A stretch of 64,000 nt of DNA from the IMG/VR virus record IMGVR_UViG_3300035034_002799, positions 21,207-85,206 of that record. One strand, 5' to 3'. The notes under the pieces are model-generated. The model had not been told where the DNA came from. It worked only from the letters and a program-made list of their open reading frames with translations, and ran no database searches. Positions 1 to 64,000 of this stretch are shown in pieces (position 1 is the stretch's first letter; the number at the start of each line of letters is the position of its first letter). Position numbers and translations under genes: made by a program. The DNA is from a virus.

Positions 1-2
1 GA

Positions 3-836
3 CCACCAGGGCTACATAATTTTTATATTGTTAATGCTCCTGATGAAATCTCAGCTAAGGGGTTTGTGTGGAGAAGTTTTGGCAACAACAGAGCATTGAT
101 GGGTCAAATATCGGCATGTACTTTTGCGACTCAATTACCTTTAATAATAAGTACTGTTAATGATCAACCAGGGAAATTTTGGTCTTATGTTCCAATCGGT
201 GGTCGTAGATCACATGGACAGCGCAGGATCACTCCTAAGAGAGAAGATGTATTAGCTAAAAACGAATATGGTGAAATGTCAGCACAGGCATATCAGCATA
301 TACCACCAGATGTACCACCAGATACTACATCTCTTACAGAAGATGATATTAGAAGAGCAAGGGCAGAAACTGGCGCGGCTCGTTCTCCTCAACAAGCTCC
401 TCAACAAGCTCCTCAACAAGCTCCTCAAGTACCAAACTTTAATGGTATGGACCCACAGCAGATGATGGCAGCAATGACTGCTATGATGGCAGCATTTACA
501 CAGGGACAACAACCACAGGAACAACAACCACAAGCTTTTTCAGAAGCAGAACTTGAACGCCAAGCTGAACAAATGGAAGGAAGTAAACCTATTTCGGAAT
601 TACCTCCAGAAATTAACGCTGCCACGAGACTAGCCTCAGCTAGTCCTAGTGAACCTCAAAAAGTTTCAGAACAAGAAGATGCTGATCTTCAAGCAGCGAT
701 TAAAACTCAACGAGAAGCGGGTAAAATTCCTAAAGCAGGTACTCTCCCTGACGAGTTTAAAATCGACGATAACGTTGAAGATATGGAAGCAATGAGTCGT
801 AAACTTAAGAGTGAATTGGATGATATGAATGGTTAA
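3..836 (+). CDS. Hypothetical protein, 5'-partial, with Q/P-rich low-complexity C-terminal half
   Basis: Frame is open from the window start (PPGLHNFYIVN...) to the stop at 836; contains PQQA repeats; overlaps the next start. Confidence 0.7.
   Translation, partial: PPGLHNFYIVNAPDEISAKGFVWRSFGNNRALMGQISACTFATQLPLIISTVNDQPGKFWSYVPIGGRRSHGQRRITPKREDVLAKNEYGEMSAQAYQHIPPDVPPDTTSLTEDDIRRARAETGAARSPQQAPQQAPQQAPQVPNFNGMDPQQMMAAMTAMMAAFTQGQQPQEQQPQAFSEAELERQAEQMEGSKPISELPPEINAATRLASASPSEPQKVSEQEDADLQAAIKTQREAGKIPKAGTLPDEFKIDDNVEDMEAMSRKLKSELDDMNG
387..428 (+). repeat. 12-bp tandem repeat (CCTCAACAAGCT)x3.5 encoding PQQA
   Basis: Directly visible. Confidence 0.95.
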
Positions 837-1260
837 GCGTAAAAGTCTTAACAAGCAAAAGAAAAAGAATGATCATCTATGGGAAATATTAGATGATATT
901 AAATGGCATAAAACAGGGAAGCTTCTTGATAATGAAGAATTTTTCAAGAAGTTTTCTCCTTATTTAGTGTTGCGTATTCTTTCAATGGACAGAGCTAATC
1001 TTGAGGTTGTTAATCTAATTAATCAATATCAAAACGACTCCCATATTGACAATAAAATGATATATACTATTCTTGTTGATCTAATTCCTAAAAACAAAGG
1101 TTTCACCAAATACATAAAACAAGAGAAAGTTAAGAATGAATATGTCAACATTATTATGGGATATTTTGAATGTTCTCGTAAGGACGCTGAAATTTATTTA
1201 GATATGCAGGGTGAAAATTGGGTTAAGGAAATAATGAACGAATATGGTGGAAAAAGATAA
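829..1260 (+). CDS. gp62: T4-like clamp loader small subunit
   Basis: FSPYLVLRILS...LIPKNKGFTKYIK...YFECSRKDAEIYL pattern; lies directly upstream of regA as in T4-like phages. Confidence 0.75.
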   Translation: MVKRKSLNKQKKKNDHLWEILDDIKWHKTGKLLDNEEFFKKFSPYLVLRILSMDRANLEVVNLINQYQNDSHIDNKMIYTILVDLIPKNKGFTKYIKQEKVKNEYVNIIMGYFECSRKDAEIYLDMQGENWVKEIMNEYGGKR

Positions 1261-1314
1261 TTATTTTGATCATGATATAATACTTTTGTTCGTGATGTTA
1301 TGACAAGGAGATAT

Positions 1315-1698
1315 ATGATGTCAGATATTGAATTGGGTATTAAAGTGGAGTTAAAAGCCGAAGAAGCTGTTATACATGAAACCCTTGAGAGAATTGGTGT
1401 AGTTGATGATAGAAATAAAGTTATTTACCCTTCGTGTTATTTGAGAAAATTGGAAAATGATGAATATGCTATAGTTCATTTTAAAGAATTATTCGTTTTG
1501 CAAAATAAACCTAGTACCTTTAATAAACTTGATGATCTTAGACGCTCAACCATTGCGTTCTTTCTACAGAAATGGGGTCTAATCTCCGTTTATCATCCCG
1601 AAGACATCCAACGAATTTTAACCAAGAAAATAGACGTAGTTTCTCATAAAGATAAGAGAGAATACAAGGTCGTTCATAAATTCAAGCATAATCGTTAG
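1315..1698 (+). CDS. regA: RegA translational repressor
   Basis: ETLERIGV...IYPSCYL...YAIVHFKELF...RRSTIAFFLQKWGL motifs; AAGGAG RBS before ATG 1315. Confidence 0.9.
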   Translation: MMSDIELGIKVELKAEEAVIHETLERIGVVDDRNKVIYPSCYLRKLENDEYAIVHFKELFVLQNKPSTFNKLDDLRRSTIAFFLQKWGLISVYHPEDIQRILTKKIDVVSHKDKREYKVVHKFKHNR

Positions 1699-1738
1699 AA
1701 TTTGTTTTTGTTGGATATAATTAGTGTATAATTAGCTA

Positions 1739-2791
1739 ATGAAGTTACCGCAGTATATAGTTCATAATATTTGGTATCGAATAGATGTTAGTGCTAAGCC
1801 TATTAGAACTTCTAATGTTTTTGTTCATTCTGGAAAATGTCCATTGTGCGAAGATCACAAACACCGCATGTATATTAGGGAATACCCAGACTTTTATAAT
1901 GTTAAATGTCATAACTGTGGGTACAATAGTAATATTGAAAGTTTTTTAAAAGACGAATACCCCGCTGAATATGATTCGCTTAAAGAGTATTTCATTGAGT
2001 CTATTAGAACTAGAGAGCTTTTCAAAAAACCTGTTCATATCCCAAAAGAAGAAAAATCTAAAAGCGAATTCGAGATGACCGATATGCGTTTGAGGTTATA
2101 CCTCAAGGAAAACGGTTTCCGCATTGTTCGTCCACAGAAGGACCGTAAATTAGAGATTTTACGCCAGAGAGTCTTGCGGTACCTAGAAGGAAGAAAGCTT
2201 CCTAAAACCGTATACAGTGACTTCTGGGTGATGACAGATGGTTTCCTTAGAGGTTACATTGCTATCCCATTTTACGATGAAAACAAGAGTCACATAATTC
2301 ACGTTCAAGGTCGTTTGTTTGCCGAACTAGGTAGATCAGACCCACAGAAATATTTGTTTTTAAAAGACCTTGATAGTCATGTTGTTATTGAATTACCAGG
2401 CAAAGAAATTTGGGGTCAGTGGAGAGTTACTAATAAAGATACTGTAATTATATGTGAAGGTACTCTTGATGCTGCTGCGTTCGAAAAAGGAGTAGCTACT
2501 TGTGGTGCGACAATAGGTGATGGCTTTATTAGAGATATAAAAAGAAAATACCCAAATAGAATATGGTCTGTTGATAACTTTTGGAACGATAAAGAAGGAA
2601 AGAAACTTACTGAGAAACTTCTTCTTATGGGAGAGACTTGTTTTATATTACCTAATGATCCAAATATAAAAGATTCTAATGATTTGATTAAAACTATAGA
2701 TGGTGAATATATAACCTCTGAAATGTTAGATAAGTGTTCATATACTGGAAAACTCGGTTTAGCTAAATTACGTCTTCAAAATATGATATAA
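1739..2791 (+). CDS. gp61: T4-like DNA primase
   Basis: Zn finger CPLC...KCHNCG; TOPRIM ICEGTLDA; IPFYD...QGR; KDSND. Confidence 0.85.
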   Translation: MKLPQYIVHNIWYRIDVSAKPIRTSNVFVHSGKCPLCEDHKHRMYIREYPDFYNVKCHNCGYNSNIESFLKDEYPAEYDSLKEYFIESIRTRELFKKPVHIPKEEKSKSEFEMTDMRLRLYLKENGFRIVRPQKDRKLEILRQRVLRYLEGRKLPKTVYSDFWVMTDGFLRGYIAIPFYDENKSHIIHVQGRLFAELGRSDPQKYLFLKDLDSHVVIELPGKEIWGQWRVTNKDTVIICEGTLDAAAFEKGVATCGATIGDGFIRDIKRKYPNRIWSVDNFWNDKEGKKLTEKLLLMGETCFILPNDPNIKDSNDLIKTIDGEYITSEMLDKCSYTGKLGLAKLRLQNMI

Positions 2792-2817
2792 TAAAACTGG
2801 ATTTTCGCGGAGGTAAT

Positions 2818-3948
2818 ATGAAAACAGCAATAATGATACCAGCTCGCTCAGGGAGTAAAAGAGTTCCGAATAAAAATTTAAGACTATTAAGTGGGAAACC
2901 ACTAATTACTTACGTTATTGAAACTTGTCTTAAAACGGATTTAGACGTTTGGGTGAATACAGACGATTTAAAGATTATTAATATGTGCCAAGATTTATTC
3001 CCAGAAGTAAATATCTTTAAAAGAAAACCTGAACTTTGTTCAGATACTGCTACTAATGATGATTTTATGTTGGATTTTATGAACAAAGAATTACGTTACA
3101 GTCATTTTCTTCAAGTCCTACCAACTTCTCCATTTGTAACTTTAGATGAAATTAATAATTTTGTATTGGCTATGAAAAGTCACGATACCGTTGTTTCAGT
3201 AAAAAATGCTCAAATTGGATGTGTATATGGTGACAGACCAATTAACTTCTCCAAAGATAAAAAGAACCCACCCTCACAGGAAATGACTCCTATCGGAATT
3301 TATGCCACTTCTTTAATGGGTTGGGAACGAACCACTTTTATTGATAATATGAATGAACTAGGCTGTGCGTATCATGGTGGTTTAGGATCAATAAAGTATT
3401 TTGAGCTTAGTGGGTTCTCTACTATTGATATTGACAACGAATCAGATTTTTTACTAGCAGAAGCGGTTGCTCAATTTATCCCTTTTCAAAGTCTCTATAA
3501 AAAGTTCTACTATGAAGATGGACAGTATATCGACTATTTTGTACCCAGAGTACTGAAAGATGATGGTATTGAAAAAACCACAGAAGTTAAACCAAACCAG
3601 AGAGTGGTTAGTGTTACTAATTTAATGCAAGAAATGACAGACCAAGAAGCTTGGTATAAGACAATTGTAGACTCCGATAGTAATTCGTGTACAGTGGTTA
3701 ATCAAATGCCAGGAGAAGGTAACCGCCGCCATTATCACGCTAAGTGGAATGAGTGGTGGTATATTATTAGAGGTCAATGGAGATTCGATATTGAAGATGA
3801 GTCATATGTCGTAAAAGCTGGTGACTTAGTGTTTATTGAAAAGGGGAATAAACATCAGATAACGGCAATTGGTAATACCATTGCTTCTAGGTTAGCAGTG
3901 TCAAGATATGACGTTGAACATATTTATGCGGAGAAGCCAATTAGATGA
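2818..3948 (+). CDS. Acylneuraminate (CMP-ulosonate) cytidylyltransferase fused to C-terminal cupin
   Basis: IPARSGSKRVPNKN, PTSPF and IDIDNESDF (NeuA/CMAS family); cupin HYHAKWNEWW...GNKHQI. Confidence 0.85.
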   Translation: MKTAIMIPARSGSKRVPNKNLRLLSGKPLITYVIETCLKTDLDVWVNTDDLKIINMCQDLFPEVNIFKRKPELCSDTATNDDFMLDFMNKELRYSHFLQVLPTSPFVTLDEINNFVLAMKSHDTVVSVKNAQIGCVYGDRPINFSKDKKNPPSQEMTPIGIYATSLMGWERTTFIDNMNELGCAYHGGLGSIKYFELSGFSTIDIDNESDFLLAEAVAQFIPFQSLYKKFYYEDGQYIDYFVPRVLKDDGIEKTTEVKPNQRVVSVTNLMQEMTDQEAWYKTIVDSDSNSCTVVNQMPGEGNRRHYHAKWNEWWYIIRGQWRFDIEDESYVVKAGDLVFIEKGNKHQITAIGNTIASRLAVSRYDVEHIYAEKPIR

Positions 3949-4265
3949 GCTTTGTACATCACAAAACTAATGGTAAAAAACTAGGAGCGAAACTTCTCTT
4001 TGAGGGAGAAGACTATTCGGTCTATGTTATCAATGAAAAAGAAGGGAAAGTAATACCCAATCATATGCATAGTCATTGGGATGAATCATGGTATATTATT
4101 AATGGATTATATAGCATTACAATTGAAGGTAAGAATGTTTTTGCTTACCCAGGTGATTTTATTACAGTAGAGAGAAATACTCGACATTCTATTAGATGTG
4201 CATCAGATAATGCCACTCGTCTTGCTATTTTCAAAAAAGATGTGGGGATTGAGTATGAAGATTGA
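3945..4265 (+). CDS. Cupin domain protein
   Basis: HMHSHWDESWY...GD...NTRH metal-binding cupin motifs. Confidence 0.85.
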   Translation: MSFVHHKTNGKKLGAKLLFEGEDYSVYVINEKEGKVIPNHMHSHWDESWYIINGLYSITIEGKNVFAYPGDFITVERNTRHSIRCASDNATRLAIFKKDVGIEYED

Positions 4266-4962
4266 TTTTACGGGAAAGAGGGTTTTAGTTACTGGAGGAA
4301 GTAAGGGTATTGGTAAGAAACTCGTTGAAGATTTTAATAGTTTGGGTGCTGATGTGTATTGGACGAGTACTAAAAAAGTTTGCAACCTAAAGCATTGGCA
4401 AGTTGATCTTACAAATTATAATGAAACTATAGAATTTATAAAATGGATTAAGACTATGGAATTTGATATTCTCATTAATAATGCAGGTACTAATAAGATT
4501 GGACCTATTGAAGAATATGATATAAGGGACTATGAACAAATAATCAACCTAAACCTAACATCGTGTTTCAAAACAACACAAGCGGTTATTCCTCACATGA
4601 AAGAAACTAGTTGGGGGCGAATTGTGAACATTACTTCAATTTCAAGTGAGATTAGTATGCCTCTTCGTTCTGCTTATTGTTCGAGTAAATTTGGCTTACT
4701 TGGTTTAACAAAAGCTTCTGCTGTCGAATTGGCTAAATATGGTATTTTAGTAAATTCAGTTGGACCAGGGGTTACTGAAACAGAATTAACAGTTGATGTA
4801 CTTGGCAGAGAAAAGATGAACGAAATAGCATCTAATGTACCTATAGGTCGTTTAGCTACTGTTGATGATATTTCAAAAACAGTCATGTTTATGTCAAGTG
4901 ATTTAAATACTTATATGGTAGGTCAAAACGTTATTGTTGATGGGGGGTATACTTGTGTTTAA
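4255..4962 (+). CDS. SDR family NAD(P)-dependent oxidoreductase
   Basis: TGGSKGIG, NNAG, YCSSK, VDGG. Confidence 0.92.
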   Translation: MKIDFTGKRVLVTGGSKGIGKKLVEDFNSLGADVYWTSTKKVCNLKHWQVDLTNYNETIEFIKWIKTMEFDILINNAGTNKIGPIEEYDIRDYEQIINLNLTSCFKTTQAVIPHMKETSWGRIVNITSISSEISMPLRSAYCSSKFGLLGLTKASAVELAKYGILVNSVGPGVTETELTVDVLGREKMNEIASNVPIGRLATVDDISKTVMFMSSDLNTYMVGQNVIVDGGYTCV

Positions 4963-6004
4963 AGTTAAATCATATAAAGGGATATATAAGGTAGAAACTA
5001 TTGATCATTTAACTTTCGATGATAATAAAGGTGATATTATAGTAGTTGATTCTTTTATTTGGGATCAATATATCTCAGTACTAAACCACATGGATATATT
5101 TGATGCTTCTGTATATGTATTAGAAACAACCGAAGAAACTAAAACGTTAGAAGAATCACAAAAGTTAATAGATAAGATGATTCAGATTGGCTTTAATAAG
5201 AGTAATAAACTTATTGCTGTTGGTGGCGGTGTTATTCAAGACCTTGTATCGTTTACAGCCTCTATATATTCAAGAGGTGTTGATTGGGTGTTTTATCCTA
5301 CCACTCTTCTCGCTCAATGTGATAGTTGCATAGGAAGTAAGACTTCCATAAACTACAAAGGCAGTAAAAATAAGTTGGGAGGGTTTCATCCACCTAAAGA
5401 GATTTATATTTACCGAAAGTTTCTTGAAACACTTCCAGAGTCAGAGATAAAATCAGGCATTGGGGAAATGCTACATTATTTTTTATTGGACCATAATTTT
5501 GACATATCAGAAAAGATGGTCAATGATGAAAATGTTTTAGAAAATATAGAAGAGTATGTAAAAGAAAGTCTCTCAATAAAAAAAGAAATGATTGAAAAAG
5601 ACGAGTTTGATAAAGGAGAACGTAACTTATTTAATTACGGTCATACTTTTGGACACGCTATCGAATCAATCAGTAACTATGAAGTCAATCATGGACAAGC
5701 AGTTACATTGGGAATGGAAATAGCTAATAGAATTTCATTAAAAAAAGAGTTAATCTCAAAAGATGTTTATAAAAGACTTAATAATATACTTATAAAAAAT
5801 ATACCTAACTATGGAATCAATAATAACGATAAATACGTACAAGCTCTTAATAACGATAAGAAAAACATTAGTAATAACTTAACATGTATATTACTCACAA
5901 GTGAATATGCTATAAAAACAGAAATTGCCTACGAAGATGTAGTGGAGGTGATTAATGAGTTATTTGGGGATAATTTAAATTATCCCATAGATTTTATGAT
6001 TTGA
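4955..6004 (+). CDS. AroB/3-dehydroquinate synthase-related sugar-phosphate cyclase or phospholyase
   Basis: GGGVIQD, PTTLLAQCDSCIGSKT, NYGHTFGHAIE, HGQAV; GTG start overlaps the SDR stop. Confidence 0.85.
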   Translation: MFKVKSYKGIYKVETIDHLTFDDNKGDIIVVDSFIWDQYISVLNHMDIFDASVYVLETTEETKTLEESQKLIDKMIQIGFNKSNKLIAVGGGVIQDLVSFTASIYSRGVDWVFYPTTLLAQCDSCIGSKTSINYKGSKNKLGGFHPPKEIYIYRKFLETLPESEIKSGIGEMLHYFLLDHNFDISEKMVNDENVLENIEEYVKESLSIKKEMIEKDEFDKGERNLFNYGHTFGHAIESISNYEVNHGQAVTLGMEIANRISLKKELISKDVYKRLNNILIKNIPNYGINNNDKYVQALNNDKKNISNNLTCILLTSEYAIKTEIAYEDVVEVINELFGDNLNYPIDFMI

Positions 6005-6011
6005 GGTTTAT

Positions 6012-6791
6012 ATGAAAGTTTATAGTTTAACAAAGACACTAGATGATTACGTTGATTTTTATATTAACGACCCTTCCGAAGCGGAAGTTATTGTTGTTGG
6101 TGGGTCAAGTATTGATCTCGAAAAATTTCCTAAACTCAAATACATATTTAAGTGTGGAGTTGGGGTAGATAATATACCAGACCTTAAAGACACTGGTGTT
6201 AAATTGATTATGCCTTCCGAATTGACAAAAATCAAAATTTACGATGAGGTTTCTTCATTTGCTGTATTTTTAATTTTACAATCTCATTATAGAAAATTAG
6301 GTAATGTTTCTAAATGGGAAAAAGAAGAAAGAAAAACACTTTCTGATAAATCATGTCTAACAGTAGGGAGCATGGGTAATATTGGTAGATTTGTTTTTGA
6401 CAAATTAGAAGATTTGTTTAAAGATAATGTTGGATTTGATGTGAATTCTTTTTTCCATACTACATTAGAAAAGGAAATGAAGTCGGCAGATATTGTAACC
6501 CTTCATTGTCCTCTTACTGATGGTAATAGAGGAATGATAAAAACAGAATGGCTTAAAGATGATGTGATATTGGTTAATACCGCAAGAGCAGAATTAGTAG
6601 ATGAAAATGAATTATATGAATTCCTAAAAAGTAACCCAAAGGCAACTGCCGCATTTGACGTATTTTGGGAAGAACCATATAAAGGTAAACTACTAGAACT
6701 TGATAACTTCATTGCCACACCACACGTTGCAAGTATGGGTGATGGTTTTCGTAAAGGTCTGTATAGAGACTTGATGGAGTTATTAAAATGA
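6012..6791 (+). CDS. D-isomer 2-hydroxyacid dehydrogenase (PGDH-like)
   Basis: GVGVDNI, LHCPLT, LVNTARA, DVFWEEP, TPHVAS. Confidence 0.9.
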   Translation: MKVYSLTKTLDDYVDFYINDPSEAEVIVVGGSSIDLEKFPKLKYIFKCGVGVDNIPDLKDTGVKLIMPSELTKIKIYDEVSSFAVFLILQSHYRKLGNVSKWEKEERKTLSDKSCLTVGSMGNIGRFVFDKLEDLFKDNVGFDVNSFFHTTLEKEMKSADIVTLHCPLTDGNRGMIKTEWLKDDVILVNTARAELVDENELYEFLKSNPKATAAFDVFWEEPYKGKLLELDNFIATPHVASMGDGFRKGLYRDLMELLK

Positions 6792-7756
6792 AAATTGGGA
6801 TAATTGGATATGGTAAAATAGGAAAGATTAGACATGAGGTTTGTAAACAACTAATACCTAATGCTGAATATATGATTTATGATCCAAACGAAGAAACCAA
6901 TTGTAAGAGTAGTCAAGAAGTAATAGATAAGACAGACCACGTATTTATTTGCACGCCAAATTTTTTAACCTCTGATTTAACTATAAAATGTTTAATGGCT
7001 GGTAAGAATATTTTTTGTGAAAAACCACCAGCATTAAATTATGATGAGTTGCTTGAAGTTAATTATGCATACAGTAAAAACCGTAATTTGACTTTATTGT
7101 ATGGATTTAATCATCGCCAATACGACAGTATTCAAAAGATGAAAGAGTTTATTGACAGTCAAGAAACTGGAAAAATTTTATGGATGAGAGGAAGGTACGG
7201 AAAGGCAATGGGTGATCCTAATACTACAGGATGGAGAGCAGACCCTAAAAAATGTGGAGGTGGTATTCTTTTAGACCAAGGTATTCATATGTTAGATTTA
7301 ATGAATTGGTTTGGTGGGGATTTTGATACAGTTCAATCCGTCATAACAAATAATCTTTGGGGTATTGAAGGAATAGAAGATAATGCATTTTTAAATCTTT
7401 ATAATAGCTCGGATAACATTTCAGCATCGCTCCATTCGACGATGATAGAATGGAGACATATATTTTCATTAGAAATTGTTTTAGAACGAGGATATGTTGC
7501 TCTCAATGGTTTAAAGACTCCATCTGGGTCTTATGGTAAAGAAGAGTTAACCATATGTAAAGACAAACATTTTGATTCCGATACGTCCACTAAAGAAACT
7601 ATAGAGTTTAAGAACAATGATACTTGGTACAAGGAAGTACAATTATTTTTTGATAGTATTTTATCTGGAAAAAATAAAACTAATATAGAAGACGCGCTTG
7701 AAGTAATGAGGTTGATTAAGGAGGCTTATAATGGTATTAATGAAAAGACTCCCTGA
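6788..7756 (+). CDS. Gfo/Idh/MocA oxidoreductase
   Basis: GIIGYGKIG, CEKPP, GFNHR, GGGILLDQGIHMLD. Confidence 0.92.
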   Translation: MKIGIIGYGKIGKIRHEVCKQLIPNAEYMIYDPNEETNCKSSQEVIDKTDHVFICTPNFLTSDLTIKCLMAGKNIFCEKPPALNYDELLEVNYAYSKNRNLTLLYGFNHRQYDSIQKMKEFIDSQETGKILWMRGRYGKAMGDPNTTGWRADPKKCGGGILLDQGIHMLDLMNWFGGDFDTVQSVITNNLWGIEGIEDNAFLNLYNSSDNISASLHSTMIEWRHIFSLEIVLERGYVALNGLKTPSGSYGKEELTICKDKHFDSDTSTKETIEFKNNDTWYKEVQLFFDSILSGKNKTNIEDALEVMRLIKEAYNGINEKTP

Positions 7757-8963
7757 AGATTTTTATAAAGATAAAAAAGTAATTGTTATTGGACCGTCAG
7801 AAGGTGCTCCTAAAGAAGTTGAACAAGTTAACCTAGATGATTATGATTATGTTATAAGACTAAACGATCATTTTTACGACTCTGATAAACATGGTCTAGG
7901 TAAAAGAACTGATATAATTTATCATTCTCTTCTTAGTGGTCAATATAATAAAGACCATCTAACTTATTTAATAAAACACAATATTAAACTTATTGCTAGA
8001 TACTGTAGTCCTAATAAAAAAATTGATGGTTATTTAAGAATGTGTGGAGACGAAACCCCAGATTGGTATCTTTTTAATGAAGGAAGAGCCAAACGCTGTC
8101 CTATTGTATTAAAGTGTTGTCCAAGTACTGGAATTCTTGCAATATATGACGCATTAACGGATGGCGCTAAAGAAGTAGCTGCTTTAGGTTTCGATTTTTA
8201 TGAAACATTTTACACTGAGCGTCCTATAGAAACTATGAAACCAAAATCAATAAGCCGTATTATAAATGGTAACCATCGCCCAGCGACCCAACTTAGAAAT
8301 TTTACTAAATGGGCTATGTGTAATAGAAGATTCAATCCAATTGGTAGATTTAAAGAACTTTTTGAAAGGGAGAAAATGATCATGAGTGAAGAAAAATTAT
8401 TTCTTAAAAATAGAGTACAGGATGCCGCTAGAGCATCGCTTAATTTAGAATTGACGAGCGCATATGAATTCGCAGAAAAGATTTTTGAATTGAGGAAATC
8501 AGGTAAGAAAGCTATTTTCATGGGTAATGGTGCTTCGTATACTATCGCAAACCACGCTGCTCTTGATTATATGAGCCAACTGGGTATTCAGACGTTATGC
8601 GCAGCAGACCAAGCAGTTCTTACTGCGTTTGCTAATGATTTTGGGTATGACCACGCCTTAGAAAGATACTGTAAGATTAACTATAAAAAAGGTGATATTT
8701 TAGTTTGTGTTAGTTCAAGTGGTAACTCACCAAATGTAGTTAACGCTGCTAAATGGGTCAAAGCTCAAGGAGGAACTGTTGTTACGTTTACTGGATTTGA
8801 GCAAGATAATAAATTATCTGAGATAGCAAGCAGTAACTTTTGGGTAAACAGTAAAGTATATAACATAGTTGAATCTGTTCATAATCTTTGGCTAGCTATG
8901 ATTTGTGATCTTATGATTGAATGGATGGGTGATGGTGTAGGTACTCACGGTATTAATATATGA
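7731..8963 (+). CDS. GT29-like (sialyltransferase-like) domain fused to GmhA-like SIS phosphosugar isomerase
   Basis: N-term DDYDYVIRLN...GKRTD, PSTG...GFDFY; C-term GNGAS, ANDFGY, SSSGNSPNV, VESVH; AAGGAGG RBS. Confidence 0.75.
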   Translation: MVLMKRLPEDFYKDKKVIVIGPSEGAPKEVEQVNLDDYDYVIRLNDHFYDSDKHGLGKRTDIIYHSLLSGQYNKDHLTYLIKHNIKLIARYCSPNKKIDGYLRMCGDETPDWYLFNEGRAKRCPIVLKCCPSTGILAIYDALTDGAKEVAALGFDFYETFYTERPIETMKPKSISRIINGNHRPATQLRNFTKWAMCNRRFNPIGRFKELFEREKMIMSEEKLFLKNRVQDAARASLNLELTSAYEFAEKIFELRKSGKKAIFMGNGASYTIANHAALDYMSQLGIQTLCAADQAVLTAFANDFGYDHALERYCKINYKKGDILVCVSSSGNSPNVVNAAKWVKAQGGTVVTFTGFEQDNKLSEIASSNFWVNSKVYNIVESVHNLWLAMICDLMIEWMGDGVGTHGINI

Positions 8964-9004
8964 TAGACACGAACACATAAGATAAATTTTATATCATCTA
9001 GATG

Positions 9005-9012
9005 TATAAATA
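9005..9012 (+). promoter_or_regulatory. T4-type late promoter TATAAATA
   Basis: Exact consensus, intergenic, upstream of ATG 9035. Confidence 0.7.
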
Positions 9013-9034
9013 AAAGTTAATAGGTAGGTTAATT

Positions 9035-9238
9035 ATGAGTGACACATTAGAAACATTGGCAGAATACTCCAAAAACAAAAATGGTTTGATAATAGGACCA
9101 TCTTCAAATGTTTTACAAGACGTTCGAGGAATTGATGTTGATGGATATGACGTAATTGTTAGATTGGACGGTCATTATAATAGGAAAGATAAAAGGCTTG
9201 TACCACTAGGTATATTTAGGAATTTATTAAATGACTAA
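9035..9238 (+). pseudogene. Truncated paralog of the GT29-like domain
   Basis: IIGPSS...DVDGYDVIVRLDGH matches VIGPSE...NLDDYDYVIRLNDH of 7731; ends after 67 aa. Confidence 0.65.
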
Positions 9239-9982
9239 AAAATGTATTATAATGGGAAATGGTCCATCGCTTAATAATGTAAATATAGATGATTTACGTG
9301 GTGTTGATACATTCTCTTTTAATAGAGCTTATATAGCATATAAAGAATGGGATTTTTATCCTACATATTTTGCATGTATTGATTGTAGAACTTTTAGAAC
9401 TATATATGACGACTTGAAAAATCTTATTGATTCTGATAACCCCATTAAGAAATATTTTACGGCTCCGTGGGGTAATATGATTAATGGGATCGAACAAAAA
9501 AATAAAATCGTTCAGACTGATTATACAAATGTCAATGCGATAGAAGACTCATCTTTATGTTTTGGTCAGTACAGTGACTTGAGTTTTCCTAATTTATTCA
9601 AAGGTACATGTCCGTTAGATAATGTTAGTATATGGGCGGTTCAGTTTGCCTACTTAATGGGTTACACTCATGTTGGTATGGTTGGGGTTGATTGTCGTTA
9701 TGTTCCTAGATCAGATGTTAGGCAAATTGAAGGGGGGGGGATTGTGAATTTACTTCTGATGAAGACCCAAATCATTTTAGATCAGATTATTTTGGTAAAG
9801 GGTCGATAACAACTCACCATCATTTGAATAATGGTGTGGCTGGTAATAATTTAGGTGTGTGGGAAAAGTTGAAAGCTAGTTATGTTAAACAAAATGAATT
9901 TAAACTATATTCTTGCACTGAAGGCTCCAGAGTAAATAGGATTTTTAATTATCTACCACTTAAAAAATTATTGGAGTTATAA
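9231..9982 (+). CDS. Maf/DUF115-type glycosyltransferase interrupted by a G9 tract (frameshift at 9732-9740)
   Basis: MGNGPSLN, FSFNR, FAYLMGY...GVD; the -1 frame after the tract gives DPNHFRSDYFGKG...LYSCT to TAA 9982. Confidence 0.75.
9732..9740 (+). repeat. Homopolymeric G9 tract
   Basis: Directly visible; the longest G run I saw in the window. Confidence 0.95.
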
Positions 9983-10641
9983 ATAATTAACTTCAATATA
10001 TTTAGTTAGGGCTTTTATGCATTCATCAGTAGGGTGCCATGCCAAATCTTTAAACATTTTTCCATTATATGACTTAGCAAAATCTTCTAAGTCAACTGAA
10101 TTATGAAAAATACTATGAAGCTCTGGGTAGCTTATGTGATTTCCGTAAATATTCTTAGTTGGTTCTTTATCACCTTCTCCTCCCCACCAAGCTCCAAAAT
10201 GACACAAAATATGAATTTCACTTGGGGGAATCTTTGATAATATCTTAACCATTTTACGAAGAACCTATTCTGAATATCGGTAACTATTTCATTTTTCAAC
10301 AACTTATTGTCTATATACCATTTATCTGGGTTATTTAAAGATTTTAAATATAAAGAATGATTCATTTTTTTAGAGTAAAAATCATTATCTTCAAGCTTAA
10401 GATTGTCTTCCATCCAGTGGTTTATAGTATTAAAGGCTAATGATCTAAAAGGTAAAACAAAAACATGATCGCATTTTTTGCTTGCGTTTATTGTAGCATC
10501 TATCATTTTTTCGTGAAATATAGGCATTGATGTTGCCCCAAAAAAAGAGTTATAATTCCATCCAGTGGGTGAGAATAATGATTTTGGTAATTTTTGCATC
10601 CATGCAACATGCGAGCAACCGACGAATGATTTTACTGACAT
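9977..10641 (-). pseudogene. SGNH/GDSL-like hydrolase split by an apparent 1-nt frameshift near 10205
   Basis: N-half has FVGCSH, C-half has KDLAWHP; the two overlapping ORFs join as IF(W)CHFG if one G is restored. Confidence 0.55.
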
Positions 10642-10687
10642 ACAAACGATCCTTATGTTATAATTATATCAGAAAGAGTGTTAAAAT

Positions 10688-12751
10688 ATGAAAAAAGCAT
10701 TAATCACGGGGATCACAGGACAAGACGGTAGTTACTTAACGGAACTGTTACTGGATAAAGGATATGAAGTACATGGAATAGTCCGTAGGTCTTCGTCTTT
10801 CAATACAGGTAGGATTGATCATTTAGTATCTGATCCTAAATTGTTTAATAAAACGTTACATCTTCATTTTGGTGACCTAACAGACTCAACTAATATTGAC
10901 GAATTAATACGAACTATAAAGCCAGATGAAATTTATAATTTGGGCGCTCAATCTCATGTCAAAGTATCCTTCGAAGTTCCAGAATATACGGCAGATGCTA
11001 ATGCTATGGGACCACTAAGAATTTTAGAAGCTATGAAGAAGCATTGCCCTAATTCTAAGTATTACCAAGCTTCAACCAGTGAGATGTACGGTGGCGTAAC
11101 AGAAGAGATGCCTGAAAAGGGATATAATGAAAACTCTCCCTTCCATCCCAGATCACCATATGGTGTAGCAAAGCTCTATGGACATTGGATTGCTCGTAAT
11201 TACCGAGAGTCTTATAATATGTTTATAGTTTCGTCTTGCCTGTTTAATCATGAATGTTTCGATTCCAATACCCCGATAACTATAAAGAACGGCGAAACAA
11301 TAGATGTCGTTTATATGAGAGACTTCTTACCAGAAAGAAAAGATATATCTAAAGATAATAATATTCTAATCGGAGATTTTTCTAATGAAAATATAGAAGT
11401 ATGGAATGGTAGCGGATATACTAAATTAAAAACTATAACTAGGCGCAAAATAAAAACCTTAGATACTGAAAATAGAAACAAAGTGGTCTCTAATACTAGA
11501 AATGGCTCAGTAGTTACTACACCCCATCACAATTTTCTAATAGGTCAGAAAAAAATACCACAGAGACAACTCAACTTACATGATGAATTAGATCATGGGG
11601 GGTTACCGAAACTAGGTAATCATATTAAAATCACTGAGGCGGAAGCTAAATTTTTAGGAATGTTAGTAGGAGACGGTCATATATGTTCATCTGGTCATGT
11701 TCGTTTGGCGAACCTAGATCACGGTGAAACCTTTAAAGATTTATGCCGATTTCTATTTCCAGTCTTCAATATCAGAGAAGCTAACTACGCATCTGGGTAT
11801 GGTGACAATACTAGACATCATAACGTGTCAGGTATTAGCAGTCATTTAGGTAAATTTTATAGGTCAGAAATATACGACGAACGCACAAAACATAAAAAAG
11901 TACCAAAGCGTATATTAAATTCTTCTTTGGAAGTAAAAACAAAATTCTTGGAGGGATATTATCTTTGTGATGGGTTAAAAAAAGACAAATGTACATATAA
12001 ATTTAAGTCTTTTAAATCCAACTCACCACTATTATGTCAGGGTCTTATTTTACTTATGAATGAGGTAGTTGAAGGTTTCAAATTTAATATTAATACTTTT
12101 GAACAAAACAGTAGATTGTATAATCAAGTAAACATACATAGTGATAAAAAAGGAGATAAAGGACTACATTTGATAAAAAATAATAAAGAACTTAAAAAAG
12201 AGATCATATTAGATGAGTCTAATTGTTTTGTATATGACATAGAAACTGAATGTGGTTACTTACAAGCTGGGGTAGGTTCTATGGTGTTGGCTAACTCACC
12301 ACGTAGAGGTGATACATTCGTAACCAAAAAGATTACAAACTGGTGTAAAAAATGGAAAATGAACCCCAATGAAACTGAGCCGCTTGAATTGGGTAATTTA
12401 TACGCTTATCGTGATTGGGGTCACGCTAAGGACTTTATGAATTGTGTGTATTTAATGATGCAACAAGAAACTCCAGAAGACTTCGTAATAGCTACTGGTG
12501 AAACATACACCGTTAAGGATTTCGTTGAAGAGTGCTTTAATCAATTGGGAGAATCAATAACTTGGAAAGGTGAAGGTATTAATGAAGTAGGACTGGTAAA
12601 TAATAAAACAGTAGTAAAAATCAATCCTAAATACTTCCGTCCTGCTGAGGTGGATATTTTGTTGGGTGATTCATCAAAGGCTCGTAAGAAGCTTGGATGG
12701 ACCCCTGAGTATAATTTTAAAACGCTTGTTAAAGATATGTTGGATAACTAA
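10688..12751 (+). CDS. gmd: GDP-mannose 4,6-dehydratase containing an intein
   Basis: [47 protein letters not shown]; extein is 340 aa. Confidence 0.95.
11255..12295 (+). mobile_element. Intein (347 aa) with LAGLIDADG homing endonuclease in gmd
   Basis: Starts CFDSNT; TTPHH block B; LGMLVGDG and LEGYYLCDG; VYDIET; ends VLAN before Ser+1. Confidence 0.92.
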
Positions 12752-13329
12752 TGACTGAACACGAAAGATGGCTTAAAGATAACGGTGAAGAAAAGCGTTT
12801 AACATACCCATTAAACACCAAAAGTCTTTACGTGGATTTTGGTGCTTATGACGGTAAATTCGCTAGAAAGATTTATGATAAATTCAAATGTCAGATAATT
12901 GCTTATGAGCCTATTCCTAAATTTTTGGATTTATGTGAGAAAAACTTAGAAGGTACAGATGCTACTGTTTTGCCTTATGGTGTTGGTAAAGAAAATATCC
13001 AATTATATGTAGAAGATACTAATGATGCCACCCATCTTTTTTCTAAAGGTAATATTAAAATTGAAGTTAGAGATGTTTATAATCTTATAGGTAAAGATGA
13101 TATAGACCTTCTAAAAATTAATATCGAAGGTGCTGAATATGATGTCTTAGAGAGAATGATCGAAACTGATTTATTAAAAAACGTTCGTTATCTTCAAGTT
13201 CAGTTTCATAAATTTCCTCATGTTGAACGACCAGTGGAAAGAAGACAAAAGATTTGGGAAGAACTTCAAAAAACTCATAAATGTCAATGGTCTTATGATT
13301 TTGTTTGGGAGAGTTGGGAGAGAAAATGA
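12751..13329 (+). CDS. FkbM family methyltransferase
   Basis: DFGAYDG, YEP, IDLLKINIEGAEY, LQVQFH. Confidence 0.88.
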   Translation: MTEHERWLKDNGEEKRLTYPLNTKSLYVDFGAYDGKFARKIYDKFKCQIIAYEPIPKFLDLCEKNLEGTDATVLPYGVGKENIQLYVEDTNDATHLFSKGNIKIEVRDVYNLIGKDDIDLLKINIEGAEYDVLERMIETDLLKNVRYLQVQFHKFPHVERPVERRQKIWEELQKTHKCQWSYDFVWESWERK

Positions 13330-14252
13330 ATAAAGGCGATGTTATTTATGTAACTGGTTCTACTGGTCTGGTAGGTAGTGCTATTATGAGAAAACTAAAA
13401 GAAGAAGGATTTACTCAAGTTTATGGAGCTTCAAGAGCTAATGGTTGTGATTTGGGAGATGTTAACTATGTAAAAGACATTCTATGGCATGTACGTCCAA
13501 AATACATATTCCATTGTGCGTCTATGGTTGGTGGAATTGGTAAAAACATTAAATACCCCGCCGACTTTGGTTTAACTAATTCCCGAATAAACAATAATGT
13601 TATTGAATGGGCTAGGGTTGTTAATGCTAAACTGTTATTTCTAGGTTCTTCTTGTATCTACCCCAGAGAATGCCCACAACCAATGAAAGAAGAATATCTT
13701 ATGACTGGTCCATGTGAACCAACCAATGAGATGTATGCTCTATCTAAGATTTATGGCATTAAAATGTGTCAGGCGTATCGTAAACAATACGGTAATAATT
13801 TTATTACTTGTCAGCCTGCTAATATATATGGGGTAGGGGATCACTTCGATCCTGAAAACGCTCATGTTGTGGGTTCTCTTATTAGTAAATTTCACAAAGC
13901 AAAGATCGAGAAGACACCTGTTGAACTTTGGGGTGATGGTTCAGCAATGAGAGAATTATTATATGTTGATGATGTTGCTGATGCTTGTTTGTTTCTTATG
14001 AACAATTATGACGGGGAAGAATTAATCAATGTTGGAACTGGTATTGATATTACTATAAAAGAATTAGCAAATATGATCAAGAAGGTTGTCGGGTATGATG
14101 GGCACATTCAATGGGATGTTCTAAAGCCTAATGGAATGCCCCGCAAAGTTCTAGATGTAGCAAAAATTCATTCAATGGGATGGGAACATAAATTTGACCT
14201 TGACAAAGGAATAGAAAAGACTTATAATTGGTATTTGGGGAATATAATATGA
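13326..14252 (+). CDS. fcl: GDP-L-fucose/colitose synthase (epimerase-reductase)
   Basis: GLVGSA, VGGI, FLGSSCIYP, YALSKI, WGDGSAMRE. Confidence 0.92.
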   Translation: MNKGDVIYVTGSTGLVGSAIMRKLKEEGFTQVYGASRANGCDLGDVNYVKDILWHVRPKYIFHCASMVGGIGKNIKYPADFGLTNSRINNNVIEWARVVNAKLLFLGSSCIYPRECPQPMKEEYLMTGPCEPTNEMYALSKIYGIKMCQAYRKQYGNNFITCQPANIYGVGDHFDPENAHVVGSLISKFHKAKIEKTPVELWGDGSAMRELLYVDDVADACLFLMNNYDGEELINVGTGIDITIKELANMIKKVVGYDGHIQWDVLKPNGMPRKVLDVAKIHSMGWEHKFDLDKGIEKTYNWYLGNII

Positions 14253-15082
14253 TTAACGTTATTATGTATAGTTTTGACCGAGCTTGTCAGTTAGATTTAG
14301 CGTTAAGGTCAATAAAAGATCACTTTGCGGAATGGCAAAGTTGTACATGGACTATTATTGTAAAGTGTAGTAACGATGAATATTCAAAAGGATATTCAAG
14401 AGTTAGACAACTTCATCCTGAAAGGCAATTTGAATTTGTTCATGAGATTAATTTTAGAGATGATACCCGCCGAGCTTTTAATAAACCGAATAAACCCTAT
14501 ACTACATGGATGATGGACGATGATGCGTTTATTAGACCGTTCTCATTACAGGATCAACAATTTAAGGATTTCGCAAATAATCAAGAGATCACTACTTTAA
14601 GTTGTAGACTAGCACCATATATGAACGAATGTTACACACAATCAAGAAAAGCATTAGTTCCTGATCTTACCGAAAATTTAACATGGAACTGGCGTAATTC
14701 ATCCAAATTAGATTTGTTTCATGGATACCCTACTGATTGGGGGTATCCTATGTCAATTGCTAGTTTCCATATTTTTAGAACATATCAAATAGCAAGTACT
14801 GTTAATAAAGTAATATTTAAAGCACCTAATTCTCTTGAAGGTCAGTTAGCTCTTAATCCTCCTGCTGGTGACTATATGATGTGTTACCCAAGAGCTTTAA
14901 ATATCAACATTCCTATTAATAAAGCCCAAACTGAAAATGGTAATCGTTTTGGTAATAAATCTCATCTTCAACAAGATGTCCTCAACCGAGAATTTATAGT
15001 AGGAAAAAGATTATCTACTGATAAAGTATATGGAGCAGTCACACCTAGCCCTCATTATGAATTAGATTTGGAGTTTGAATGA
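14249..15082 (+). CDS. Putative GT-A glycosyltransferase
   Basis: SFDRACQL, MMDDD, WGYPMS, PNSLEG; located in the sugar operon. Confidence 0.55.
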   Translation: MINVIMYSFDRACQLDLALRSIKDHFAEWQSCTWTIIVKCSNDEYSKGYSRVRQLHPERQFEFVHEINFRDDTRRAFNKPNKPYTTWMMDDDAFIRPFSLQDQQFKDFANNQEITTLSCRLAPYMNECYTQSRKALVPDLTENLTWNWRNSSKLDLFHGYPTDWGYPMSIASFHIFRTYQIASTVNKVIFKAPNSLEGQLALNPPAGDYMMCYPRALNINIPINKAQTENGNRFGNKSHLQQDVLNREFIVGKRLSTDKVYGAVTPSPHYELDLEFE

Positions 15083-16242
15083 AATACCCACTTGCAACTG
15101 AAACATGGACAGACATCGAAAAAAAGGTAGCTAAAGATGTCATTGATAGTGGCATGTGTACTATGGGTAATATAACAAAAGAATTTGAGGCTAAATTTGC
15201 TGAATTTTTCGGAAGCAAATATGCAGTATTTAGTAACTCTGGTTCTTCAGCTAACCTATTGGCAGTAGCTGCATTAGTTCATAAATATAATTTACAACGA
15301 GGAGATGAAGTCATTGTCCCTGCGGTATCTTGGAGTACTACATATTATCCATTACAACAGTATGGTTTGAAATTAGTTTTTGTAGACGTAAACGAAAACG
15401 ATTTTAATATTGACATTGACGAAGTAACAAAAGCATTAACACACAAAACGAGATTAATTGTTGCAGTTAATCTTCTTGGTATGTCATGTAATTTTGGTGC
15501 GCTTGAGCATATTTGTAAATCTAAAAACATTATCCTTATGGAAGATAATTGTGAGTCAATGGGTGCTACATATGAAGATAAGTATTGTGGTGCGATTGGT
15601 GAAATAGGAACTTTTAGTACTTTTTTCTCACATCATATATGTACTGTCGAAGGTGGTGTTACAGTAACTAATGATGAGGAACTTTATCATTTAATGCTTT
15701 CAATTCGTTCTCATGGATGGACTCGACATCTACCAGACAATAATCATATTGAAAATAAAACGGGTGATTCTTTTTATGATTCTTACCGTTTTGTGTTGCC
15801 TGGGTATAATCTTAGAAATAATGACATTTTTGCTGCTATAGGTTTAGAACAACTTAAGAAATTACCTGAATTAGTTTCTAAAAGAATAGAAAATTGGGAT
15901 TATATGGTTTGTTCACTACAATATATCAACGTTAGTAATTTAAAACTTCAATGGACCAATGACGACCGCAGTAGTTCGTCTTGGTTTGGTTTCGGTTTCA
16001 TTTATGATGGGGATAGAGACTCTTTAGTTAAAACCCTCACTGAAGAAGGTATTGATACCCGTCCTATCGTAGCTGGTAACTTTTGCAAAAACCCTGTGAT
16101 TCAATATATGAATCACAGGATTGTAGGTGACTTACCTATTGCTAATTTAATTGATAAACAAGGTTTCTTTGTTGGTAATAACGGAAGTTCCTTGAGTTCT
16201 CAAATTGATCATTTTATTAATATTATTTCGAAAAATGCTTGA
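15079..16242 (+). CDS. colD: ColD-type GDP-4-keto-6-deoxymannose 3-dehydratase (DegT/DnrJ family)
   Basis: NSGSSANL, EDNCES, FSTFFSHHICTVEGG (His in place of the PLP Lys), RSHGWTR, PGYNLR, RPIVAGNF. Confidence 0.82.
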   Translation: MKYPLATETWTDIEKKVAKDVIDSGMCTMGNITKEFEAKFAEFFGSKYAVFSNSGSSANLLAVAALVHKYNLQRGDEVIVPAVSWSTTYYPLQQYGLKLVFVDVNENDFNIDIDEVTKALTHKTRLIVAVNLLGMSCNFGALEHICKSKNIILMEDNCESMGATYEDKYCGAIGEIGTFSTFFSHHICTVEGGVTVTNDEELYHLMLSIRSHGWTRHLPDNNHIENKTGDSFYDSYRFVLPGYNLRNNDIFAAIGLEQLKKLPELVSKRIENWDYMVCSLQYINVSNLKLQWTNDDRSSSSWFGFGFIYDGDRDSLVKTLTEEGIDTRPIVAGNFCKNPVIQYMNHRIVGDLPIANLIDKQGFFVGNNGSSLSSQIDHFINIISKNA

Positions 16243-17101
16243 TTATAAACTCAGCAAAGTTAGCTTCGCCAAGTAACTTATCTTGTGCTACTTTTGTAGA
16301 CTTGTTATTTACGAACTGGTCGGTATTATAGTAAGCATTTTTTATTGTATTAAATATATCATTTACGTCATCACTAAGCTTATAGTGAGTCTCTTCTCCA
16401 AAAACATGATGACAGTGGTTAGCTCCCCAATATAAAGGAACACAATCACATATGATAGGATCAACAAATTTCTCAGTTATCCAATAAGGCATTCTTTTAT
16501 TTTCAATAGCGATATTCATTTTATAATCTCTAAAGGCTAAAGTCTTATCTGCTATTTCTCCTTTAACTCTTCCGTCTAGTGGATAAAGTTCACGACTACC
16601 TCTCCCATAAACATGAATATCCATATCGCTTGCTAAAATCTTTTTGATCAAACCATGGCGAAGATTGTGACCAGGTAAGAATTTCTTATTAGATGCAATA
16701 ATACTCATTTTCTGCGGTTTTTCTGGATTAGTATATCCAGAAAAATCTTTTACTAAAGGGATGTTTGGTAAGAATGTATACCATTCTTTTATATTAGGAC
16801 CGTTCATATAACGAAGATCGTAAACAAAATAGGTTCCTACATGTTTATCAACCCACTCTCTATATTTGTTCATATCAATAAGTTCATATACTTCTTGATG
16901 AAAACCCACCACGTTTTCTTTAGGTACTTTAAGTTGTGGGAGTTTACCATGATTGAAAATACACGCATGGGTATAGCTTTCATCATCAACAACCGTAATA
17001 TTTTTGTAAGTAGTATTACCTAATCCCCAAGATTTAAATGCACCTTTAGCTACAGTAGGAGTGGTATAATCTGAAAATATTTTAAGCCTTATTTCTTGCA
17101 T
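16223..17101 (-). CDS. GT10-like fucosyl/colitosyltransferase
   Basis: YKMNIAIEN...WITEKFVD...VPLYWGA. Confidence 0.8.
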   Translation of the reverse strand: MQEIRLKIFSDYTTPTVAKGAFKSWGLGNTTYKNITVVDDESYTHACIFNHGKLPQLKVPKENVVGFHQEVYELIDMNKYREWVDKHVGTYFVYDLRYMNGPNIKEWYTFLPNIPLVKDFSGYTNPEKPQKMSIIASNKKFLPGHNLRHGLIKKILASDMDIHVYGRGSRELYPLDGRVKGEIADKTLAFRDYKMNIAIENKRMPYWITEKFVDPIICDCVPLYWGANHCHHVFGEETHYKLSDDVNDIFNTIKNAYYNTDQFVNNKSTKVAQDKLLGEANFAEFIIKHFSK

Positions 17102-18233
17102 TGGTATGTTCCCATGTTTTAATGTATTCTTTTAGTTCGGTAATTGTCATTTTTAAAACTTTTTCATGTTCTCTTATATTATTCCTATAAAGAGGATTTG
17201 AATATGTACTATTTTGAGTTATCATATGATCTACATGATAAAGATAACCTTCTAATGAATCAACTTTATAACCTAGTTTTTTAACTCTATGTAATCTTTC
17301 CTGGTCTTCTGGACCCCATGAAATCATGTTTTCATTTTCCATCCCAGCTTCAATAAATTTTTCTCTATTCATAAAGAAACATCCACCAGGAGGAATTCCT
17401 TGGTGAATAATCCCAGTTAACGAATCTACAATATCAAGATTGAGAGTTTCTCTTATTATTCTAAAGTCTTTCTTAAATATGTGTTTGAGAGGTTTATTAA
17501 AAGGATAACAAAAATCAAGTTTACCTGAACGAATAGCTTCAGCCGCCGCGACATATTTATCTGGTTGCATAAGAACGTCAGAATCGTAACTAACAATAAT
17601 AGGAGTAGTTACTAATTCAGCCATCTTATTAAGTATTCTTGTTTTATAAAAGTAGTCGGTTTTGTTTTCAATGAAAAGACAGCGAACATAAGAGTTCCAT
17701 TCTGGTTTCCAAAAATCCTTAATGTTTATTTTCTTACCGCTTTCACATATAATAATATTAGTATTAAAATATTTACCTAAGTAGTCAATAATTAAAGTTA
17801 GATTGTTTTTTCTGTCTTGTGATTCTATACCAACAGGTATAGTAAAAGTTACGTCAGATAGATCAATTTTCCCACTATTTTCCATTTTTTTATTTCCTTT
17901 TAATACTTTATATTCTATAGTATTTGTTTCAGCTTTTTCTTTTTCTATTACTTGTTTTTCAGTTTCGACGTCTTCTACATATACTTCTATGGGCGTTTCG
18001 TCTTTTATTATGACATCTTCAATATTCACTTCTGTAGGTAGAGATAATTTTCTTAAACTATTACGAACTTCTATATTAGGTACCGTTGTATCTTCATCTG
18101 ATAATTTTAGTAAACCCTTATAACTAGAAAAGAATTCAGGACCATTAATAGTTTGCTGGGGAGCGACTACTATTCTTCGACCGTGATGTAATATTCTAAT
18201 TTTACGGCGTGATGTGTTTTTAAATTCTGCCAT
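17082..18233 (-). CDS. GT2/GT7-like glycosyltransferase with N-terminal extension
   Basis: YDSDV, GGCFF, GMENENMISWGPEDQE, LYHVDH. Confidence 0.85.
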   Translation of the reverse strand: MAEFKNTSRRKIRILHHGRRIVVAPQQTINGPEFFSSYKGLLKLSDEDTTVPNIEVRNSLRKLSLPTEVNIEDVIIKDETPIEVYVEDVETEKQVIEKEKAETNTIEYKVLKGNKKMENSGKIDLSDVTFTIPVGIESQDRKNNLTLIIDYLGKYFNTNIIICESGKKINIKDFWKPEWNSYVRCLFIENKTDYFYKTRILNKMAELVTTPIIVSYDSDVLMQPDKYVAAAEAIRSGKLDFCYPFNKPLKHIFKKDFRIIRETLNLDIVDSLTGIIHQGIPPGGCFFMNREKFIEAGMENENMISWGPEDQERLHRVKKLGYKVDSLEGYLYHVDHMITQNSTYSNPLYRNNIREHEKVLKMTITELKEYIKTWEHTNARNKA

Positions 18234-18245
18234 TATTACTCCGTT

Positions 18246-19022
18246 TTAGTCCTTGAGCCACTTCCAAGATTTAATGTATTCATTTAGTAAATTCTTGTTC
18301 ATTTGACTAACCTTAACCCATTCCTTTTCGTTCTTTTTATAAAAAGGATGTGAATTAGTAGCACTGTTAGGACTTGATCCGTGACTCATATGAAAAAGTG
18401 GACCTTTAAGTCGATTAACATTCAGCCCCATAGTTCTTGCTCTATAGTCTCTTTCAGTATCTTCAAACCCCCAAGATACAAAGTTTTCATTTTCCATACC
18501 AACACTAATGAATTTTTCTTTTGACCAGAAAATAGCACCACCAACCGAATCTGCTTTAGGTCGAAGGTTTCTACATACAGTTTCTGGAACATCTAGAGTT
18601 AAACTATTTCCTAATTTATGAACATGTGTTGCTGGTACATCCAGAAAGTTACCATTATATGGAAAAATTAAATCACTAAAACCGTTGCGAATCATTGTAG
18701 CTGCTTCGACATATTGTTCAGGTTGTAAAAGCACATCAGTATCATAGTTTACAATAATTGGCGTGGTTGCTAATTTTGCCATATAATTAAGCATCATAGT
18801 ACGATGAAACCATTGGCTTTGGGTTTTCATAAAAATATACTTATAATCTATACCTTCATCAATATGTTGTTTAGCTTTTGATTCGGTGTCCATTTCGCAT
18901 ATCATAATATTTGTTTTAAGATGTTTTTTCAAATAACGGGTCATAATATTTAGATTACGACCACGGTCTGGTTGGTCTATTTTTACTGGAATTGTAAAGG
19001 TAACGTCACTTAGGTCTAACAT
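18246..19022 (-). CDS. GT2/GT7-like glycosyltransferase, paralog of 17082
   Basis: DLSDVTFTIPV, YDTDV, GMENENFVSWGFEDTE, FHMSH. Confidence 0.85.
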   Translation of the reverse strand: MLDLSDVTFTIPVKIDQPDRGRNLNIMTRYLKKHLKTNIMICEMDTESKAKQHIDEGIDYKYIFMKTQSQWFHRTMMLNYMAKLATTPIIVNYDTDVLLQPEQYVEAATMIRNGFSDLIFPYNGNFLDVPATHVHKLGNSLTLDVPETVCRNLRPKADSVGGAIFWSKEKFISVGMENENFVSWGFEDTERDYRARTMGLNVNRLKGPLFHMSHGSSPNSATNSHPFYKKNEKEWVKVSQMNKNLLNEYIKSWKWLKD

Positions 19023-19740
19023 GTGTATACTCCGCACTAATAGGTATATGAATTTTAGGGACTGCTCCGTGATAAATTCTTGCATTATGTTGTATGTATT
19101 TCTTTTTGTCCGATTCGTCAATAACAGAAGGGGTATGAATCCAATCAATATAAGGAGTAGATTCCATTACATGGAAATGCTCTTTAGGATGATACATTCC
19201 AGCCATTCTACATCTGCGTGTATAATCGGCATGTTCATATCCATATCTATTATAACGCTCATCGAAGGCACCCACTTGGTTTAAACATTCTTTTGTCATT
19301 ACCATTAGGACTCCGTTTACATAAGCACCGCATAGACCCAAATGAATTGATTCATACTTAAGAGCCTTCTTTATCATTTTTCTGTAGTCAGAAACAATAT
19401 AATTCATATGCTGAAACCCAGATTGTTCGATTGCTCTAAGATACACATCAATCCACCCTGATTTTTTAAAGCAGATATCATCCTCACTTATGAATACAAC
19501 ATCATTATCTTTTAAAAAATGGAGAAGTCTATTCTTATTAACAGGGATACCACTGTTAGGTCCATGAATAAGACCAAAATTTTCGGCAATCCATTCATAG
19601 CCTGTGGTATCATGGTCATCTACTGAACAAATAGTCTGTATCTCGTGTTTATTCTTATCTGTGGTCTTAAGAATATCTTCACATACTTTAGTTGCCAAGT
19701 CTGGTCTTTTATATGAACAAACCCCAATTCCGATCTTCAT
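19006..19740 (-). CDS. GT2 family glycosyltransferase
   Basis: SYKRP, VDD, SEDD, GAFDERY..YGYEH. Confidence 0.85.
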   Translation of the reverse strand: MKIGIGVCSYKRPDLATKVCEDILKTTDKNKHEIQTICSVDDHDTTGYEWIAENFGLIHGPNSGIPVNKNRLLHFLKDNDVVFISEDDICFKKSGWIDVYLRAIEQSGFQHMNYIVSDYRKMIKKALKYESIHLGLCGAYVNGVLMVMTKECLNQVGAFDERYNRYGYEHADYTRRCRMAGMYHPKEHFHVMESTPYIDWIHTPSVIDESDKKKYIQHNARIYHGAVPKIHIPISAEYTHVRPK

Positions 19741-19749
19741 TTTTTCCCC

Positions 19750-19777
19750 TTGACATTTTTAAAAGATCAAATATAAT
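19750..19777 (+). promoter_or_regulatory. Sigma70-type promoter TTGACA-N16-TATAAT
   Basis: Consensus hexamers, intergenic. Confidence 0.7.
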
Positions 19778-19813
19778 CTCTTCTGATATTTTAACACAAA
19801 AGGAGTTAGTTTT

Positions 19814-20431
19814 ATGCAAAATTTTAAAGATATAACTTTACACATTTTTATTATATGTTCTCTTGGTTTTTCACTATTGTTCACCGCTTTTTTAATTATA
19901 GATGCGGAACCACATACAGAAGAAAAACAGGGTGCGGTTATGTATCGTCACGAACTTTACGAAAATGATAATTATAATCAACCTTCTGCTGTACCTTCTG
20001 TTAATGCTCCAGAGAATGAAGATAAAAACATTGAACCAGAAATCCATGAAGGTTATTGGTTATGGGCGCAGGTTACTGCTTATTGTCCTTGTAAGATTTG
20101 TTGTGGAAAAACACCAGACGATCCTGCTTATGGTATAACTAGCAGACAAGTGAATGTACTTTCAGGTGATCCTAACGATGCTTACGGTATTGCCGCTGAT
20201 CCTAGAGCAATACCATATGGGACTTTTGTTTATATTCCAGGTTATTGGGAGAGTATTCAGAACAATAAGACATTTGTACCTACTCAATTGCCATATGTTG
20301 ATGATACTGGTGGTGCGATGCGTCAAAGTTGGGAACAACGTGGTGTAATCCATTTAGATGTTCGTTATCGTACACACAAGGCAGCCCGTACTTGGGGCGT
20401 TAGGATGATGCAAGTTTTCGTATATGAATAA
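19814..20431 (+). CDS. Membrane-anchored 3D-domain (MltA-like) cell-wall protein
   Basis: N-terminal hydrophobic helix; VTAY, IAADP..IPYGT.VYIPGY, DTGGA, LDV. Confidence 0.85.
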   Translation: MQNFKDITLHIFIICSLGFSLLFTAFLIIDAEPHTEEKQGAVMYRHELYENDNYNQPSAVPSVNAPENEDKNIEPEIHEGYWLWAQVTAYCPCKICCGKTPDDPAYGITSRQVNVLSGDPNDAYGIAADPRAIPYGTFVYIPGYWESIQNNKTFVPTQLPYVDDTGGAMRQSWEQRGVIHLDVRYRTHKAARTWGVRMMQVFVYE

Positions 20432-20458
20432 AAATATAGTCCCTTGAGTGTTATACTG

Positions 20459-20466
20459 TATAAATA
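20459..20466 (+). promoter_or_regulatory. Late promoter TATAAATA
   Basis: Exact consensus upstream of 20498. Confidence 0.75.
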
Positions 20467-20497
20467 AAAACAGATAATGTTATCAAAGGAGATTAAT

Positions 20498-21133
20498 ATG
20501 AGCGGTATGTCAATTAACGACGACGAAAAACTTCGCAGCCTCAAAGAGTCTTGGACATCAATGGAAAGCCAAATGGCTGGTACTGAAGACAAAGACGGGC
20601 ATGTCACTGACCAAGGAAACGATGTAACCAAAACTGGTGATGAACAAAACACTGAAGCTAACTCAAGTGGTGATCAGCATGTTCAGTATAGCAAATCTGT
20701 CCGTAACGGTCCATCTTTTGATGTAAAAGAAGGCATGGGCGGCATGATGACTGCTGATGACATGGAAGATGATCCTGTTGACGATGATCTTAATGTAGAT
20801 ACTGATGTTGGTGGTGAAATGGGTGGTGAAATCGGCGATGATCTTGGTGATGATCTTGGTGATGATCTTGGTGATGAAATGGGCGATGCGTCTCCTTGGG
20901 ATACTATTGCTCGTGCTTTTGGTGACCTCCAAGCGGCTTTTGATCAACTTAAGGGTGATCAGGGTGACCTCGGTGGTGATGACCTCGGTGGTGATGACCT
21001 CGGTGATGACCTCGGTGGTGAAGATGACCTTGATGAAGTTATCAACCGTTATGACGTAACAGAGAGCAAGCAGAGAAACGCTAATGCTCGTATGGCAAGA
21101 ATCCGCGAAGCTCGCGCTCGTCGTCGTTCCTAA
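20498..21133 (+). CDS. Acidic late protein with GDDL repeats and Arg-rich tail (possible prohead core/internal protein)
   Basis: AAGGAG RBS; late promoter; LKES and VTES sites. Confidence 0.6.
   Translation: MSGMSINDDEKLRSLKESWTSMESQMAGTEDKDGHVTDQGNDVTKTGDEQNTEANSSGDQHVQYSKSVRNGPSFDVKEGMGGMMTADDMEDDPVDDDLNVDTDVGGEMGGEIGDDLGDDLGDDLGDEMGDASPWDTIARAFGDLQAAFDQLKGDQGDLGGDDLGGDDLGDDLGGEDDLDEVINRYDVTESKQRNANARMARIREARARRRS
20834..21030 (+). repeat. 12/15-bp coding repeats (GDDL, GGDDL)
   Basis: GGTGATGATCTT and GGTGGTGATGACCTC units. Confidence 0.9.
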
Positions 21134-21154
21134 TAATTATATTCTCCAATAAAC

Positions 21155-21187
21155 AAAAAAAGGGTGGACAAGTTCCACCCTTTTTTA
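21155..21187 (+). terminator. Rho-independent terminator
   Basis: AAAAAAGGGTGGA-caagt-TCCACCCTTTTTT. Confidence 0.85.
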
Positions 21188-21201
21188 TTGGGTTCCTTAA
21201 A

Positions 21202-21209
21202 TATAAATA
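21202..21209 (+). promoter_or_regulatory. Late promoter TATAAATA
   Basis: Exact consensus upstream of 21230. Confidence 0.75.
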
Positions 21210-21229
21210 AGGATATACGTGGAGTTAAT

Positions 21230-22678
21230 ATGAAAAAGAAATATCTTCCTCTTGTAAATGAATTAGATAACACTAAATTGTTTAGAAAATTAAAAGAAAT
21301 TAATAAAAACCTAAAAGAGGGTGTGTTCAATCCGCTCGAATCTGAAGGTATTACTATATCTGAAAAAGCAGATTCTGTGTCGTGTCGTTTCGGTATTAAC
21401 GAAAAGGATGAATTGTTTTTCGAATCTGAAAGATGTGACGAAGAAGAGAAAGAACAAGCAGTTTCTTTTATTAGGAATAATAAACTATTGGAAGTTGTAT
21501 TAAAAAACATGAAAAAAGACCACGGTCCTGTTCAATTTGAAGCAGAATTCTTTCCAACTTATAACCATGAATTTAATGAAGAAAACCGTACTGTTTTTAA
21601 CGCTGTTCCATATCATAAAGACCGTCTCGGTGAAGCTGGTGCTTTTGTTGTATATGACGCAAAGGTTTACGATGATGAACTAGGCAGATGGAACGAAATG
21701 CCAGATAATGTTCGATTTGGTAAAAAACACTTTGCAGAAATTAAAGATGCAGATTGTAAACATTGTCGTGTTTACACAAGTGAAGATTTGAAGGTTGATC
21801 AACCTATTGGTCTTTCAGTTAATCTCGAATCTCTCAGAGAGTATTTTGAAGATGATGAAATGTTTGAAAGAGGAATAAAGATTTTAAATAGTGGTTGGAA
21901 AACTCCTGAATTCTTAAGATTAAAAAATGAGTTAAATCAAATCAAAGAACAATTAAACAACGATTTTACAAATTTTGCAGAATCCTCTTCTTCTTACTTT
22001 GGAAGTGAATTCCCTGAAGGATATGTTATTAATGTTGGTAATGGTCCTGAAAGATTCTCTTCTAAAATAAACACTTCTCGTTTTAATGAAGCAAAAGATT
22101 TTAACTGGTCTGTAAGAACTTCAACTAGTAAGATTGTTAAGGAATGCTATAAGAAACTAAAAAGAGAAGTTCTCCAACTTGGATTTAGAAACAGTTCAAC
22201 TATTAATGAAATAATTAAAAAGAAAATGGGTAAAATTGAAGAAACTAACAACGACGAAACTTATATTGAAGCTATAGGTAATATTTTAGAATCTGTTGTT
22301 TCTCCAGATGCGACTTTTGATGGTATCAAAGAGAACGCTCAACGTATTATATACGAAGCTGAAAACTCTCTCGCTCAATTGGAAGCTCAGTTAGATGAAT
22401 ATGATTATAGTTCTGATGTTCGTCGTAAGACTGTTAGACGAATGGGAAAAGCAAAAGAAGTTATAAGTAAATTAAAAAATTCGTTTGTTAACAATCAACT
22501 AGAAGGATATGAATATCTTGTTAGTGGTTTTATGGAAGTATTTAATAATCAATTAAATATCCCAGAGAGACCAGTTAAAGAAAAAGCACCAGTGATAAAT
22601 ATAGTAAAAGAAAGTTATAAAGAAAATTGTCCTAAGATTTATAAAAGAATTTCCAATGCAATTTGGAGCAAGGAGTAA
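21230..22678 (+). CDS. Hypothetical late protein with ligase-like nucleotidyltransferase motifs
   Basis: EKADS, FEAEFF, FVVYD, EGYVI, SSKI occur in ligase motif order; helical C-terminal half. Confidence 0.5.
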   Translation: MKKKYLPLVNELDNTKLFRKLKEINKNLKEGVFNPLESEGITISEKADSVSCRFGINEKDELFFESERCDEEEKEQAVSFIRNNKLLEVVLKNMKKDHGPVQFEAEFFPTYNHEFNEENRTVFNAVPYHKDRLGEAGAFVVYDAKVYDDELGRWNEMPDNVRFGKKHFAEIKDADCKHCRVYTSEDLKVDQPIGLSVNLESLREYFEDDEMFERGIKILNSGWKTPEFLRLKNELNQIKEQLNNDFTNFAESSSSYFGSEFPEGYVINVGNGPERFSSKINTSRFNEAKDFNWSVRTSTSKIVKECYKKLKREVLQLGFRNSSTINEIIKKKMGKIEETNNDETYIEAIGNILESVVSPDATFDGIKENAQRIIYEAENSLAQLEAQLDEYDYSSDVRRKTVRRMGKAKEVISKLKNSFVNNQLEGYEYLVSGFMEVFNNQLNIPERPVKEKAPVINIVKESYKENCPKIYKRISNAIWSKE

Positions 22679-22679
22679 C

Positions 22680-22814
22680 ATGATAATTAAAAGATTTCTT
22701 AACGGAAGAGCCGTAAACAAACAGCGGGTTCATCGTCAACTCAATAAAGAACAGATTGACGAGAGACTTGATCAAAGAAAGAAAAAAGGCTGCGGGTGTG
22801 GTAGGAAAAAATAA
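22680..22814 (+). CDS. Small basic protein (44 aa) ending GCGCGRKK
   Basis: AAGGAG RBS; ATG 22680 to TAA 22814; absent from the ORF track. Confidence 0.6.
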   Translation: MIIKRFLNGRAVNKQRVHRQLNKEQIDERLDQRKKKGCGCGRKK

Positions 22815-22869
22815 TAAATAAAATTGGCAATGAACCTCAAATAGTTCATGATATAATAGGAACTCGTCA

Positions 22870-22917
22870 TTACAATAAGTGGTGGCGAGTTGCTTATTTA
22901 TATACCACATATAGTGT
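22870..22917 (+). promoter_or_regulatory. Tandem NrdR boxes upstream of the ribonucleotide reductase
   Basis: ATACCACATATAGTGT (22902-22917) and weaker TTACAATAAGTGGTGG (22870-22885), starts 32 bp apart. Confidence 0.65.
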
Positions 22918-23012
22918 GATTTTACTTTTTATAGGAAAGAAAAAAGTATAATGAAATGTCACATGGCGGTAATAAATATCATGCACGAACCAATATTAGG
23001 AGGTATCAGAGA

Positions 23013-26000
23013 ATGTCAATAAAGGCACTAGCAGACTACACGCAATACAGTAAATACGCGAGATTTCAAAAAGAAAAAAAGAGAAGAGAAACGTGGAACG
23101 AACAAGTTGAGCGAGTGTTCAATATGCATGAAAAGAAGTTTGGTAGCAAGCTTGATGATATTAGAGAAGAATTTGAATGGGCAAAAGAACAAGTTAAAAA
23201 GAAAAGAATTTTAGGCTCACAGAGAGCACTTCAATTTGGTGGCGATCCTATTCTATCTAAGCCAGCCAAGATGTATAACTGTTTTAGAAAAAATACCACA
23301 TTCATTACAAGTGATGGTGTAAAGTCATTTGAAGATTATGAAAATGGAGATTCTGTTAACGTTTTGACTCATACAGGAAGTTGGAAACCTGCAATAGTTA
23401 AGAGTTATGGGGAACAGGTAGTATACCCAATTAGTTTCAATAAAGGAAAAAGTAAAGATTTTACTGTATGGGCTACTGGTGATCATACTTGGATTCTAAA
23501 GGACGGATCAAAAACTACTGATCTTACCGAAGGTAATCAACTTATTAGCCAGCCAAATATTTTCAATGACTGGTCCTACGAAGAAGCAACTCCAGAGGAG
23601 AGACTTTATTGGGCTTATGGTTTAGTATATGGTGATGGTACTTGTATCCAAGATAAAAATGGAATTAATAAATATTCTATGATTAGACTTTGCGGGTCTG
23701 ATAAAAAATACGCACCCCGTTTTGAGGAATTAGGATTTAAGACATCAACAAACCATTCTCTAAATGGTGATTTTTATGCTTATACAGGGTCATACCTTAA
23801 ACAATTACCTAACCCAGAAATAGATTCTATTGAGTTGATTAGAGCATTTGTTCGTGGGTTTTTAGACGCTGATGGTGAGAAAAATAGTAGTTTCAATGGA
23901 ACAGGTAGTATGTTTGTTTCAATTCAGCAATCTAAAAAGGAAGCTCAAGAGTTTATCAGAAATGTTTTCCCTATAGTTGGTGCATATGTGTTGTCTGAAA
24001 CAGAAATTAACAGAGAAACTAATTTAGGAAAACACGATGCGGTATTATTTAGAATATCAACCTCTTGTGAGGGATCATCGCCAATCTGGAAGGTAAATAA
24101 TATTGATAAATCTTGGAATAAAAAAGAGATTGTTTGGTGTCTTGAAGTTGAAGATGATCATAGTTTTGTAATGCCTAATGGAGTGGTTACTGGTAACTGT
24201 ACCGTCTCGTATGTTGACCGCCCAAGGTTTTTTCAAGAATGTATGTACTTATTACTTTGTGGATGTGGTACTGGATTCTCTGTCCAAAAACACCATATCG
24301 CAAAATTACCAAAAGTAGGTCCACGTAATAAAGGAACCAAAACTTTTATTATACCTGACACAATTGAAGGATGGGCAGACGCTATTGGTGTACTTATGAG
24401 TTCTTATTTTATTAATGATGATGATAAAGGTTATTTTGCATATGATTATGGAACTGAGCTTGATAATTTTTCTGGTTACGAAGTAGAGTTTGATTTTTCA
24501 CAAATCCGCACGCGAGGAGCTTCTATTAGTTGGGGAGGTAAAGCACCAGGACCTGATGGGCTTAAAACCTCTATCAATAAAATTTCAACACTTCTTGATT
24601 TAGCAGTTCATGAAGGTAAAAAATCCCTTCGTCCTATCGAAGCATATGATATTATCATGCATTCATCAGATGCTGTTCTTTCTGGTGGTATTCGCCGCTC
24701 CGCTACCATTTGTTTGTTCTCGCCAGATGACGAAGAAATGATTGACGCGAAAACAGGTGACTGGTTTATTAAGAACCCACAAAGAGGACGTTCAAACAAT
24801 TCAGTACTTCTTATCCGTAATGAAACCACTGCTGCACAATTTTCTAATCTTATGAAAAGTGTTAAAGAGTTCGGCGAACCAGGTTTTGTTTGGTCTGATG
24901 ATACAGAACTTTTAGTAAATCCTTGCGTCGAAATAGGCATGAGAGCATACACAGAGGATGGTGAAAGTGGTTGGCAATTTTGCAATTTATGTGAAATTAA
25001 CGGAAAGAAATCATCTGATGAAACCGCATTCCTTGATCAGTGCCGCGCTGCTGCTATTTTAGGAACCCTACAAGCTGCTTATGACGAGTTTGGTTACCTC
25101 ACAGATGCAACTAGTAAGATCGTCAAGAAAGAGGCTTTATTGGGTGTTTCTATGACTGGTATGATGGATAACCCACATATTACTTTTGATCCAGAAATTC
25201 AAAAGAAGGGTGCAAAAATTATTCTAGATATTAATGAAAGAATTGCTGCTAAAATAGGAATAAACAAATGCGCTCGTGCCACATGCGTTAAACCCGCTGG
25301 TACAACTTCATGTATTTTAGGGTCTGCTTCGGGTGTACACCCACATCATGCCAAAAGATACCTGCGTAGAGTCCAAGCAAACAAACTTGAGTTTCCCGCT
25401 CAGCATTTTGAAAAAATAAACCCGCATGCCGTAGAGGAATCAGTATGGAGCAATAACGGCACTGATGTTGTTATTACTTTCTTGTGTGAAGTACCTGATG
25501 GTGCGAAAACTAAAAATCAAGTAAATGCTATTAGTCTTCTTGAACATGTCAAATCAACTCAGCAAAATTGGGTTGAAGCTGGTACTCGTTATGACTCATG
25601 TGTAGCTCCTTGGTTACGTCATAACGTAAGTAACACTATTAATGTTAAACCAGATGAATGGAAGGATGTTGAAAACTTTATTTACAAAAACCGTAAATGG
25701 TTTGCTGGTATTTCCCTCCTCTCCCATTCTGGAGATAAAGATTATCCACAGGCACCGTTTACTACTGTTTACACTCCCCAAGAAATGGTTAAGGAATATG
25801 GAGACGGCGCAATGATGGCATCAGGTCTTATTGTTGATGGCTTACATGCTTTTGATAACAATCTTTGGAAAGCATGTGATTGTGTTCTAGGAGTTGGTGA
25901 GAAAATTAAACTATTAGAAGCCCCAGAAGAACCAGTGTTACCTGCTAAAAATGGTTATACCATTAAAGAATGGAAAGAAAAACTTACTAAATACGGCGAA

Positions 26001-26318
26001 GAAATGGAAAGCTATCATTTTAATCTTGTCTCATGGATGAAGAGCCTTGATAAAGTCGAATGGGTTCGCCGTGTTAAGCAGTTTGCTGATCGTTACGTAG
26101 ATCATGACGTGCGCCGTTGTACTTATTTATTGAAAGACGTTCACAACTGGAAACTTTGGTGTGATCTAAAACGTGAGTATAGTGATATTGATTGGGTAGA
26201 TGTTGTAGAAGAAAGTTATGAACTTGATGTTTCTACTATCTCAGGAGAAGCTTGTGCAGGCGGCAAGTGTGATATAGGTGACTTGGGTAAAGCAATCGAA
26301 CAGGCTAATAAAAAATAG
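23013..26318 (+). CDS. nrdJ: Class II (B12-dependent) ribonucleotide reductase containing an intein
   Basis: RETW, YN/C, GCGTGFSV, GGIRRSA, NPCVEI, CNLCEIN, CVKPAGT, C-terminal CAGGKC; AGGAGG RBS. Confidence 0.88.
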   Translation: MSIKALADYTQYSKYARFQKEKKRRETWNEQVERVFNMHEKKFGSKLDDIREEFEWAKEQVKKKRILGSQRALQFGGDPILSKPAKMYNCFRKNTTFITSDGVKSFEDYENGDSVNVLTHTGSWKPAIVKSYGEQVVYPISFNKGKSKDFTVWATGDHTWILKDGSKTTDLTEGNQLISQPNIFNDWSYEEATPEERLYWAYGLVYGDGTCIQDKNGINKYSMIRLCGSDKKYAPRFEELGFKTSTNHSLNGDFYAYTGSYLKQLPNPEIDSIELIRAFVRGFLDADGEKNSSFNGTGSMFVSIQQSKKEAQEFIRNVFPIVGAYVLSETEINRETNLGKHDAVLFRISTSCEGSSPIWKVNNIDKSWNKKEIVWCLEVEDDHSFVMPNGVVTGNCTVSYVDRPRFFQECMYLLLCGCGTGFSVQKHHIAKLPKVGPRNKGTKTFIIPDTIEGWADAIGVLMSSYFINDDDKGYFAYDYGTELDNFSGYEVEFDFSQIRTRGASISWGGKAPGPDGLKTSINKISTLLDLAVHEGKKSLRPIEAYDIIMHSSDAVLSGGIRRSATICLFSPDDEEMIDAKTGDWFIKNPQRGRSNNSVLLIRNETTAAQFSNLMKSVKEFGEPGFVWSDDTELLVNPCVEIGMRAYTEDGESGWQFCNLCEINGKKSSDETAFLDQCRAAAILGTLQAAYDEFGYLTDATSKIVKKEALLGVSMTGMMDNPHITFDPEIQKKGAKIILDINERIAAKIGINKCARATCVKPAGTTSCILGSASGVHPHHAKRYLRRVQANKLEFPAQHFEKINPHAVEESVWSNNGTDVVITFLCEVPDGAKTKNQVNAISLLEHVKSTQQNWVEAGTRYDSCVAPWLRHNVSNTINVKPDEWKDVENFIYKNRKWFAGISLLSHSGDKDYPQAPFTTVYTPQEMVKEYGDGAMMASGLIVDGLHAFDNNLWKACDCVLGVGEKIKLLEAPEEPVLPAKNGYTIKEWKEKLTKYGEEMESYHFNLVSWMKSLDKVEWVRRVKQFADRYVDHDVRRCTYLLKDVHNWKLWCDLKREYSDIDWVDVVEESYELDVSTISGEACAGGKCDIGDLGKAIEQANKK
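23280..24197 (+). mobile_element. Intein (306 aa) with LAGLIDADG endonuclease in nrdJ
   Basis: CFRKNT start; ATGDH; GLVYGDG and GFLDADG; VWCLEV; ends TGN before Cys+1. Confidence 0.93.
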
Positions 26319-26486
26319 ATGAATAATATTAATAAAGCAGCAGAACCTCTCTCAAGAGAAACTCTTCTTAAGAGAGGTTCGTGTTGTAACTTGGGTTGTG
26401 TAAATTGTCCATGGGGGTTTAAAAAGGAAAATAAAGAAACAATTCGTTTTCCTCAATTTAGCGACAACGAATGTAGGACGAAATAA
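26319..26486 (+). CDS. Small Cys-rich protein (DUF5522-like)
   Basis: LLKRGSCCNLGCVNCPW; 55 aa; absent from the ORF track. Confidence 0.7.
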   Translation: MNNINKAAEPLSRETLLKRGSCCNLGCVNCPWGFKKENKETIRFPQFSDNECRTK

Positions 26487-26553
26487 GGTGATGGTTAGTC
26501 AAAATAAGATAAATTTGACGAGAAGTATGTTATAATCTTTAAAGGAGTATGTT

Positions 26554-26799
26554 ATGAAAATTAGTGATGTCCAGAATCTTATTGCTTTATCCCGTCAGGG
26601 TGTTAAGGTTCTTGCCGAAAATGTAGACGCTCAACAGGGAGCACAAGCTTTTGCCTCAATTGCTGCGGTTGAACAGTGGGTAAATACCATGATTGAACAA
26701 CATCAACAGAACCAGACAGCTAATGCTGATGAAAACGGTCAAGGAGTTGAAGTGGTTGAAGTTAAAGACGAAGAAGTATTTAATAAGTCTGAAAGTTAA
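26554..26799 (+). CDS. Hypothetical protein
   Basis: AAGGAG RBS; TGTTATAAT at 26528-26536. Confidence 0.75.
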   Translation: MKISDVQNLIALSRQGVKVLAENVDAQQGAQAFASIAAVEQWVNTMIEQHQQNQTANADENGQGVEVVEVKDEEVFNKSES

Positions 26800-26812
26800 T
26801 CGACCGAATGGT

Positions 26813-27565
26813 ATGAGAAAACTAGCTTATCTTGTAACTTTTGGTAAAACTTTCTTTTATCAGCTTGCTGAATTGTCAATAGAGAGTCTGTTAAAGACTG
26901 GTTTTGATGGTGATATAGTTGTTTTGTCTCAGCACCCTTATAAATTTAAGGGCGCAGAGACAATTCTATTAGATAGAGATTTTAAACACAAATACGAACC
27001 TCATATGTGTCGCGCACGGCTTCATGAGTATATTGACATGTCCAAATATGATGTTGTTCTTTATATTGATACTGATGTCATTGCTATTAGAGACACAACA
27101 CCTATACTCGAAGATACTATGAATAATAATTGTTTTTCTGTATTTACAGCACCAACTAGACTTCATAAACTTTGGCATTATGCAACCATGGATAAACCTC
27201 AACGAGATAAATTTATCAATAGTGAGACTCCATCAATTTGTAGTGGGGTTTATGCTCTTCCAGCTAATCAAGTAGAGGAAACTTTTAAACTTTGGCTAGA
27301 TATTTTTGAAAATAGAATATCCAACCCCGATTTGTTTGTATGTGATCAGAACGTATTATGCGAGGCAATATACACAGAACAATTGAAATCTAATCTTCTT
27401 CCCAACAAATGGTTATTTTATCCTAAGTATCATAAAGAAGAAAAGGGCACTGAGTTATTAATCCATCACTGTGCCCAAAGTCGATATGTTTTAAAATATA
27501 AATATCTTGAGGAACGTTTGGGAAAGGTAACAGATGATTATCAAAAAACCAGGACACAAAAATAA
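26813..27565 (+). CDS. GT8-like glycosyltransferase
   Basis: VLYIDTDV, SGV, CDQNVL, LIHH. Confidence 0.75.
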   Translation: MRKLAYLVTFGKTFFYQLAELSIESLLKTGFDGDIVVLSQHPYKFKGAETILLDRDFKHKYEPHMCRARLHEYIDMSKYDVVLYIDTDVIAIRDTTPILEDTMNNNCFSVFTAPTRLHKLWHYATMDKPQRDKFINSETPSICSGVYALPANQVEETFKLWLDIFENRISNPDLFVCDQNVLCEAIYTEQLKSNLLPNKWLFYPKYHKEEKGTELLIHHCAQSRYVLKYKYLEERLGKVTDDYQKTRTQK

Positions 27566-28403
27566 ATTAGAAACAGTTGTTCCAGTTAATCCTAAAAAAT
27601 CAACTGGAAAAGAGAAACCAATTCAGAAGTTTCCTTCTGTCGAGATTGGATGCTTTGCTTTCCGTTATCCTCGTCGTACATGGTGGCAGCTATCAAGTAT
27701 TGCTGGTCAAGTTGCGTCTAAGGGTATCCAAGTACCTGATATAAAATTTACTTTGAACCTACACGAATCTGACCCTGGTCGTGATATGTGGGAACTCCTT
27801 ATTGATACCTTTTCTCCATTAATTGATTTGAATGTGCGTTGGTGGGACACTGAGGATTTTTTCAGAAGAGCCACTACTAGAACAAGAGATATCAAAGAGG
27901 CAACTGGAGATTTTCTTTTATTTGTTGATTCGGACCAAGTTTGGCACCCAGAATTTTTCTCGACGCTTGCTCCTTTCATGAAGCAATATGATGAAGAAAA
28001 CGAAGGTCGTTGTATCGCTCACTGGCGATATACAATGTCAATCGAAGATGGGAATAACATTGTAGATACTGAGGAATATATTGATTCTCCAGTTAAAAAC
28101 TGGTTTGGTAAATTAAAGTCAGTACCCCATAAAGTCATTTCTGGTGCTAGGGGAGCGGGAGGTTTTCAATTAGTGAACACTCGATTACTTAGAGAAAGAG
28201 GAATAGACACATACGGTAACCCAAATAAAGACCGCCCAGCAAATGCTAAAGTACATTACAAAACCAAAACCGAAATGCATTTTAGAGCAAGAATTGGAGG
28301 GATTTATAGAAAACATTGTAATCTTTTCAAACCCTTCTATCATATCAACCACTTCCGAGCAGATGACCGCCTAGTGAAGATGGACGAAAATTACTTATTT
28401 TAG
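27534..28403 (+). CDS. GT2-like glycosyltransferase with K/P-rich N-terminus
   Basis: ATGDFLLFVDSDQ, GGFQL, YHINH. Confidence 0.72.
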   Translation: MIIKKPGHKNKLETVVPVNPKKSTGKEKPIQKFPSVEIGCFAFRYPRRTWWQLSSIAGQVASKGIQVPDIKFTLNLHESDPGRDMWELLIDTFSPLIDLNVRWWDTEDFFRRATTRTRDIKEATGDFLLFVDSDQVWHPEFFSTLAPFMKQYDEENEGRCIAHWRYTMSIEDGNNIVDTEEYIDSPVKNWFGKLKSVPHKVISGARGAGGFQLVNTRLLRERGIDTYGNPNKDRPANAKVHYKTKTEMHFRARIGGIYRKHCNLFKPFYHINHFRADDRLVKMDENYLF

Positions 28404-28406
28404 AAC

Positions 28407-28434
28407 TTGACTGTTAAATAAATTAGTGTATAAT
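28407..28434 (+). promoter_or_regulatory. Sigma70-type promoter TTGACT-N16-TATAAT
   Basis: Near-consensus hexamers, intergenic. Confidence 0.7.
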
Positions 28435-28489
28435 ACTAAAACAGAATGGCACCCATCCTGTTTTAGGATGATATTACAAAGGAGAACCC

Positions 28490-29065
28490 ATGCGTTGTAT
28501 GGTACTAAATCAAGATTATCAGCTTCTTGACATCGCCAATTGGACGGACGCGATCCATCTTGTTCTAGATGATAAAGCTACTGCAATTGCTCATTATGAT
28601 GAAGTAATCCATTCTGCGTATAATGAATATCAGCTACCTGCGGTTATGGTTATGAATTACTATATTCGCAGCAAAAAGAAAAATAAAATGTTCTCAGCAG
28701 CAACGAAACGAAACGTGTTCGTGCGTGACAATTTTATTTGTATGTATTGTGGTATTCCAGTTACTTTGAACTCTGGTACGCTTGATCATGTTATTCCAAC
28801 TTGTAGAGGTGGTCCAAATGTAATTACTAATGTTATATGTTCGTGTAAGACGTGTAACAACCGTAAAGATGATAAAACTGCTGAGGAATACTACTCATGG
28901 GCTAAGAAGACAAAGGCTATGGACCCAGAAAACTGTAAGCTTTCATCCCCTCCTCGTTCTTTGACCGAAGAGGAAAAGATACGTGTATTGCTTAAAAAGT
29001 TTAAGAGTAAAGAACGTAAGGTTTGGTTAAAGTGTTTGAAAGATAAGGGTATTTCTTTATGGTAA
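28490..29065 (+). CDS. HNH endonuclease (McrA-like)
   Basis: VLNQDY, RDNFICMYCG, TLDHVIP..RGG, CKTCNNRK. Confidence 0.92.
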   Translation: MRCMVLNQDYQLLDIANWTDAIHLVLDDKATAIAHYDEVIHSAYNEYQLPAVMVMNYYIRSKKKNKMFSAATKRNVFVRDNFICMYCGIPVTLNSGTLDHVIPTCRGGPNVITNVICSCKTCNNRKDDKTAEEYYSWAKKTKAMDPENCKLSSPPRSLTEEEKIRVLLKKFKSKERKVWLKCLKDKGISLW

Positions 29066-29340
29066 GAGGGAAAGATTTCCACCTAGCTAGATTAGTCGGT
29101 TTAAATCCTAGAGCACAAAACATACTAGACCACTTCAACAACGGTCTACTCATCCGTGAATATGACGAGATGGGTAGACCGTTGTGTCATGCTCCTAATG
29201 GAAAACAAGCTATATTTTGTGTTGCTCCAGATTTTTCTTGGCAAGGTTGGATGGTTTTAGATGATGATGTTAGGTTCGAAGAAGAAGAAAAAAGAATCCA
29301 TGATATAATGAAATCTGTACAGGAGAATCCTGATGGCTAA
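29059..29340 (+). CDS. Hypothetical protein
   Basis: Overlap-coupled ORF in operon. Confidence 0.7.
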   Translation: MVRGKDFHLARLVGLNPRAQNILDHFNNGLLIREYDEMGRPLCHAPNGKQAIFCVAPDFSWQGWMVLDDDVRFEEEEKRIHDIMKSVQENPDG

Positions 29341-29581
29341 AAATCAAGATCGTGGAATGATCAAGTTAAGAAAAGGAATAATAGGAAATTTACATCCTAC
29401 CTTAACATTTTTAGATAAGGATGATATTCCTTTTCAAGGATGGTTCGACCTTGATAAGAAGTTCTTTTATATTGAATATGGAACTATAAATAGTGGACAA
29501 TATGAACGTGGCGTAATTACAACTGATGTCGATAGCGTTGTTCATGATATAAAAGAATGGCAAAGGGAGCAAGCTAAATGA
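29333..29581 (+). CDS. Hypothetical protein
   Basis: AGGAG RBS; overlap coupling. Confidence 0.7.
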   Translation: MAKNQDRGMIKLRKGIIGNLHPTLTFLDKDDIPFQGWFDLDKKFFYIEYGTINSGQYERGVITTDVDSVVHDIKEWQREQAK

Positions 29582-29835
29582 TAAAATATTTTTTTGAGCC
29601 AGATGAAAAAATCGAAATTGGCGTTTATAGTGATGATAGAAATCACTCTGATATTATTAACAAAGTCAGTGATATTTTAGGTTATTCTTTTGAACCAGGA
29701 CATGATGTTGATATTACTTTAGATGTAGACGATATTAGTCTAGATAGAGATGTTGTAATCTTCTACCGTCATATATTTACAGAAGAATTACTTGATCTAA
29801 CATCTGATGGGATTGGTGTGTATATTGTTAAATGA
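29578..29835 (+). CDS. Hypothetical protein
   Basis: ATGA overlaps at both ends. Confidence 0.7.
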   Translation: MIKYFFEPDEKIEIGVYSDDRNHSDIINKVSDILGYSFEPGHDVDITLDVDDISLDRDVVIFYRHIFTEELLDLTSDGIGVYIVK

Positions 29836-30602
29836 GTACTGAAGAAAAACCATTAAACGTGATGATTAGCCATAGCTCAATGGAAGCTATGGAACAATGC
29901 CTATTAAAATGGTATTACAAATATATTGAAAAACTTAAAGTTGATATTCCTAGAAACATGGAAGCTAACTTTGGTTCTTATATTCATGATGTAGCTGAAA
30001 ACTTTGAAGGTGGGTCTCAAAAAGATTTTAAAAACCTTGCCAAAACTATACTAAAAAAATATGACATTGACCCTTCTATACGATATAAGGTTCCTTTAGC
30101 TCTTAAGAATCTTTGGAAATATTGGAATAAGGTGATTAAACCACTTAATCTAACCAAAGATAATAAAGAAAGAAAAGTATTTGCAAATACCCACGAAGAT
30201 AATTTTCGTATGATGGCGATTTTTGATGTCATGTATAAAAATGAGGACGGTACTCTTACTGTTCTTGATTGGAAAACTAATAAAAAACCACGAGACGCTT
30301 CTAAACAGCTTGCTTTTTATTTTTATATTTTAAAAATGGTTGGAGAAATACCAGAGCACGTAGACACTTGTAAGTTTAAAATTGTTTATTTGTGCCTTGA
30401 GGCGAAAGACTACGAACCCGTTGAGATAGAATATGTATTAGACGATCTTGACCTTGAGACTGCATCTAGTCGTATTGACGCTTTTATTAGAAGAGTAAAG
30501 AACAAGGGTAGAAATAAAGAAAAATATAGAAAAAAGACTGGTCCTTTATGTCCTTGGTGTGACTACTATCAGGCTGGAGTCTGTAAAGGTAAAGACGAAT
30601 AA
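29832..30602 (+). CDS. PD-(D/E)XK Cas4/RecB-like exonuclease
   Basis: SHSS...QC, FGSYIH, FD...VLDWKT, QLAFY, CPWCDY...C. Confidence 0.85.
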   Translation: MSTEEKPLNVMISHSSMEAMEQCLLKWYYKYIEKLKVDIPRNMEANFGSYIHDVAENFEGGSQKDFKNLAKTILKKYDIDPSIRYKVPLALKNLWKYWNKVIKPLNLTKDNKERKVFANTHEDNFRMMAIFDVMYKNEDGTLTVLDWKTNKKPRDASKQLAFYFYILKMVGEIPEHVDTCKFKIVYLCLEAKDYEPVEIEYVLDDLDLETASSRIDAFIRRVKNKGRNKEKYRKKTGPLCPWCDYYQAGVCKGKDE

Positions 30603-30607
30603 TAAGA

Positions 30608-30635
30608 TTGACAGTCCTCTATAACATGCTATAAT
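30608..30635 (+). promoter_or_regulatory. Sigma70-type promoter TTGACA-N16-TATAAT with extended TG
   Basis: Consensus hexamers upstream of ligA. Confidence 0.75.
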
Positions 30636-30653
30636 ATAGACATGGAGGACAAT

Positions 30654-32624
30654 ATGAATTACAACAGAGAAGACCTCATCACTGATCTTCGAGCAGCAGA
30701 TGCTGCTTATTATGGCGATGGTACTTCCCCATTAACCGACAAAGAGTATGACGAGAAAAAGGCTTGGCTCAAGTCTAACTTTCCTGAAGAAACTTACTTA
30801 GATGAAGTAGGGGCTGAACCAATTGAAAATACTCATTGGGAGAAACACAAACATGAGTATCCACTTGGGTCTCTTGACAAAGTAAACAGTTATAGTGAAC
30901 TTATTGGTTGGAAACCTCAGTTTCCTGTTGTAGTACAACAGAAACTTGATGGTATCTCAATTTGTCTTACTTATGAAGATGGTAAACTTACTCGTGCAGT
31001 TACTCGCGGTAAAAATGGTGTTGGTGATAATATTACTCGTAATGTGATTAAGATGAAAGGTATTGTAACTGAACTACCTGCTGGTTTTGAAGATACGAAG
31101 GCAGTAGTGAGGGGTGAGATCGTCCTTAAACATTCTGATTTTGAAAAGCTTCCTATTGAGAAACGAGGTAAGAACCCCCGAAATACAGCGGCTGGTGCTG
31201 CGAAGAAACTTTCGGGTGACTTGTGTTCACACCTTACTATCATTGTATATGATTTAATGAACGCCGCCGACCTTGGAGTTATCACTGAGACTATCAGTAA
31301 CACTTATCTCAAAAGCCTTGGTTTTCCTTTTATAGTTGATACAAATCGTTGCAATAACGAGGACGAACTTGATGAGTGTATTGGTGTAATGGAAGGCAAC
31401 CGAGACGTATATGATTATGACATTGATGGTCTTGTTATTAAGAACAATCAGATAGACTCTAAAGACAATTGGGAACATCCAAAAAATAAAATCGCATATA
31501 AATTTAGTCATCAACTAGCTATGACAACCATTAAAGAAATAGTTTGGTCAACAAGCGGTGAACGAGTTAACCCTGTAGCAATTCTTGAACCTGTTGATAT
31601 AGCTGGAGTTACTGTAAGTAAAGCGTCTTTGCATAATAAGGCGTATATTGAACAGCTTGCTAACGGTAATCCAATTCGCAGGGGTGATTGGGTTGAAGTT
31701 ACTCGTCGTAATGACGTAATTCCTCAAGTCGAAAGAATAACAGAAAGAAGTCAAGGGTTAGTTCTTAAAATGATACCAAGCTCCTGTCCTACCTGTGATG
31801 GTGACATTGAACGCCCTTTTAACTCTGAAGGCAAAGAAATGGCTTGGTACATTTGCACAAACCCTGCTTGTTCAGCTAAAGCAATTAAAAATGTATTAAA
31901 GTGGTTTGAAGTTCATGATTGTAAGGGGGTCGCAGAAAAGACCGTGGAGCTAATTCATAATGAAATCGGCTTTGATAATCTTGCTGAATTTATTGACATT
32001 ATTAATAATAAAGAAGAAGATTTATTGAAACTTTCAGGTATGGGTAAGTCTAAACTTAAAACAATTCGTGATCAGCTCAAATCTACTAAAGACACTTCTA
32101 TTAGCAAGTTTATCGGTGGGTTAAATTTTCGAGGTTTCGGTCCTAAAAGCATTCAAAAAATTGTTAGTCATGTGACTAACAATTCCGACACTTCCATTAG
32201 TGAAGTCTTAAATATTAATTTCGAAGAACTAGTTAAGGTTGAGGGGTTTAGTGATAGTTCTGCTAGCTCTTATTTGAGCCAAGTTGATAATAGTAGAGTA
32301 CTGATGGCTGAAATAGAAAAGAGAGGCGTCCGTCCTTCTATTGCTAGAAGGACTACAGCTACCTCCGCTCCTCTTACAGGCACTTCGTTCTGTTTCACAG
32401 GTGCTATGAACACTATGAACCGTAAAGAGGCTCAAGAGCTTGTAGAGAGCCTTGGTGGCGAATTCAGAGGTAGTGTCAGCAAGGGTCTGTCATATTTAGT
32501 CACCAATACACCAGACAACGGCTCATCTAAAAATAAGAAGGCAACTCAGCTTGAAGTCAAAATCATAACTGAAGAAGAATTCAAATCACTTTTGGCTCCT
32601 ATCGCGCTGTTAAAATCCCTCTAG
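30654..32624 (+). CDS. ligA: NAD-dependent DNA ligase
   Basis: KLDG, RGE, NPRN, DGLVIK, IAYKF, ASLHN, Zn finger, BRCT FCFTG; GGAGG RBS (alternative start 30642). Confidence 0.95.
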   Translation: MNYNREDLITDLRAADAAYYGDGTSPLTDKEYDEKKAWLKSNFPEETYLDEVGAEPIENTHWEKHKHEYPLGSLDKVNSYSELIGWKPQFPVVVQQKLDGISICLTYEDGKLTRAVTRGKNGVGDNITRNVIKMKGIVTELPAGFEDTKAVVRGEIVLKHSDFEKLPIEKRGKNPRNTAAGAAKKLSGDLCSHLTIIVYDLMNAADLGVITETISNTYLKSLGFPFIVDTNRCNNEDELDECIGVMEGNRDVYDYDIDGLVIKNNQIDSKDNWEHPKNKIAYKFSHQLAMTTIKEIVWSTSGERVNPVAILEPVDIAGVTVSKASLHNKAYIEQLANGNPIRRGDWVEVTRRNDVIPQVERITERSQGLVLKMIPSSCPTCDGDIERPFNSEGKEMAWYICTNPACSAKAIKNVLKWFEVHDCKGVAEKTVELIHNEIGFDNLAEFIDIINNKEEDLLKLSGMGKSKLKTIRDQLKSTKDTSISKFIGGLNFRGFGPKSIQKIVSHVTNNSDTSISEVLNINFEELVKVEGFSDSSASSYLSQVDNSRVLMAEIEKRGVRPSIARRTTATSAPLTGTSFCFTGAMNTMNRKEAQELVESLGGEFRGSVSKGLSYLVTNTPDNGSSKNKKATQLEVKIITEEEFKSLLAPIALLKSL

Positions 32625-32649
32625 ACAATCATTATCTTGGACATATAAT
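32622..32649 (+). promoter_or_regulatory. Sigma70-type promoter TAGACA-N16-TATAAT
   Basis: Near-consensus hexamers upstream of 32678. Confidence 0.6.
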
Positions 32650-32677
32650 AATAAAAGTTAACTAAAGGAGAACTACT

Positions 32678-32878
32678 ATGACTAATGTAAAAGAATCAAA
32701 CTGTTTCTATGTTTATGCTCGTGATACTGGTGGATGTTACATCACTGAACGAGCAAGCCGCGCATCTACTGGCGAGAAGTATTTTTGGGTGAAGAGTAAG
32801 GGTGAAGCCGCTCCTCTCACTCGTAATGTGGCTCGTAAGGTAGCTCAGCGTTATGGTGGAGTTGTTCGTCAGTTCTGA
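32678..32878 (+). CDS. Small basic hypothetical protein
   Basis: AAGGAG RBS; own promoter and terminator. Confidence 0.8.
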   Translation: MTNVKESNCFYVYARDTGGCYITERASRASTGEKYFWVKSKGEAAPLTRNVARKVAQRYGGVVRQF

Positions 32879-32900
32879 TAAACAATAAACAATAAACAAT

Positions 32901-32934
32901 AAAAACCTCAGAGTTGATGCTCTGAGGTTTTTTT
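32901..32934 (+). terminator. Rho-independent terminator
   Basis: AAAAACCTCAGAG-ttgatg-CTCTGAGGTTTTTTT. Confidence 0.9.
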
Positions 32935-32987
32935 GTTTTTATATGTTATAATGGTCTCAAAATGATAAATAAGAAAAGGAGATCATT

Positions 32988-33404
32988 ATGGATGGTTTAA
33001 AATGGAGATTAACTGAATTTCTTGATAAAATAAAATCTGATAGAGATTTTAGAAAAATCCTATTGGATAACGCTGAGTCTATTATTGAGGATGTTTATAC
33101 TTTTGGTGAAAGTGGCTGTGGTAAATGTAAAAAACATATTTTAAGATACGCCGACGAGAATGTAGACATTATAAATAAAGTTATTGATGAATATTCTAAA
33201 TTAAATATATCAAAAGAAGAAACTACTGTTGTACAACCACAACAACCACATAGACCAACCAGAGTCATAGGTGATATATTTGAGATAGACGCTAATCCTG
33301 AGGCATATAAACAGTTTATCACTGAAGCACAACAAAAAAGATGGATGCATCGCGGTTTGACTGTTGTACCCAAAGATAACAAATGGATTATCTTTTTTTA
33401 TTGA
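32988..33404 (+). CDS. Hypothetical protein (CxxC)
   Basis: AAGGAG RBS; directly upstream of baseplate genes. Confidence 0.75.
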   Translation: MDGLKWRLTEFLDKIKSDRDFRKILLDNAESIIEDVYTFGESGCGKCKKHILRYADENVDIINKVIDEYSKLNISKEETTVVQPQQPHRPTRVIGDIFEIDANPEAYKQFITEAQQKRWMHRGLTVVPKDNKWIIFFY

Positions 33405-33416
33405 GAGGTTTTATAA

Positions 33417-35183
33417 ATGGATATTGATTTTTCTCAATTTTCGAGAGAAGATTTTAAAATAAGTGGTTTTCGTAGAGCTATTGTTGAAGATAATGATGAC
33501 CCAACTGGTTCTGGTAGAGTCAGAGTTAGAATAATAGGCATACATAGTCTTGATGGTACAGAAACACCAGTTAGTCATTTACCATGGGCAGAACCTTGTT
33601 TAAGTCTCTATACAAGCGGTGGTTTTAATCTTAAAAACAAAAATACTGAAAGTCCAGTATCTAGATATGAATCTGGTGGTGATGGGGGAACTGTTTTACA
33701 AGACCGCCCTTCAAAAAGAGAAACTGAAATAAAACTTATATCCGAATGGCAAGACCAAACTACGCAAAATAACGGAACAGGTGCTCATTACGTAGTACCA
33801 TCTAAAGGTACTATGGTTTGGATTTTCTTTGATGATGGTAACCATCTCCGTCCTCAATATTTTGGTGCAGCTCCACGTAAACTTGATTGGGATACTCAGT
33901 TTGATAAGTTAGCTGCTGATCTTAAAGATAAAGAACAAACATTAACTGACGTTATAGATGAAATGGAAGCTCTTAATTCACCAAATCAAAATTTTACTGG
34001 TAAAAGAAAAATAACGCAGAATATCCAAATTAAAACTCCCATTATACGACCAGAGTACACTTTTGAAGCAGATGATTTTAACTCTAATACAAAAAACAAA
34101 GATTTATCAAGCTGGACTTCACCAGGTGGTGTTACTTTTTTGGCAGTTAATGATAACAATGAAGGCTCTAATGAAAAAGTTTTTATTATGCATAAAGGTT
34201 ATGTAGAACATGTTGATCAACGAGGGCAAAGAACTATACTAGTAGGCAAAACGAATGAGAATTCAACTGATCCTCTAAGTCCTCAACATGCTGAAGGTCA
34301 AGGAAACGATTTAAGAAACATCGTTGCTAATAATAGTGAATTATATGTATTAGGTGACTATAAGGTGTTTGTAAAAGGTAATTGTTTCATTCAATGTGAA
34401 AAATCAGTAGAAATTAATGCTAAAGAAGAAGTCGGTATCTTTTCTAGAGAAGGGAATATTAATATATTAACAGAAGCCGCTGATATTAATATAGAGTCTA
34501 AAACTGCTAATTTTAACGTTAGTTCAACTAATACTCAATTTCAAGTAGATGCTGGATTCTTTGTAAAAGCTGAAGGTCCTATTAAGTTTGAGTCATCCGA
34601 GTCGATTGATTTTGTTGCGCCAACTGTTCAAATTGGTGCTGAAACGCAATTTTCTGTTAATACTGGGGATATGAGAATATTAGTGGGTGATCAGTCTAAA
34701 TTCGAAATAACATCTGATGGGTTTCTTGTTGAAGTAACTGGAGAAATAGCATGTAAGTCATCTGATCATATTATTGAATCTAAAAATACAATACAGCACA
34801 AGACAGCCACTTATAATATATCAGTAGATGATGCTTATAACTTAGATGTGTTCAATAAAACAAGTATAATAAGTAATCAGATAGCATTTGATACTGCAAT
34901 ATTCTCAGCTAATGCAACGGCTGAGGTTAAAATGAAAGGCGCTACGGCTAGTTATGCTGGAGAGGGTCCATGTTTTGTAGGTGGTTCAACTACTCAAGTT
35001 GGTGGTGTTGTGTCACTGGGACAAGGACAAGCTGCTCAACCAGATTCAGCCAACCAAGCGACAGTCAATACCCCAAGCTCTCCTGAACAACCAGAGGATA
35101 TTGAGCCTATTGAGTTCCAAGATGGCTCTGTTGCAAAAGATATAGTAATTACCGAGACAAACTTCCCTAATGAAGAAGCTTAA
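33417..35183 (+). CDS. gp5: Baseplate hub/spike protein (gp5/VgrG-like), no lysozyme domain seen
   Basis: OB fold VEDNDDPTGSGRVRVRI..LPWA..P.KG..VWIFFDDG...P.YFG; beta-helix repeats. Confidence 0.88.
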   Translation: MDIDFSQFSREDFKISGFRRAIVEDNDDPTGSGRVRVRIIGIHSLDGTETPVSHLPWAEPCLSLYTSGGFNLKNKNTESPVSRYESGGDGGTVLQDRPSKRETEIKLISEWQDQTTQNNGTGAHYVVPSKGTMVWIFFDDGNHLRPQYFGAAPRKLDWDTQFDKLAADLKDKEQTLTDVIDEMEALNSPNQNFTGKRKITQNIQIKTPIIRPEYTFEADDFNSNTKNKDLSSWTSPGGVTFLAVNDNNEGSNEKVFIMHKGYVEHVDQRGQRTILVGKTNENSTDPLSPQHAEGQGNDLRNIVANNSELYVLGDYKVFVKGNCFIQCEKSVEINAKEEVGIFSREGNINILTEAADINIESKTANFNVSSTNTQFQVDAGFFVKAEGPIKFESSESIDFVAPTVQIGAETQFSVNTGDMRILVGDQSKFEITSDGFLVEVTGEIACKSSDHIIESKNTIQHKTATYNISVDDAYNLDVFNKTSIISNQIAFDTAIFSANATAEVKMKGATASYAGEGPCFVGGSTTQVGGVVSLGQGQAAQPDSANQATVNTPSSPEQPEDIEPIEFQDGSVAKDIVITETNFPNEEA

Positions 35184-35185
35184 AA

Positions 35186-35193
35186 TATAAATA
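35186..35193 (+). promoter_or_regulatory. Late promoter TATAAATA
   Basis: Exact consensus upstream of gp25. Confidence 0.75.
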
Positions 35194-35211
35194 GTTAAGA
35201 GGTTCATAAAA

Positions 35212-35604
35212 ATGAAGCGTGAGAGAAAACCAGAAAACTACTCTGATTTAGCATTTAATCCTGCTTTGGATCAAAATGGTGACTTTTCAGTAGTAAAAGA
35301 TAATGATTCAATCAGTCAAGCTCTTTTTACACTATTTCATACTATTCCAGGTTCTAGAGTAATGGCTCCAGGGTACGGAGCAAGTTTAATTCCTTTTTTG
35401 TTTGAACCGTTTGATGAAAATACTGCCAGTAAATTAGGCACTTTTATTAAATCAACGGTTGATCGTTACGAACCGAGAATTATTTTAGATAAAGTAAGTA
35501 TAGATATAAACGAATCCGAAAATAGGTATGATGTTGATTTATTTTATAAAATAGTTAATACAGAAATAGTACAGTCTATTACTTTTAATTTAGAAAGATT
35601 GTGA
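35212..35604 (+). CDS. gp25: Baseplate wedge subunit gp25
   Basis: YSDL, SISQAL, PGSRVMAPGYG, LFEP, YEPRI. Confidence 0.9.
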   Translation: MKRERKPENYSDLAFNPALDQNGDFSVVKDNDSISQALFTLFHTIPGSRVMAPGYGASLIPFLFEPFDENTASKLGTFIKSTVDRYEPRIILDKVSIDINESENRYDVDLFYKIVNTEIVQSITFNLERL

Positions 35605-35615
35605 GGAATTAAAAA

Positions 35616-38600
35616 ATGGCGAACGACCAGAATAACATGAAAAGAACTATTGACTATACATCTTATGATTTTGAAGCATTAAGAGATGAATTAATTACCT
35701 ATTTACAAGAAACTGGTTCTTTCAAGGATGTTCAATTTATTTCTTCAAATATCAGAACTTTAGTTGATCTATTCTCTTACATAGGTTCACTATTTGGTTA
35801 TTATATTAACTCCGCAGCTAACGAAGTTTTTCTTCCTACTGCTAAGAGATATAAAAACTTAAATAAGATAGCTCAGCTTCTCCGATATGAACCAAGAGGA
35901 GTTACTTCTTCAAGAGTAAATGTAGTTGCTCAACTTTCTCCAGAATATGTTTTTAGTAAAGAATCTGTTGGTTTGGAGATTCCCGCCTATTCCATATTTC
36001 CATCATCTAAACCTACTAATGATACTAATGAAAATTTTCAGTTTACTAATGATAAACCAGTTAACTATATCATCAAGGGTGTTGGTACCCGCCCAGTTCA
36101 AGCTAGTGATATTGAATATAAAGGGTATTCATTACCATACACTGCTCCTTTATCTTTCTGGAATAATAACTCAGGAGTTTATTTCCAGTCGAATGGGATT
36201 GATATTCCTCTTTCTATGCAAAAGCAACTTAGAGTTATCGAAAACAACGATATTACTAATTATCGTGGATTTGATACCACTAATTACCCTCTAATTAACC
36301 CATCAAGTAACCAAAGTGTTGGACAACCTTTCCAGAAAACTATTAAAACAAATGATTTTGGTTCTTTGTTAGTTCCTAACACTAGATATTTCTTAGTCAT
36401 GAATTTTGATGACGCATCAAGTGACTCATACATGACAATCATCCAAAATGAATCTACTTTAGGTGATAAAATAGATGATGTTGTTGCAGTGTTAATACTC
36501 GAAGCGACTGATAAAACAGGCGAGTTTTATACTCTTAAAGTAGATGAGATTAGAACTTTTCATAGATTCTACGTAGGTACTTTAGGGTTAACTAATCTTG
36601 AATCCGTTTTTCTTGAATATGATCGTTTACCAAATAGAACAGACGGACTTGAAAAAATAAAAATGGTTATTAATAAAGATGGAAACTCTCCAGACTTCGC
36701 TGTACTTGTAGATGGGGTTACATATGCGTTTAATAGTGGTACTATAGAAACACCAAAATATAAAGAGGATAATTGGGATAGAGATAGAGTAGAATATAAT
36801 CTTAATTTAGTAATTTCAAACCCAGACAGTCCAGAAACTAATTATGACGCAAAACTTGAAATTACATCAAATGAGCCATTATCTAATCAGGTAACAATTG
36901 CTAAAATTTATACTAACTTCGTAGACCCAGATACTGGGACCCCAACTATTAAAACCCAAAGAGGTCGTAAATTTGGAGATTTTCAGATTGTAGATAAAAT
37001 TGAAACCAAGGGGGATATTCAAAAAGCTGGTACGGTTGATTTTAATTCAGGGGAAAATTTCTCCGCTGTTATTTTTAGTACTCCTTTTGAAAATGATAAC
37101 TATCAAGTTTCTTTGAGTTCACAGGAACCAATTAGGTCTTGGGTTGCTAACAAAAATGTTGAGGGGTTTACTATTTATGTGGAGCCAGGAAATAACTTTG
37201 AGGGTAAAATAAGTTGGATAGCTACAAGTGTAATTGAGGAAAACATCAACGAAGTCAATGTTACTTTCTCAACTCCTATGTCTCTTTCAGTAAGCCCAGA
37301 CGGTAATATTTCAAATTATATGGTACAACTAACTGCTAATGATAATGTTAATATGTGGTACGATAATCTTAATGAAAATGGGTTTACTATTAAGACTGAA
37401 AAGAATTTTAGAGGTCATGTATCATGGTCAGCTTTTAATTTCTTTGCTGATGGTACAGTTCCTCAAGAAAACGTAAATTCTTTAAGACAAAGAGGTAATA
37501 TTGTTTTCAGAAGCGATGACTTAATAAATGGAATAGATATTGAGTTTGAAGTTCCTATAAATGATGAAAATTACGCAATTCAACTAACTCCTGATAAAGA
37601 TGTTAATGTTTGGTATACGAAAAAATCATCAAATGGATTTACTATTAACATAGAACCAAGTTCAGAGGAACCCGTTAGAGAAGTTGTTATTGAATGGATT
37701 GTTGATATTACTTCCGAATATACTTTCCAAAAACACGGAGAGATTAAATTCCGTGGGCAGGATACTTTAAATAGTCAAATTCCTGGCTTACAATTTGTAA
37801 ACATTTCTGAATCTTTTCAAATCCCTGATCTAATTGAAGGTCAGCCATCTATATCGTTTATTAGCTCCAACGCTGTTGTTGATTCAGATAAGAACGGACT
37901 ACAACTTTCACTTGATCCTGTTAGATTTTACGAAACGGATATTCGTTTCGTTGTTAATAATAAAAATATTTCAACAAACGGTATTAGAGTTTTTGTTAAA
38001 AACGAAGAGGGTAAATGGGACGAGTGGGACCGAGCTAGTTTAGTTACGAATAAAAATACCGCCGCAGGAGAAAAGATTTACATAATAAGAGTCAACCCTG
38101 AAGAAAAAGTTCTTATTGAATTTGGAGACGGTGATAATTGGGGAACTAGTGTCCTTGATAAAGAGGTTCTTATTTTAGGATTAATATCTGTTGGTGAAAG
38201 TGGAAATATTAATAGAAGAACCTTAGATAAAAGAGTCATTCTCTCCCAGTACATTTTAGGTAATGATATTACTAATATTGATTTTGAGCAAAACTTTATT
38301 AATCTAATTGGTCTTAAAAATGAATTATACTTCGAAGGTAGAGTTCCAGAGACTTCTATTTTAGACAGTGAACGAACACTTATTCCTCAAAATAAATTAT
38401 TAATTGTTCAAAACCAAAACGCATTTGGTGGTAATGATATTGAAACAGCTAATGAGCTTAGAAAAAACGCAAACAACTTTTTCGTCTCTCAGAATCGTTT
38501 GGTGTCTCTAGATGATTACGAGCGATTTTCTCGTCAGGCGTTTTCTGATTACTTAATTAAAACAAAAGTATTATCATATACAGAAGTCAAACAACAGAAT

Positions 38601-47550: not shown

Positions 47551-50500
47551 ATGGCTAATAATTATTGGACTGGTTCGATTAATAATAACTGGAGTGATGG
47601 CGGTAACTGGAGTGAGGGGTTATCTCCTTCTTTGTCTGATAGTGTCTTCTTTGGAATTAGCGGTAATGCTGACTGTGTGCTTTCAGAAGCGTCTTCTGCT
47701 TCTTTTGTTAGTTTCGATAGTTATAGTGGTTCTTTTGATATGAGCGGCAGTGAGCTTTTTGTTACCGATGGTATTACGTTTGATTTAGATAATAACTCTT
47801 CTCCTATTTACGATGCCAACATAAATATATTTGGTGGCACTTTAAAAATAATAGATGTTGGGGCTGGTAGTAGCATTGATGCTGATGTTGTGATTCATGG
47901 TGATATAACATTTTTTTCATCGGGTGATTTTGTTGCAACAAGTTGGCTTGGTAGCATAACCCCTTCTGCTTCTGGACAACATACTATTATATTTGACGGT
48001 GAAGAAGGTACTTCTAACGATCCCATTATTTATTTTTTCGATGAGGGTGGTTTTCTTAATAGAAATTGTATTATTACCAAAAATGCTCATGTTTCAGTGT
48101 TTAATCCATCATTAACTGGCATTAATGAATATTATTTTGGTACCGAATCGGTAATCCTCAGTGGTGGTCAATTAGATGTCAGAAGTGACAATTTTATTAT
48201 TCACTTTCAAACTAAAATTATAATTGACGCGCTTGGTGGTAAAATAAATGATGGGCGTGCTTCTAGTAGTGCTATAGGTCAAAAATACTACGGTGGTGTG
48301 GATTTAGGTGGTGTTTTTACTCTCGGTAGTACTGGTGGTTACGCTGGTATAACTGATTTTTTTGAAAACTTAGAAGGGTACGCAATTAAGCTTCTTGCTT
48401 CTGCTCCCCAATGTAAAATAATTAGTTTAAATAGATCATTTAGACAAATAAGTATTGAGGGTCCCATAATAGAAGAATTTGGAAATACGAATCCTCTTAT
48501 TTTGGAAACAAATGGTAGCCAACGAGAATTCTTTATGAATAGTAGAAACGATGTTACTTCTGGGCTTATAGTACAAAACACAAAATCTGGATATCCTGGT
48601 AACCAAGAGGGTATTGTTTCTTTTATTTCTATAGAAGACCATCCTTTTGGTTTAGGTTACTTACATATTAAAGGTGGAGCATTTAGACATGATGATGCTT
48701 TTGGAATATCAGGAGATTTTATATTTTCAGAAAATAGCACTTTTTTTATCACCAACACTAATGCTGGTCCTTTAAACGTGGCAGGTAAAGTGGAAATAAG
48801 TGGTGGTTTCAACGTAACCTCTTTACCAACTGGTAATAAAAATCTTATACGAAATTTATTTGCCCCTCAAGAAGGTTTTGTTAGAGTATACGATGGTGCT
48901 ATTATAGAAGCAAACAATTCTTTCAACCTTAACACTGATGATATTAAATTTTCTAGTCCTGTCACGAATGTTAAGTTTGGTGATTCTGACATTATTGTAA
49001 CCTTCGATAAATTTGAAATTGATTCTGATGAGAATGTCTTAATCACTTTCGAGGGTGATATGCAACTATCAGGAAGTCCTCTTTTAATTAACAATGGCGT
49101 TCTTGGTTTTGAATCTTTTAGTGACAGTACTGCTCATGAGTTAAGATTTGTTGCTTTTAACACTGAAGAAGATTTAAACTTGGTTAATATCCCTATAACA
49201 TCAGGAGTTTTAAGGTTTACAAACAACACATTTGCTGAAAATAGCCATGGTACTTCTGTTATTAATATTACAGGTTCAGAAGATATTTTTCCTATAAACA
49301 CTTATTTTAGCCAAAGCTATGGTGATTTGACTATTAACGCTACAGGTATGTTAAGAACGCAAACTAATGATTTTCGCTTTGAAACACAATCAGGTAATAC
49401 TACAGAAGAGTCAAGTTTTACATTCAACGGTAATAATTTAACAATGATCGCCTTAGCTGATTTTCAAAATGGATTTACTTTTGAAAATAATACGACTGTA
49501 ACTGATTCAATTTCAGCGAACAATGTTTTCACTTTTAACAACTCAAGGTTGTTTACCTACTATAATTTTGACACTGATTATCCTTCAAGTGCTAATTTGA
49601 ATAATAAATTAGTTCTTAATAATACTAAAATTATAGCCACCGCAAGCGGGTATGACACTTTTAGTGGATTGTATTCTTTCCATGAAATAGATACTGAAGA
49701 TGGTGGTTTTTTTATAATAACAGGTTTATCTGATAGCGTTAACGGGTCTTCGTCTGAAATATCCCTTAGAAGCCAAGATCAGACAAATAATAATAATGAC
49801 GGTCGGGGTGCTCCAGAAGTCCCACTTATGATTGGGTACAAAAGTTTTGACAAGGATTATGCCCCAGCGCCAATAGTTCAAGACGGAACCATTAACAGTC
49901 CAATAGTTGTTGATGAAAATTACGATGATGTTCATAATCTACAAGACCCACCTTCTGGTGTTTATAAGTTTTTCCAAGTTAACGGTAAATTAGGTTATAA
50001 AATAGAATCTTATAATACGGGAGATGATCCAGACACTATTTTTATTATTCATGAGGATAATTTTGACTGGAAAAATGTTATAGATGCTAATGAGGACCGT
50101 TATAATTACGGTAATAATAATGTTGAATCTGAGTATGTTTTTCCTAATAACAGAACATATTATATAAGAGTAACTGAATATGGTCTTAATAATGAAGACC
50201 CAAATAACCTTTCTAATACAGATTATGGTATCAGAATAGTACCATTTGAAAATCCAAATAGAAATAACTTAGATATATATGTTGGTTCTAATTATGATAG
50301 AGGCGGTGGTTTTTTTAATCGCTTTCACGCAAATGATGTTAATATTGAGATAGTTAATAACACAAGTGATCAGTTTTCAGTTACGGAAGATTTCGTGATA
50401 GGAGATAATGCTACTTTTGAGTCTTTATTAGGTGGGACTGTGATGAACATATCTGGTTCTTTTGATATAAATGGAAACTTACTATTTACAAATTCTGGTA

Positions 50501-50649
50501 CCATAGAATTAAATCTTAATACTGATCTAAATAACAGAAACAATGCTTTTGTCAATATTGAAGATGTAAATTGTGTAAATAATAAACTTAATGTTGTTAG
50601 AGCTAAGAACTCTGGTGGTAATACAAATATAAACTTCAGGAGAGTATAA
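47551..50649 (+). CDS. Putative adhesin/tail fibre, beta-helix-like, with PPC-like insert
   Basis: YWTG..NNNWSDGGNWS N-terminus; G/N/T/S-rich strands; DPDT...YYIRVTEY...DYGIRI. Confidence 0.6.
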   Translation: MANNYWTGSINNNWSDGGNWSEGLSPSLSDSVFFGISGNADCVLSEASSASFVSFDSYSGSFDMSGSELFVTDGITFDLDNNSSPIYDANINIFGGTLKIIDVGAGSSIDADVVIHGDITFFSSGDFVATSWLGSITPSASGQHTIIFDGEEGTSNDPIIYFFDEGGFLNRNCIITKNAHVSVFNPSLTGINEYYFGTESVILSGGQLDVRSDNFIIHFQTKIIIDALGGKINDGRASSSAIGQKYYGGVDLGGVFTLGSTGGYAGITDFFENLEGYAIKLLASAPQCKIISLNRSFRQISIEGPIIEEFGNTNPLILETNGSQREFFMNSRNDVTSGLIVQNTKSGYPGNQEGIVSFISIEDHPFGLGYLHIKGGAFRHDDAFGISGDFIFSENSTFFITNTNAGPLNVAGKVEISGGFNVTSLPTGNKNLIRNLFAPQEGFVRVYDGAIIEANNSFNLNTDDIKFSSPVTNVKFGDSDIIVTFDKFEIDSDENVLITFEGDMQLSGSPLLINNGVLGFESFSDSTAHELRFVAFNTEEDLNLVNIPITSGVLRFTNNTFAENSHGTSVINITGSEDIFPINTYFSQSYGDLTINATGMLRTQTNDFRFETQSGNTTEESSFTFNGNNLTMIALADFQNGFTFENNTTVTDSISANNVFTFNNSRLFTYYNFDTDYPSSANLNNKLVLNNTKIIATASGYDTFSGLYSFHEIDTEDGGFFIITGLSDSVNGSSSEISLRSQDQTNNNNDGRGAPEVPLMIGYKSFDKDYAPAPIVQDGTINSPIVVDENYDDVHNLQDPPSGVYKFFQVNGKLGYKIESYNTGDDPDTIFIIHEDNFDWKNVIDANEDRYNYGNNNVESEYVFPNNRTYYIRVTEYGLNNEDPNNLSNTDYGIRIVPFENPNRNNLDIYVGSNYDRGGGFFNRFHANDVNIEIVNNTSDQFSVTEDFVIGDNATFESLLGGTVMNISGSFDINGNLLFTNSGTIELNLNTDLNNRNNAFVNIEDVNCVNNKLNVVRAKNSGGNTNINFRRV

Positions 50650-51077
50650 TGAGTAGTTTTTTAAAAAGAAACAGAAACAAATCCATATTGCTGGCTAAAT
50701 CACAAGAGTATGTATCTAGTTATTTCGATGATTTTGCATGGATTCAAATGCTTGACTGGAAAGCAGATGCTTTTCGTCAAAAAGATAATCATGGAACTGT
50801 AGAGATAGTTGATGGTGTAATAACAGGCGTTGAAGTTTTACCAGAAGGAGAAAATCCTGATATACAGCTAATTTTACCATATATTGAAGCGGTTAAAGTT
50901 TGGAAGGATCGGGTAATGGTTGATTATCTTTTTTTAAGAAAACCAAAATCTATAGCTGGTGAAGAAGTTAGCTACGACTTCTCAAATAACGGACAACCCC
51001 CAGTGAGTTTCACTGATTTGTTCTTAATAGTAAATTCTGCTGCTAGACCTCAAGGTTGGGCATTTCCAGAAATTTGA
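50649..51077 (+). CDS. Hypothetical protein (possible fibre chaperone)
   Basis: TAATG-coupled to the fibre-like gene. Confidence 0.6.
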   Translation: MSSFLKRNRNKSILLAKSQEYVSSYFDDFAWIQMLDWKADAFRQKDNHGTVEIVDGVITGVEVLPEGENPDIQLILPYIEAVKVWKDRVMVDYLFLRKPKSIAGEEVSYDFSNNGQPPVSFTDLFLIVNSAARPQGWAFPEI

Positions 51078-51085
51078 ATTTATAC

Positions 51086-51120
51086 ATTACTCCTCTCTAT
51101 AAATAAGAGAGAGGAGTAAT
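51086..51120 (+). promoter_or_regulatory. RBS-sequestering hairpin enclosing a late promoter
   Basis: ATTACTCCTCTCT / AGAGAGGAGTAAT perfect 13-bp stem; TATAAATA at 51098-51105. Confidence 0.8.
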
Positions 51121-51123
51121 ATA

Positions 51124-51480
51124 ATGTACGAACGTACTATTGCTAGCGACCATCGTATATACGAAGTTACTTTAGGTTCTAAGAGTGTTATTAAAGACCT
51201 TCTAAGTGTTGATGATTTGGTAGACTATAATACCTTCGTACATCAAAATAAAAGAAATGATGGGGATCATGGTGAACTTCAAAGAGATGCGTACAAACGT
51301 ATTGTAGTAGATGGGTATATATTATGTCCTTCCAGTACTATGTTTGTGTCTACTTCTATTAATGGAGCCGAAGAACCAGTTGATGCAGGGGTACAATTTA
51401 CTTCTCCTGTAGCTTTCTGGCTAGATAAAACTTATGTAAGAGGTAGCGGTACTGCTTATTTAAGAGTATTTTTCTCATAA
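51124..51480 (+). CDS. Hypothetical late protein
   Basis: GAGGAG RBS; late promoter. Confidence 0.75.
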   Translation: MYERTIASDHRIYEVTLGSKSVIKDLLSVDDLVDYNTFVHQNKRNDGDHGELQRDAYKRIVVDGYILCPSSTMFVSTSINGAEEPVDAGVQFTSPVAFWLDKTYVRGSGTAYLRVFFS

Positions 51481-51491
51481 TGGAGTTTTGA

Positions 51492-52223
51492 ATGGCAATT
51501 TATATCCCGCCTAGAAGAGATACTGGGTCTAGTTCCCCATCATTAACAGGTAACTATGTTACGGTTGATACAGACCAAACCATAACCGCTGATAAAATAT
51601 TTGAGGGTACTGTTACCTTTAATGGGACTGTTTTAGAAAATTTAACCATAGAAGACAATACTATTATTATTAATAGTGGAGAAATAGCTGCTGGGGTTTC
51701 TGATGGTTCCGCTGGTCTACAAGTAGATCGTGGTACTGCGACTGATGCAAAATTATTATTTACAGAAAATTCTCTTGGGGATGATACGGATAACCGTTGG
51801 GTAGTTGATATTGGAGACGGTTCTCAGGAGCAAATTGTTTATGATACTATGCCAGATGATGTTGTGTTTAATGGCAAACTTACAGTTAATAATGACCTTG
51901 ATGTCAATTTCGATTTAACTGTAACATCTTTGGCTGGGAATACTGATGAAATAGTAACTCTTGATGCTAATGGTAAGTTACAAAATAGTGGCACCACTGT
52001 TGCTGGGCTTAGTGGTACGTATGTCCTTAAGTCAGGCGATACGATGACAGGTCAATTGACTTTAAGCGAATCTAACATATTAATTCAAAACACTGGAAGT
52101 CCATCTTCTATATATGCAGAACGAGTAGATGGTGTAATGGGTGCTCTTGGTGCTGGGGATTCAATCTCATTATGGTATGATGGCACAAGTAGCCTTTGGA
52201 GAGTCATGGGAACTCATAATTAA
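51492..52223 (+). CDS. Tail-fibre-like protein
   Basis: QTITADKIF, IEDNTIIINSGE, AGLQVDRG, YVLKSGDTMTGQL. Confidence 0.72.
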   Translation: MAIYIPPRRDTGSSSPSLTGNYVTVDTDQTITADKIFEGTVTFNGTVLENLTIEDNTIIINSGEIAAGVSDGSAGLQVDRGTATDAKLLFTENSLGDDTDNRWVVDIGDGSQEQIVYDTMPDDVVFNGKLTVNNDLDVNFDLTVTSLAGNTDEIVTLDANGKLQNSGTTVAGLSGTYVLKSGDTMTGQLTLSESNILIQNTGSPSSIYAERVDGVMGALGAGDSISLWYDGTSSLWRVMGTHN

Positions 52224-52290
52224 TAGGAAAATTATATATGAAAAATAGCAAATTTCATATGCTGCTGAATAACTGATAAGAGGAGAATAC

Positions 52291-52653
52291 ATGCTTAGAA
52301 TTAAAAAGATTATTATGGAATCTCTTTATGGTGAAGAAAGTGGCATAATTGAGTTTACCTATGGACAAATGCCTTTCGAGGATGCTCAAGAAGCATTTGA
52401 AAGACTTAGAGGATCGTTAAACCATATTGGTATAGATAGTTGTGTCAATTATGGACATGTTGGTAAGATCGCTATTATCACAACGGAAGATAAAGCTCAG
52501 CAAGCAAGAGAGTTAGCTGAAGCTGAAGGGTTTCAGCATGTTAATGAGATTTTTGGAACTCGTTCTAAAGAAGAAATTAACAATGATGTACCAGTAGGCG
52601 ATTCCAAAAATGCTCGCGTTGGAAGTGGTTTTGATCGTCGTTGGGGATTCTAA
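52291..52653 (+). CDS. Hypothetical protein
   Basis: GAGGAG RBS. Confidence 0.7.
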   Translation: MLRIKKIIMESLYGEESGIIEFTYGQMPFEDAQEAFERLRGSLNHIGIDSCVNYGHVGKIAIITTEDKAQQARELAEAEGFQHVNEIFGTRSKEEINNDVPVGDSKNARVGSGFDRRWGF

Positions 52654-52937
52654 TAAGAGATATTGTTATCTACTAAATTGTTTAACCCAGAATCTTGTAC
52701 TGGACCCGTGATGTCACTCCACCTAACATTTGTATTGTTAGAAGTAACTAAACATTTTTCTGTAGATGGTGTTAATATAATCGCAGCGGCTTGTGTTCTA
52801 TCACCGTCTCTTGATATTATAGAATTAGATGTTACTACAGAACCTAAAGCATTAGATAACACAATAGCGTGATTAGTACCATATAGTTGTCGATCAAGTT
52901 CAATAATATTATTAGAAATAATAAAGTGTGTTCTCAC
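52650..52937 (-). pseudogene. C-terminal remnant of a parallel beta-helix protein
   Basis: IISNNII, VVTSNSI, LVTSNN, NNLVDNN repeats; no clear RBS; opposite orientation to neighbours. Confidence 0.45.
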
Positions 52938-53110
52938 TTTATGTGCGCTATCATAGAATATTGTGTGTTCTTTTTTATTAATAGTATTAATGCTTTGACG
53001 AAAAAAGATTTGAACCTTTTATTGATAGCTCCGTTTGTACTAGTGGAGGATAGGACGTGAAAAAGCCATACAAAGAACCTAACCTTTTACCGTATATAAA
53101 GGAGAAAATC

Positions 53111-54730
53111 ATGGCGATCACTGATGTAGAAAACGAAGAAGAACTTATGGAGGAATTCCAAGAAATTGACGAGTACATAGAAGAAGAAGATAATAGAGAA
53201 ACTGTAGCCGCAGTAAGTGGCTGGAGTATGTCTCTCGCTATCCATGCCATCCTTCTGCTACTATTGACATTTATAGTCATTGCTGATAGGATATTAGAAG
53301 AACCAATTCCAATAAAAACTGCATTTACAGAACAACCTCCAATAATAAAAGAGGAAGTAATTAAAGAAGTTGAGTTTAAAGAAGTAGAAATTACTATTGA
53401 TGATGTAGTAGTCGAACAACCAGTTGTAAATCAACTTGATGTGGTTGTTGAAGAAGTCAATTTAACTGAAGACGACACCGAAGTGACTGCTGAAGCTAAA
53501 GGTCGAGAAGAGGCAGTATCGTCTTCTGAAAATGGAGGTCAGGCGGCATTTATGAATATCGGTGCTGGTGGTGGCGGTGCTGGAATGATGGGGTCGAGAA
53601 CTGGTGGAGCTAAAAAGAGGGCACTAGTAGGAGGGGGTGGCTCAAGAGCAACTGAAACTACTGTTGATAGGGCTTTACAATGGTTTGCAAGGCACCAAAG
53701 TCCAAACGGACAATGGGATGTTGACGGTTATCAAATAAATTGTCAAGACGCTGGTCCAAAATGCGAACCTGGAACTGATCATACTGGCAGTGATGGTGAT
53801 GTTGCATCAACTGGATATGCAGTATTAGCTTTTTTAGGAGGTGGTTACGATCACAGAACTCCTAATAGATATCGCAGAGTTGTAAAAAATGGTTTGAGTT
53901 GGTTAGTTCAATCTCAAAATCAAGAAGGTGGTTGGGGTGACAAAAATCGTAATTATGAAAATGGTATAGCAACCATGGCATTAGCTGAAGCGTTTGCTAT
54001 GACAAATGACCCTGTATTAAGAGAACCAGCCCAAAGAGCAGTCGATTTTCTAAAGAGCCGTCAAATTGATGGGGATAATGGCTATGGTGGTCTTGGCTGG
54101 GATTATAAAACTAGCGATTCGAGAAACGATATGTCTGTTTCTGGTTGGGTTATAATGGCACTAAAATCCGCTAAAGCTGGTGATTTGGACGTTGGTAATT
54201 CCATGGAAGGTGCAAAATTGATGTTTGAGAAAGCATGGAATTCGACAAATAATAATGGTGAAGGAATTAATGATTATTATAAGGATCGCTCTGGTTATCC
54301 TTACACATGGAATTCGAAAACTGATAAGGCTGATCGACCAAACAGAACGGCTATAGGTCTTTGTATCGGAGTATTTTTAGGGCATGGTGCTGGTGACATT
54401 ATGATGGAAACTATGGCAAATGATGTTATGGCGAGAATGAGGGAAGGTGATGCTGATTATCAACTAAACACATACCCGACAAATACCTACTATTTGTATT
54501 ATTCAGCTTTGGCAATATTCCAAGTTGGAGGCGAACGCTGGGATGAATATAATAAAAAGATGATTGACGTTTTATTAAAGAGTCAACATACAAATGGTGG
54601 ATGCTTTGACGGTAGTTGGGATTACGAGGGCACCAGATTCCATGGTAATAAAACTGGAAGACTATTATCGACTGCTTATAACGCTTTAAGCCTACAAGTT
54701 TATTATCGTTATACCAGAGCAAATAAATAA
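53111..54730 (+). CDS. Membrane-anchored prenyltransferase/squalene-oxidase-repeat protein
   Basis: SLAIHAILLLLL TM; ALQWFARHQSPNGQW, WLVQSQNQEGGW, DMSVSGW..MALKSA, YYLYY, GSWD; AAGGAG RBS. Confidence 0.85.
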   Translation: MAITDVENEEELMEEFQEIDEYIEEEDNRETVAAVSGWSMSLAIHAILLLLLTFIVIADRILEEPIPIKTAFTEQPPIIKEEVIKEVEFKEVEITIDDVVVEQPVVNQLDVVVEEVNLTEDDTEVTAEAKGREEAVSSSENGGQAAFMNIGAGGGGAGMMGSRTGGAKKRALVGGGGSRATETTVDRALQWFARHQSPNGQWDVDGYQINCQDAGPKCEPGTDHTGSDGDVASTGYAVLAFLGGGYDHRTPNRYRRVVKNGLSWLVQSQNQEGGWGDKNRNYENGIATMALAEAFAMTNDPVLREPAQRAVDFLKSRQIDGDNGYGGLGWDYKTSDSRNDMSVSGWVIMALKSAKAGDLDVGNSMEGAKLMFEKAWNSTNNNGEGINDYYKDRSGYPYTWNSKTDKADRPNRTAIGLCIGVFLGHGAGDIMMETMANDVMARMREGDADYQLNTYPTNTYYLYYSALAIFQVGGERWDEYNKKMIDVLLKSQHTNGGCFDGSWDYEGTRFHGNKTGRLLSTAYNALSLQVYYRYTRANK

Positions 54731-54760
54731 TTAAAATATAATTATTTAATTATCACAATA

Positions 54761-54791
54761 AAACTCCTAGTAAAAGCTAGGAGTTTTTTTT
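54761..54791 (+). terminator. Rho-independent terminator
   Basis: AAACTCCTAG-taaaag-CTAGGAGTTTTTTTT. Confidence 0.9.
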
Positions 54792-54824
54792 GGAAACTAT
54801 AAGATATAATATAAAAAAGGAGAT

Positions 54825-55010
54825 ATGATGGATGAAAAGGTTATCGTGCAGGGCAGTGAACGTGAATTCGATGAACGAGTAGAAAAATGGCATCATAGTG
54901 ATATAATGGTACCATCACAGAGTTACTTATGTCTCACTGATAACGAATGGCATGCCTTTCTTAATGGTAATGTCATATTTTCTGATGATTTGGAGAGTAA
55001 AAAATTATGA
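54825..55010 (+). CDS. Hypothetical protein
   Basis: AAGGAG RBS; ATGA overlap with next gene. Confidence 0.65.
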   Translation: MMDEKVIVQGSEREFDERVEKWHHSDIMVPSQSYLCLTDNEWHAFLNGNVIFSDDLESKKL

Positions 55011-56329
55011 CATTTGAATTTAAAAAATTAACTGGAGATGAACCTATTATCGAAAAGGTCAATCAAGAACCTACTAAAAAAGCTTCGATGATTGGTGGGG
55101 AAACTCCAATTAAAGAAATAGTTAAACAACCTATTAAGATAACGAAGAAAAAGAGAATACCTCCTATTAGTGGTACTAAGGACGGTACTGATCTTTCTCG
55201 ATTGAGACAAGGTAGAGAGCGACATGAGGGGTTTGATGTTGGACAGTATGTTCAGTCAGTTCCTATGTTGTTTAGTAGAGATGGACATAATCAATGGTTA
55301 GGTGATCAATTTAGAGGAGGGCATGCTTTTTTACTTTTGGGTGGTCCTTCTTTCGGTGATTTAATGAAAGAAACCTATGAATTTAAAGGTAAAAAAAGAT
55401 CAGTAAAGGAAATCCTAGATTACCCAGGTCATGTGACTATGTGTGTTAATAACGCAGTAAAATCATATAGACCTAATATGTGGGTTTGTGTTGACAGTCC
55501 TGATCATTTTATTAAAAGCACTTGGCTTGATCCCAAAATCCAAAAATTTGTTCCTTTTTGTCATACTGAAAAAACCATATTTGATAACGAGTCATGGAAA
55601 GAAACCAATACTAAAGTTGGTGATTGTCCTAATGTATTATTTTATCGTAGAAATGAACATTTTCAACATGAACAGTTTATGCATGAAGATACTTTTAATT
55701 GGGGTAGTCATAAGAAATATGGTGGCAGTCGCTCAGTCATGTTAGTAGCTTTTAGATTACTTTATCATTTAGGTATTAGAAATCTATATTTGTTAGGATG
55801 TGATTTCAACATGAGCGAAGATTCTAAATATCATTTTGATCAGGATCGTACTAGAGGATCACAGACGGGGAATAATTCTACATATAAAGCTTTGATAGAA
55901 CGGTTTTCATTAATGAAACCTGATCTCGACGCTCTTGGATATAATGTTTGGAACTGTAATCCAGATTCTCAACTTAAAGTTTTCCCTCACATGAAGTTTA
56001 TTGATGCAGCTAATAGAGCATGCGCAAATATGCCTAATATTGAAACTGAAAGAACGGCTGGTCTTTATGATAGACAAGCGAACATGAAGAAGGACAAAGA
56101 AGTTGACCTAAAGAAAAACGCGGCTAAAAATATAGCCGACCAATATTCAGAAACTGATAGAAAAGAAATCAAAGATAAATTAGATACTGCGCGTATTAAA
56201 CTCAGTAATTTAAAGAAACTTGCTGAACAAGAACCAACTGATGAAAACAATAAAGCGGTTAGGCGAGCACGAACTGAATTCAGGAAAATAGAAAAAGAAA
56301 AGAATAAAATTTGGGGGATCGTTAAATGA
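55007..56329 (+). CDS. Maf/DUF115-like glycosyltransferase with K/P-rich N-terminus and coiled-coil C-terminus
   Basis: LLGGPS, MCVNNA, WVCVD, LYHLGIRNLYLLGCDF, VWNCNPDS. Confidence 0.65.
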   Translation: MTFEFKKLTGDEPIIEKVNQEPTKKASMIGGETPIKEIVKQPIKITKKKRIPPISGTKDGTDLSRLRQGRERHEGFDVGQYVQSVPMLFSRDGHNQWLGDQFRGGHAFLLLGGPSFGDLMKETYEFKGKKRSVKEILDYPGHVTMCVNNAVKSYRPNMWVCVDSPDHFIKSTWLDPKIQKFVPFCHTEKTIFDNESWKETNTKVGDCPNVLFYRRNEHFQHEQFMHEDTFNWGSHKKYGGSRSVMLVAFRLLYHLGIRNLYLLGCDFNMSEDSKYHFDQDRTRGSQTGNNSTYKALIERFSLMKPDLDALGYNVWNCNPDSQLKVFPHMKFIDAANRACANMPNIETERTAGLYDRQANMKKDKEVDLKKNAAKNIADQYSETDRKEIKDKLDTARIKLSNLKKLAEQEPTDENNKAVRRARTEFRKIEKEKNKIWGIVK

Positions 56330-56991
56330 AATACGTTAAAAACATAGAATTAAAAGAAGTTTTTGATGATAATTCATTAGTTCTTTCTGATATTGAAACT
56401 ATGATGGAACATCAGGTTGGGTTTGCTTTTAATCGTAAGATAATCACTATAGCTGAACATGTTCAAATGGGTGGTCTTCGATGTGTTCAATATCCTAACG
56501 AATTTGCTCAGTATTTGAGCTTTATTTTTGATGTGAACGCGGAAACTCCAATTAATACATATATGGAAATAGGGGTAGATAGGGGCGGTACTTTTTTTGT
56601 TACTGACTCTTTTTTAAGATCAATCAATAGTTCTTTTCAAAAAAGTTACGCAGTGGATATTAAAAAGAAAACAATTCAATGGGATGAATATGCTGAAAAG
56701 TTTGATGTTGAGTTTATTTTAGGGGATTCTAAAAAGATTACACCTTTTGAGGTTGATTGGTGTTTAATTGATGGTGATCACACCTATGAGGGAGCAAAAG
56801 CAGATTTCGAGAAGATGAAAAATCATGCTAAATATATTGCTTTCCATGATATTGATATTATTCATAAACAGACGAATGTTAAAAAACTATGGGAAGAATT
56901 AAAACCGAATTACAAACATTGGGAATTTAGAAACAAAGATAGTAGATTTCCAACACCAATAGGGATTGGTGTTATTAAGGTAAAGGATTAA
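56326..56991 (+). CDS. Class I SAM-dependent methyltransferase (Methyltransf_24-like)
   Basis: MEIGVDRGGT, IDGDHTYEG, AFHDI, GIGV. Confidence 0.88.
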   Translation: MKYVKNIELKEVFDDNSLVLSDIETMMEHQVGFAFNRKIITIAEHVQMGGLRCVQYPNEFAQYLSFIFDVNAETPINTYMEIGVDRGGTFFVTDSFLRSINSSFQKSYAVDIKKKTIQWDEYAEKFDVEFILGDSKKITPFEVDWCLIDGDHTYEGAKADFEKMKNHAKYIAFHDIDIIHKQTNVKKLWEELKPNYKHWEFRNKDSRFPTPIGIGVIKVKD

Positions 56992-56992
56992 T

Positions 56993-57877
56993 ATGAGTCA
57001 AGGGTGTATTTTTTTTAATTTTGGTAATAAATGTATGGCTAGACTTTTTGTTGCGATCCATACACTTAGAAAAGTGTATAATGGTCCAGTAACAATAATG
57101 CTGTCCGAAAATGACGAATTTAATAAAGAAGTCTATTCTATATTTGAGAATAAGTATAATTGTAATATTCAATGGTTTGATCTTGATAGGACAGTTAAAA
57201 GAAACCTCAAAAGTGTGCTTAAGCCTATGTTTTTTGAAAACAGCCCTTATGATACGTCAATAATGTTTGATGGAGATTTGGTTTTTGCTAAACCTTTTGA
57301 TGAGTTGTGGGATTGGACTGAAGATAAAGGTTGGACTGTTACTCACTTTATGGGGTGGATGTCAAACGGTAAGAGCATGAGTAAGAGAATAAACAATGTT
57401 CTTAGTGATGTTTTTAATGAGAAACAAATGGCAGCCGCTACTGATAATCACCCCGCTATTAATGTGGGTGTGTTAGGTTATAACAAAGATAAAGGGCGCA
57501 AACTACTTCGTAAGTGGAAACAGGTTACTCAGCAAGTGGCTGGTAAGTTTATTGCTGATGAAATTGCAATGCAAGGTGTTTATTTTTGGTATGATCATTA
57601 TGTAGCCGACGAAAGATTTAATTATTCATGTCATTATGGTAAGATTTTGAAAGAAGCAAAAATTATTCATTATCATGGTAATAAACACACAGGTTTACAT
57701 CGTGAGTCTAGTCGTTTATGGTGGGCATGTGTGAAAGAGATAATGGATAAAGGTGATATTGATATAATCAAATGGCTCAAAGCTGATCCAGATGCTAACA
57801 GGGTATTAACTGAACATCCCGATGAAAAGTTTTTAAAAGAATGTCAGGATGAGTTTAAAGGGTATTGGGATGGTTGA
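56993..57877 (+). CDS. GT8-like glycosyltransferase
   Basis: SPYDTSIMFDGD, INVGV, ADEIAMQ, IIHYHGNKH. Confidence 0.75.
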   Translation: MSQGCIFFNFGNKCMARLFVAIHTLRKVYNGPVTIMLSENDEFNKEVYSIFENKYNCNIQWFDLDRTVKRNLKSVLKPMFFENSPYDTSIMFDGDLVFAKPFDELWDWTEDKGWTVTHFMGWMSNGKSMSKRINNVLSDVFNEKQMAAATDNHPAINVGVLGYNKDKGRKLLRKWKQVTQQVAGKFIADEIAMQGVYFWYDHYVADERFNYSCHYGKILKEAKIIHYHGNKHTGLHRESSRLWWACVKEIMDKGDIDIIKWLKADPDANRVLTEHPDEKFLKECQDEFKGYWDG

Positions 57878-58622
57878 TTTTACAACAATTATTGCTATTG
57901 ATGAACACCATACAAATGAACTTCAATTGGCATGGAGATCATGGGAGCATTTTAAACCAGAAATAGTTAAATCACCAATTATTATTATATATGATGATAT
58001 GCAAGTTGATCCAGAAGAAGGCTGGCTAGGCGAAATAAGCGAAAAATTTGATATTACGTTTATACCTTGGCATCCACCTGAAGGTTTATATAAGGACCAA
58101 CGAGAGAAAATGCTTACTAGTTTCTTTAAGGCAGTTGAGTATGTTCAAACTCCATGGTATTTGAAAATTGATACTGACTGTATCGCAACCAATCACGATA
58201 AGGGTTGGTTGAATCCTGATTTCTTCGTAGATGATCCAGTTTTCGTCTCCAATCCTTGGGGGTATACAAAACCTAATAATACTTTTGATATTATGGATGA
58301 TTGGGCTGATGAACTAGATGCGTTTAGAGGTTCTTCGAGATTGAATTTACCATATGATTCTTTATCTGATTTGGTAAGACATAATAGAATCATCTCGTGG
58401 GTTTATTTTGGTAATGTAGGATGGACTAATACTATGTCTTATATATGCCAAGATTCTGAAGGTAATTATAAGTTACCGTTTCCATCTCAAGACACTTACA
58501 TGTGGTATTGTGCTGAACGTATGAATAGACATTATAAAAGAATAAAATTCAAGAAGTTTGGATTTGAACATTGGCATAATATGAAGAGAATTAGAAATAG
58601 AGTTCAGGAGCTTTTGGGATAA
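57870..58622 (+). CDS. Putative GT-A glycosyltransferase
   Basis: TPWYLKIDTD, SQDTY. Confidence 0.6.
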   Translation: MVDFTTIIAIDEHHTNELQLAWRSWEHFKPEIVKSPIIIIYDDMQVDPEEGWLGEISEKFDITFIPWHPPEGLYKDQREKMLTSFFKAVEYVQTPWYLKIDTDCIATNHDKGWLNPDFFVDDPVFVSNPWGYTKPNNTFDIMDDWADELDAFRGSSRLNLPYDSLSDLVRHNRIISWVYFGNVGWTNTMSYICQDSEGNYKLPFPSQDTYMWYCAERMNRHYKRIKFKKFGFEHWHNMKRIRNRVQELLG

Positions 58623-58624
58623 TT

Positions 58625-58906
58625 ATGTACGATTTTGTTATTGCTGGTGCTGGTGTTAGTGCAGCTTCTTTTGCTGCCGCTTTAAAGCATAAGATAAGAT
58701 ATGTTTATTGTGAGTTAGATAATCCAGTCCCGTTTTATCCAGTAAATACTAAACGAAATAAAAAAATACTTGATGATCTAAAAGGATTGATAAAATTTCA
58801 ATATCCTAAACTTGAACTTTTGGGTAGATTAGGAACCTATAAGTACATTGATATTCACCAAGCAGTTGGGCAAGCACTTAGTCTTGCTAAGAAATATAAG
58901 GAGTGA
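58625..58906 (+). pseudogene. glf: UDP-galactopyranose mutase with large internal in-frame deletion
   Basis: MYDFVIAGAG joined directly to PFYPVN...GRLGTYKYIDIHQAV; only 93 aa. Confidence 0.78.
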
Positions 58907-58909
58907 CCT

Positions 58910-59104
58910 ATGGCTAAAACAGGAATAGATGCTCTTTTTGAGCTTATTGATGATTTAGAAAAGAAAATTTGTGATAAGTTTCCAAAACAAAAAGGCAAAG
59001 TAATGATTGCTAATGCTAAACAAGTAGCTGATTATGAAGTTGAAAATGAAGATGTAATGCTTTGGGCGCATACATACCAAAAAGAACTTCAAAAACGCTT
59101 ATAA
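58910..59104 (+). CDS. Hypothetical protein
   Basis: AAGGAG RBS. Confidence 0.7.
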   Translation: MAKTGIDALFELIDDLEKKICDKFPKQKGKVMIANAKQVADYEVENEDVMLWAHTYQKELQKRL

Positions 59105-59105
59105 T

Positions 59106-59113
59106 TATAAATA
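59106..59113 (+). promoter_or_regulatory. Late promoter TATAAATA
   Basis: Exact consensus upstream of 59129. Confidence 0.75.
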
Positions 59114-59128
59114 GCTTAGGAGAAAAAT

Positions 59129-59644
59129 ATGCCTAAATATCAAAATATTTCAGATTTTAGACAATCCATGGTTTTCAAAGGTAATCGTATATTACTTCGA
59201 CCAGGAGATGTTATTAATTCTGACAGTGAACTTCGTGAAATTTTCCTTGAGAAAGTGGAAGAAGATACAGCCGTTACTTTTATAAATGGTGGGTATACTC
59301 GTCAGGTTGATAAACTAGCAGAAAAAGTCACCGAACTTGAAAAAGAGAAAGAAACCTTGGCTGCTAGTAATAATATAAACGTTGAAAACAACCTTAATAC
59401 TATTCAAGCTTCCATCAATGATCTCAAAAATGACCTTTCTGAAGATTTAAATCAAACGAGAGAAATGGTTAAAGCATTGAAAGAAATGTATCAAGGACAA
59501 AAAGAGTTTGCTCAAAAAACAAGAGATGAATTTGAAAAAGAGAAAGATGTTATCGGTAGGCGTTTGGCGCTTCTTAAAAGTGCCATGATGACAATGGAAG
59601 AAGAAATTTACGGACCAATGGAGGATTCCGAGGGAAACGAATAA
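59129..59644 (+). CDS. Late coiled-coil protein; possible -1 frameshift extension to 59724
   Basis: AGGAG RBS; heptad-like region; G GGA AAC just before the stop. Confidence 0.75.
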   Translation: MPKYQNISDFRQSMVFKGNRILLRPGDVINSDSELREIFLEKVEEDTAVTFINGGYTRQVDKLAEKVTELEKEKETLAASNNINVENNLNTIQASINDLKNDLSEDLNQTREMVKALKEMYQGQKEFAQKTRDEFEKEKDVIGRRLALLKSAMMTMEEEIYGPMEDSEGNE

Positions 59645-59716
59645 CCGTTGATGATTCTTATTTTCAGTTAGATGAGGATTTTATTGTGATGTTTGATGAA
59701 GACGAGGAAGAGAAAG

Positions 59717-60076
59717 ATGCCTAATTTAGCAGTGTTAACCGATCAAGCAACTGGAAATAATCAGTTCGGTTTTGTTTTTAAAGCTAAACCTAATATAACT
59801 TCTGATGGAATCCCCGTTGCTAGATTGAACGATGATGTTTTAGTGTGGGGGTTGACTAATATAGCTCCTACTGGAATTAGAGAAGTGTTTAGTATACCTA
59901 CTATTGTTACGCCATCAGGACCTATTCAATGGTTTATTATGGAATACGGACATATAACAAGTGGTTCGAGTAAAACCACAGTTGAACAGTTACCACTTGC
60001 TTTTCAGGGTTCGACTTGGGTGTCTTCCCATTTTTTTGGCACTTTACAAGCCACATCAAGACACGATGTAATTTAA
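59717..60076 (+). CDS. Hypothetical protein
   Basis: ATG 59717 after a purine-rich stretch; followed by terminator. Confidence 0.65.
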   Translation: MPNLAVLTDQATGNNQFGFVFKAKPNITSDGIPVARLNDDVLVWGLTNIAPTGIREVFSIPTIVTPSGPIQWFIMEYGHITSGSSKTTVEQLPLAFQGSTWVSSHFFGTLQATSRHDVI

Positions 60077-60100
60077 AAAAAAGATTCAATAGATGTTGTA

Positions 60101-60128
60101 AGGGAAGTCTATTGACTTCCCTTTTTTT
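60101..60128 (+). terminator. Terminator overlapping the -35 of the next promoter (TTGACT-N16-TAAAAT, 60112-60139)
   Basis: AGGGAAGTC-tatt-GACTTCCCT followed by T run. Confidence 0.8.
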
Positions 60129-60155
60129 AATGGTAAAATCAAATAAGGAGAAACT

Positions 60156-60608
60156 ATGAAGAAGAGCATTTTGCGTGAGTGTTTTAGAAAGGCAACCAAA
60201 AAGAACCCTCACCACGAAGAAGGTGTTTTTGGTTGTTTCAGGCATTACTCTTTTTTTATACAGCGTAACAAGATTCTTGAAATGGGGATCAATAGAGCTA
60301 ATTATGTATTTGAAGACTGTTATCTGATATCTCTTGGTTACTCACCATTGAGTAAGATTCACTCTGAGCTTGACGCATACCATAAAACCAAAGGTCACCC
60401 AGATTTTGATATGAACTTACCGTGGGAGTGTATTAATATAAGGCTACTCAAGGATGGAACTCCTCGTTTGTCAGCCCCATGTAGGGTTTGTGCAAAAAAC
60501 CTCTTGCGTTGGGGATGTAATACGGTATACTATTCAACCAACGAAGGGTTCGACCGACTCAATATAGGAGAACACTATGCCTCTTTTGATGAACTTGTTT
60601 CTGTTTAA
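60156..60608 (+). CDS. Zn-dependent cytidine/CMP deaminase-like protein
   Basis: IHSELDA and APCRVC. Confidence 0.72.
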   Translation: MKKSILRECFRKATKKNPHHEEGVFGCFRHYSFFIQRNKILEMGINRANYVFEDCYLISLGYSPLSKIHSELDAYHKTKGHPDFDMNLPWECINIRLLKDGTPRLSAPCRVCAKNLLRWGCNTVYYSTNEGFDRLNIGEHYASFDELVSV

Positions 60609-60819
60609 GTTATTATGGAGGGCATCAGAATCCCTTTTTTACTTTTTAATCGTATTTATGATTGGTTTTTTAGAAGCTAACGGTCTTATAATATTTAGTT
60701 TAACTTATATAATCTTAATCTATTTTTTTGACTGGGTGTATGATAATCCTGTATTGACGTTTGAGCAACTTTCTAAGGACATCCCTAGTGAAGACAAGGA
60801 GGAAGAAGAAAATGACTAA
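60577..60819 (+). CDS. Small membrane protein
   Basis: Two hydrophobic segments; acidic tail. Confidence 0.6.
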   Translation: MPLLMNLFLFKLLWRASESLFYFLIVFMIGFLEANGLIIFSLTYIILIYFFDWVYDNPVLTFEQLSKDIPSEDKEEEEND

Positions 60820-61147
60820 AATCGGCTTTGATTTGGGAAGTGATACCGTAGTTGAAGAAGAAACCACGGTTGATCATCGTATTTCTCCTCATTGGAATGT
60901 CATTCTATGGAATGACGCCCACCACACCTTTGAGTTTGTTATTGGTATGATTACCAAGATTTTCAAGAAGGAACTAGAGGAAGCTTTTGTTCATACTCGT
61001 GAGATTCACGAAAAAGGCAGATCAATTCTAACTACTTGTTCTAAAGAGCGTGGTTTACTATACCTAGAACAAATTTCCACGATGCATGAGCGTCATAGTG
61101 ATAAGGATTTAGGACCACTCAACTGTACAATTGAACCTACGGAATAA
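60812..61147 (+). CDS. clpS: Clp protease adaptor ClpS
   Basis: VILWNDAHHTFEFV...IHEKGRS...PLNCTIEP. Confidence 0.88.
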   Translation: MTKIGFDLGSDTVVEEETTVDHRISPHWNVILWNDAHHTFEFVIGMITKIFKKELEEAFVHTREIHEKGRSILTTCSKERGLLYLEQISTMHERHSDKDLGPLNCTIEPTE

Positions 61148-61201
61148 TTTTTTTAAAACAAGTCTAAAACATTACCAGACATAGGTTTGTGTGAGTTGGT
61201 G

Positions 61202-61209
61202 TATAAATA
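61202..61209 (+). promoter_or_regulatory. Late promoter TATAAATA
   Basis: Exact consensus upstream of 61225. Confidence 0.7.
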
Positions 61210-61224
61210 TTATACGGGGTCAAC

Positions 61225-62463
61225 ATGCCACCGAGAACACAACTTTTAACAGTCAAAGATAAAAAAAGAGCTACTTTAGACCCTACAAAAAGGTCAGCCT
61301 TTATTGAGGATTTAGAAAAAGAATTGTTCAAAGCGGTGATAGGGCAAGATGAAGCCCTGCATGCTATTGCTGATTCTACGAGTCGGCTTATCACTGGTAT
61401 ACGTGACAAAGACAAACCCATTCTTAATATGCTTTTTCTTGGTCCTACGGGGGTCGGTAAAACCGAAACTGTGAAGGCTATATCCAAGTGCTTGTTTGGT
61501 AACAGAAGCAGATTTACTAGAATCAACTGCCAAGAGCTTAGCGAATCCCACACTGTTTCAAAATTAATTGGTTCTCCACCAGGGTACGTTGGTGGAGAAA
61601 TAGAACCATTACTATGTGAAGAAAATATCATAAGAGAATGCGAAGCGGCTTGGATTGAGTCTCAAGGAATTTATAGTAAACCAAATCCTATATTTAAAAG
61701 ATATGACCCAGAGAAAGGAACTTTTCTTTCTATTATTCTTTTTGATGAGATTGAGAAAGCGCACCCTAAGATATGGACTGCGCTTTTAGGGTTAATGGAT
61801 GATGGGCATTTGGTACTTAGTAATAACGAAAAAGTTAATTTCACCGATTCTATTATTATTATGACTACAAATGTTGGTTCGAAAGAATTAGATATTAGCT
61901 TATCGAAAAATACCGTGGGGTTTGAGCTTAATGAAGAATCCGAAGTAGATTATAAAACCCTTGATAAGCAAGCCAAAGACACAGTATCTAAGCATTTTCC
62001 TCCAGAATTTATTAATAGATTTGACCATGTGATTGGGTTTAAACCATTAAATCACGAAAATCTTAGTGAAATACTTGAAATTCAGCTTAATAAATTTTAC
62101 AAAACGCTTTTAGATGCTGAAATTCCTATTAGATTTAAATATAGTGGAGAATTTAAAAAATATATTATTGATGTTGGAACTAATAATCAATATGGAGCGC
62201 GGTACCTTAAAAGGAAAATCGAAGAAAATCTTATAACTCCCGTTTCCAAAATGGTAAGTAGCGAACAAATAATTGCTGGTGATGAAGTATTTGTCACTAT
62301 GAAAGAAGGACAAATCAATTTTGTTAGAGAAAGAAGAACTGAAGACCAAATGCAAAAATGGGATCGTATTCAGAAAGCAAAAAACAGAAAACCGAGAGCC
62401 AAACCAAAAACTATTAAAAAACCTGTAAGACCTATTAAAAACACAGTCACCCGTAAAAAATGA
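61225..62463 (+). CDS. ClpA/B/C-like AAA+ ATPase, second (D2) module only
   Basis: VIGQDEA, GPTGVGKT, LIGSPPGYVG, FDEIEKAHP, VGF, PEFINR, YGAR. Confidence 0.9.
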   Translation: MPPRTQLLTVKDKKRATLDPTKRSAFIEDLEKELFKAVIGQDEALHAIADSTSRLITGIRDKDKPILNMLFLGPTGVGKTETVKAISKCLFGNRSRFTRINCQELSESHTVSKLIGSPPGYVGGEIEPLLCEENIIRECEAAWIESQGIYSKPNPIFKRYDPEKGTFLSIILFDEIEKAHPKIWTALLGLMDDGHLVLSNNEKVNFTDSIIIMTTNVGSKELDISLSKNTVGFELNEESEVDYKTLDKQAKDTVSKHFPPEFINRFDHVIGFKPLNHENLSEILEIQLNKFYKTLLDAEIPIRFKYSGEFKKYIIDVGTNNQYGARYLKRKIEENLITPVSKMVSSEQIIAGDEVFVTMKEGQINFVRERRTEDQMQKWDRIQKAKNRKPRAKPKTIKKPVRPIKNTVTRKK

Positions 62464-62505
62464 CTTGCTTTTTTTAGAAATCATGTTAAGGTGTTATTTT
62501 TATCA

Positions 62506-62532
62506 TTGACAAACTAATTTTTCCTGTATAAT
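62506..62532 (+). promoter_or_regulatory. Sigma70-type promoter TTGACA-N15-TATAAT
   Basis: Consensus hexamers, short spacer. Confidence 0.6.
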
Positions 62533-62549
62533 ACGAACCAGGAGTTAGT

Positions 62550-63020
62550 ATGTCAGCTAAACGTTATATATCTGAAGAAGAAACTAAAGAAATAATGTTC
62601 GATTTACTTGAACATATTGAAGATAGTGCTTTTGACTTCACAATGGTATGTGGTATAGCCCGTGGTGGGTTACCTATTAGTCGATTTTTGGCTGAGGGGT
62701 TGGGTTTACCTCATAAAGAAATAAAGATTTCCTTTTATGAACAAGATGTCTTTATCCCTTGGCAACCTGAAGTAGATATTGGTACATTTAAGTTTTCAAC
62801 TAGAACTGACCGTGTTTTGTTTGTAGATGACATGATTTATAAGGGAAGTACTCTTAATCACCTAACTAAAATGATTAAGTCAGCTAAGAGAGGCGCACAT
62901 TGGGAGATAGCAACCATGTTTTGGAACCGAGCTTTATCACCTAACAACCCTCCTGATTATTATGGACGGTCTTTAGATACTGATCAATGGGTTGTGTTTC
63001 CGTGGGAACTTAACGACTAG
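62550..63020 (+). CDS. Type I phosphoribosyltransferase (Gpt-like)
   Basis: GIARGG, VLFVDDMIYKGST, PDYY, WVVFPWE. Confidence 0.88.
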   Translation: MSAKRYISEEETKEIMFDLLEHIEDSAFDFTMVCGIARGGLPISRFLAEGLGLPHKEIKISFYEQDVFIPWQPEVDIGTFKFSTRTDRVLFVDDMIYKGSTLNHLTKMIKSAKRGAHWEIATMFWNRALSPNNPPDYYGRSLDTDQWVVFPWELND

Positions 63021-63097
63021 TTAATAGATTTAAAAATAATATTGATATATTTGAACAAAATCTTATATCATTAAATATAGAAAAGGAATCTAAATAG

Positions 63098-63340
63098 ATG
63101 CATACGGAGACATCAATGCAGATAATGTGGGAAAACACAGTAGGTCATCTTAAAGCTGAAACTTTCTATATGGATGATCGCAGTGTTTTTTTGGTGCGCG
63201 TTACTGATTTGAAAACCAAAAAATATATGGAGGAAGAATTCGAAACTCTTTATCAACCTCTTTTTGGTATGGATATTCAAGATAGTAATACATCTCTTTC
63301 AATAGCTGAGGAATTAGCATTAAAAATAGAAGATATTTAA
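63098..63340 (+). CDS. Hypothetical protein
   Basis: ORF with AAGGA RBS. Confidence 0.65.
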   Translation: MHTETSMQIMWENTVGHLKAETFYMDDRSVFLVRVTDLKTKKYMEEEFETLYQPLFGMDIQDSNTSLSIAEELALKIEDI

Positions 63341-63369
63341 AATCTTTTATAAATAAACGTATAGGTTTT

Positions 63370-63903
63370 ATGAAGCATATTTCTGAAAAAACATGGGTGG
63401 CTTTTATGGCTCCTAAAATTTACAAATTTGGGATGTCGGTGACAGATTCACTAACCATCGCAAAATCTACATATTATATGTATTCAGATGAAGCCAGATC
63501 GTATCATGGTGTCTATCATCCAATGCATATATTAGAATATGCTATCGAAAATAAAATTAATCTGTCAATGGAACAAACCATAGCAATTATCTTTCATGAC
63601 GTAGTTTATAAAATTGGTGGGGTTAATAATGAAAAGGCATCTGCATTATTCGCAGAGTCGGTACTTATGCCTTATGCTGTAACTAACGATCAAAAGAAAT
63701 CAATTATTAAAATTTCAAATCATATTATTGATACAACCCAACATTTTAACGATGATCCTAAACTTATAGAACCCGATAGTGATTTAGTATTAGACATTGA
63801 TATATGTAACATGACTCTTAGTTTTAGTGAGTTCTTAAAATGGAACAAAGCTATTGAAATTGAAATGGGTGATATAGTTACATTTTATCATGAAAAATCA
63901 TGA
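63370..63903 (+). CDS. HD-superfamily phosphohydrolase (3' end possibly frameshifted)
   Basis: RSYHGVYH, FHDVVY, NEKASA, LDID; TATAAATA at 63348-63355. Confidence 0.75.
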   Translation: MKHISEKTWVAFMAPKIYKFGMSVTDSLTIAKSTYYMYSDEARSYHGVYHPMHILEYAIENKINLSMEQTIAIIFHDVVYKIGGVNNEKASALFAESVLMPYAVTNDQKKSIIKISNHIIDTTQHFNDDPKLIEPDSDLVLDIDICNMTLSFSEFLKWNKAIEIEMGDIVTFYHEKS

Positions 63904-64000
63904 AGTCGATGTTTTAGTGACAAGAGGGACTATATTCTCCTCTCCATCTTCAATCCAAAAGAAACCAGTTCTAATATTATGAAGATGTCGTTTCTTATAA

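What the first reader, a model, noticed from the sequence alone, without database searches (positions are those of the whole stretch)
2818..58906. Candidate phage-encoded virion glycan-coat system: donor pathways, about a dozen transferases and a poly-Ser acceptor
Seen: three clusters (2.8-19.7, 26.8-28.4, 55-58.9 kb) encode CMP-sugar and GDP-deoxyhexose synthesis, about 12 glycosyltransferases of different types (GT29-, GT10-, GT2/7-, GT8-, Maf-like), two methyltransferases and an SGNH-like protein. I see no flippase, Wzy, undecaprenyl-phosphate transferase or membrane-anchored GT, and no base-hydroxymethylase in this window. A late promoter precedes the GT genes at 9035/9231, and a baseplate-linked protein has two runs of over 100 Ser-rich residues. 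Known: giant eukaryotic viruses and some actinophages glycosylate their virions. Inference: this T4-like phage builds a complex cytoplasmic O-glycan on its own particle rather than modifying host LPS or its DNA.
Basis: partly seen in the sequence, partly recalled or inferred. Interest (0 to 1): 0.9.

Follow-up and report, generated by a model that had tools for sequence, protein, structure and literature searches.

The report
Phage sugar-gene islands plus poly-serine baseplate protein
An uncultured T4-like lake phage carries about 25 soluble sugar-making and sugar-transferring genes and a baseplate-region protein with two 100-residue serine runs, so it may sugar-coat its own particle, but the sequence cannot yet tell this apart from remodelling of the host surface.

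Summary
The gene content is mostly real. The window is the last 64 kb of an 85-kb IMG/VR fragment, about 42% complete, of a divergent T4-like phage from lake and salt-lake metagenomes.

- **Sugar donors:** a CMP-sugar cassette built round an AroB-like cyclase, with no NeuB or KdsA; a GDP-fucose/colitose-type route; two methyltransferases.
- **Transferases:** seven supported glycosyltransferases and three sialyltransferase-like proteins. One of these is frameshifted at a G9 run, and reads G7 and in frame in a second sample. Two further candidates are unsupported.
- **Outside the window:** a rhamnose-type route, a sugar dehydrogenase and another transferase lie upstream.
- **Poly-Ser protein (44522-46906):** confirmed. 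Its FG-GAP domain resembles proteins annotated as virion structural in T4-like cyanophages.
- **Absences:** no polytopic membrane protein, Wzx, phosphoglycosyl transferase or thymidylate-synthase-type hydroxymethylase in the 85 kb.
- **Not confirmed:** the SGNH-like protein, and the exact count of 12 transferases.

The acceptor remains inferred. I put virion protein O-glycosylation at about 0.4, host envelope remodelling at about 0.33 and DNA glycosylation at about 0.07. Co-variation of the sugar genes with poly-Ser proteins could not be tested, because the related contigs are fragments.

Print reads comparable gene islands in cyanophages as host-surface genes. Unchecked AI notes of this scan report similar poly-Ser/Thr plus transferase candidates on other DNA.

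The parts
2818..3948 (+). CMP-type cytidylyltransferase (N) fused to a cupin (C)
   Evidence: PF02348 71.1 bits, Cupin_2 50.3 bits; nearest NCBIfam models PseF and KdsB, all far under cut-off. An early-type TGATATAAT lies just upstream.
3945..4265 (+). Stand-alone cupin, paralog of the cupin in the preceding gene
   Evidence: Cupin_2 41.1 bits; 31% identity to residues 281-366 of the 2818 protein.
4198..4962 (+). Short-chain dehydrogenase/reductase
   Evidence: adh_short 157 bits. Found next to the AroB-like gene in 78 of 80 cellular loci.
4934..6004 (+). AroB-related cyclising sugar-phosphate phospholyase
   Evidence: TIGR04425 376.6 bits against cut-off 400; DHQ_synthase N and C domains. 46 IMG/VR loci and 194 cellular relatives found.
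6012..6791 (+). D-2-hydroxyacid dehydrogenase-like
   Evidence: 2-Hacid_dh_C 99.7 bits. Present with the AroB-like gene in 67 of 80 cellular loci.
6788..7756 (+). Gfo/Idh/MocA oxidoreductase
   Evidence: Three Pfam domains of the family. Present in 66 of 80 cellular loci.
7731..8963 (+). Sialyltransferase-like (GT29/GT42-type) N-domain fused to a GmhA-like SIS isomerase domain
   Evidence: C-terminal part: SIS_2, gmhA 67 bits, PDB phosphoheptose isomerases at 1e-14. N-terminal part: 242 homologs; 26 of the 50 aligned sequences hit GT29; profile hits 2wml at 4.4e-7 and CstII at 2e-6.
9005..9012 (+). T4-type late-promoter word TATAAATA
   Evidence: Lies 22 nt before the ATG at 9035. Not conserved before the CstII-like gene in 4 of 4 relatives.
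9035..9238 (+). 67-aa fragment paralogous to the N-terminus of the 7731 sialyltransferase-like domain
   Evidence: 34% identity over 44 aa; sequence read.
9231..9982 (+). CstII/MptE-like CMP-sugar transferase, frameshifted at a G9 run (9732-9740)
   Evidence: PF01973 26.5 bits, under the cut-off. Intact homologs of 235-279 aa cover both pieces. Profile hits CstII at 4e-4. One contig of run X2 has two bases fewer at 9732, which is in frame.
10688..12751 (+). GDP-mannose 4,6-dehydratase interrupted by a 347-aa intein-like insert (11255-12295)
   Evidence: TIGR01472 474.8 bits in two stretches. The insert weakly matches PI-PkoII at E 0.0045.
12751..13329 (+). FkbM-family methyltransferase
   Evidence: PF05050 46.2 bits; TIGR01444 59.8 bits, over the cut-off.
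13305..14252 (+). GDP-L-fucose synthase-like epimerase/reductase (Fcl or ColC type)
   Evidence: NF047922 380 bits against cut-off 500.
14228..15082 (+). GT-A fold glycosyltransferase with no Pfam family
   Evidence: Atlas model (pTM 0.92) gives TM 0.83-0.89 to glycosyltransferase clusters. No Pfam or PHROG hit.
15079..16242 (+). DegT-family PLP enzyme of the sugar 3-dehydrase type
   Evidence: DegT 257.7 bits. Best NCBIfam model is RfbH, 274.7 bits against 423. The sequence reads FSHH where aminotransferases carry the lysine; this is my reading and the motif is recalled.
16223..17101 (-). GT10-type (fucosyltransferase family) glycosyltransferase
   Evidence: PF00852 30.4 bits against cut-off 23.9.
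17082..19148 (-). Two paralogous GT-A glycosyltransferases (17082-18233 and 18246-19148)
   Evidence: Glyco_transf_7C 24.1 and 26.7 bits against cut-off 23. 42% identical to each other.
19006..19740 (-). Glycosyltransferase
   Evidence: phrog_2456 at 2.9e-23. Pfam 7C only 17.4 bits.
26693..28403 (+). GT8-type (26693-27565) and GT2-type (27534-28403) glycosyltransferases
   Evidence: 26.8 bits against 24.3, and 24.0 against 23.3. TATAAATA at 27497 lies 29 nt before the GT2 start.
33417..39227 (+). Baseplate genes: gp5-like, gp25, gp6-like
   Evidence: phrog_430, phrog_261 and phrog_219/6. Late-promoter word before gp25.
39240..44522 (+). 1760-aa protein of unknown family between gp6-like and the poly-Ser protein
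   Evidence: No PHROG, PDB or phage tblastn match. Its stop overlaps the start of the next gene.
44522..46906 (+). Poly-Ser / FG-GAP propeller protein, the candidate glycan acceptor
   Evidence: Two Ser runs, 88 of 115 and 94 of 117 codons, all six Ser codons; FG-GAP_2 at 3.4e-37. Propeller is 28-33% identical to proteins annotated as virion structural in cyanophages. One relative of 810 aa also has a poly-Ser run.
55007..56329 (+). Weak sialyltransferase/MptE-like protein
   Evidence: phrog_4603 at 5.8e-6; PF01973 17-19 bits, under the cut-off. Atlas features nearest viral clusters, one of which is 20% PF01973.
56326..56991 (+). Methyltransferase (Methyltransf_24 / CmcI-like)
   Evidence: PF13578 35.6 bits.
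56993..58622 (+). Two proteins of unknown family (56993-57877 and 57849-58622); glycosyltransferase status unsupported
   Evidence: No family or PDB support. DxD-like motifs seen by eye only.
58625..58906 (+). Internally deleted remnant of a UDP-galactopyranose-mutase-type gene
   Evidence: GLF 25.4 bits, under the cut-off; phrog_9677. Matches only residues 306-364 of roughly 370-aa homologs.

Best explanation
SHOWN
A divergent T4-like lake phage carries soluble, cytoplasmic machinery for at least two activated sugars inside the window:
- an unidentified CMP-linked sugar made by an AroB-like cyclase cassette;
- a GDP-6-deoxy or 3,6-dideoxy hexose, with methylation.

Upstream of the window it also carries an NDP-rhamnose-type route and a sugar dehydrogenase. 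It has seven supported glycosyltransferases and up to three sialyltransferase-like capping enzymes.

INFERRED
These enzymes build a hetero-oligosaccharide in the cytoplasm directly on Ser hydroxyls of phage structural proteins. The foremost candidate is the two poly-Ser stalks of the FG-GAP propeller protein in the baseplate gene block. The CMP-sugar would be added last as a cap. The particle would then leave the cell with a mucin-like glycan sleeve on a baseplate or fibre appendage.

The G-run in the CstII-like gene may switch the cap on and off between genomes. No initiating Ser-specific transferase has been identified.
For: - All sugar enzymes and transferases lack membrane segments, and no real gene in the 85 kb is polytopic.
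- No Wzx, phosphoglycosyl transferase, NeuB, KdsA or thymidylate-synthase-type enzyme was found, while the controls ring.
- The poly-Ser protein is real and selected at the amino-acid level, since it uses all six Ser codons. It is translationally coupled within the gp5/gp25/gp6 gene block.
- Its propeller resembles proteins annotated as virion structural in S-TIM5 and S-MbCM6/25. In S-MbCM25 the match lies in a 7022-aa structural protein next to gp9 and gp7.
- The nearest relative of the propeller protein also carries a poly-Ser run, and sits beside an (SDSSI)n-repeat protein.
- TATAAATA stands 10-29 nt before 9 start codons. These include gp25, the 9035/9231 transferase pair and the GT2 gene.
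- The Atlas model of the GT-A protein at 14228 matches, among others, a cluster of 563-aa Bacillota GT-D proteins at TM 0.83 by query. This is a lead only.
- Precedents: virus-encoded glycosylation of giant-virus fibrils (PMC10117803 and PMC9614988, abstract starts in the listing). Mycobacteriophage capsid and tail glycans, as summarised in passages of PMC12619734.
Against: - No acceptor is shown and no Ser-initiating enzyme was found. GT-D and GT41 are absent. The MptE-like proteins are short, under the Pfam cut-off, and nearest glycan-acting CstII rather than Maf.
- The CMP cassette, the gmd operon and cluster 3 follow early-type -10 boxes.
- The late promoter before the CstII-like gene is missing in 4 of 4 relatives.
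- TATAAATA is not enriched as a word, 14 found against 12.25 expected.
- The sugar genes sit 35 kb from the poly-Ser gene, interleaved with replication genes.
- The SDR/AroB/2HADH/Gfo cassette is a common cellular cassette: SDR in 78 of 80 loci, 2HADH in 67 and Gfo in 66, including several Leptospira. This suits surface polysaccharides.
- Only 3 of 6 more complete phage records with an AroB-like gene have large S/T-rich proteins. None has pure poly-Ser, and there was no control.
- The record is about 42% complete, so the absences are weak.
Confidence: 0.4

Rival explanations
1. Host-envelope remodelling. The soluble phage enzymes act at the cytoplasmic face on the host's own undecaprenyl-linked O-antigen, capsule or core intermediates. 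The host's flippase, polymerase and ligase then export the altered glycan. This would change the infected cell's surface, for example to block superinfection or to stop progeny sticking to debris. On this reading the poly-Ser runs are only flexible linkers.
For: - The donor routes (Gmd, Fcl/ColC-like, 3-dehydrase-type DegT, RmlB/RmlC-RmlD-like, nucleotide-sugar dehydrogenase) and the GT10, GT8, GT2 and CstII-like transferases are the families used for O-antigens and lipo-oligosaccharides.
- Early-type promoters precede the main operons.
- The AroB-type cassette is widespread in cellular genomes.
Against: - No phage-encoded membrane step of any kind in the 85 kb.
- At least nine transferases would rebuild a whole glycan rather than decorate one.
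- Two transferase genes have late-promoter words.
- It leaves the poly-Ser protein unexplained.
- The papers I read offer no experiment for the host-surface reading.
Confidence: 0.33
2. DNA hypermodification. Some of the transferases attach sugars to hydroxymethylated bases of phage DNA to evade restriction, as T4 and other phages do.
For: - The sugar genes are interleaved with replication genes: DNA polymerase, UvsX-like, gp41-like helicase, gp32, clamp loader, primase-like.
- Diverse DNA glycans made by virus-encoded transferases are cited in PMC12619734 (Pyle et al. 2024, seen only as a citation).
- PMC12801897 raises this possibility for S-SCSM2R.
Against: - No thymidylate-synthase-family hydroxymethylase in the 85 kb, while the control rings in 10 of 14 genomes.
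- CMP-sugar, GDP-deoxyhexose, methyltransferases and about ten transferases are far more than I recall for known DNA glycans.
- About 58% of the genome is unseen.
Confidence: 0.07
3. Partly decayed cargo. The islands are recently acquired cellular polysaccharide genes that are being lost and have no coherent product.
For: - Frameshifted CstII-like gene.
- 67-aa fragment of a sialyltransferase-like gene.
- Glf remnant of 93 aa.
- An intein-like insert in gmd.
- A nucleotide-sugar dehydrogenase upstream that appears short, 288 aa against a model of 413.
Against: - Most genes are intact, tightly packed and overlapping.
- The core cassette plus gmd, the Fcl-like gene and DegT is kept at 31-54% identity in seven other phage fragments.
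- The frameshift is in frame in a second sample's contig.
- Inteins are spliced out and do not inactivate their host protein (established knowledge).
Confidence: 0.1

Closest known systems
'Cell wall synthesis and modification' / LPS gene islands of large T4-like cyanophages (P-SSM2, S-SCSM1, S-SCSM2R)
   Same: These are T4-like aquatic myoviruses with many transferases (13 in S-SCSM2R), nucleotide-sugar epimerases, RmlC, dTDP-glucose dehydratase, KdsB and fucosyltransferases. They also have FG-GAP/TolB-like virion proteins (passages of PMC12801897 and PMC9602691; tblastn).
   Different: Relatedness is only distant: gp6-like 24-39% over short pieces, and no megablast match. Here the CMP route is built on an AroB-like cyclase without KdsA or NeuB. 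There are GT29/GT42-like transferases, a 3-dehydrase-type DegT and a poly-Ser baseplate-block protein. Those papers read the genes as host-surface or DNA modification, not particle glycosylation.
Mycobacteriophage virion glycosylation (Che8, Corndog, Myrna; Freeman et al. 2023)
   Same: Phage-encoded soluble transferases put O-glycans on structural proteins in the cytoplasm, as summarised in a passage of PMC12619734.
   Different: There, few transferases act on the C-termini of capsid and tail-tube subunits, and the glycans were measured. Here there are about 25 genes, the donor pathways are phage-encoded, the candidate acceptor is a poly-Ser stalk, and nothing has been measured. I could not read the paper itself, because PMC10527164 is not held.
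Autonomous glycosylation of giant viruses (Megavirinae fibrils, chlorovirus capsids)
   Same: Virus-encoded routes to rare bacterial-type sugars plus many soluble transferases and methyltransferases decorate the particle (abstract starts of PMC10117803, PMC9614988 and PMC8456856 in the listing).
   Different: Those are eukaryotic viruses, with different enzymes and acceptors. No homology was tested here.
CstII (GT42, Campylobacter) and ST3Gal-I (GT29) sialyltransferases
   Same: Profiles of the two phage families hit these structures: alignment A2 hits CstII at 4e-4 to 1e-3, and alignment A3 hits 2wml at 4.4e-7 and CstII at about 2e-6. A cytidylyltransferase lies in the same operon.
   Different: The matches are weak and the window's own proteins are under the Pfam cut-offs. 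The donor cannot be a NeuB-made nonulosonic acid unless the host supplies it. The acceptors are unknown.
Maf flagellin glycosyltransferases (PF01973 family)
   Same: A homolog in a related phage passes PF01973, 42.1 bits against a cut-off of 34.6. Maf enzymes put CMP-activated sialic-acid-like sugars on Ser/Thr (abstract start of bioRxiv 10.1101/2023.12.03.569772, listing).
   Different: The phage proteins are 235-279 aa single domains. I recall Maf proteins as much larger, and I recall a solved Maf structure being in the PDB. No Maf structure was among the profile hits.
Serine-rich-repeat and SD-repeat adhesin glycosylation of Gram-positive bacteria
   Same: A long Ser-rich tract is glycosylated in the cytoplasm by dedicated soluble transferases, including GT8-type ones (recalled, not from a call).
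   Different: No GT-D domain. No GtfA/GtfB pair was identified. The tract is homopolymeric Ser rather than dipeptide repeats. The setting is a phage.

Membership tests
Phage virion O-glycosylation system (mycobacteriophage type) | Glycan chemically detected on a structural protein | not testable with these tools
   Needs particles or recombinant protein. This is a metagenomic record only.
Phage virion O-glycosylation system (mycobacteriophage type) | Soluble phage-encoded glycosyltransferases | tested here: met
   Seven supported transferases, none with a membrane segment.
Phage virion O-glycosylation system (mycobacteriophage type) | Transferase genes placed with, or co-varying with, the acceptor structural gene | tested here: inconclusive
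   The transferases lie 16-35 kb from the poly-Ser gene. Seven related fragments hold no baseplate genes. 3 of 6 fuller records have S/T-rich large proteins, with no control.
Wzx/Wzy- or ABC-dependent surface polysaccharide locus | Initiating phosphoglycosyl transferase, flippase or transporter, polymerase (polytopic membrane proteins) | tested here: not met
   No polytopic ORF in the 85 kb. PF01943 and PF02397 are absent while their controls ring. The record is about 42% complete, and the host could supply these.
Nonulosonic-acid / Kdo CMP-sugar pathway | Aldolase-type synthase (NeuB or KdsA) | tested here: not met
   PF03102 and PF00793 are absent; their controls ring in 9 and 11 of 14 genomes.
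Nonulosonic-acid / Kdo CMP-sugar pathway | CMP-forming cytidylyltransferase of family PF02348 | tested here: met
   71.1 bits against a cut-off of 22.6. All specific NCBIfam models are far under their cut-offs.
TIGR04425 AroB-related cyclase cassette | Score over the curated cut-off | tested here: not met
   376.6 bits against 400. Narrowly under, and still the best model by 108 bits.
TIGR04425 AroB-related cyclase cassette | Conserved neighbours (SDR, 2-hydroxyacid dehydrogenase, Gfo/Idh/MocA) | tested here: met
   78, 67 and 66 of 80 cellular loci carry homologs of the window's neighbours within 10 kb. That these neighbours define the family is my inference.
GT29/GT42 sialyltransferase superfamily | Family-level sequence match | tested here: inconclusive
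   The window's own domains are under the cut-offs. Family profiles hit ST3Gal-I and CstII at 4e-7 to 1e-3, and 26 of the 50 aligned sequences hit PF00777. Folding was not available.
GDP-L-colitose pathway (Gmd, ColD, ColC) | Gmd plus a PLP 3-dehydrase with His in place of the Schiff-base Lys, plus an epimerase/reductase | tested here: inconclusive
   Gmd is over its cut-off. The DegT protein is nearest RfbH, under the cut-off, and shows FSHH. The Fcl-like protein is under its cut-off. No ColD- or ColC-specific model was seen.
T4-type DNA glycosylation | Base hydroxymethylase of the thymidylate-synthase family | tested here: not met
   PF00303 is absent in the 85 kb; the control rings in 10 of 14 genomes. 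The record is incomplete.
Serine-rich-repeat protein glycosylation (Gram-positive) | GT-D (DUF1792) or GtfA/B-type initiating enzymes | tested here: not met
   PF08759 is absent. The only GT-B-type hit is weak and outside the window: PF13692 at 20.3 bits, phrog_7162 at 4.6e-30.

The most novel reading that the evidence does not exclude
The phage makes a so-far undescribed CMP-activated seven-carbon sugar or cyclitol, using a GmhA-like isomerase, an AroB-like cyclase and three oxidoreductases, without any NeuB/KdsA-type synthase. GT29/GT42-like enzymes then use it as the cap of a fucose/colitose- and rhamnose-containing O-glycan built on the poly-Ser stalks of a baseplate propeller protein. A slippery G-run switches the capping enzyme on and off. 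This would be a phase-variable, mucin-like glycan sleeve on a bacteriophage particle.
Probability: 0.1. Interest if true: 0.9.

Novelty: new variant of a known kind. Interest (0 to 1): 0.55.

Why it matters
Large aquatic T4-like phages are known to carry many 'LPS' genes. In the papers I could read, their target has never been measured and is assumed to be the host surface.

A phage that pairs such islands with a poly-Ser particle protein gives a concrete, testable acceptor. The test is to co-express the protein with the transferases and look for mass shifts. If it is positive, virion glycosylation would extend from actinophages and giant viruses to T4-like phages of aquatic bacteria. That would bear on phage adsorption, stability, stickiness and grazing.

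Separately, the AroB-type CMP cassette is widespread in bacteria and in 46 viral contigs, and I found no paper on it by name. Its product is an open biochemical question.

Tried and rejected
- **No close relatives.** Megablast of cluster 1 and of the ligase-to-gp6 block against phages found nothing. Close-relative scans of IMG/VR with the FG-GAP domain, the gp6-like protein and P0291 found nothing.
- **Co-variation test, inconclusive.** The seven related phage fragments fetched whole (G002-G006, G008, G012) hold the cassette but no baseplate genes, and no long poly-Ser ORF. The 20-kb flanks of 46 cassette loci hold one short Ser-rich ORF on the antisense strand only. Six fuller records gave 3 of 6 with S/T-rich large proteins, without a control.
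- **Shared N-terminal module.** Proposed in note e1-6122837 for the transferase at 18233(-) and the protein at 59129. BLASTP gives no significant match there, best E 0.29 in another region.
- **Apparent flippase domain.** The Polysacc_synt_C hit on the upstream 444-aa protein (29.3 bits) was rejected. The region has no hydrophobic segment and reads like an RmlC-type cupin fused to RmlD.
- **SGNH-like protein.** No support.
- **Split Glf gene.** 57849-58622 as the missing front of the Glf gene: no similarity. 56993-57877 against the GT8 protein: no significant similarity.
- **Large neighbours of the poly-Ser gene.** The 1760-aa and 1032-aa proteins have no PDB, PHROG or phage match.
- **Polytopic membrane ORFs near the cassette in cells.** Found in 34 of 53 loci of at least 15 kb. 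I judge this uninformative, because I had no background rate.
- **Habitat from small-share runs (X7-X14).** Not used.
- **Literature.** The search for TIGR04425 gave 0 papers. 'Polyserine' with phage and glycosylation gave 3 papers, 2 of them listed, neither on phage particles. Supplements were not opened.

Full report
**What the DNA is.** The window is bases 21207-85206 of an 85,206-bp linear IMG/VR virus record that CheckV rates about 42% complete. GC is 0.31-0.38 and there is no tRNA. It encodes T4-type clamp-loader, RegA, primase-like, gp5-like, gp25 and gp6-like proteins, a ribonucleotide reductase and an NAD ligase. The 21 kb before the window encode a family-B DNA polymerase, UvsX-like, gp41-like and gp32 proteins and the large clamp-loader subunit. 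Nothing in the phage collection matches by megablast. The gp6-like protein reaches only 24-39% identity over short pieces to cyanomyoviruses. Two lake-water runs hold the stretch almost fully, and four salt-lake runs hold 21-45% of its sampled words. It is therefore a divergent, uncultured T4-like phage of saline or fresh lakes, with an unknown host.

**Donor pathways.** Directly after the primase-like gene, and behind an early-type TGATATAAT box, lie seven overlapping genes:
- a PF02348 cytidylyltransferase fused to a cupin;
- a second cupin;
- an SDR;
- an AroB-related cyclising sugar-phosphate lyase (TIGR04425, 376.6 bits against a cut-off of 400);
- a 2-hydroxyacid dehydrogenase;
- a Gfo/Idh/MocA oxidoreductase;
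- a fusion of a sialyltransferase-like domain with a GmhA-like isomerase.

There is no NeuB or KdsA/DAHP-synthase family member in the 85 kb, although the controls ring. The CMP-linked product is therefore not an ordinary nonulosonic acid or Kdo made by the phage, and its identity is unknown.

A second operon, also behind an early-type box, has five genes. They are Gmd, split by a 347-aa intein-like insert; an FkbM methyltransferase; an Fcl/ColC-like reductase; a GT-A protein; and a DegT-family enzyme. The DegT enzyme's best model is the 3-dehydrase RfbH, and it reads FSHH at the place of the Schiff-base lysine (the motif is recalled). A GDP-fucose or GDP-colitose-type product is likely, but no specific model passed its cut-off.

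Outside the window there are a dTDP-glucose-dehydratase-like gene, an RmlC-like/RmlD fusion, a short nucleotide-sugar dehydrogenase and one more transferase.

**Transferases.**
- Five pass Pfam cut-offs: GT10, two paralogous Glyco_transf_7C proteins, GT8 and GT2.
- One more has a strong PHROG match, and one is a GT-A by the Atlas model.
- Three are sialyltransferase-like:
  - The N-domain of 7731-8963 has 242 homologs. Of 50 aligned sequences (the query plus 49 homologs), 26 hit Pfam GT29, and their profile hits ST3Gal-I at 4.4e-7 and CstII at about 2e-6.
  - The gene at 9231 is under the PF01973 cut-off, and its family profile hits CstII at 4e-4.
  - The gene at 55007 has weak matches only.
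- Two further proteins, at 56993 and 57849, have no support.

The gene at 9231 is out of frame at a G9 run. Intact homologs in three related phages span both pieces. One contig from a second lake sample has two bases fewer there, which restores the frame. These are contigs at about 6x depth, and both samples may be the source of this DNA.

**The candidate acceptor.** The 794-aa product of 44522-46906 has two runs, of 115 and 117 residues, with 88 and 94 serines encoded by all six Ser codons. An FG-GAP propeller follows. The gene starts on the stop codon of a 1760-aa gene that follows gp6-like.

The propeller is 28-33% identical to proteins annotated as virion structural in S-TIM5, S-TIM61/66 and S-MbCM6/25, and as 'TolB' in S-SCSM2R. 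In S-MbCM25 the match lies in a 7022-aa structural protein next to gp9 and gp7. Among 120 listed homologs, only the closest, P0291 (810 aa, 42% identity), also has a long poly-Ser run. On its metagenome contig it is preceded by an (SDSSI)n-repeat protein. A structural, baseplate-linked role is thus likely but rests on position and annotation.

**Absences.** A hydropathy scan of all ORFs of at least 60 aa finds no real gene with more than one hydrophobic segment. Wzx, phosphoglycosyl transferase, thymidylate-synthase-type, GT-D and GT41 families are absent, with the controls ringing. With 58% of the genome unseen, these absences are weak evidence.

**Timing signals.** TATAAATA occurs 14 times against 12.25 expected. 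However, 13 of the 14 are on the coding strand, and 9 stand 10-29 nt before start codons. These include gp25, four genes in the late part of the window, the 9035/9231 pair and the GT2 gene. The two big donor operons and cluster 3 follow sigma-70-like -10 boxes, and cluster 3 starts after a clear terminator. In four relatives the CstII-like gene sits inside an operon without a late-promoter word. Timing therefore does not decide the acceptor.

**Relatives.** The AroB-like protein has close relatives of up to 75% identity in metagenomes and in 46 IMG/VR loci. Seven phage fragments fetched whole keep the cytidylyltransferase, cupin, SDR, AroB-like gene and Gmd. Six of them keep the Fcl-like gene and DegT, four keep the CstII-like gene, and three keep GT10. 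Identities run from 26% to 54%. G004, G005, G006 and G008 also have T4-type replication genes, but none of the seven has baseplate genes.

In 80 cellular loci, the neighbours of the AroB-like gene are conserved as follows:

| Neighbour | Loci with a homolog, of 80 |
|---|---|
| SDR | 78 |
| 2-hydroxyacid dehydrogenase | 67 |
| Gfo/Idh/MocA | 66 |
| GmhA-like | 42 |
| Cytidylyltransferase | 24 |
| CstII-like | 4 |

These loci include several Leptospira species. The cassette is thus a common cellular module that phages have taken up.

**What print says.** Passages of PMC12801897 and PMC9602691 describe 13 and several transferases, plus sugar-nucleotide genes, in S-SCSM2R, S-SCSM1 and P-SSM2. They read these as host cell-wall modification, or possibly DNA protection, without experiment. 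A passage of PMC12619734 summarises mycobacteriophage capsid and tail glycans and DNA glycans. Abstract starts describe giant-virus self-glycosylation. I found no paper on TIGR04425, and none on poly-Ser phage proteins and glycosylation.

Unchecked notes of this scan describe similar poly-Ser/Thr plus transferase candidates in other uncultured T4-like phages. I did not test those.

**Verdict.** I favour cytoplasmic O-glycosylation of particle proteins at 0.40, because it alone uses the poly-Ser protein and needs no missing membrane machinery. Host-envelope remodelling with host export machinery stands at 0.33, partly decayed cargo at 0.10 and DNA glycosylation at 0.07. The remainder is for mixed or unforeseen uses. 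Every step from 'enzymes present' to 'glycan on the particle' is inference.

Noticed in passing
window 9732-9740: A G9 run puts the CstII/MptE-like transferase out of frame. One contig of a second lake sample (run X2) has two bases fewer, which is in frame. This could be slippage-based switching, fixed alleles or an assembly error. Only contigs at about 6x depth were available.
   Followed up: partly
window 11255-12295: A 347-aa insert splits GDP-mannose 4,6-dehydratase into two matching halves and weakly resembles the PI-PkoII homing endonuclease/intein at E 0.0045.
   Followed up: partly
window 22956-26318: The ribonucleotide reductase is 1120 aa and matches its PHROG in two stretches. It may also carry an insert.
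   Followed up: no
window 58625-58906: A 93-aa ORF joins an N-terminal GxGxxG-type start to the last 58 or so residues of a roughly 370-aa Glf-type protein. It looks like an internally deleted remnant.
   Followed up: partly
window 9035-9238: A 67-aa ORF behind a late-promoter word repeats the N-terminal motif of the sialyltransferase-like domain at 7731, 34% identity over 44 aa.
   Followed up: partly
L072:3-1433 and L072:1496-3928: On a 15.6-kb metagenome contig, the closest relative of the poly-Ser propeller protein is preceded by a protein with a long (SDSSI)n repeat, 31% Ser. None of the other ORFs resembles the window's proteins.
   Followed up: partly
L118-L197 (cellular loci): The SDR / AroB-like / 2-hydroxyacid dehydrogenase / Gfo-Idh-MocA cassette is conserved across many phyla, including several Leptospira species. 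Its product appears undescribed, and the search found no paper.
   Followed up: partly
L119: A 13.9-kb contig binned as a Thaumarchaeota MAG carries the phage-type set at 30-48% identity: cytidylyltransferase-cupin 47%, cupin 32%, SDR 48%, AroB-like 48%, CstII-like 44%, DegT 30%. It may be a mis-binned phage contig.
   Followed up: no
window 53057-54790: A 557-aa protein has an alpha/alpha-toroid match (SQHop_cyclase_C, 34.8 bits) and one N-terminal hydrophobic segment. A strong stem-loop terminator follows at 54760-54790.
   Followed up: no
window 61225-62463: A Lon-like ATP-dependent protease (phrog_4871, E 3.9e-85) stands behind a late-promoter word. Homologs occur in four related phage fragments.
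   Followed up: no
L001:16890-18224 (before the window): A 444-aa fusion of an RmlC-like cupin with an RmlD-like reductase lies next to a dTDP-glucose-dehydratase-like gene. The Pfam flippase-domain hit on it is spurious.
   Followed up: partly
window 19814-20431: A 205-aa protein has an N-terminal hydrophobic segment and a 3D (MltA-like) domain, behind a TTGACA-N17-TATAAT promoter. It may be a cell-wall hydrolase.
   Followed up: no

Follow-up and report, generated by a model that had tools for sequence, protein, structure and literature searches.

Why does a phage carry a relative of dehydroquinate synthase (DHQS, AroB) within a run of sugar genes, and what does that run make? The question arises in the window, the whole 64,000-nucleotide stretch analyzed here, taken from the 85-kb IMG/VR record, only about 42% complete, of a T4-like phage found by water metagenomics. 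A 17-kb glycan island in the window holds seven genes at 2818–8963. The seven ORFs are intact and lie on the plus strand at the positions given in the initial annotation, and Pfam and NCBIfam profile searches, together with a predicted structure for the last protein, confirmed their identities. The tight packing it described is also present: neighboring ORFs overlap or are separated by at most 8 bases (3945/3948, 4265/4267, 4934/4962, 6004/6012, 6788/6791, and 7731/7756), and the seven genes are translationally coupled. The island comprises the following features.

2818..3948, +, NeuA/KdsB-type cytidylyltransferase (residues about 1–220) fused to a metal-binding cupin (about 290–360); Pfam CTP_transf_3 71.1 bits, Cupin_2 50.3 bits
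3945..4265, +, stand-alone small cupin, 106 aa; Pfam Cupin_2 1.5e-10, weak MannoseP_isomer match
4267..4962, +, FabG-like SDR, obligate partner of the AroB-like gene; Pfam adh_short 157 bits
4934..6004, +, AroB-like enzyme (TIGR04425), putative NAD+/metal-dependent phosphate-eliminating lyase; Pfam DHQ_synthase and DHQS_C
6012..6791, +, short-form D-2-hydroxyacid dehydrogenase; Pfam 2-Hacid_dh_C 99.7 bits
6788..7756, +, Gfo/Idh/MocA sugar oxidoreductase; Pfam GFO_IDH_MocA N- and C-terminal domains, EKP motif in the translation
7731..8963, +, sialyltransferase-fold (GT29/GT42-like) domain (residues 1 to about 215) and GmhA-like SIS_2 isomerase domain (about 245–400); Pfam SIS_2, predicted structure
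9231..9952, +, MptE-like (Maf/DUF115-type) putative CMP-sugar transferase, split by a frameshift; Pfam MptE-like 6.4e-6, 26.5 bits, below cut-off
10688..19740, strand given as ".", rest of the glycan island: GDP-mannose 4,6-dehydratase (GMD) with an intein, FkbM methyltransferase, GDP-fucose synthase, DegT/RfbH-like aminotransferase, GT10-like fucosyltransferase, and three GT2/GT7-like transferases

Under the explanation that we favor, the phage island housing the 2818–9952 module also makes GDP-fucose-type sugars; GMD, Fcl, and DegT genes accompany 36, 50, and 52, respectively, of 67 distinct viral AroB-like loci. The gene set is common to many phages and bacteria yet has never been studied at the bench. 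A literature search turned up no description of a characterized pathway with this enzyme set, in agreement with the initial annotation.

The AroB-like enzyme and its SDR partner

The AroB-like protein is not a housekeeping dehydroquinate synthase and falls within an uncharacterized NCBIfam family. Among NCBIfam models it scores highest against TIGR04425, named [quoted passage not shown] at 376.6 bits—just beneath that model's own cut-off of 400—versus 268.1 bits for aroB TIGR01357 (cut-off 305). DHQS provides the nearest solved structures (3clh, 8e-53), with 2-deoxy-scyllo-inosose synthase (1e-33) and ValA (1e-24) more distant. The protein shares with AroB (EC 4.2.3.4) its fold, Pfam domains, and catalytic, metal-, and phosphate-binding positions, at 33–40% identity; across 90 clade loci, compared with 71 true AroB loci, none of the DHQS catalytic or phosphate-binding positions varies. 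Unlike AroB, it carries the clade markers Q102, C132, and I133—a signature that none of the 71 true AroB sequences has—nearly always has an SDR before or after it, and in one pair of phages trades places with a phosphatase.

The SDR, whose translation shows TGxxxGIG, NNAG, and YxxxK motifs and which has a possible alternative start at an upstream GTG (4198), is tightly linked to the AroB-like gene. An SDR lies within 300 bp at 66 of 76 distinct clade loci (9/9 bacterial, 57/67 viral) versus 1 of 71 true-AroB loci, a co-occurrence far exceeding chance. Family membership, clade signature, and SDR linkage together uphold the earlier view that this enzyme belongs to the pathway and is not an ordinary DHQS.

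The pair is an optional two-gene module in an otherwise unchanged cassette. The cytidylyltransferase-cupin fusion is kept in phages (40 distinct proteins in the alignment); 25 of its loci carry the AroB-like gene and 10 lack it, a locus being counted as negative only where its flanks reached 6 kb or more on each side. The SDR is present in 25/25 AroB-positive versus 0/10 AroB-negative loci, and GT29-like genes occur in 21/25 and 8/10, respectively. The two states interleave on the cytidylyltransferase tree, with the module gained or lost among close relatives.

The initial annotation held that a lack of conserved co-occurrence would count against a dedicated pathway; gene-neighborhood searches found the cassette conserved in phages and bacteria, so its genes do travel together elsewhere. 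Synteny of six of the enzymes extends to bacterial glycan and flagellar islands, in loci from Verrucomicrobiae, Syntrophaceae, Undibacterium, Geopsychrobacteraceae, and others. The composition of the seven-gene set varies: the 2-hydroxyacid dehydrogenase (syntenic with the cassette in 6/9 bacterial loci) and the Gfo oxidoreductase (found in 7/9) form a bacterial-type accessory pair, and most phage relatives carry a class-III aminotransferase in their place. Of 67 viral AroB-like loci, 28 contain this aminotransferase and 16 have it adjacent. The best solved relatives of the dehydrogenase are phosphoglycerate dehydrogenases, glyoxylate reductases, and one 2-ketogluconate reductase; those of the Gfo protein are inositol, levoglucosan, and C-glycoside-3 dehydrogenases.

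Probable CMP activation and transfer

NeuA enzymes are the best solved relatives of the cytidylyltransferase domain (9t4z, E 1.2e-14; 1qwj, aligned across residues 4–216). The N-terminal domain of the 7731–8963 protein has 237 relatives (HMMER), with a nearly invariant histidine, H182, in the family alignment; 18 of 41 aligned relatives match Pfam GT29. Its AlphaFold model (pLDDT 89.9) matches ST6GalNAc2, ST8SiaIII, CstII, and CstI (E 8e-6 to 1e-4), as well as ST3Gal-type enzymes, and an Atlas comparison places it with GT29-like viral clusters (TM 0.71). The predicted structure thus shows residues 1 to about 215 to be sialyltransferase-like. Two features set the window's domain apart from GT29/GT42 enzymes: its Pfam GT29 score (13.4 bits) does not reach the threshold, and an SIS domain (SIS_2 45.4 bits, residues 247–355; gmhA TIGR00441 67 bits, under its cut-off) is joined to it. 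The CMP-sugar pathway with a CMP-donor-type transferase that was first proposed is supported.

The MptE-like gene is interrupted at a G9 run (9732–9740). In tblastn with four homologues, the match resumes in another frame past this run, and a contig from another run is two G shorter there and is in frame. In phages, and in one bacterial flagellar island that also holds FlgK, flagellin, FliW, and NeuB genes, the cassette has MptE-like companions, a point in common with the Maf flagellin nonulosonic-acid transferases.

Proposed phosphate removal and substrate supply

The nearest known routes are CMP-Kdo synthesis, with KdsD isomerase, KdsA Kdo-8-P synthase, KdsC HAD phosphatase, and KdsB cytidylyltransferase, and the CMP-Kdn variant, with Kdn-9-P synthase, Kdn-9-P phosphatase, and CMP-Kdn synthetase. 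The proposed pathway would parallel both in its SIS isomerase, ulosonate phosphate, phosphate removal, CMP activation by a CTP_transf_3 enzyme, and transfer. It departs from them in placing the AroB-like enzyme and SDR in the phosphatase slot, in a record that holds no synthase, in an isomerase that is GmhA-like and not KdsD-like, in the cupin fused to the cytidylyltransferase, and in the added Gfo and 2-hydroxyacid dehydrogenases.

Two near-identical phages, L207 and L222 (flank proteins 98–100% identical), document the exchange. The segment that differs is bounded by an orthologous SIS gene (97.5% identity) on one side and a GT10-like gene (88% identity) on the other; there L207 carries the AroB-like and SDR genes and L222 a single 178-aa gene of the KdsC/Kdn-9-P phosphatase family (PDB 3e81, 9e-9; 1j8d, 1.4e-7; NCBIfam KDN-9-PPhBT, 1.6e-14). 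Both phages encode a true KdsA (309 bits, cut-off 242) and a KpsF/KdsD-type isomerase 4–5 kb away, and their downstream cytidylyltransferase, aminotransferase, and GT29-like proteins are 81–93% identical despite the swap. Because the AroB-like–SDR pair fills a phosphatase slot near KdsA and KdsD, it most likely strips the terminal phosphate of a ulosonate phosphate, by elimination and reduction, to yield a deoxy-ulosonic acid for CMP activation and transfer. The swap was seen in one phage pair only. A KdsC-like gene occurs in 1 of 19 AroB-negative loci, and in a second close pair (L174/L206) the AroB-like and SDR genes are simply missing, leaving the slot empty.

The reported lack of a NeuB/KdsA-type synthase in the window extends to the whole partial record: Pfam NeuB, DAHP_synth_1, and HpcH_HpaI had no matches across its 85 kb, and tblastn of the window with phage KdsA, KdsD, NeuB, and KdsC-like proteins found nothing. 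In the viral AroB-positive set, 102 loci counted without deduplication, the fetched flanks contained KdsA in only 2 cases and NeuB in only 9. Neither was detected by tblastn in 8 bacterial AroB-like loci, and 3 of 3 annotated bacterial loci had no synthase within 9 kb.

Competing readings and the proposed pathway

The initial annotation left the product as either a deoxy-ulosonate or a carbocyclic acid; the evidence favors the former and makes the latter less likely, because the AroB-like–SDR pair is optional, was once swapped with a KdsC-family phosphatase, and keeps sialyltransferase-fold companions. In the carbocyclic alternative, which we consider unlikely, the AroB-like enzyme would cyclize a DAHP-like heptulosonate 7-phosphate, the SDR would reduce the ring ketone, and a quinate-like "carba-ulosonic acid" would be CMP-activated at its tertiary hydroxyl. 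The enzyme itself speaks for cyclization: DHQS is its closest solved relative, all catalytic, metal, and phosphate positions are kept, and the Arg and Lys by which DHQS binds the DAHP carboxylate are invariant in the clade. The DHQS enol intermediate cyclizes spontaneously, and we know of no DHQS-family enzyme that stops short of cyclization; this, and an active site barely distinguishable from that of cyclizing DHQS, count against a non-cyclizing reaction. The GmhA-like SIS domain, Gfo oxidoreductase, and 2-hydroxyacid dehydrogenase could also convert sedoheptulose-7-P to a 7-carbon ulosonate phosphate with no synthase, which would fit the absence of one here and in the three annotated bacterial loci. 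Against cyclization stand the swap with a plain phosphatase while downstream proteins remain so similar and the gain and loss of the pair among close relatives. Moreover, sialyltransferase-fold enzymes use an oxocarbenium-like transition state, which an oxygen-free ring presumably could not form, and the L207 KdsA would supply an 8-carbon substrate, from which a six-membered carbocycle would not be expected.

A free C7-cyclitol or aminocyclitol natural product, made by an EEVS/DOIS-like sugar phosphate cyclase and never becoming a glycan unit, is considerably less probable. EEVS ValA, DDGS, and DOIS BtrC belong to the same superfamily and are likewise DHQS homologues recruited for non-shikimate sugar phosphate chemistry; the GmhA-like isomerase hints at sedoheptulose-7-P, and Gfo/Idh/MocA enzymes and aminotransferases, such as the class-III enzyme of the viral loci, typically tailor aminocyclitols. 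However, these enzymes (1e-33 to 2e-22) are more distant from the AroB-like protein than DHQS is, and its presumed carboxylate-binding Arg and Lys also disfavor a cyclitol. The cassette always lies in glycan or flagellar islands, in the company of NeuA-like cytidylyltransferases and of transferases that have a sialyltransferase fold or are of Maf type. The module has no kinase, pseudo-sugar-type glycosyltransferase, or exporter, and the kinases, pseudo-glycosyltransferases, and O-methyltransferase-oxidases of EEVS/DDGS/DOIS gene contexts are absent here. Most improbable is an ordinary auxiliary DHQS that boosts host aromatic amino-acid synthesis and sits among sugar genes by accident: aroB TIGR01357 does match at E 1.1e-79, and JGI labels homologues "3-dehydroquinate synthase," but the score lies under the aroB cut-off and below that for TIGR04425, the clade signature is found in 0 of 71 true AroB sequences, the gene is tightly coupled to the SDR and sugar genes, and the annotated AroB-like loci showed no further shikimate genes.

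We give roughly even odds to the reading in which 2818–9952 makes, CMP-activates, and transfers an unusual acidic sugar of sialic-acid/Kdo-like type through AroB-like phosphate elimination. The substrate would be a ulosonate with a terminal phosphate, supplied by a KdsA/NeuB-type synthase encoded by the host or by phage DNA beyond the partial record, or perhaps derived from sedoheptulose-7-P by the SIS domain, Gfo oxidoreductase, and 2-hydroxyacid dehydrogenase. Acting as dehydroquinate synthase does, with bound NAD+ and metal, the AroB-like enzyme would transiently oxidize a neighboring hydroxyl and eliminate phosphate, leaving a keto-deoxy intermediate rather than the phosphatase product with its terminal OH. 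The translationally coupled SDR would reduce this intermediate, which the cupins may isomerize or epimerize, a role that we infer for the small cupin in particular. The NeuA-like domain would then couple the sugar to CMP, and the GT29-like domain and MptE-like protein would move it onto its acceptor, which would be a glycan or protein of the host surface or else the proteins of the virion. Roles for both cupins, the Gfo and 2-hydroxyacid dehydrogenases, and the SIS domain are assigned only by family-level analogy. That limit, the single swap, the scarcity of KdsA and NeuB genes near the AroB-like gene, the TIGR04425 score short of its cut-off, and the frameshift in the MptE-like gene weigh against this reading.

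The proposed chemistry resembles that of 6-deoxyhexose pathways (RmlB/GMD as 4,6-dehydratase, RmlC as cupin epimerase, RmlD/Fcl as SDR reductase)—transient NAD+-dependent oxidation, β-elimination, optional cupin epimerization, and SDR reduction to a terminal deoxy sugar—by analogy, not homology. Here phosphate would leave instead of water, the first step would fall to an enzyme of DHQS rather than SDR fold, and the substrate would not be nucleotide-linked. If this reading is correct, a shikimate-pathway enzyme has been repurposed for phosphate removal, and its product would be a new sialic-acid-like sugar.

A seven-gene cassette in a phage glycan island

The seven genes at 2818–8963, described in the initial annotation as tightly packed, are indeed so: all seven ORFs lie on the + strand, with overlaps of 4–29 bases and gaps of 1–8 bases.

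Features of the window; the seven cassette genes (2818–8963) are assigned by family profiles.
829–1260: clamp-loader subunit
1300–1698: RegA translational repressor
2818–3948, +: NeuA/KdsB-type cytidylyltransferase with cupin
3945–4265, +: cupin
4267–4962, + (possible upstream GTG start at 4198): FabG-like SDR
4934–6004, +: AroB-like enzyme, DHQ_synthase with DHQS_C
6012–6791, +: D-2-hydroxyacid dehydrogenase, NAD domain, short form
6788–7756, +: Gfo/Idh/MocA oxidoreductase
7731–8963, +: N-terminal domain (no Pfam assignment) with SIS_2
10688–12751: GDP-mannose 4,6-dehydratase with insert
16223–17101, −: GT10-like fucosyltransferase

The translations show the usual catalytic motifs (PARxxSxRxxxKN, TGxxxGIG/YxxxK, EKP, and GNGxS/SxSGxSxN), and the 2-hydroxyacid dehydrogenase has an Arg/Glu/His triad. 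Its short form is shared with two of the fetched homologous loci (L004 and L005), and its nearest solved relatives include phosphoglycerate, 4-phosphoerythronate, and 2-ketogluconate enzymes. The SIS domain exceeds the Pfam SIS_2 threshold (45.4 bits vs. 27) and falls under the cut-off of the GmhA equivalog TIGR00441 (67.1 bits vs. 209).

An MptE-like (Maf/DUF115-type) gene starting at 9231 is the eighth member of the set; its protein stays under the PF01973 gathering score (26.5 bits vs. 34.6). In this record the frame of the gene is broken at a run of nine G. This run (9732–9740 in the gene at 9231–9952) sits exactly at the frame change and is the sole G or C run of at least seven in the 64-kb window, where base composition predicts 0.03 runs of nine G. 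One contig from a second sequencing run, X2, which may belong to the source's own campaign, is two G shorter here (G7), so that the frame is restored, and two short contigs of a third sequencing run, X3, meet at the poly-G tract. Phase variation and homopolymer (assembly) error both fit these observations. Campylobacter maf genes have comparable poly-G tracts, which are phase-variable.

Further glycan genes continue downstream to 19740—GDP-mannose 4,6-dehydratase, FkbM methyltransferase, GDP-fucose synthase, RfbH/DegT-like aminotransferase, GT10-like fucosyltransferase, and three GT2/GT7-like transferases—so that the seven-gene set makes up the initial third of a glycan island of 17 kb. Across 12751–19740, GDP-fucose genes, the GT10-like fucosyltransferase gene, and the three GT2/GT7-like (galactosyltransferase-like) genes adjoin the sialyltransferase-like genes, and related loci (L104, L107, and L111) also carry GT11 and GT10 fucosyltransferases. 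The island looks as if made for a fucosylated, "sialylated" oligosaccharide. Its GDP-mannose dehydratase is broken after residue 189 (...LFNHE): the stretch Cys190–Asn536, 347 residues long and with Ser next, interrupts the conserved NHES motif, and its LAGLIDADG-like motifs indicate an intein. A dehydratase homologue free of the intein (L085:13828–14820) aligns on either side.

The phage itself is a T4-like myovirus, represented by a linear record of 85,206 bases with an estimated completeness of ~42%, of which the window covers 21207–85206. Besides the clamp-loader subunit and RegA, the window encodes a primase-like gene, a ribonucleotide reductase, an NAD-dependent ligase, and gp5- and gp6-type baseplate proteins; the gp6-like protein has distant matches only, mostly to cyanophages, at 24–39% identity over short parts. 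G+C content ranges from 31 to 38% across the window, with the seven-gene region no outlier, and a DNA search of the phage GenBank collection gave no match, near or distant, to the whole region. The ribonucleotide reductase ORF (22956–26318; 1,120 aa) has its PHROG match in two stretches (414–939) and may contain an extra domain or an intein.

The AroB-like clade and its neighbors

The best NCBIfam model for the AroB-like protein is TIGR04425, [quoted passage not shown] a hypothetical equivalog model whose name is curated but "putative." The protein scores 376.6 bits, just below the curated cut-off of 400, as does its counterpart in the phage locus L207 (376.8 bits); on the aroB equivalog TIGR01357 it falls short (268.1 bits vs. 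305). A word-indexed search yielded 5,878 proteins at E ≤ 0.001 among 8,000 scored, true AroB (housekeeping 3-dehydroquinate synthase, DHQS) included. The best 120 of these 5,878 are 45–100% identical to the query, and two of those 120 bear the NCBI-given TIGR04425 name, homologues so named being 45–47% identical. Relatives of the AroB-like alignment are encoded on 175 viral stretches.

For comparison of loci, 80 genome and 80 viral loci were fetched with the family alignment, and the encoded proteins were then aligned. A clade of 90 loci (76 distinct proteins) has Gln102, Cys132 (Ala in one locus), and, nearly throughout, Ile133, a signature defined in this analysis rather than by the NCBIfam curators; the other 71 genome loci are true AroB, with Gly, Ser/Ala, and Val at these positions. 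Position 181, Lys in true AroB, is divided within the clade: His181 marks phage cytidylyltransferase-cupin/aminotransferase cassettes (27 loci), and Lys181 marks HpcH/TPP-type loci (27) and bacterial Gfo/2-hydroxyacid-dehydrogenase-type loci (9). His181 occurs together with Gfo/2-hydroxyacid dehydrogenase in three loci, the window among them.

Twelve positions are invariant in both clade and true AroB: R114, D130, K136, N146, E178, K216, R230, N234, H237, H241, H253, and K309/K310, which by motif match the DHQS residues for metal, NAD+-linked oxidation, and phosphate. The per-residue roles are those known from structure work on Aspergillus nidulans DHQS, in which the conserved Arg and Lys reportedly bind the substrate carboxylate. 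Because these catalytic and phosphate positions are invariant, the AroB-like enzyme has very probably kept both the binding of a phosphorylated keto-acid sugar and phosphate elimination. Its closest solved structures are DHQS (8e-53), followed at greater distance by the homologous sugar phosphate cyclases BtrC (1e-33), ValA (1e-24), and DDGS (2e-22). The annotated AroB-like loci contain sugar genes and no shikimate genes, a context that argues against conversion of DAHP to 3-dehydroquinate in the shikimate pathway. AroB is the closest relative, yet score, signature, and context all place the enzyme outside AroB, and it probably represents a new activity for its superfamily.

Neighbor genes were counted by tblastn of the window proteins against all loci, over distinct clade loci (9 bacterial and 67 viral) and 71 true AroB loci. 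An SDR gene lies within 300 bp of the AroB-like gene in 9/9 bacterial and 57/67 viral loci (66 of 76 distinct clade loci) and in 1/71 true AroB loci.

Other neighbors in the same loci.
Neighbor: bacterial clade; viral clade; true AroB
Gfo: 7/9; 4/67; 0/71
2-hydroxyacid dehydrogenase: 6/9; 3/67; 1/71
GmhA-like SIS: 8/9; 36/67; 0/71
Cytidylyltransferase: 5/9; 32/67; 0/71
Class-III aminotransferase: 0/9; 28/67; 0/71
GT29-like or MptE-like: 0/9 (at the tblastn threshold used); 28/67; 0/71
GMD: 1/9; 36/67; 1/71
Fcl: 0/9; 50/67; 1/71
DegT: 4/9; 52/67; 0/71

The initial annotation proposed a gene-neighborhood search in bacterial glycan loci, with conserved co-occurrence of these genes at issue; they do co-occur in bacterial loci, with SDR in 9, SIS in 8, and Gfo in 7 of the 9 loci. 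The sources span Verrucomicrobiae, Syntrophaceae, Undibacterium, Geopsychrobacteraceae, Zetaproteobacteria, and others, and the gene orders include SIS–SDR–AroB-like–CTP transferase–2HADH–Gfo. In the three bacterial loci annotated with Pfam, the cassette lies within glycan loci. One of them, L010, reads FlgK, flagellin-like, FliW, PseB-like, DegT, Gfo, SIS, CTP transferase, SDR, AroB-like, 2HADH, methyltransferase, GT2, GT61, MptE-like; extending this island adds another two genes of the MptE-like type and, at 22 kb from the AroB-like gene, a synthase of the NeuB family. Upstream of L007 are a NeuB fusion, a second SIS_2 gene, and a CTP_transf_3 gene. Set against these bacterial and phage neighborhoods, the window joins the cytidylyltransferase-cupin fusion of the phage type to an enzyme set of the bacterial type. 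A third cassette type (27 distinct loci, Lys181 in all; e.g., L133 and L109, about 6456–12192) joins SDR and AroB-like genes to a TPP-dependent enzyme, an HpcH/HpaI aldolase, and a DegT aminotransferase, without the fusion.

Module exchange and the CMP-sugar enzymes

Alignment of the cytidylyltransferase-cupin fusion recovered 69 viral loci, 40 of them with distinct full-length fusion proteins. Among these 40, the AroB-like gene is present in 25 and absent from 10 with at least 6 kb on both sides, 5 being undecidable; the SDR accompanies it in 25/25 AroB-positive vs. 0/10 AroB-negative loci. The two states are interleaved on the fusion-protein tree. The AroB-like and SDR genes are an optional module, and this module can take the place of a phosphatase.

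The exchange is seen between the near-identical phages L207 and L222, whose thirteen flanking proteins are 98–100% identical and whose cytidylyltransferase, aminotransferase, FkbM, and GT29-like proteins are 81–93% identical. The two differ (L207:14383–16754, −; L222:12463–13591, −) in a slot bordered by orthologous GmhA-like SIS (97.5%) and GT10-like (88%) genes, where L207 carries the AroB-like and SDR genes and L222 a single gene for a 178-aa protein. That protein has no Pfam match at 0.05; its DFDG and GDDLYD motifs, its matches to the solved Bacteroides Kdn-9-P phosphatase 3e81 (9e-9) and KdsC 1j8d (1.4e-7), and its NCBIfam matches to KDN-9-PPhBT (1.6e-14) and KdsC (1.6e-8), all under their cut-offs, make it a member of the KdsC/Kdn-9-P phosphatase family. 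Each of the two phages also has a Kdo-8-P synthase gene a few kb away, which at 309 bits clears the cut-off of 242, along with genes for an RfaE-domain-II-like nucleotidyltransferase and a KpsF/KdsD-type isomerase.

The swap comes from this one phage pair: a KdsC-like gene was seen in 1/19 AroB-negative loci, and in the L174/L206 pair the module is just absent, with nothing in its place. A phosphatase as the general rule in AroB-negative sister cassettes was rejected, since annotation of L176, L185, L200, and L206 gave a HAD domain only in L176, fused to a nucleotidyltransferase; L222 alone is a clean case.

The "GT29-like/SIS" call on the 7731–8963 protein in the initial annotation is borne out by a structural model and by homologues, which agree on a sialyltransferase fold (GT-A variant). 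The window protein itself stays under the gathering score of Pfam GT29 (Glyco_transf_29; 13.4 bits, E 0.05, cut-off 23), and a word-indexed search with its N-terminal domain matched nothing but itself. An exhaustive HMMER search with the same domain recovered 237 relatives, and 18 of 41 aligned relatives match Pfam GT29 (best 3e-13). In the protein atlas, the domain groups with viral GT29-like clusters (TM 0.71). An AlphaFold model built on the relatives' alignment (pLDDT 89.9) has as its top PDB matches human ST6GalNAc2, ST8SiaIII, a mammalian ST3Gal-type enzyme, and Campylobacter CstI and CstII, spanning GT29 and GT42, at E 8e-6 to 1e-4 and TM 0.4–0.55; a His (H182) is almost invariant in the family alignment. 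To our knowledge, all characterised enzymes of this fold take CMP-ulosonic acid donors. In phage relatives, a separate GT29-like gene adjoins the cytidylyltransferase-cupin gene.

The cytidylyltransferase exceeds the CTP_transf_3 gathering score (71.1 bits vs. 22.6) and aligns best with NeuA enzymes, including mouse CMP-Neu5Ac synthetase over residues 4–216, the whole catalytic domain. It stays below the substrate-specific equivalogs (PseF, 67 bits vs. 205.7; KdsB models, 31–50 bits vs. 155–281). Elsewhere in the window, a 440-aa protein encoded among structural genes (55007–56329) weakly matches the PHROG alpha-2,3-sialyltransferase family (5.8e-6) and Pfam MptE-like (0.0047), making it a candidate for a further CMP-sugar transferase, or for one associated with the virion.

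Proposed chemistry and its implications

We propose that an ulosonate omega-phosphate would lose its phosphate on the AroB-like enzyme by elimination, not hydrolysis; the SDR would reduce the keto-deoxy product, which the cupins would perhaps epimerise, and the product would then be CMP-activated and transferred, so that the phage would display a mimic of sialic acid on the surface of host or virion. By analogy, such chemistry would parallel the dehydratase/epimerase/reductase trios of 6-deoxyhexoses. Elimination is favored by the kept phosphate-elimination machinery, the obligate reductase partner, the phosphatase exchange, and the company of CMP-transferase and sialyltransferase-fold enzymes; exchange with an ulosonate-phosphate phosphatase leaves the downstream enzymes nearly unchanged. 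The full proposal—that TIGR04425 enzymes are ulosonate omega-phosphate phospho-lyases which, with the SDR, deoxygenate Kdo/Kdn-type tails last, in an undescribed deoxy-ulosonic acid route of phages and of bacterial flagellar/glycan islands that gives this phage a surface mimic—is one to which we assign about even confidence.

What the substrate is bears on the rival reading, a carbocyclic product that would be a CMP-activated "carba-ulosonic acid." With an 8-carbon substrate (e.g., Kdo-8-P), we infer that oxidation and elimination of the DHQS type would end in a methyl ketone tail without a six-membered carbocycle; with a 7-carbon ulosonate phosphate, cyclisation would be the default outcome. 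The absence of a NeuB/KdsA-type synthase, first stated for the window, extends to the 85-kb record (~42% complete), in which NeuB, KdsA/DAHP-synthase (DAHP_synth_1), and HpcH aldolase genes were all without a match. Speculatively, the bacterial-type gene set could supply a substrate by a synthase-free route, in which the GmhA-like SIS domain would isomerise sedoheptulose-7-P, the Gfo enzyme would oxidise C1, and the 2-hydroxyacid dehydrogenase would oxidise C2, giving a 7-carbon ulosonate phosphate that fits the DHQS-like pocket. Since cyclisation is the default for that substrate, we keep the carbocyclic product in view, as unlikely. As a universal route from sedoheptulose-7-P to heptulosonate-7-P, the same three enzymes were rejected: Gfo occurs in 4/67 and 2-hydroxyacid dehydrogenase in 3/67 viral cassettes, and L164 has neither. 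For the bacterial-type version in the window, this precursor route is possible.

Among known systems, the CMP-Kdo/CMP-Kdn pathway comes closest. The cassette differs from the CMP-Kdo pathway in KdsA, without a match in the 85-kb record (~42% complete), and in KdsC, a KdsC-like gene being without a match in the window. The literature, covered mostly at abstract level, yielded no description of the cassette or of TIGR04425; the cyclase superfamily is treated in PMC4426668.

If the elimination reading is true, AroB, an enzyme of primary metabolism, would have been co-opted to tailor sialic-acid-like sugars by phosphate elimination; the DHQS superfamily would gain a new reaction type, and bacterial and phage glycobiology a new class of deoxy-ulosonic acids. 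The L207/L222 pair, with AroB-like and SDR genes in one phage vs. a phosphatase in the other, offers a clean experimental handle. The AroB-like family is large, and since its members sit in islands for flagellin glycosylation and of the O-antigen type, an effect of the family on phage receptors, motility, and immune recognition is probable.
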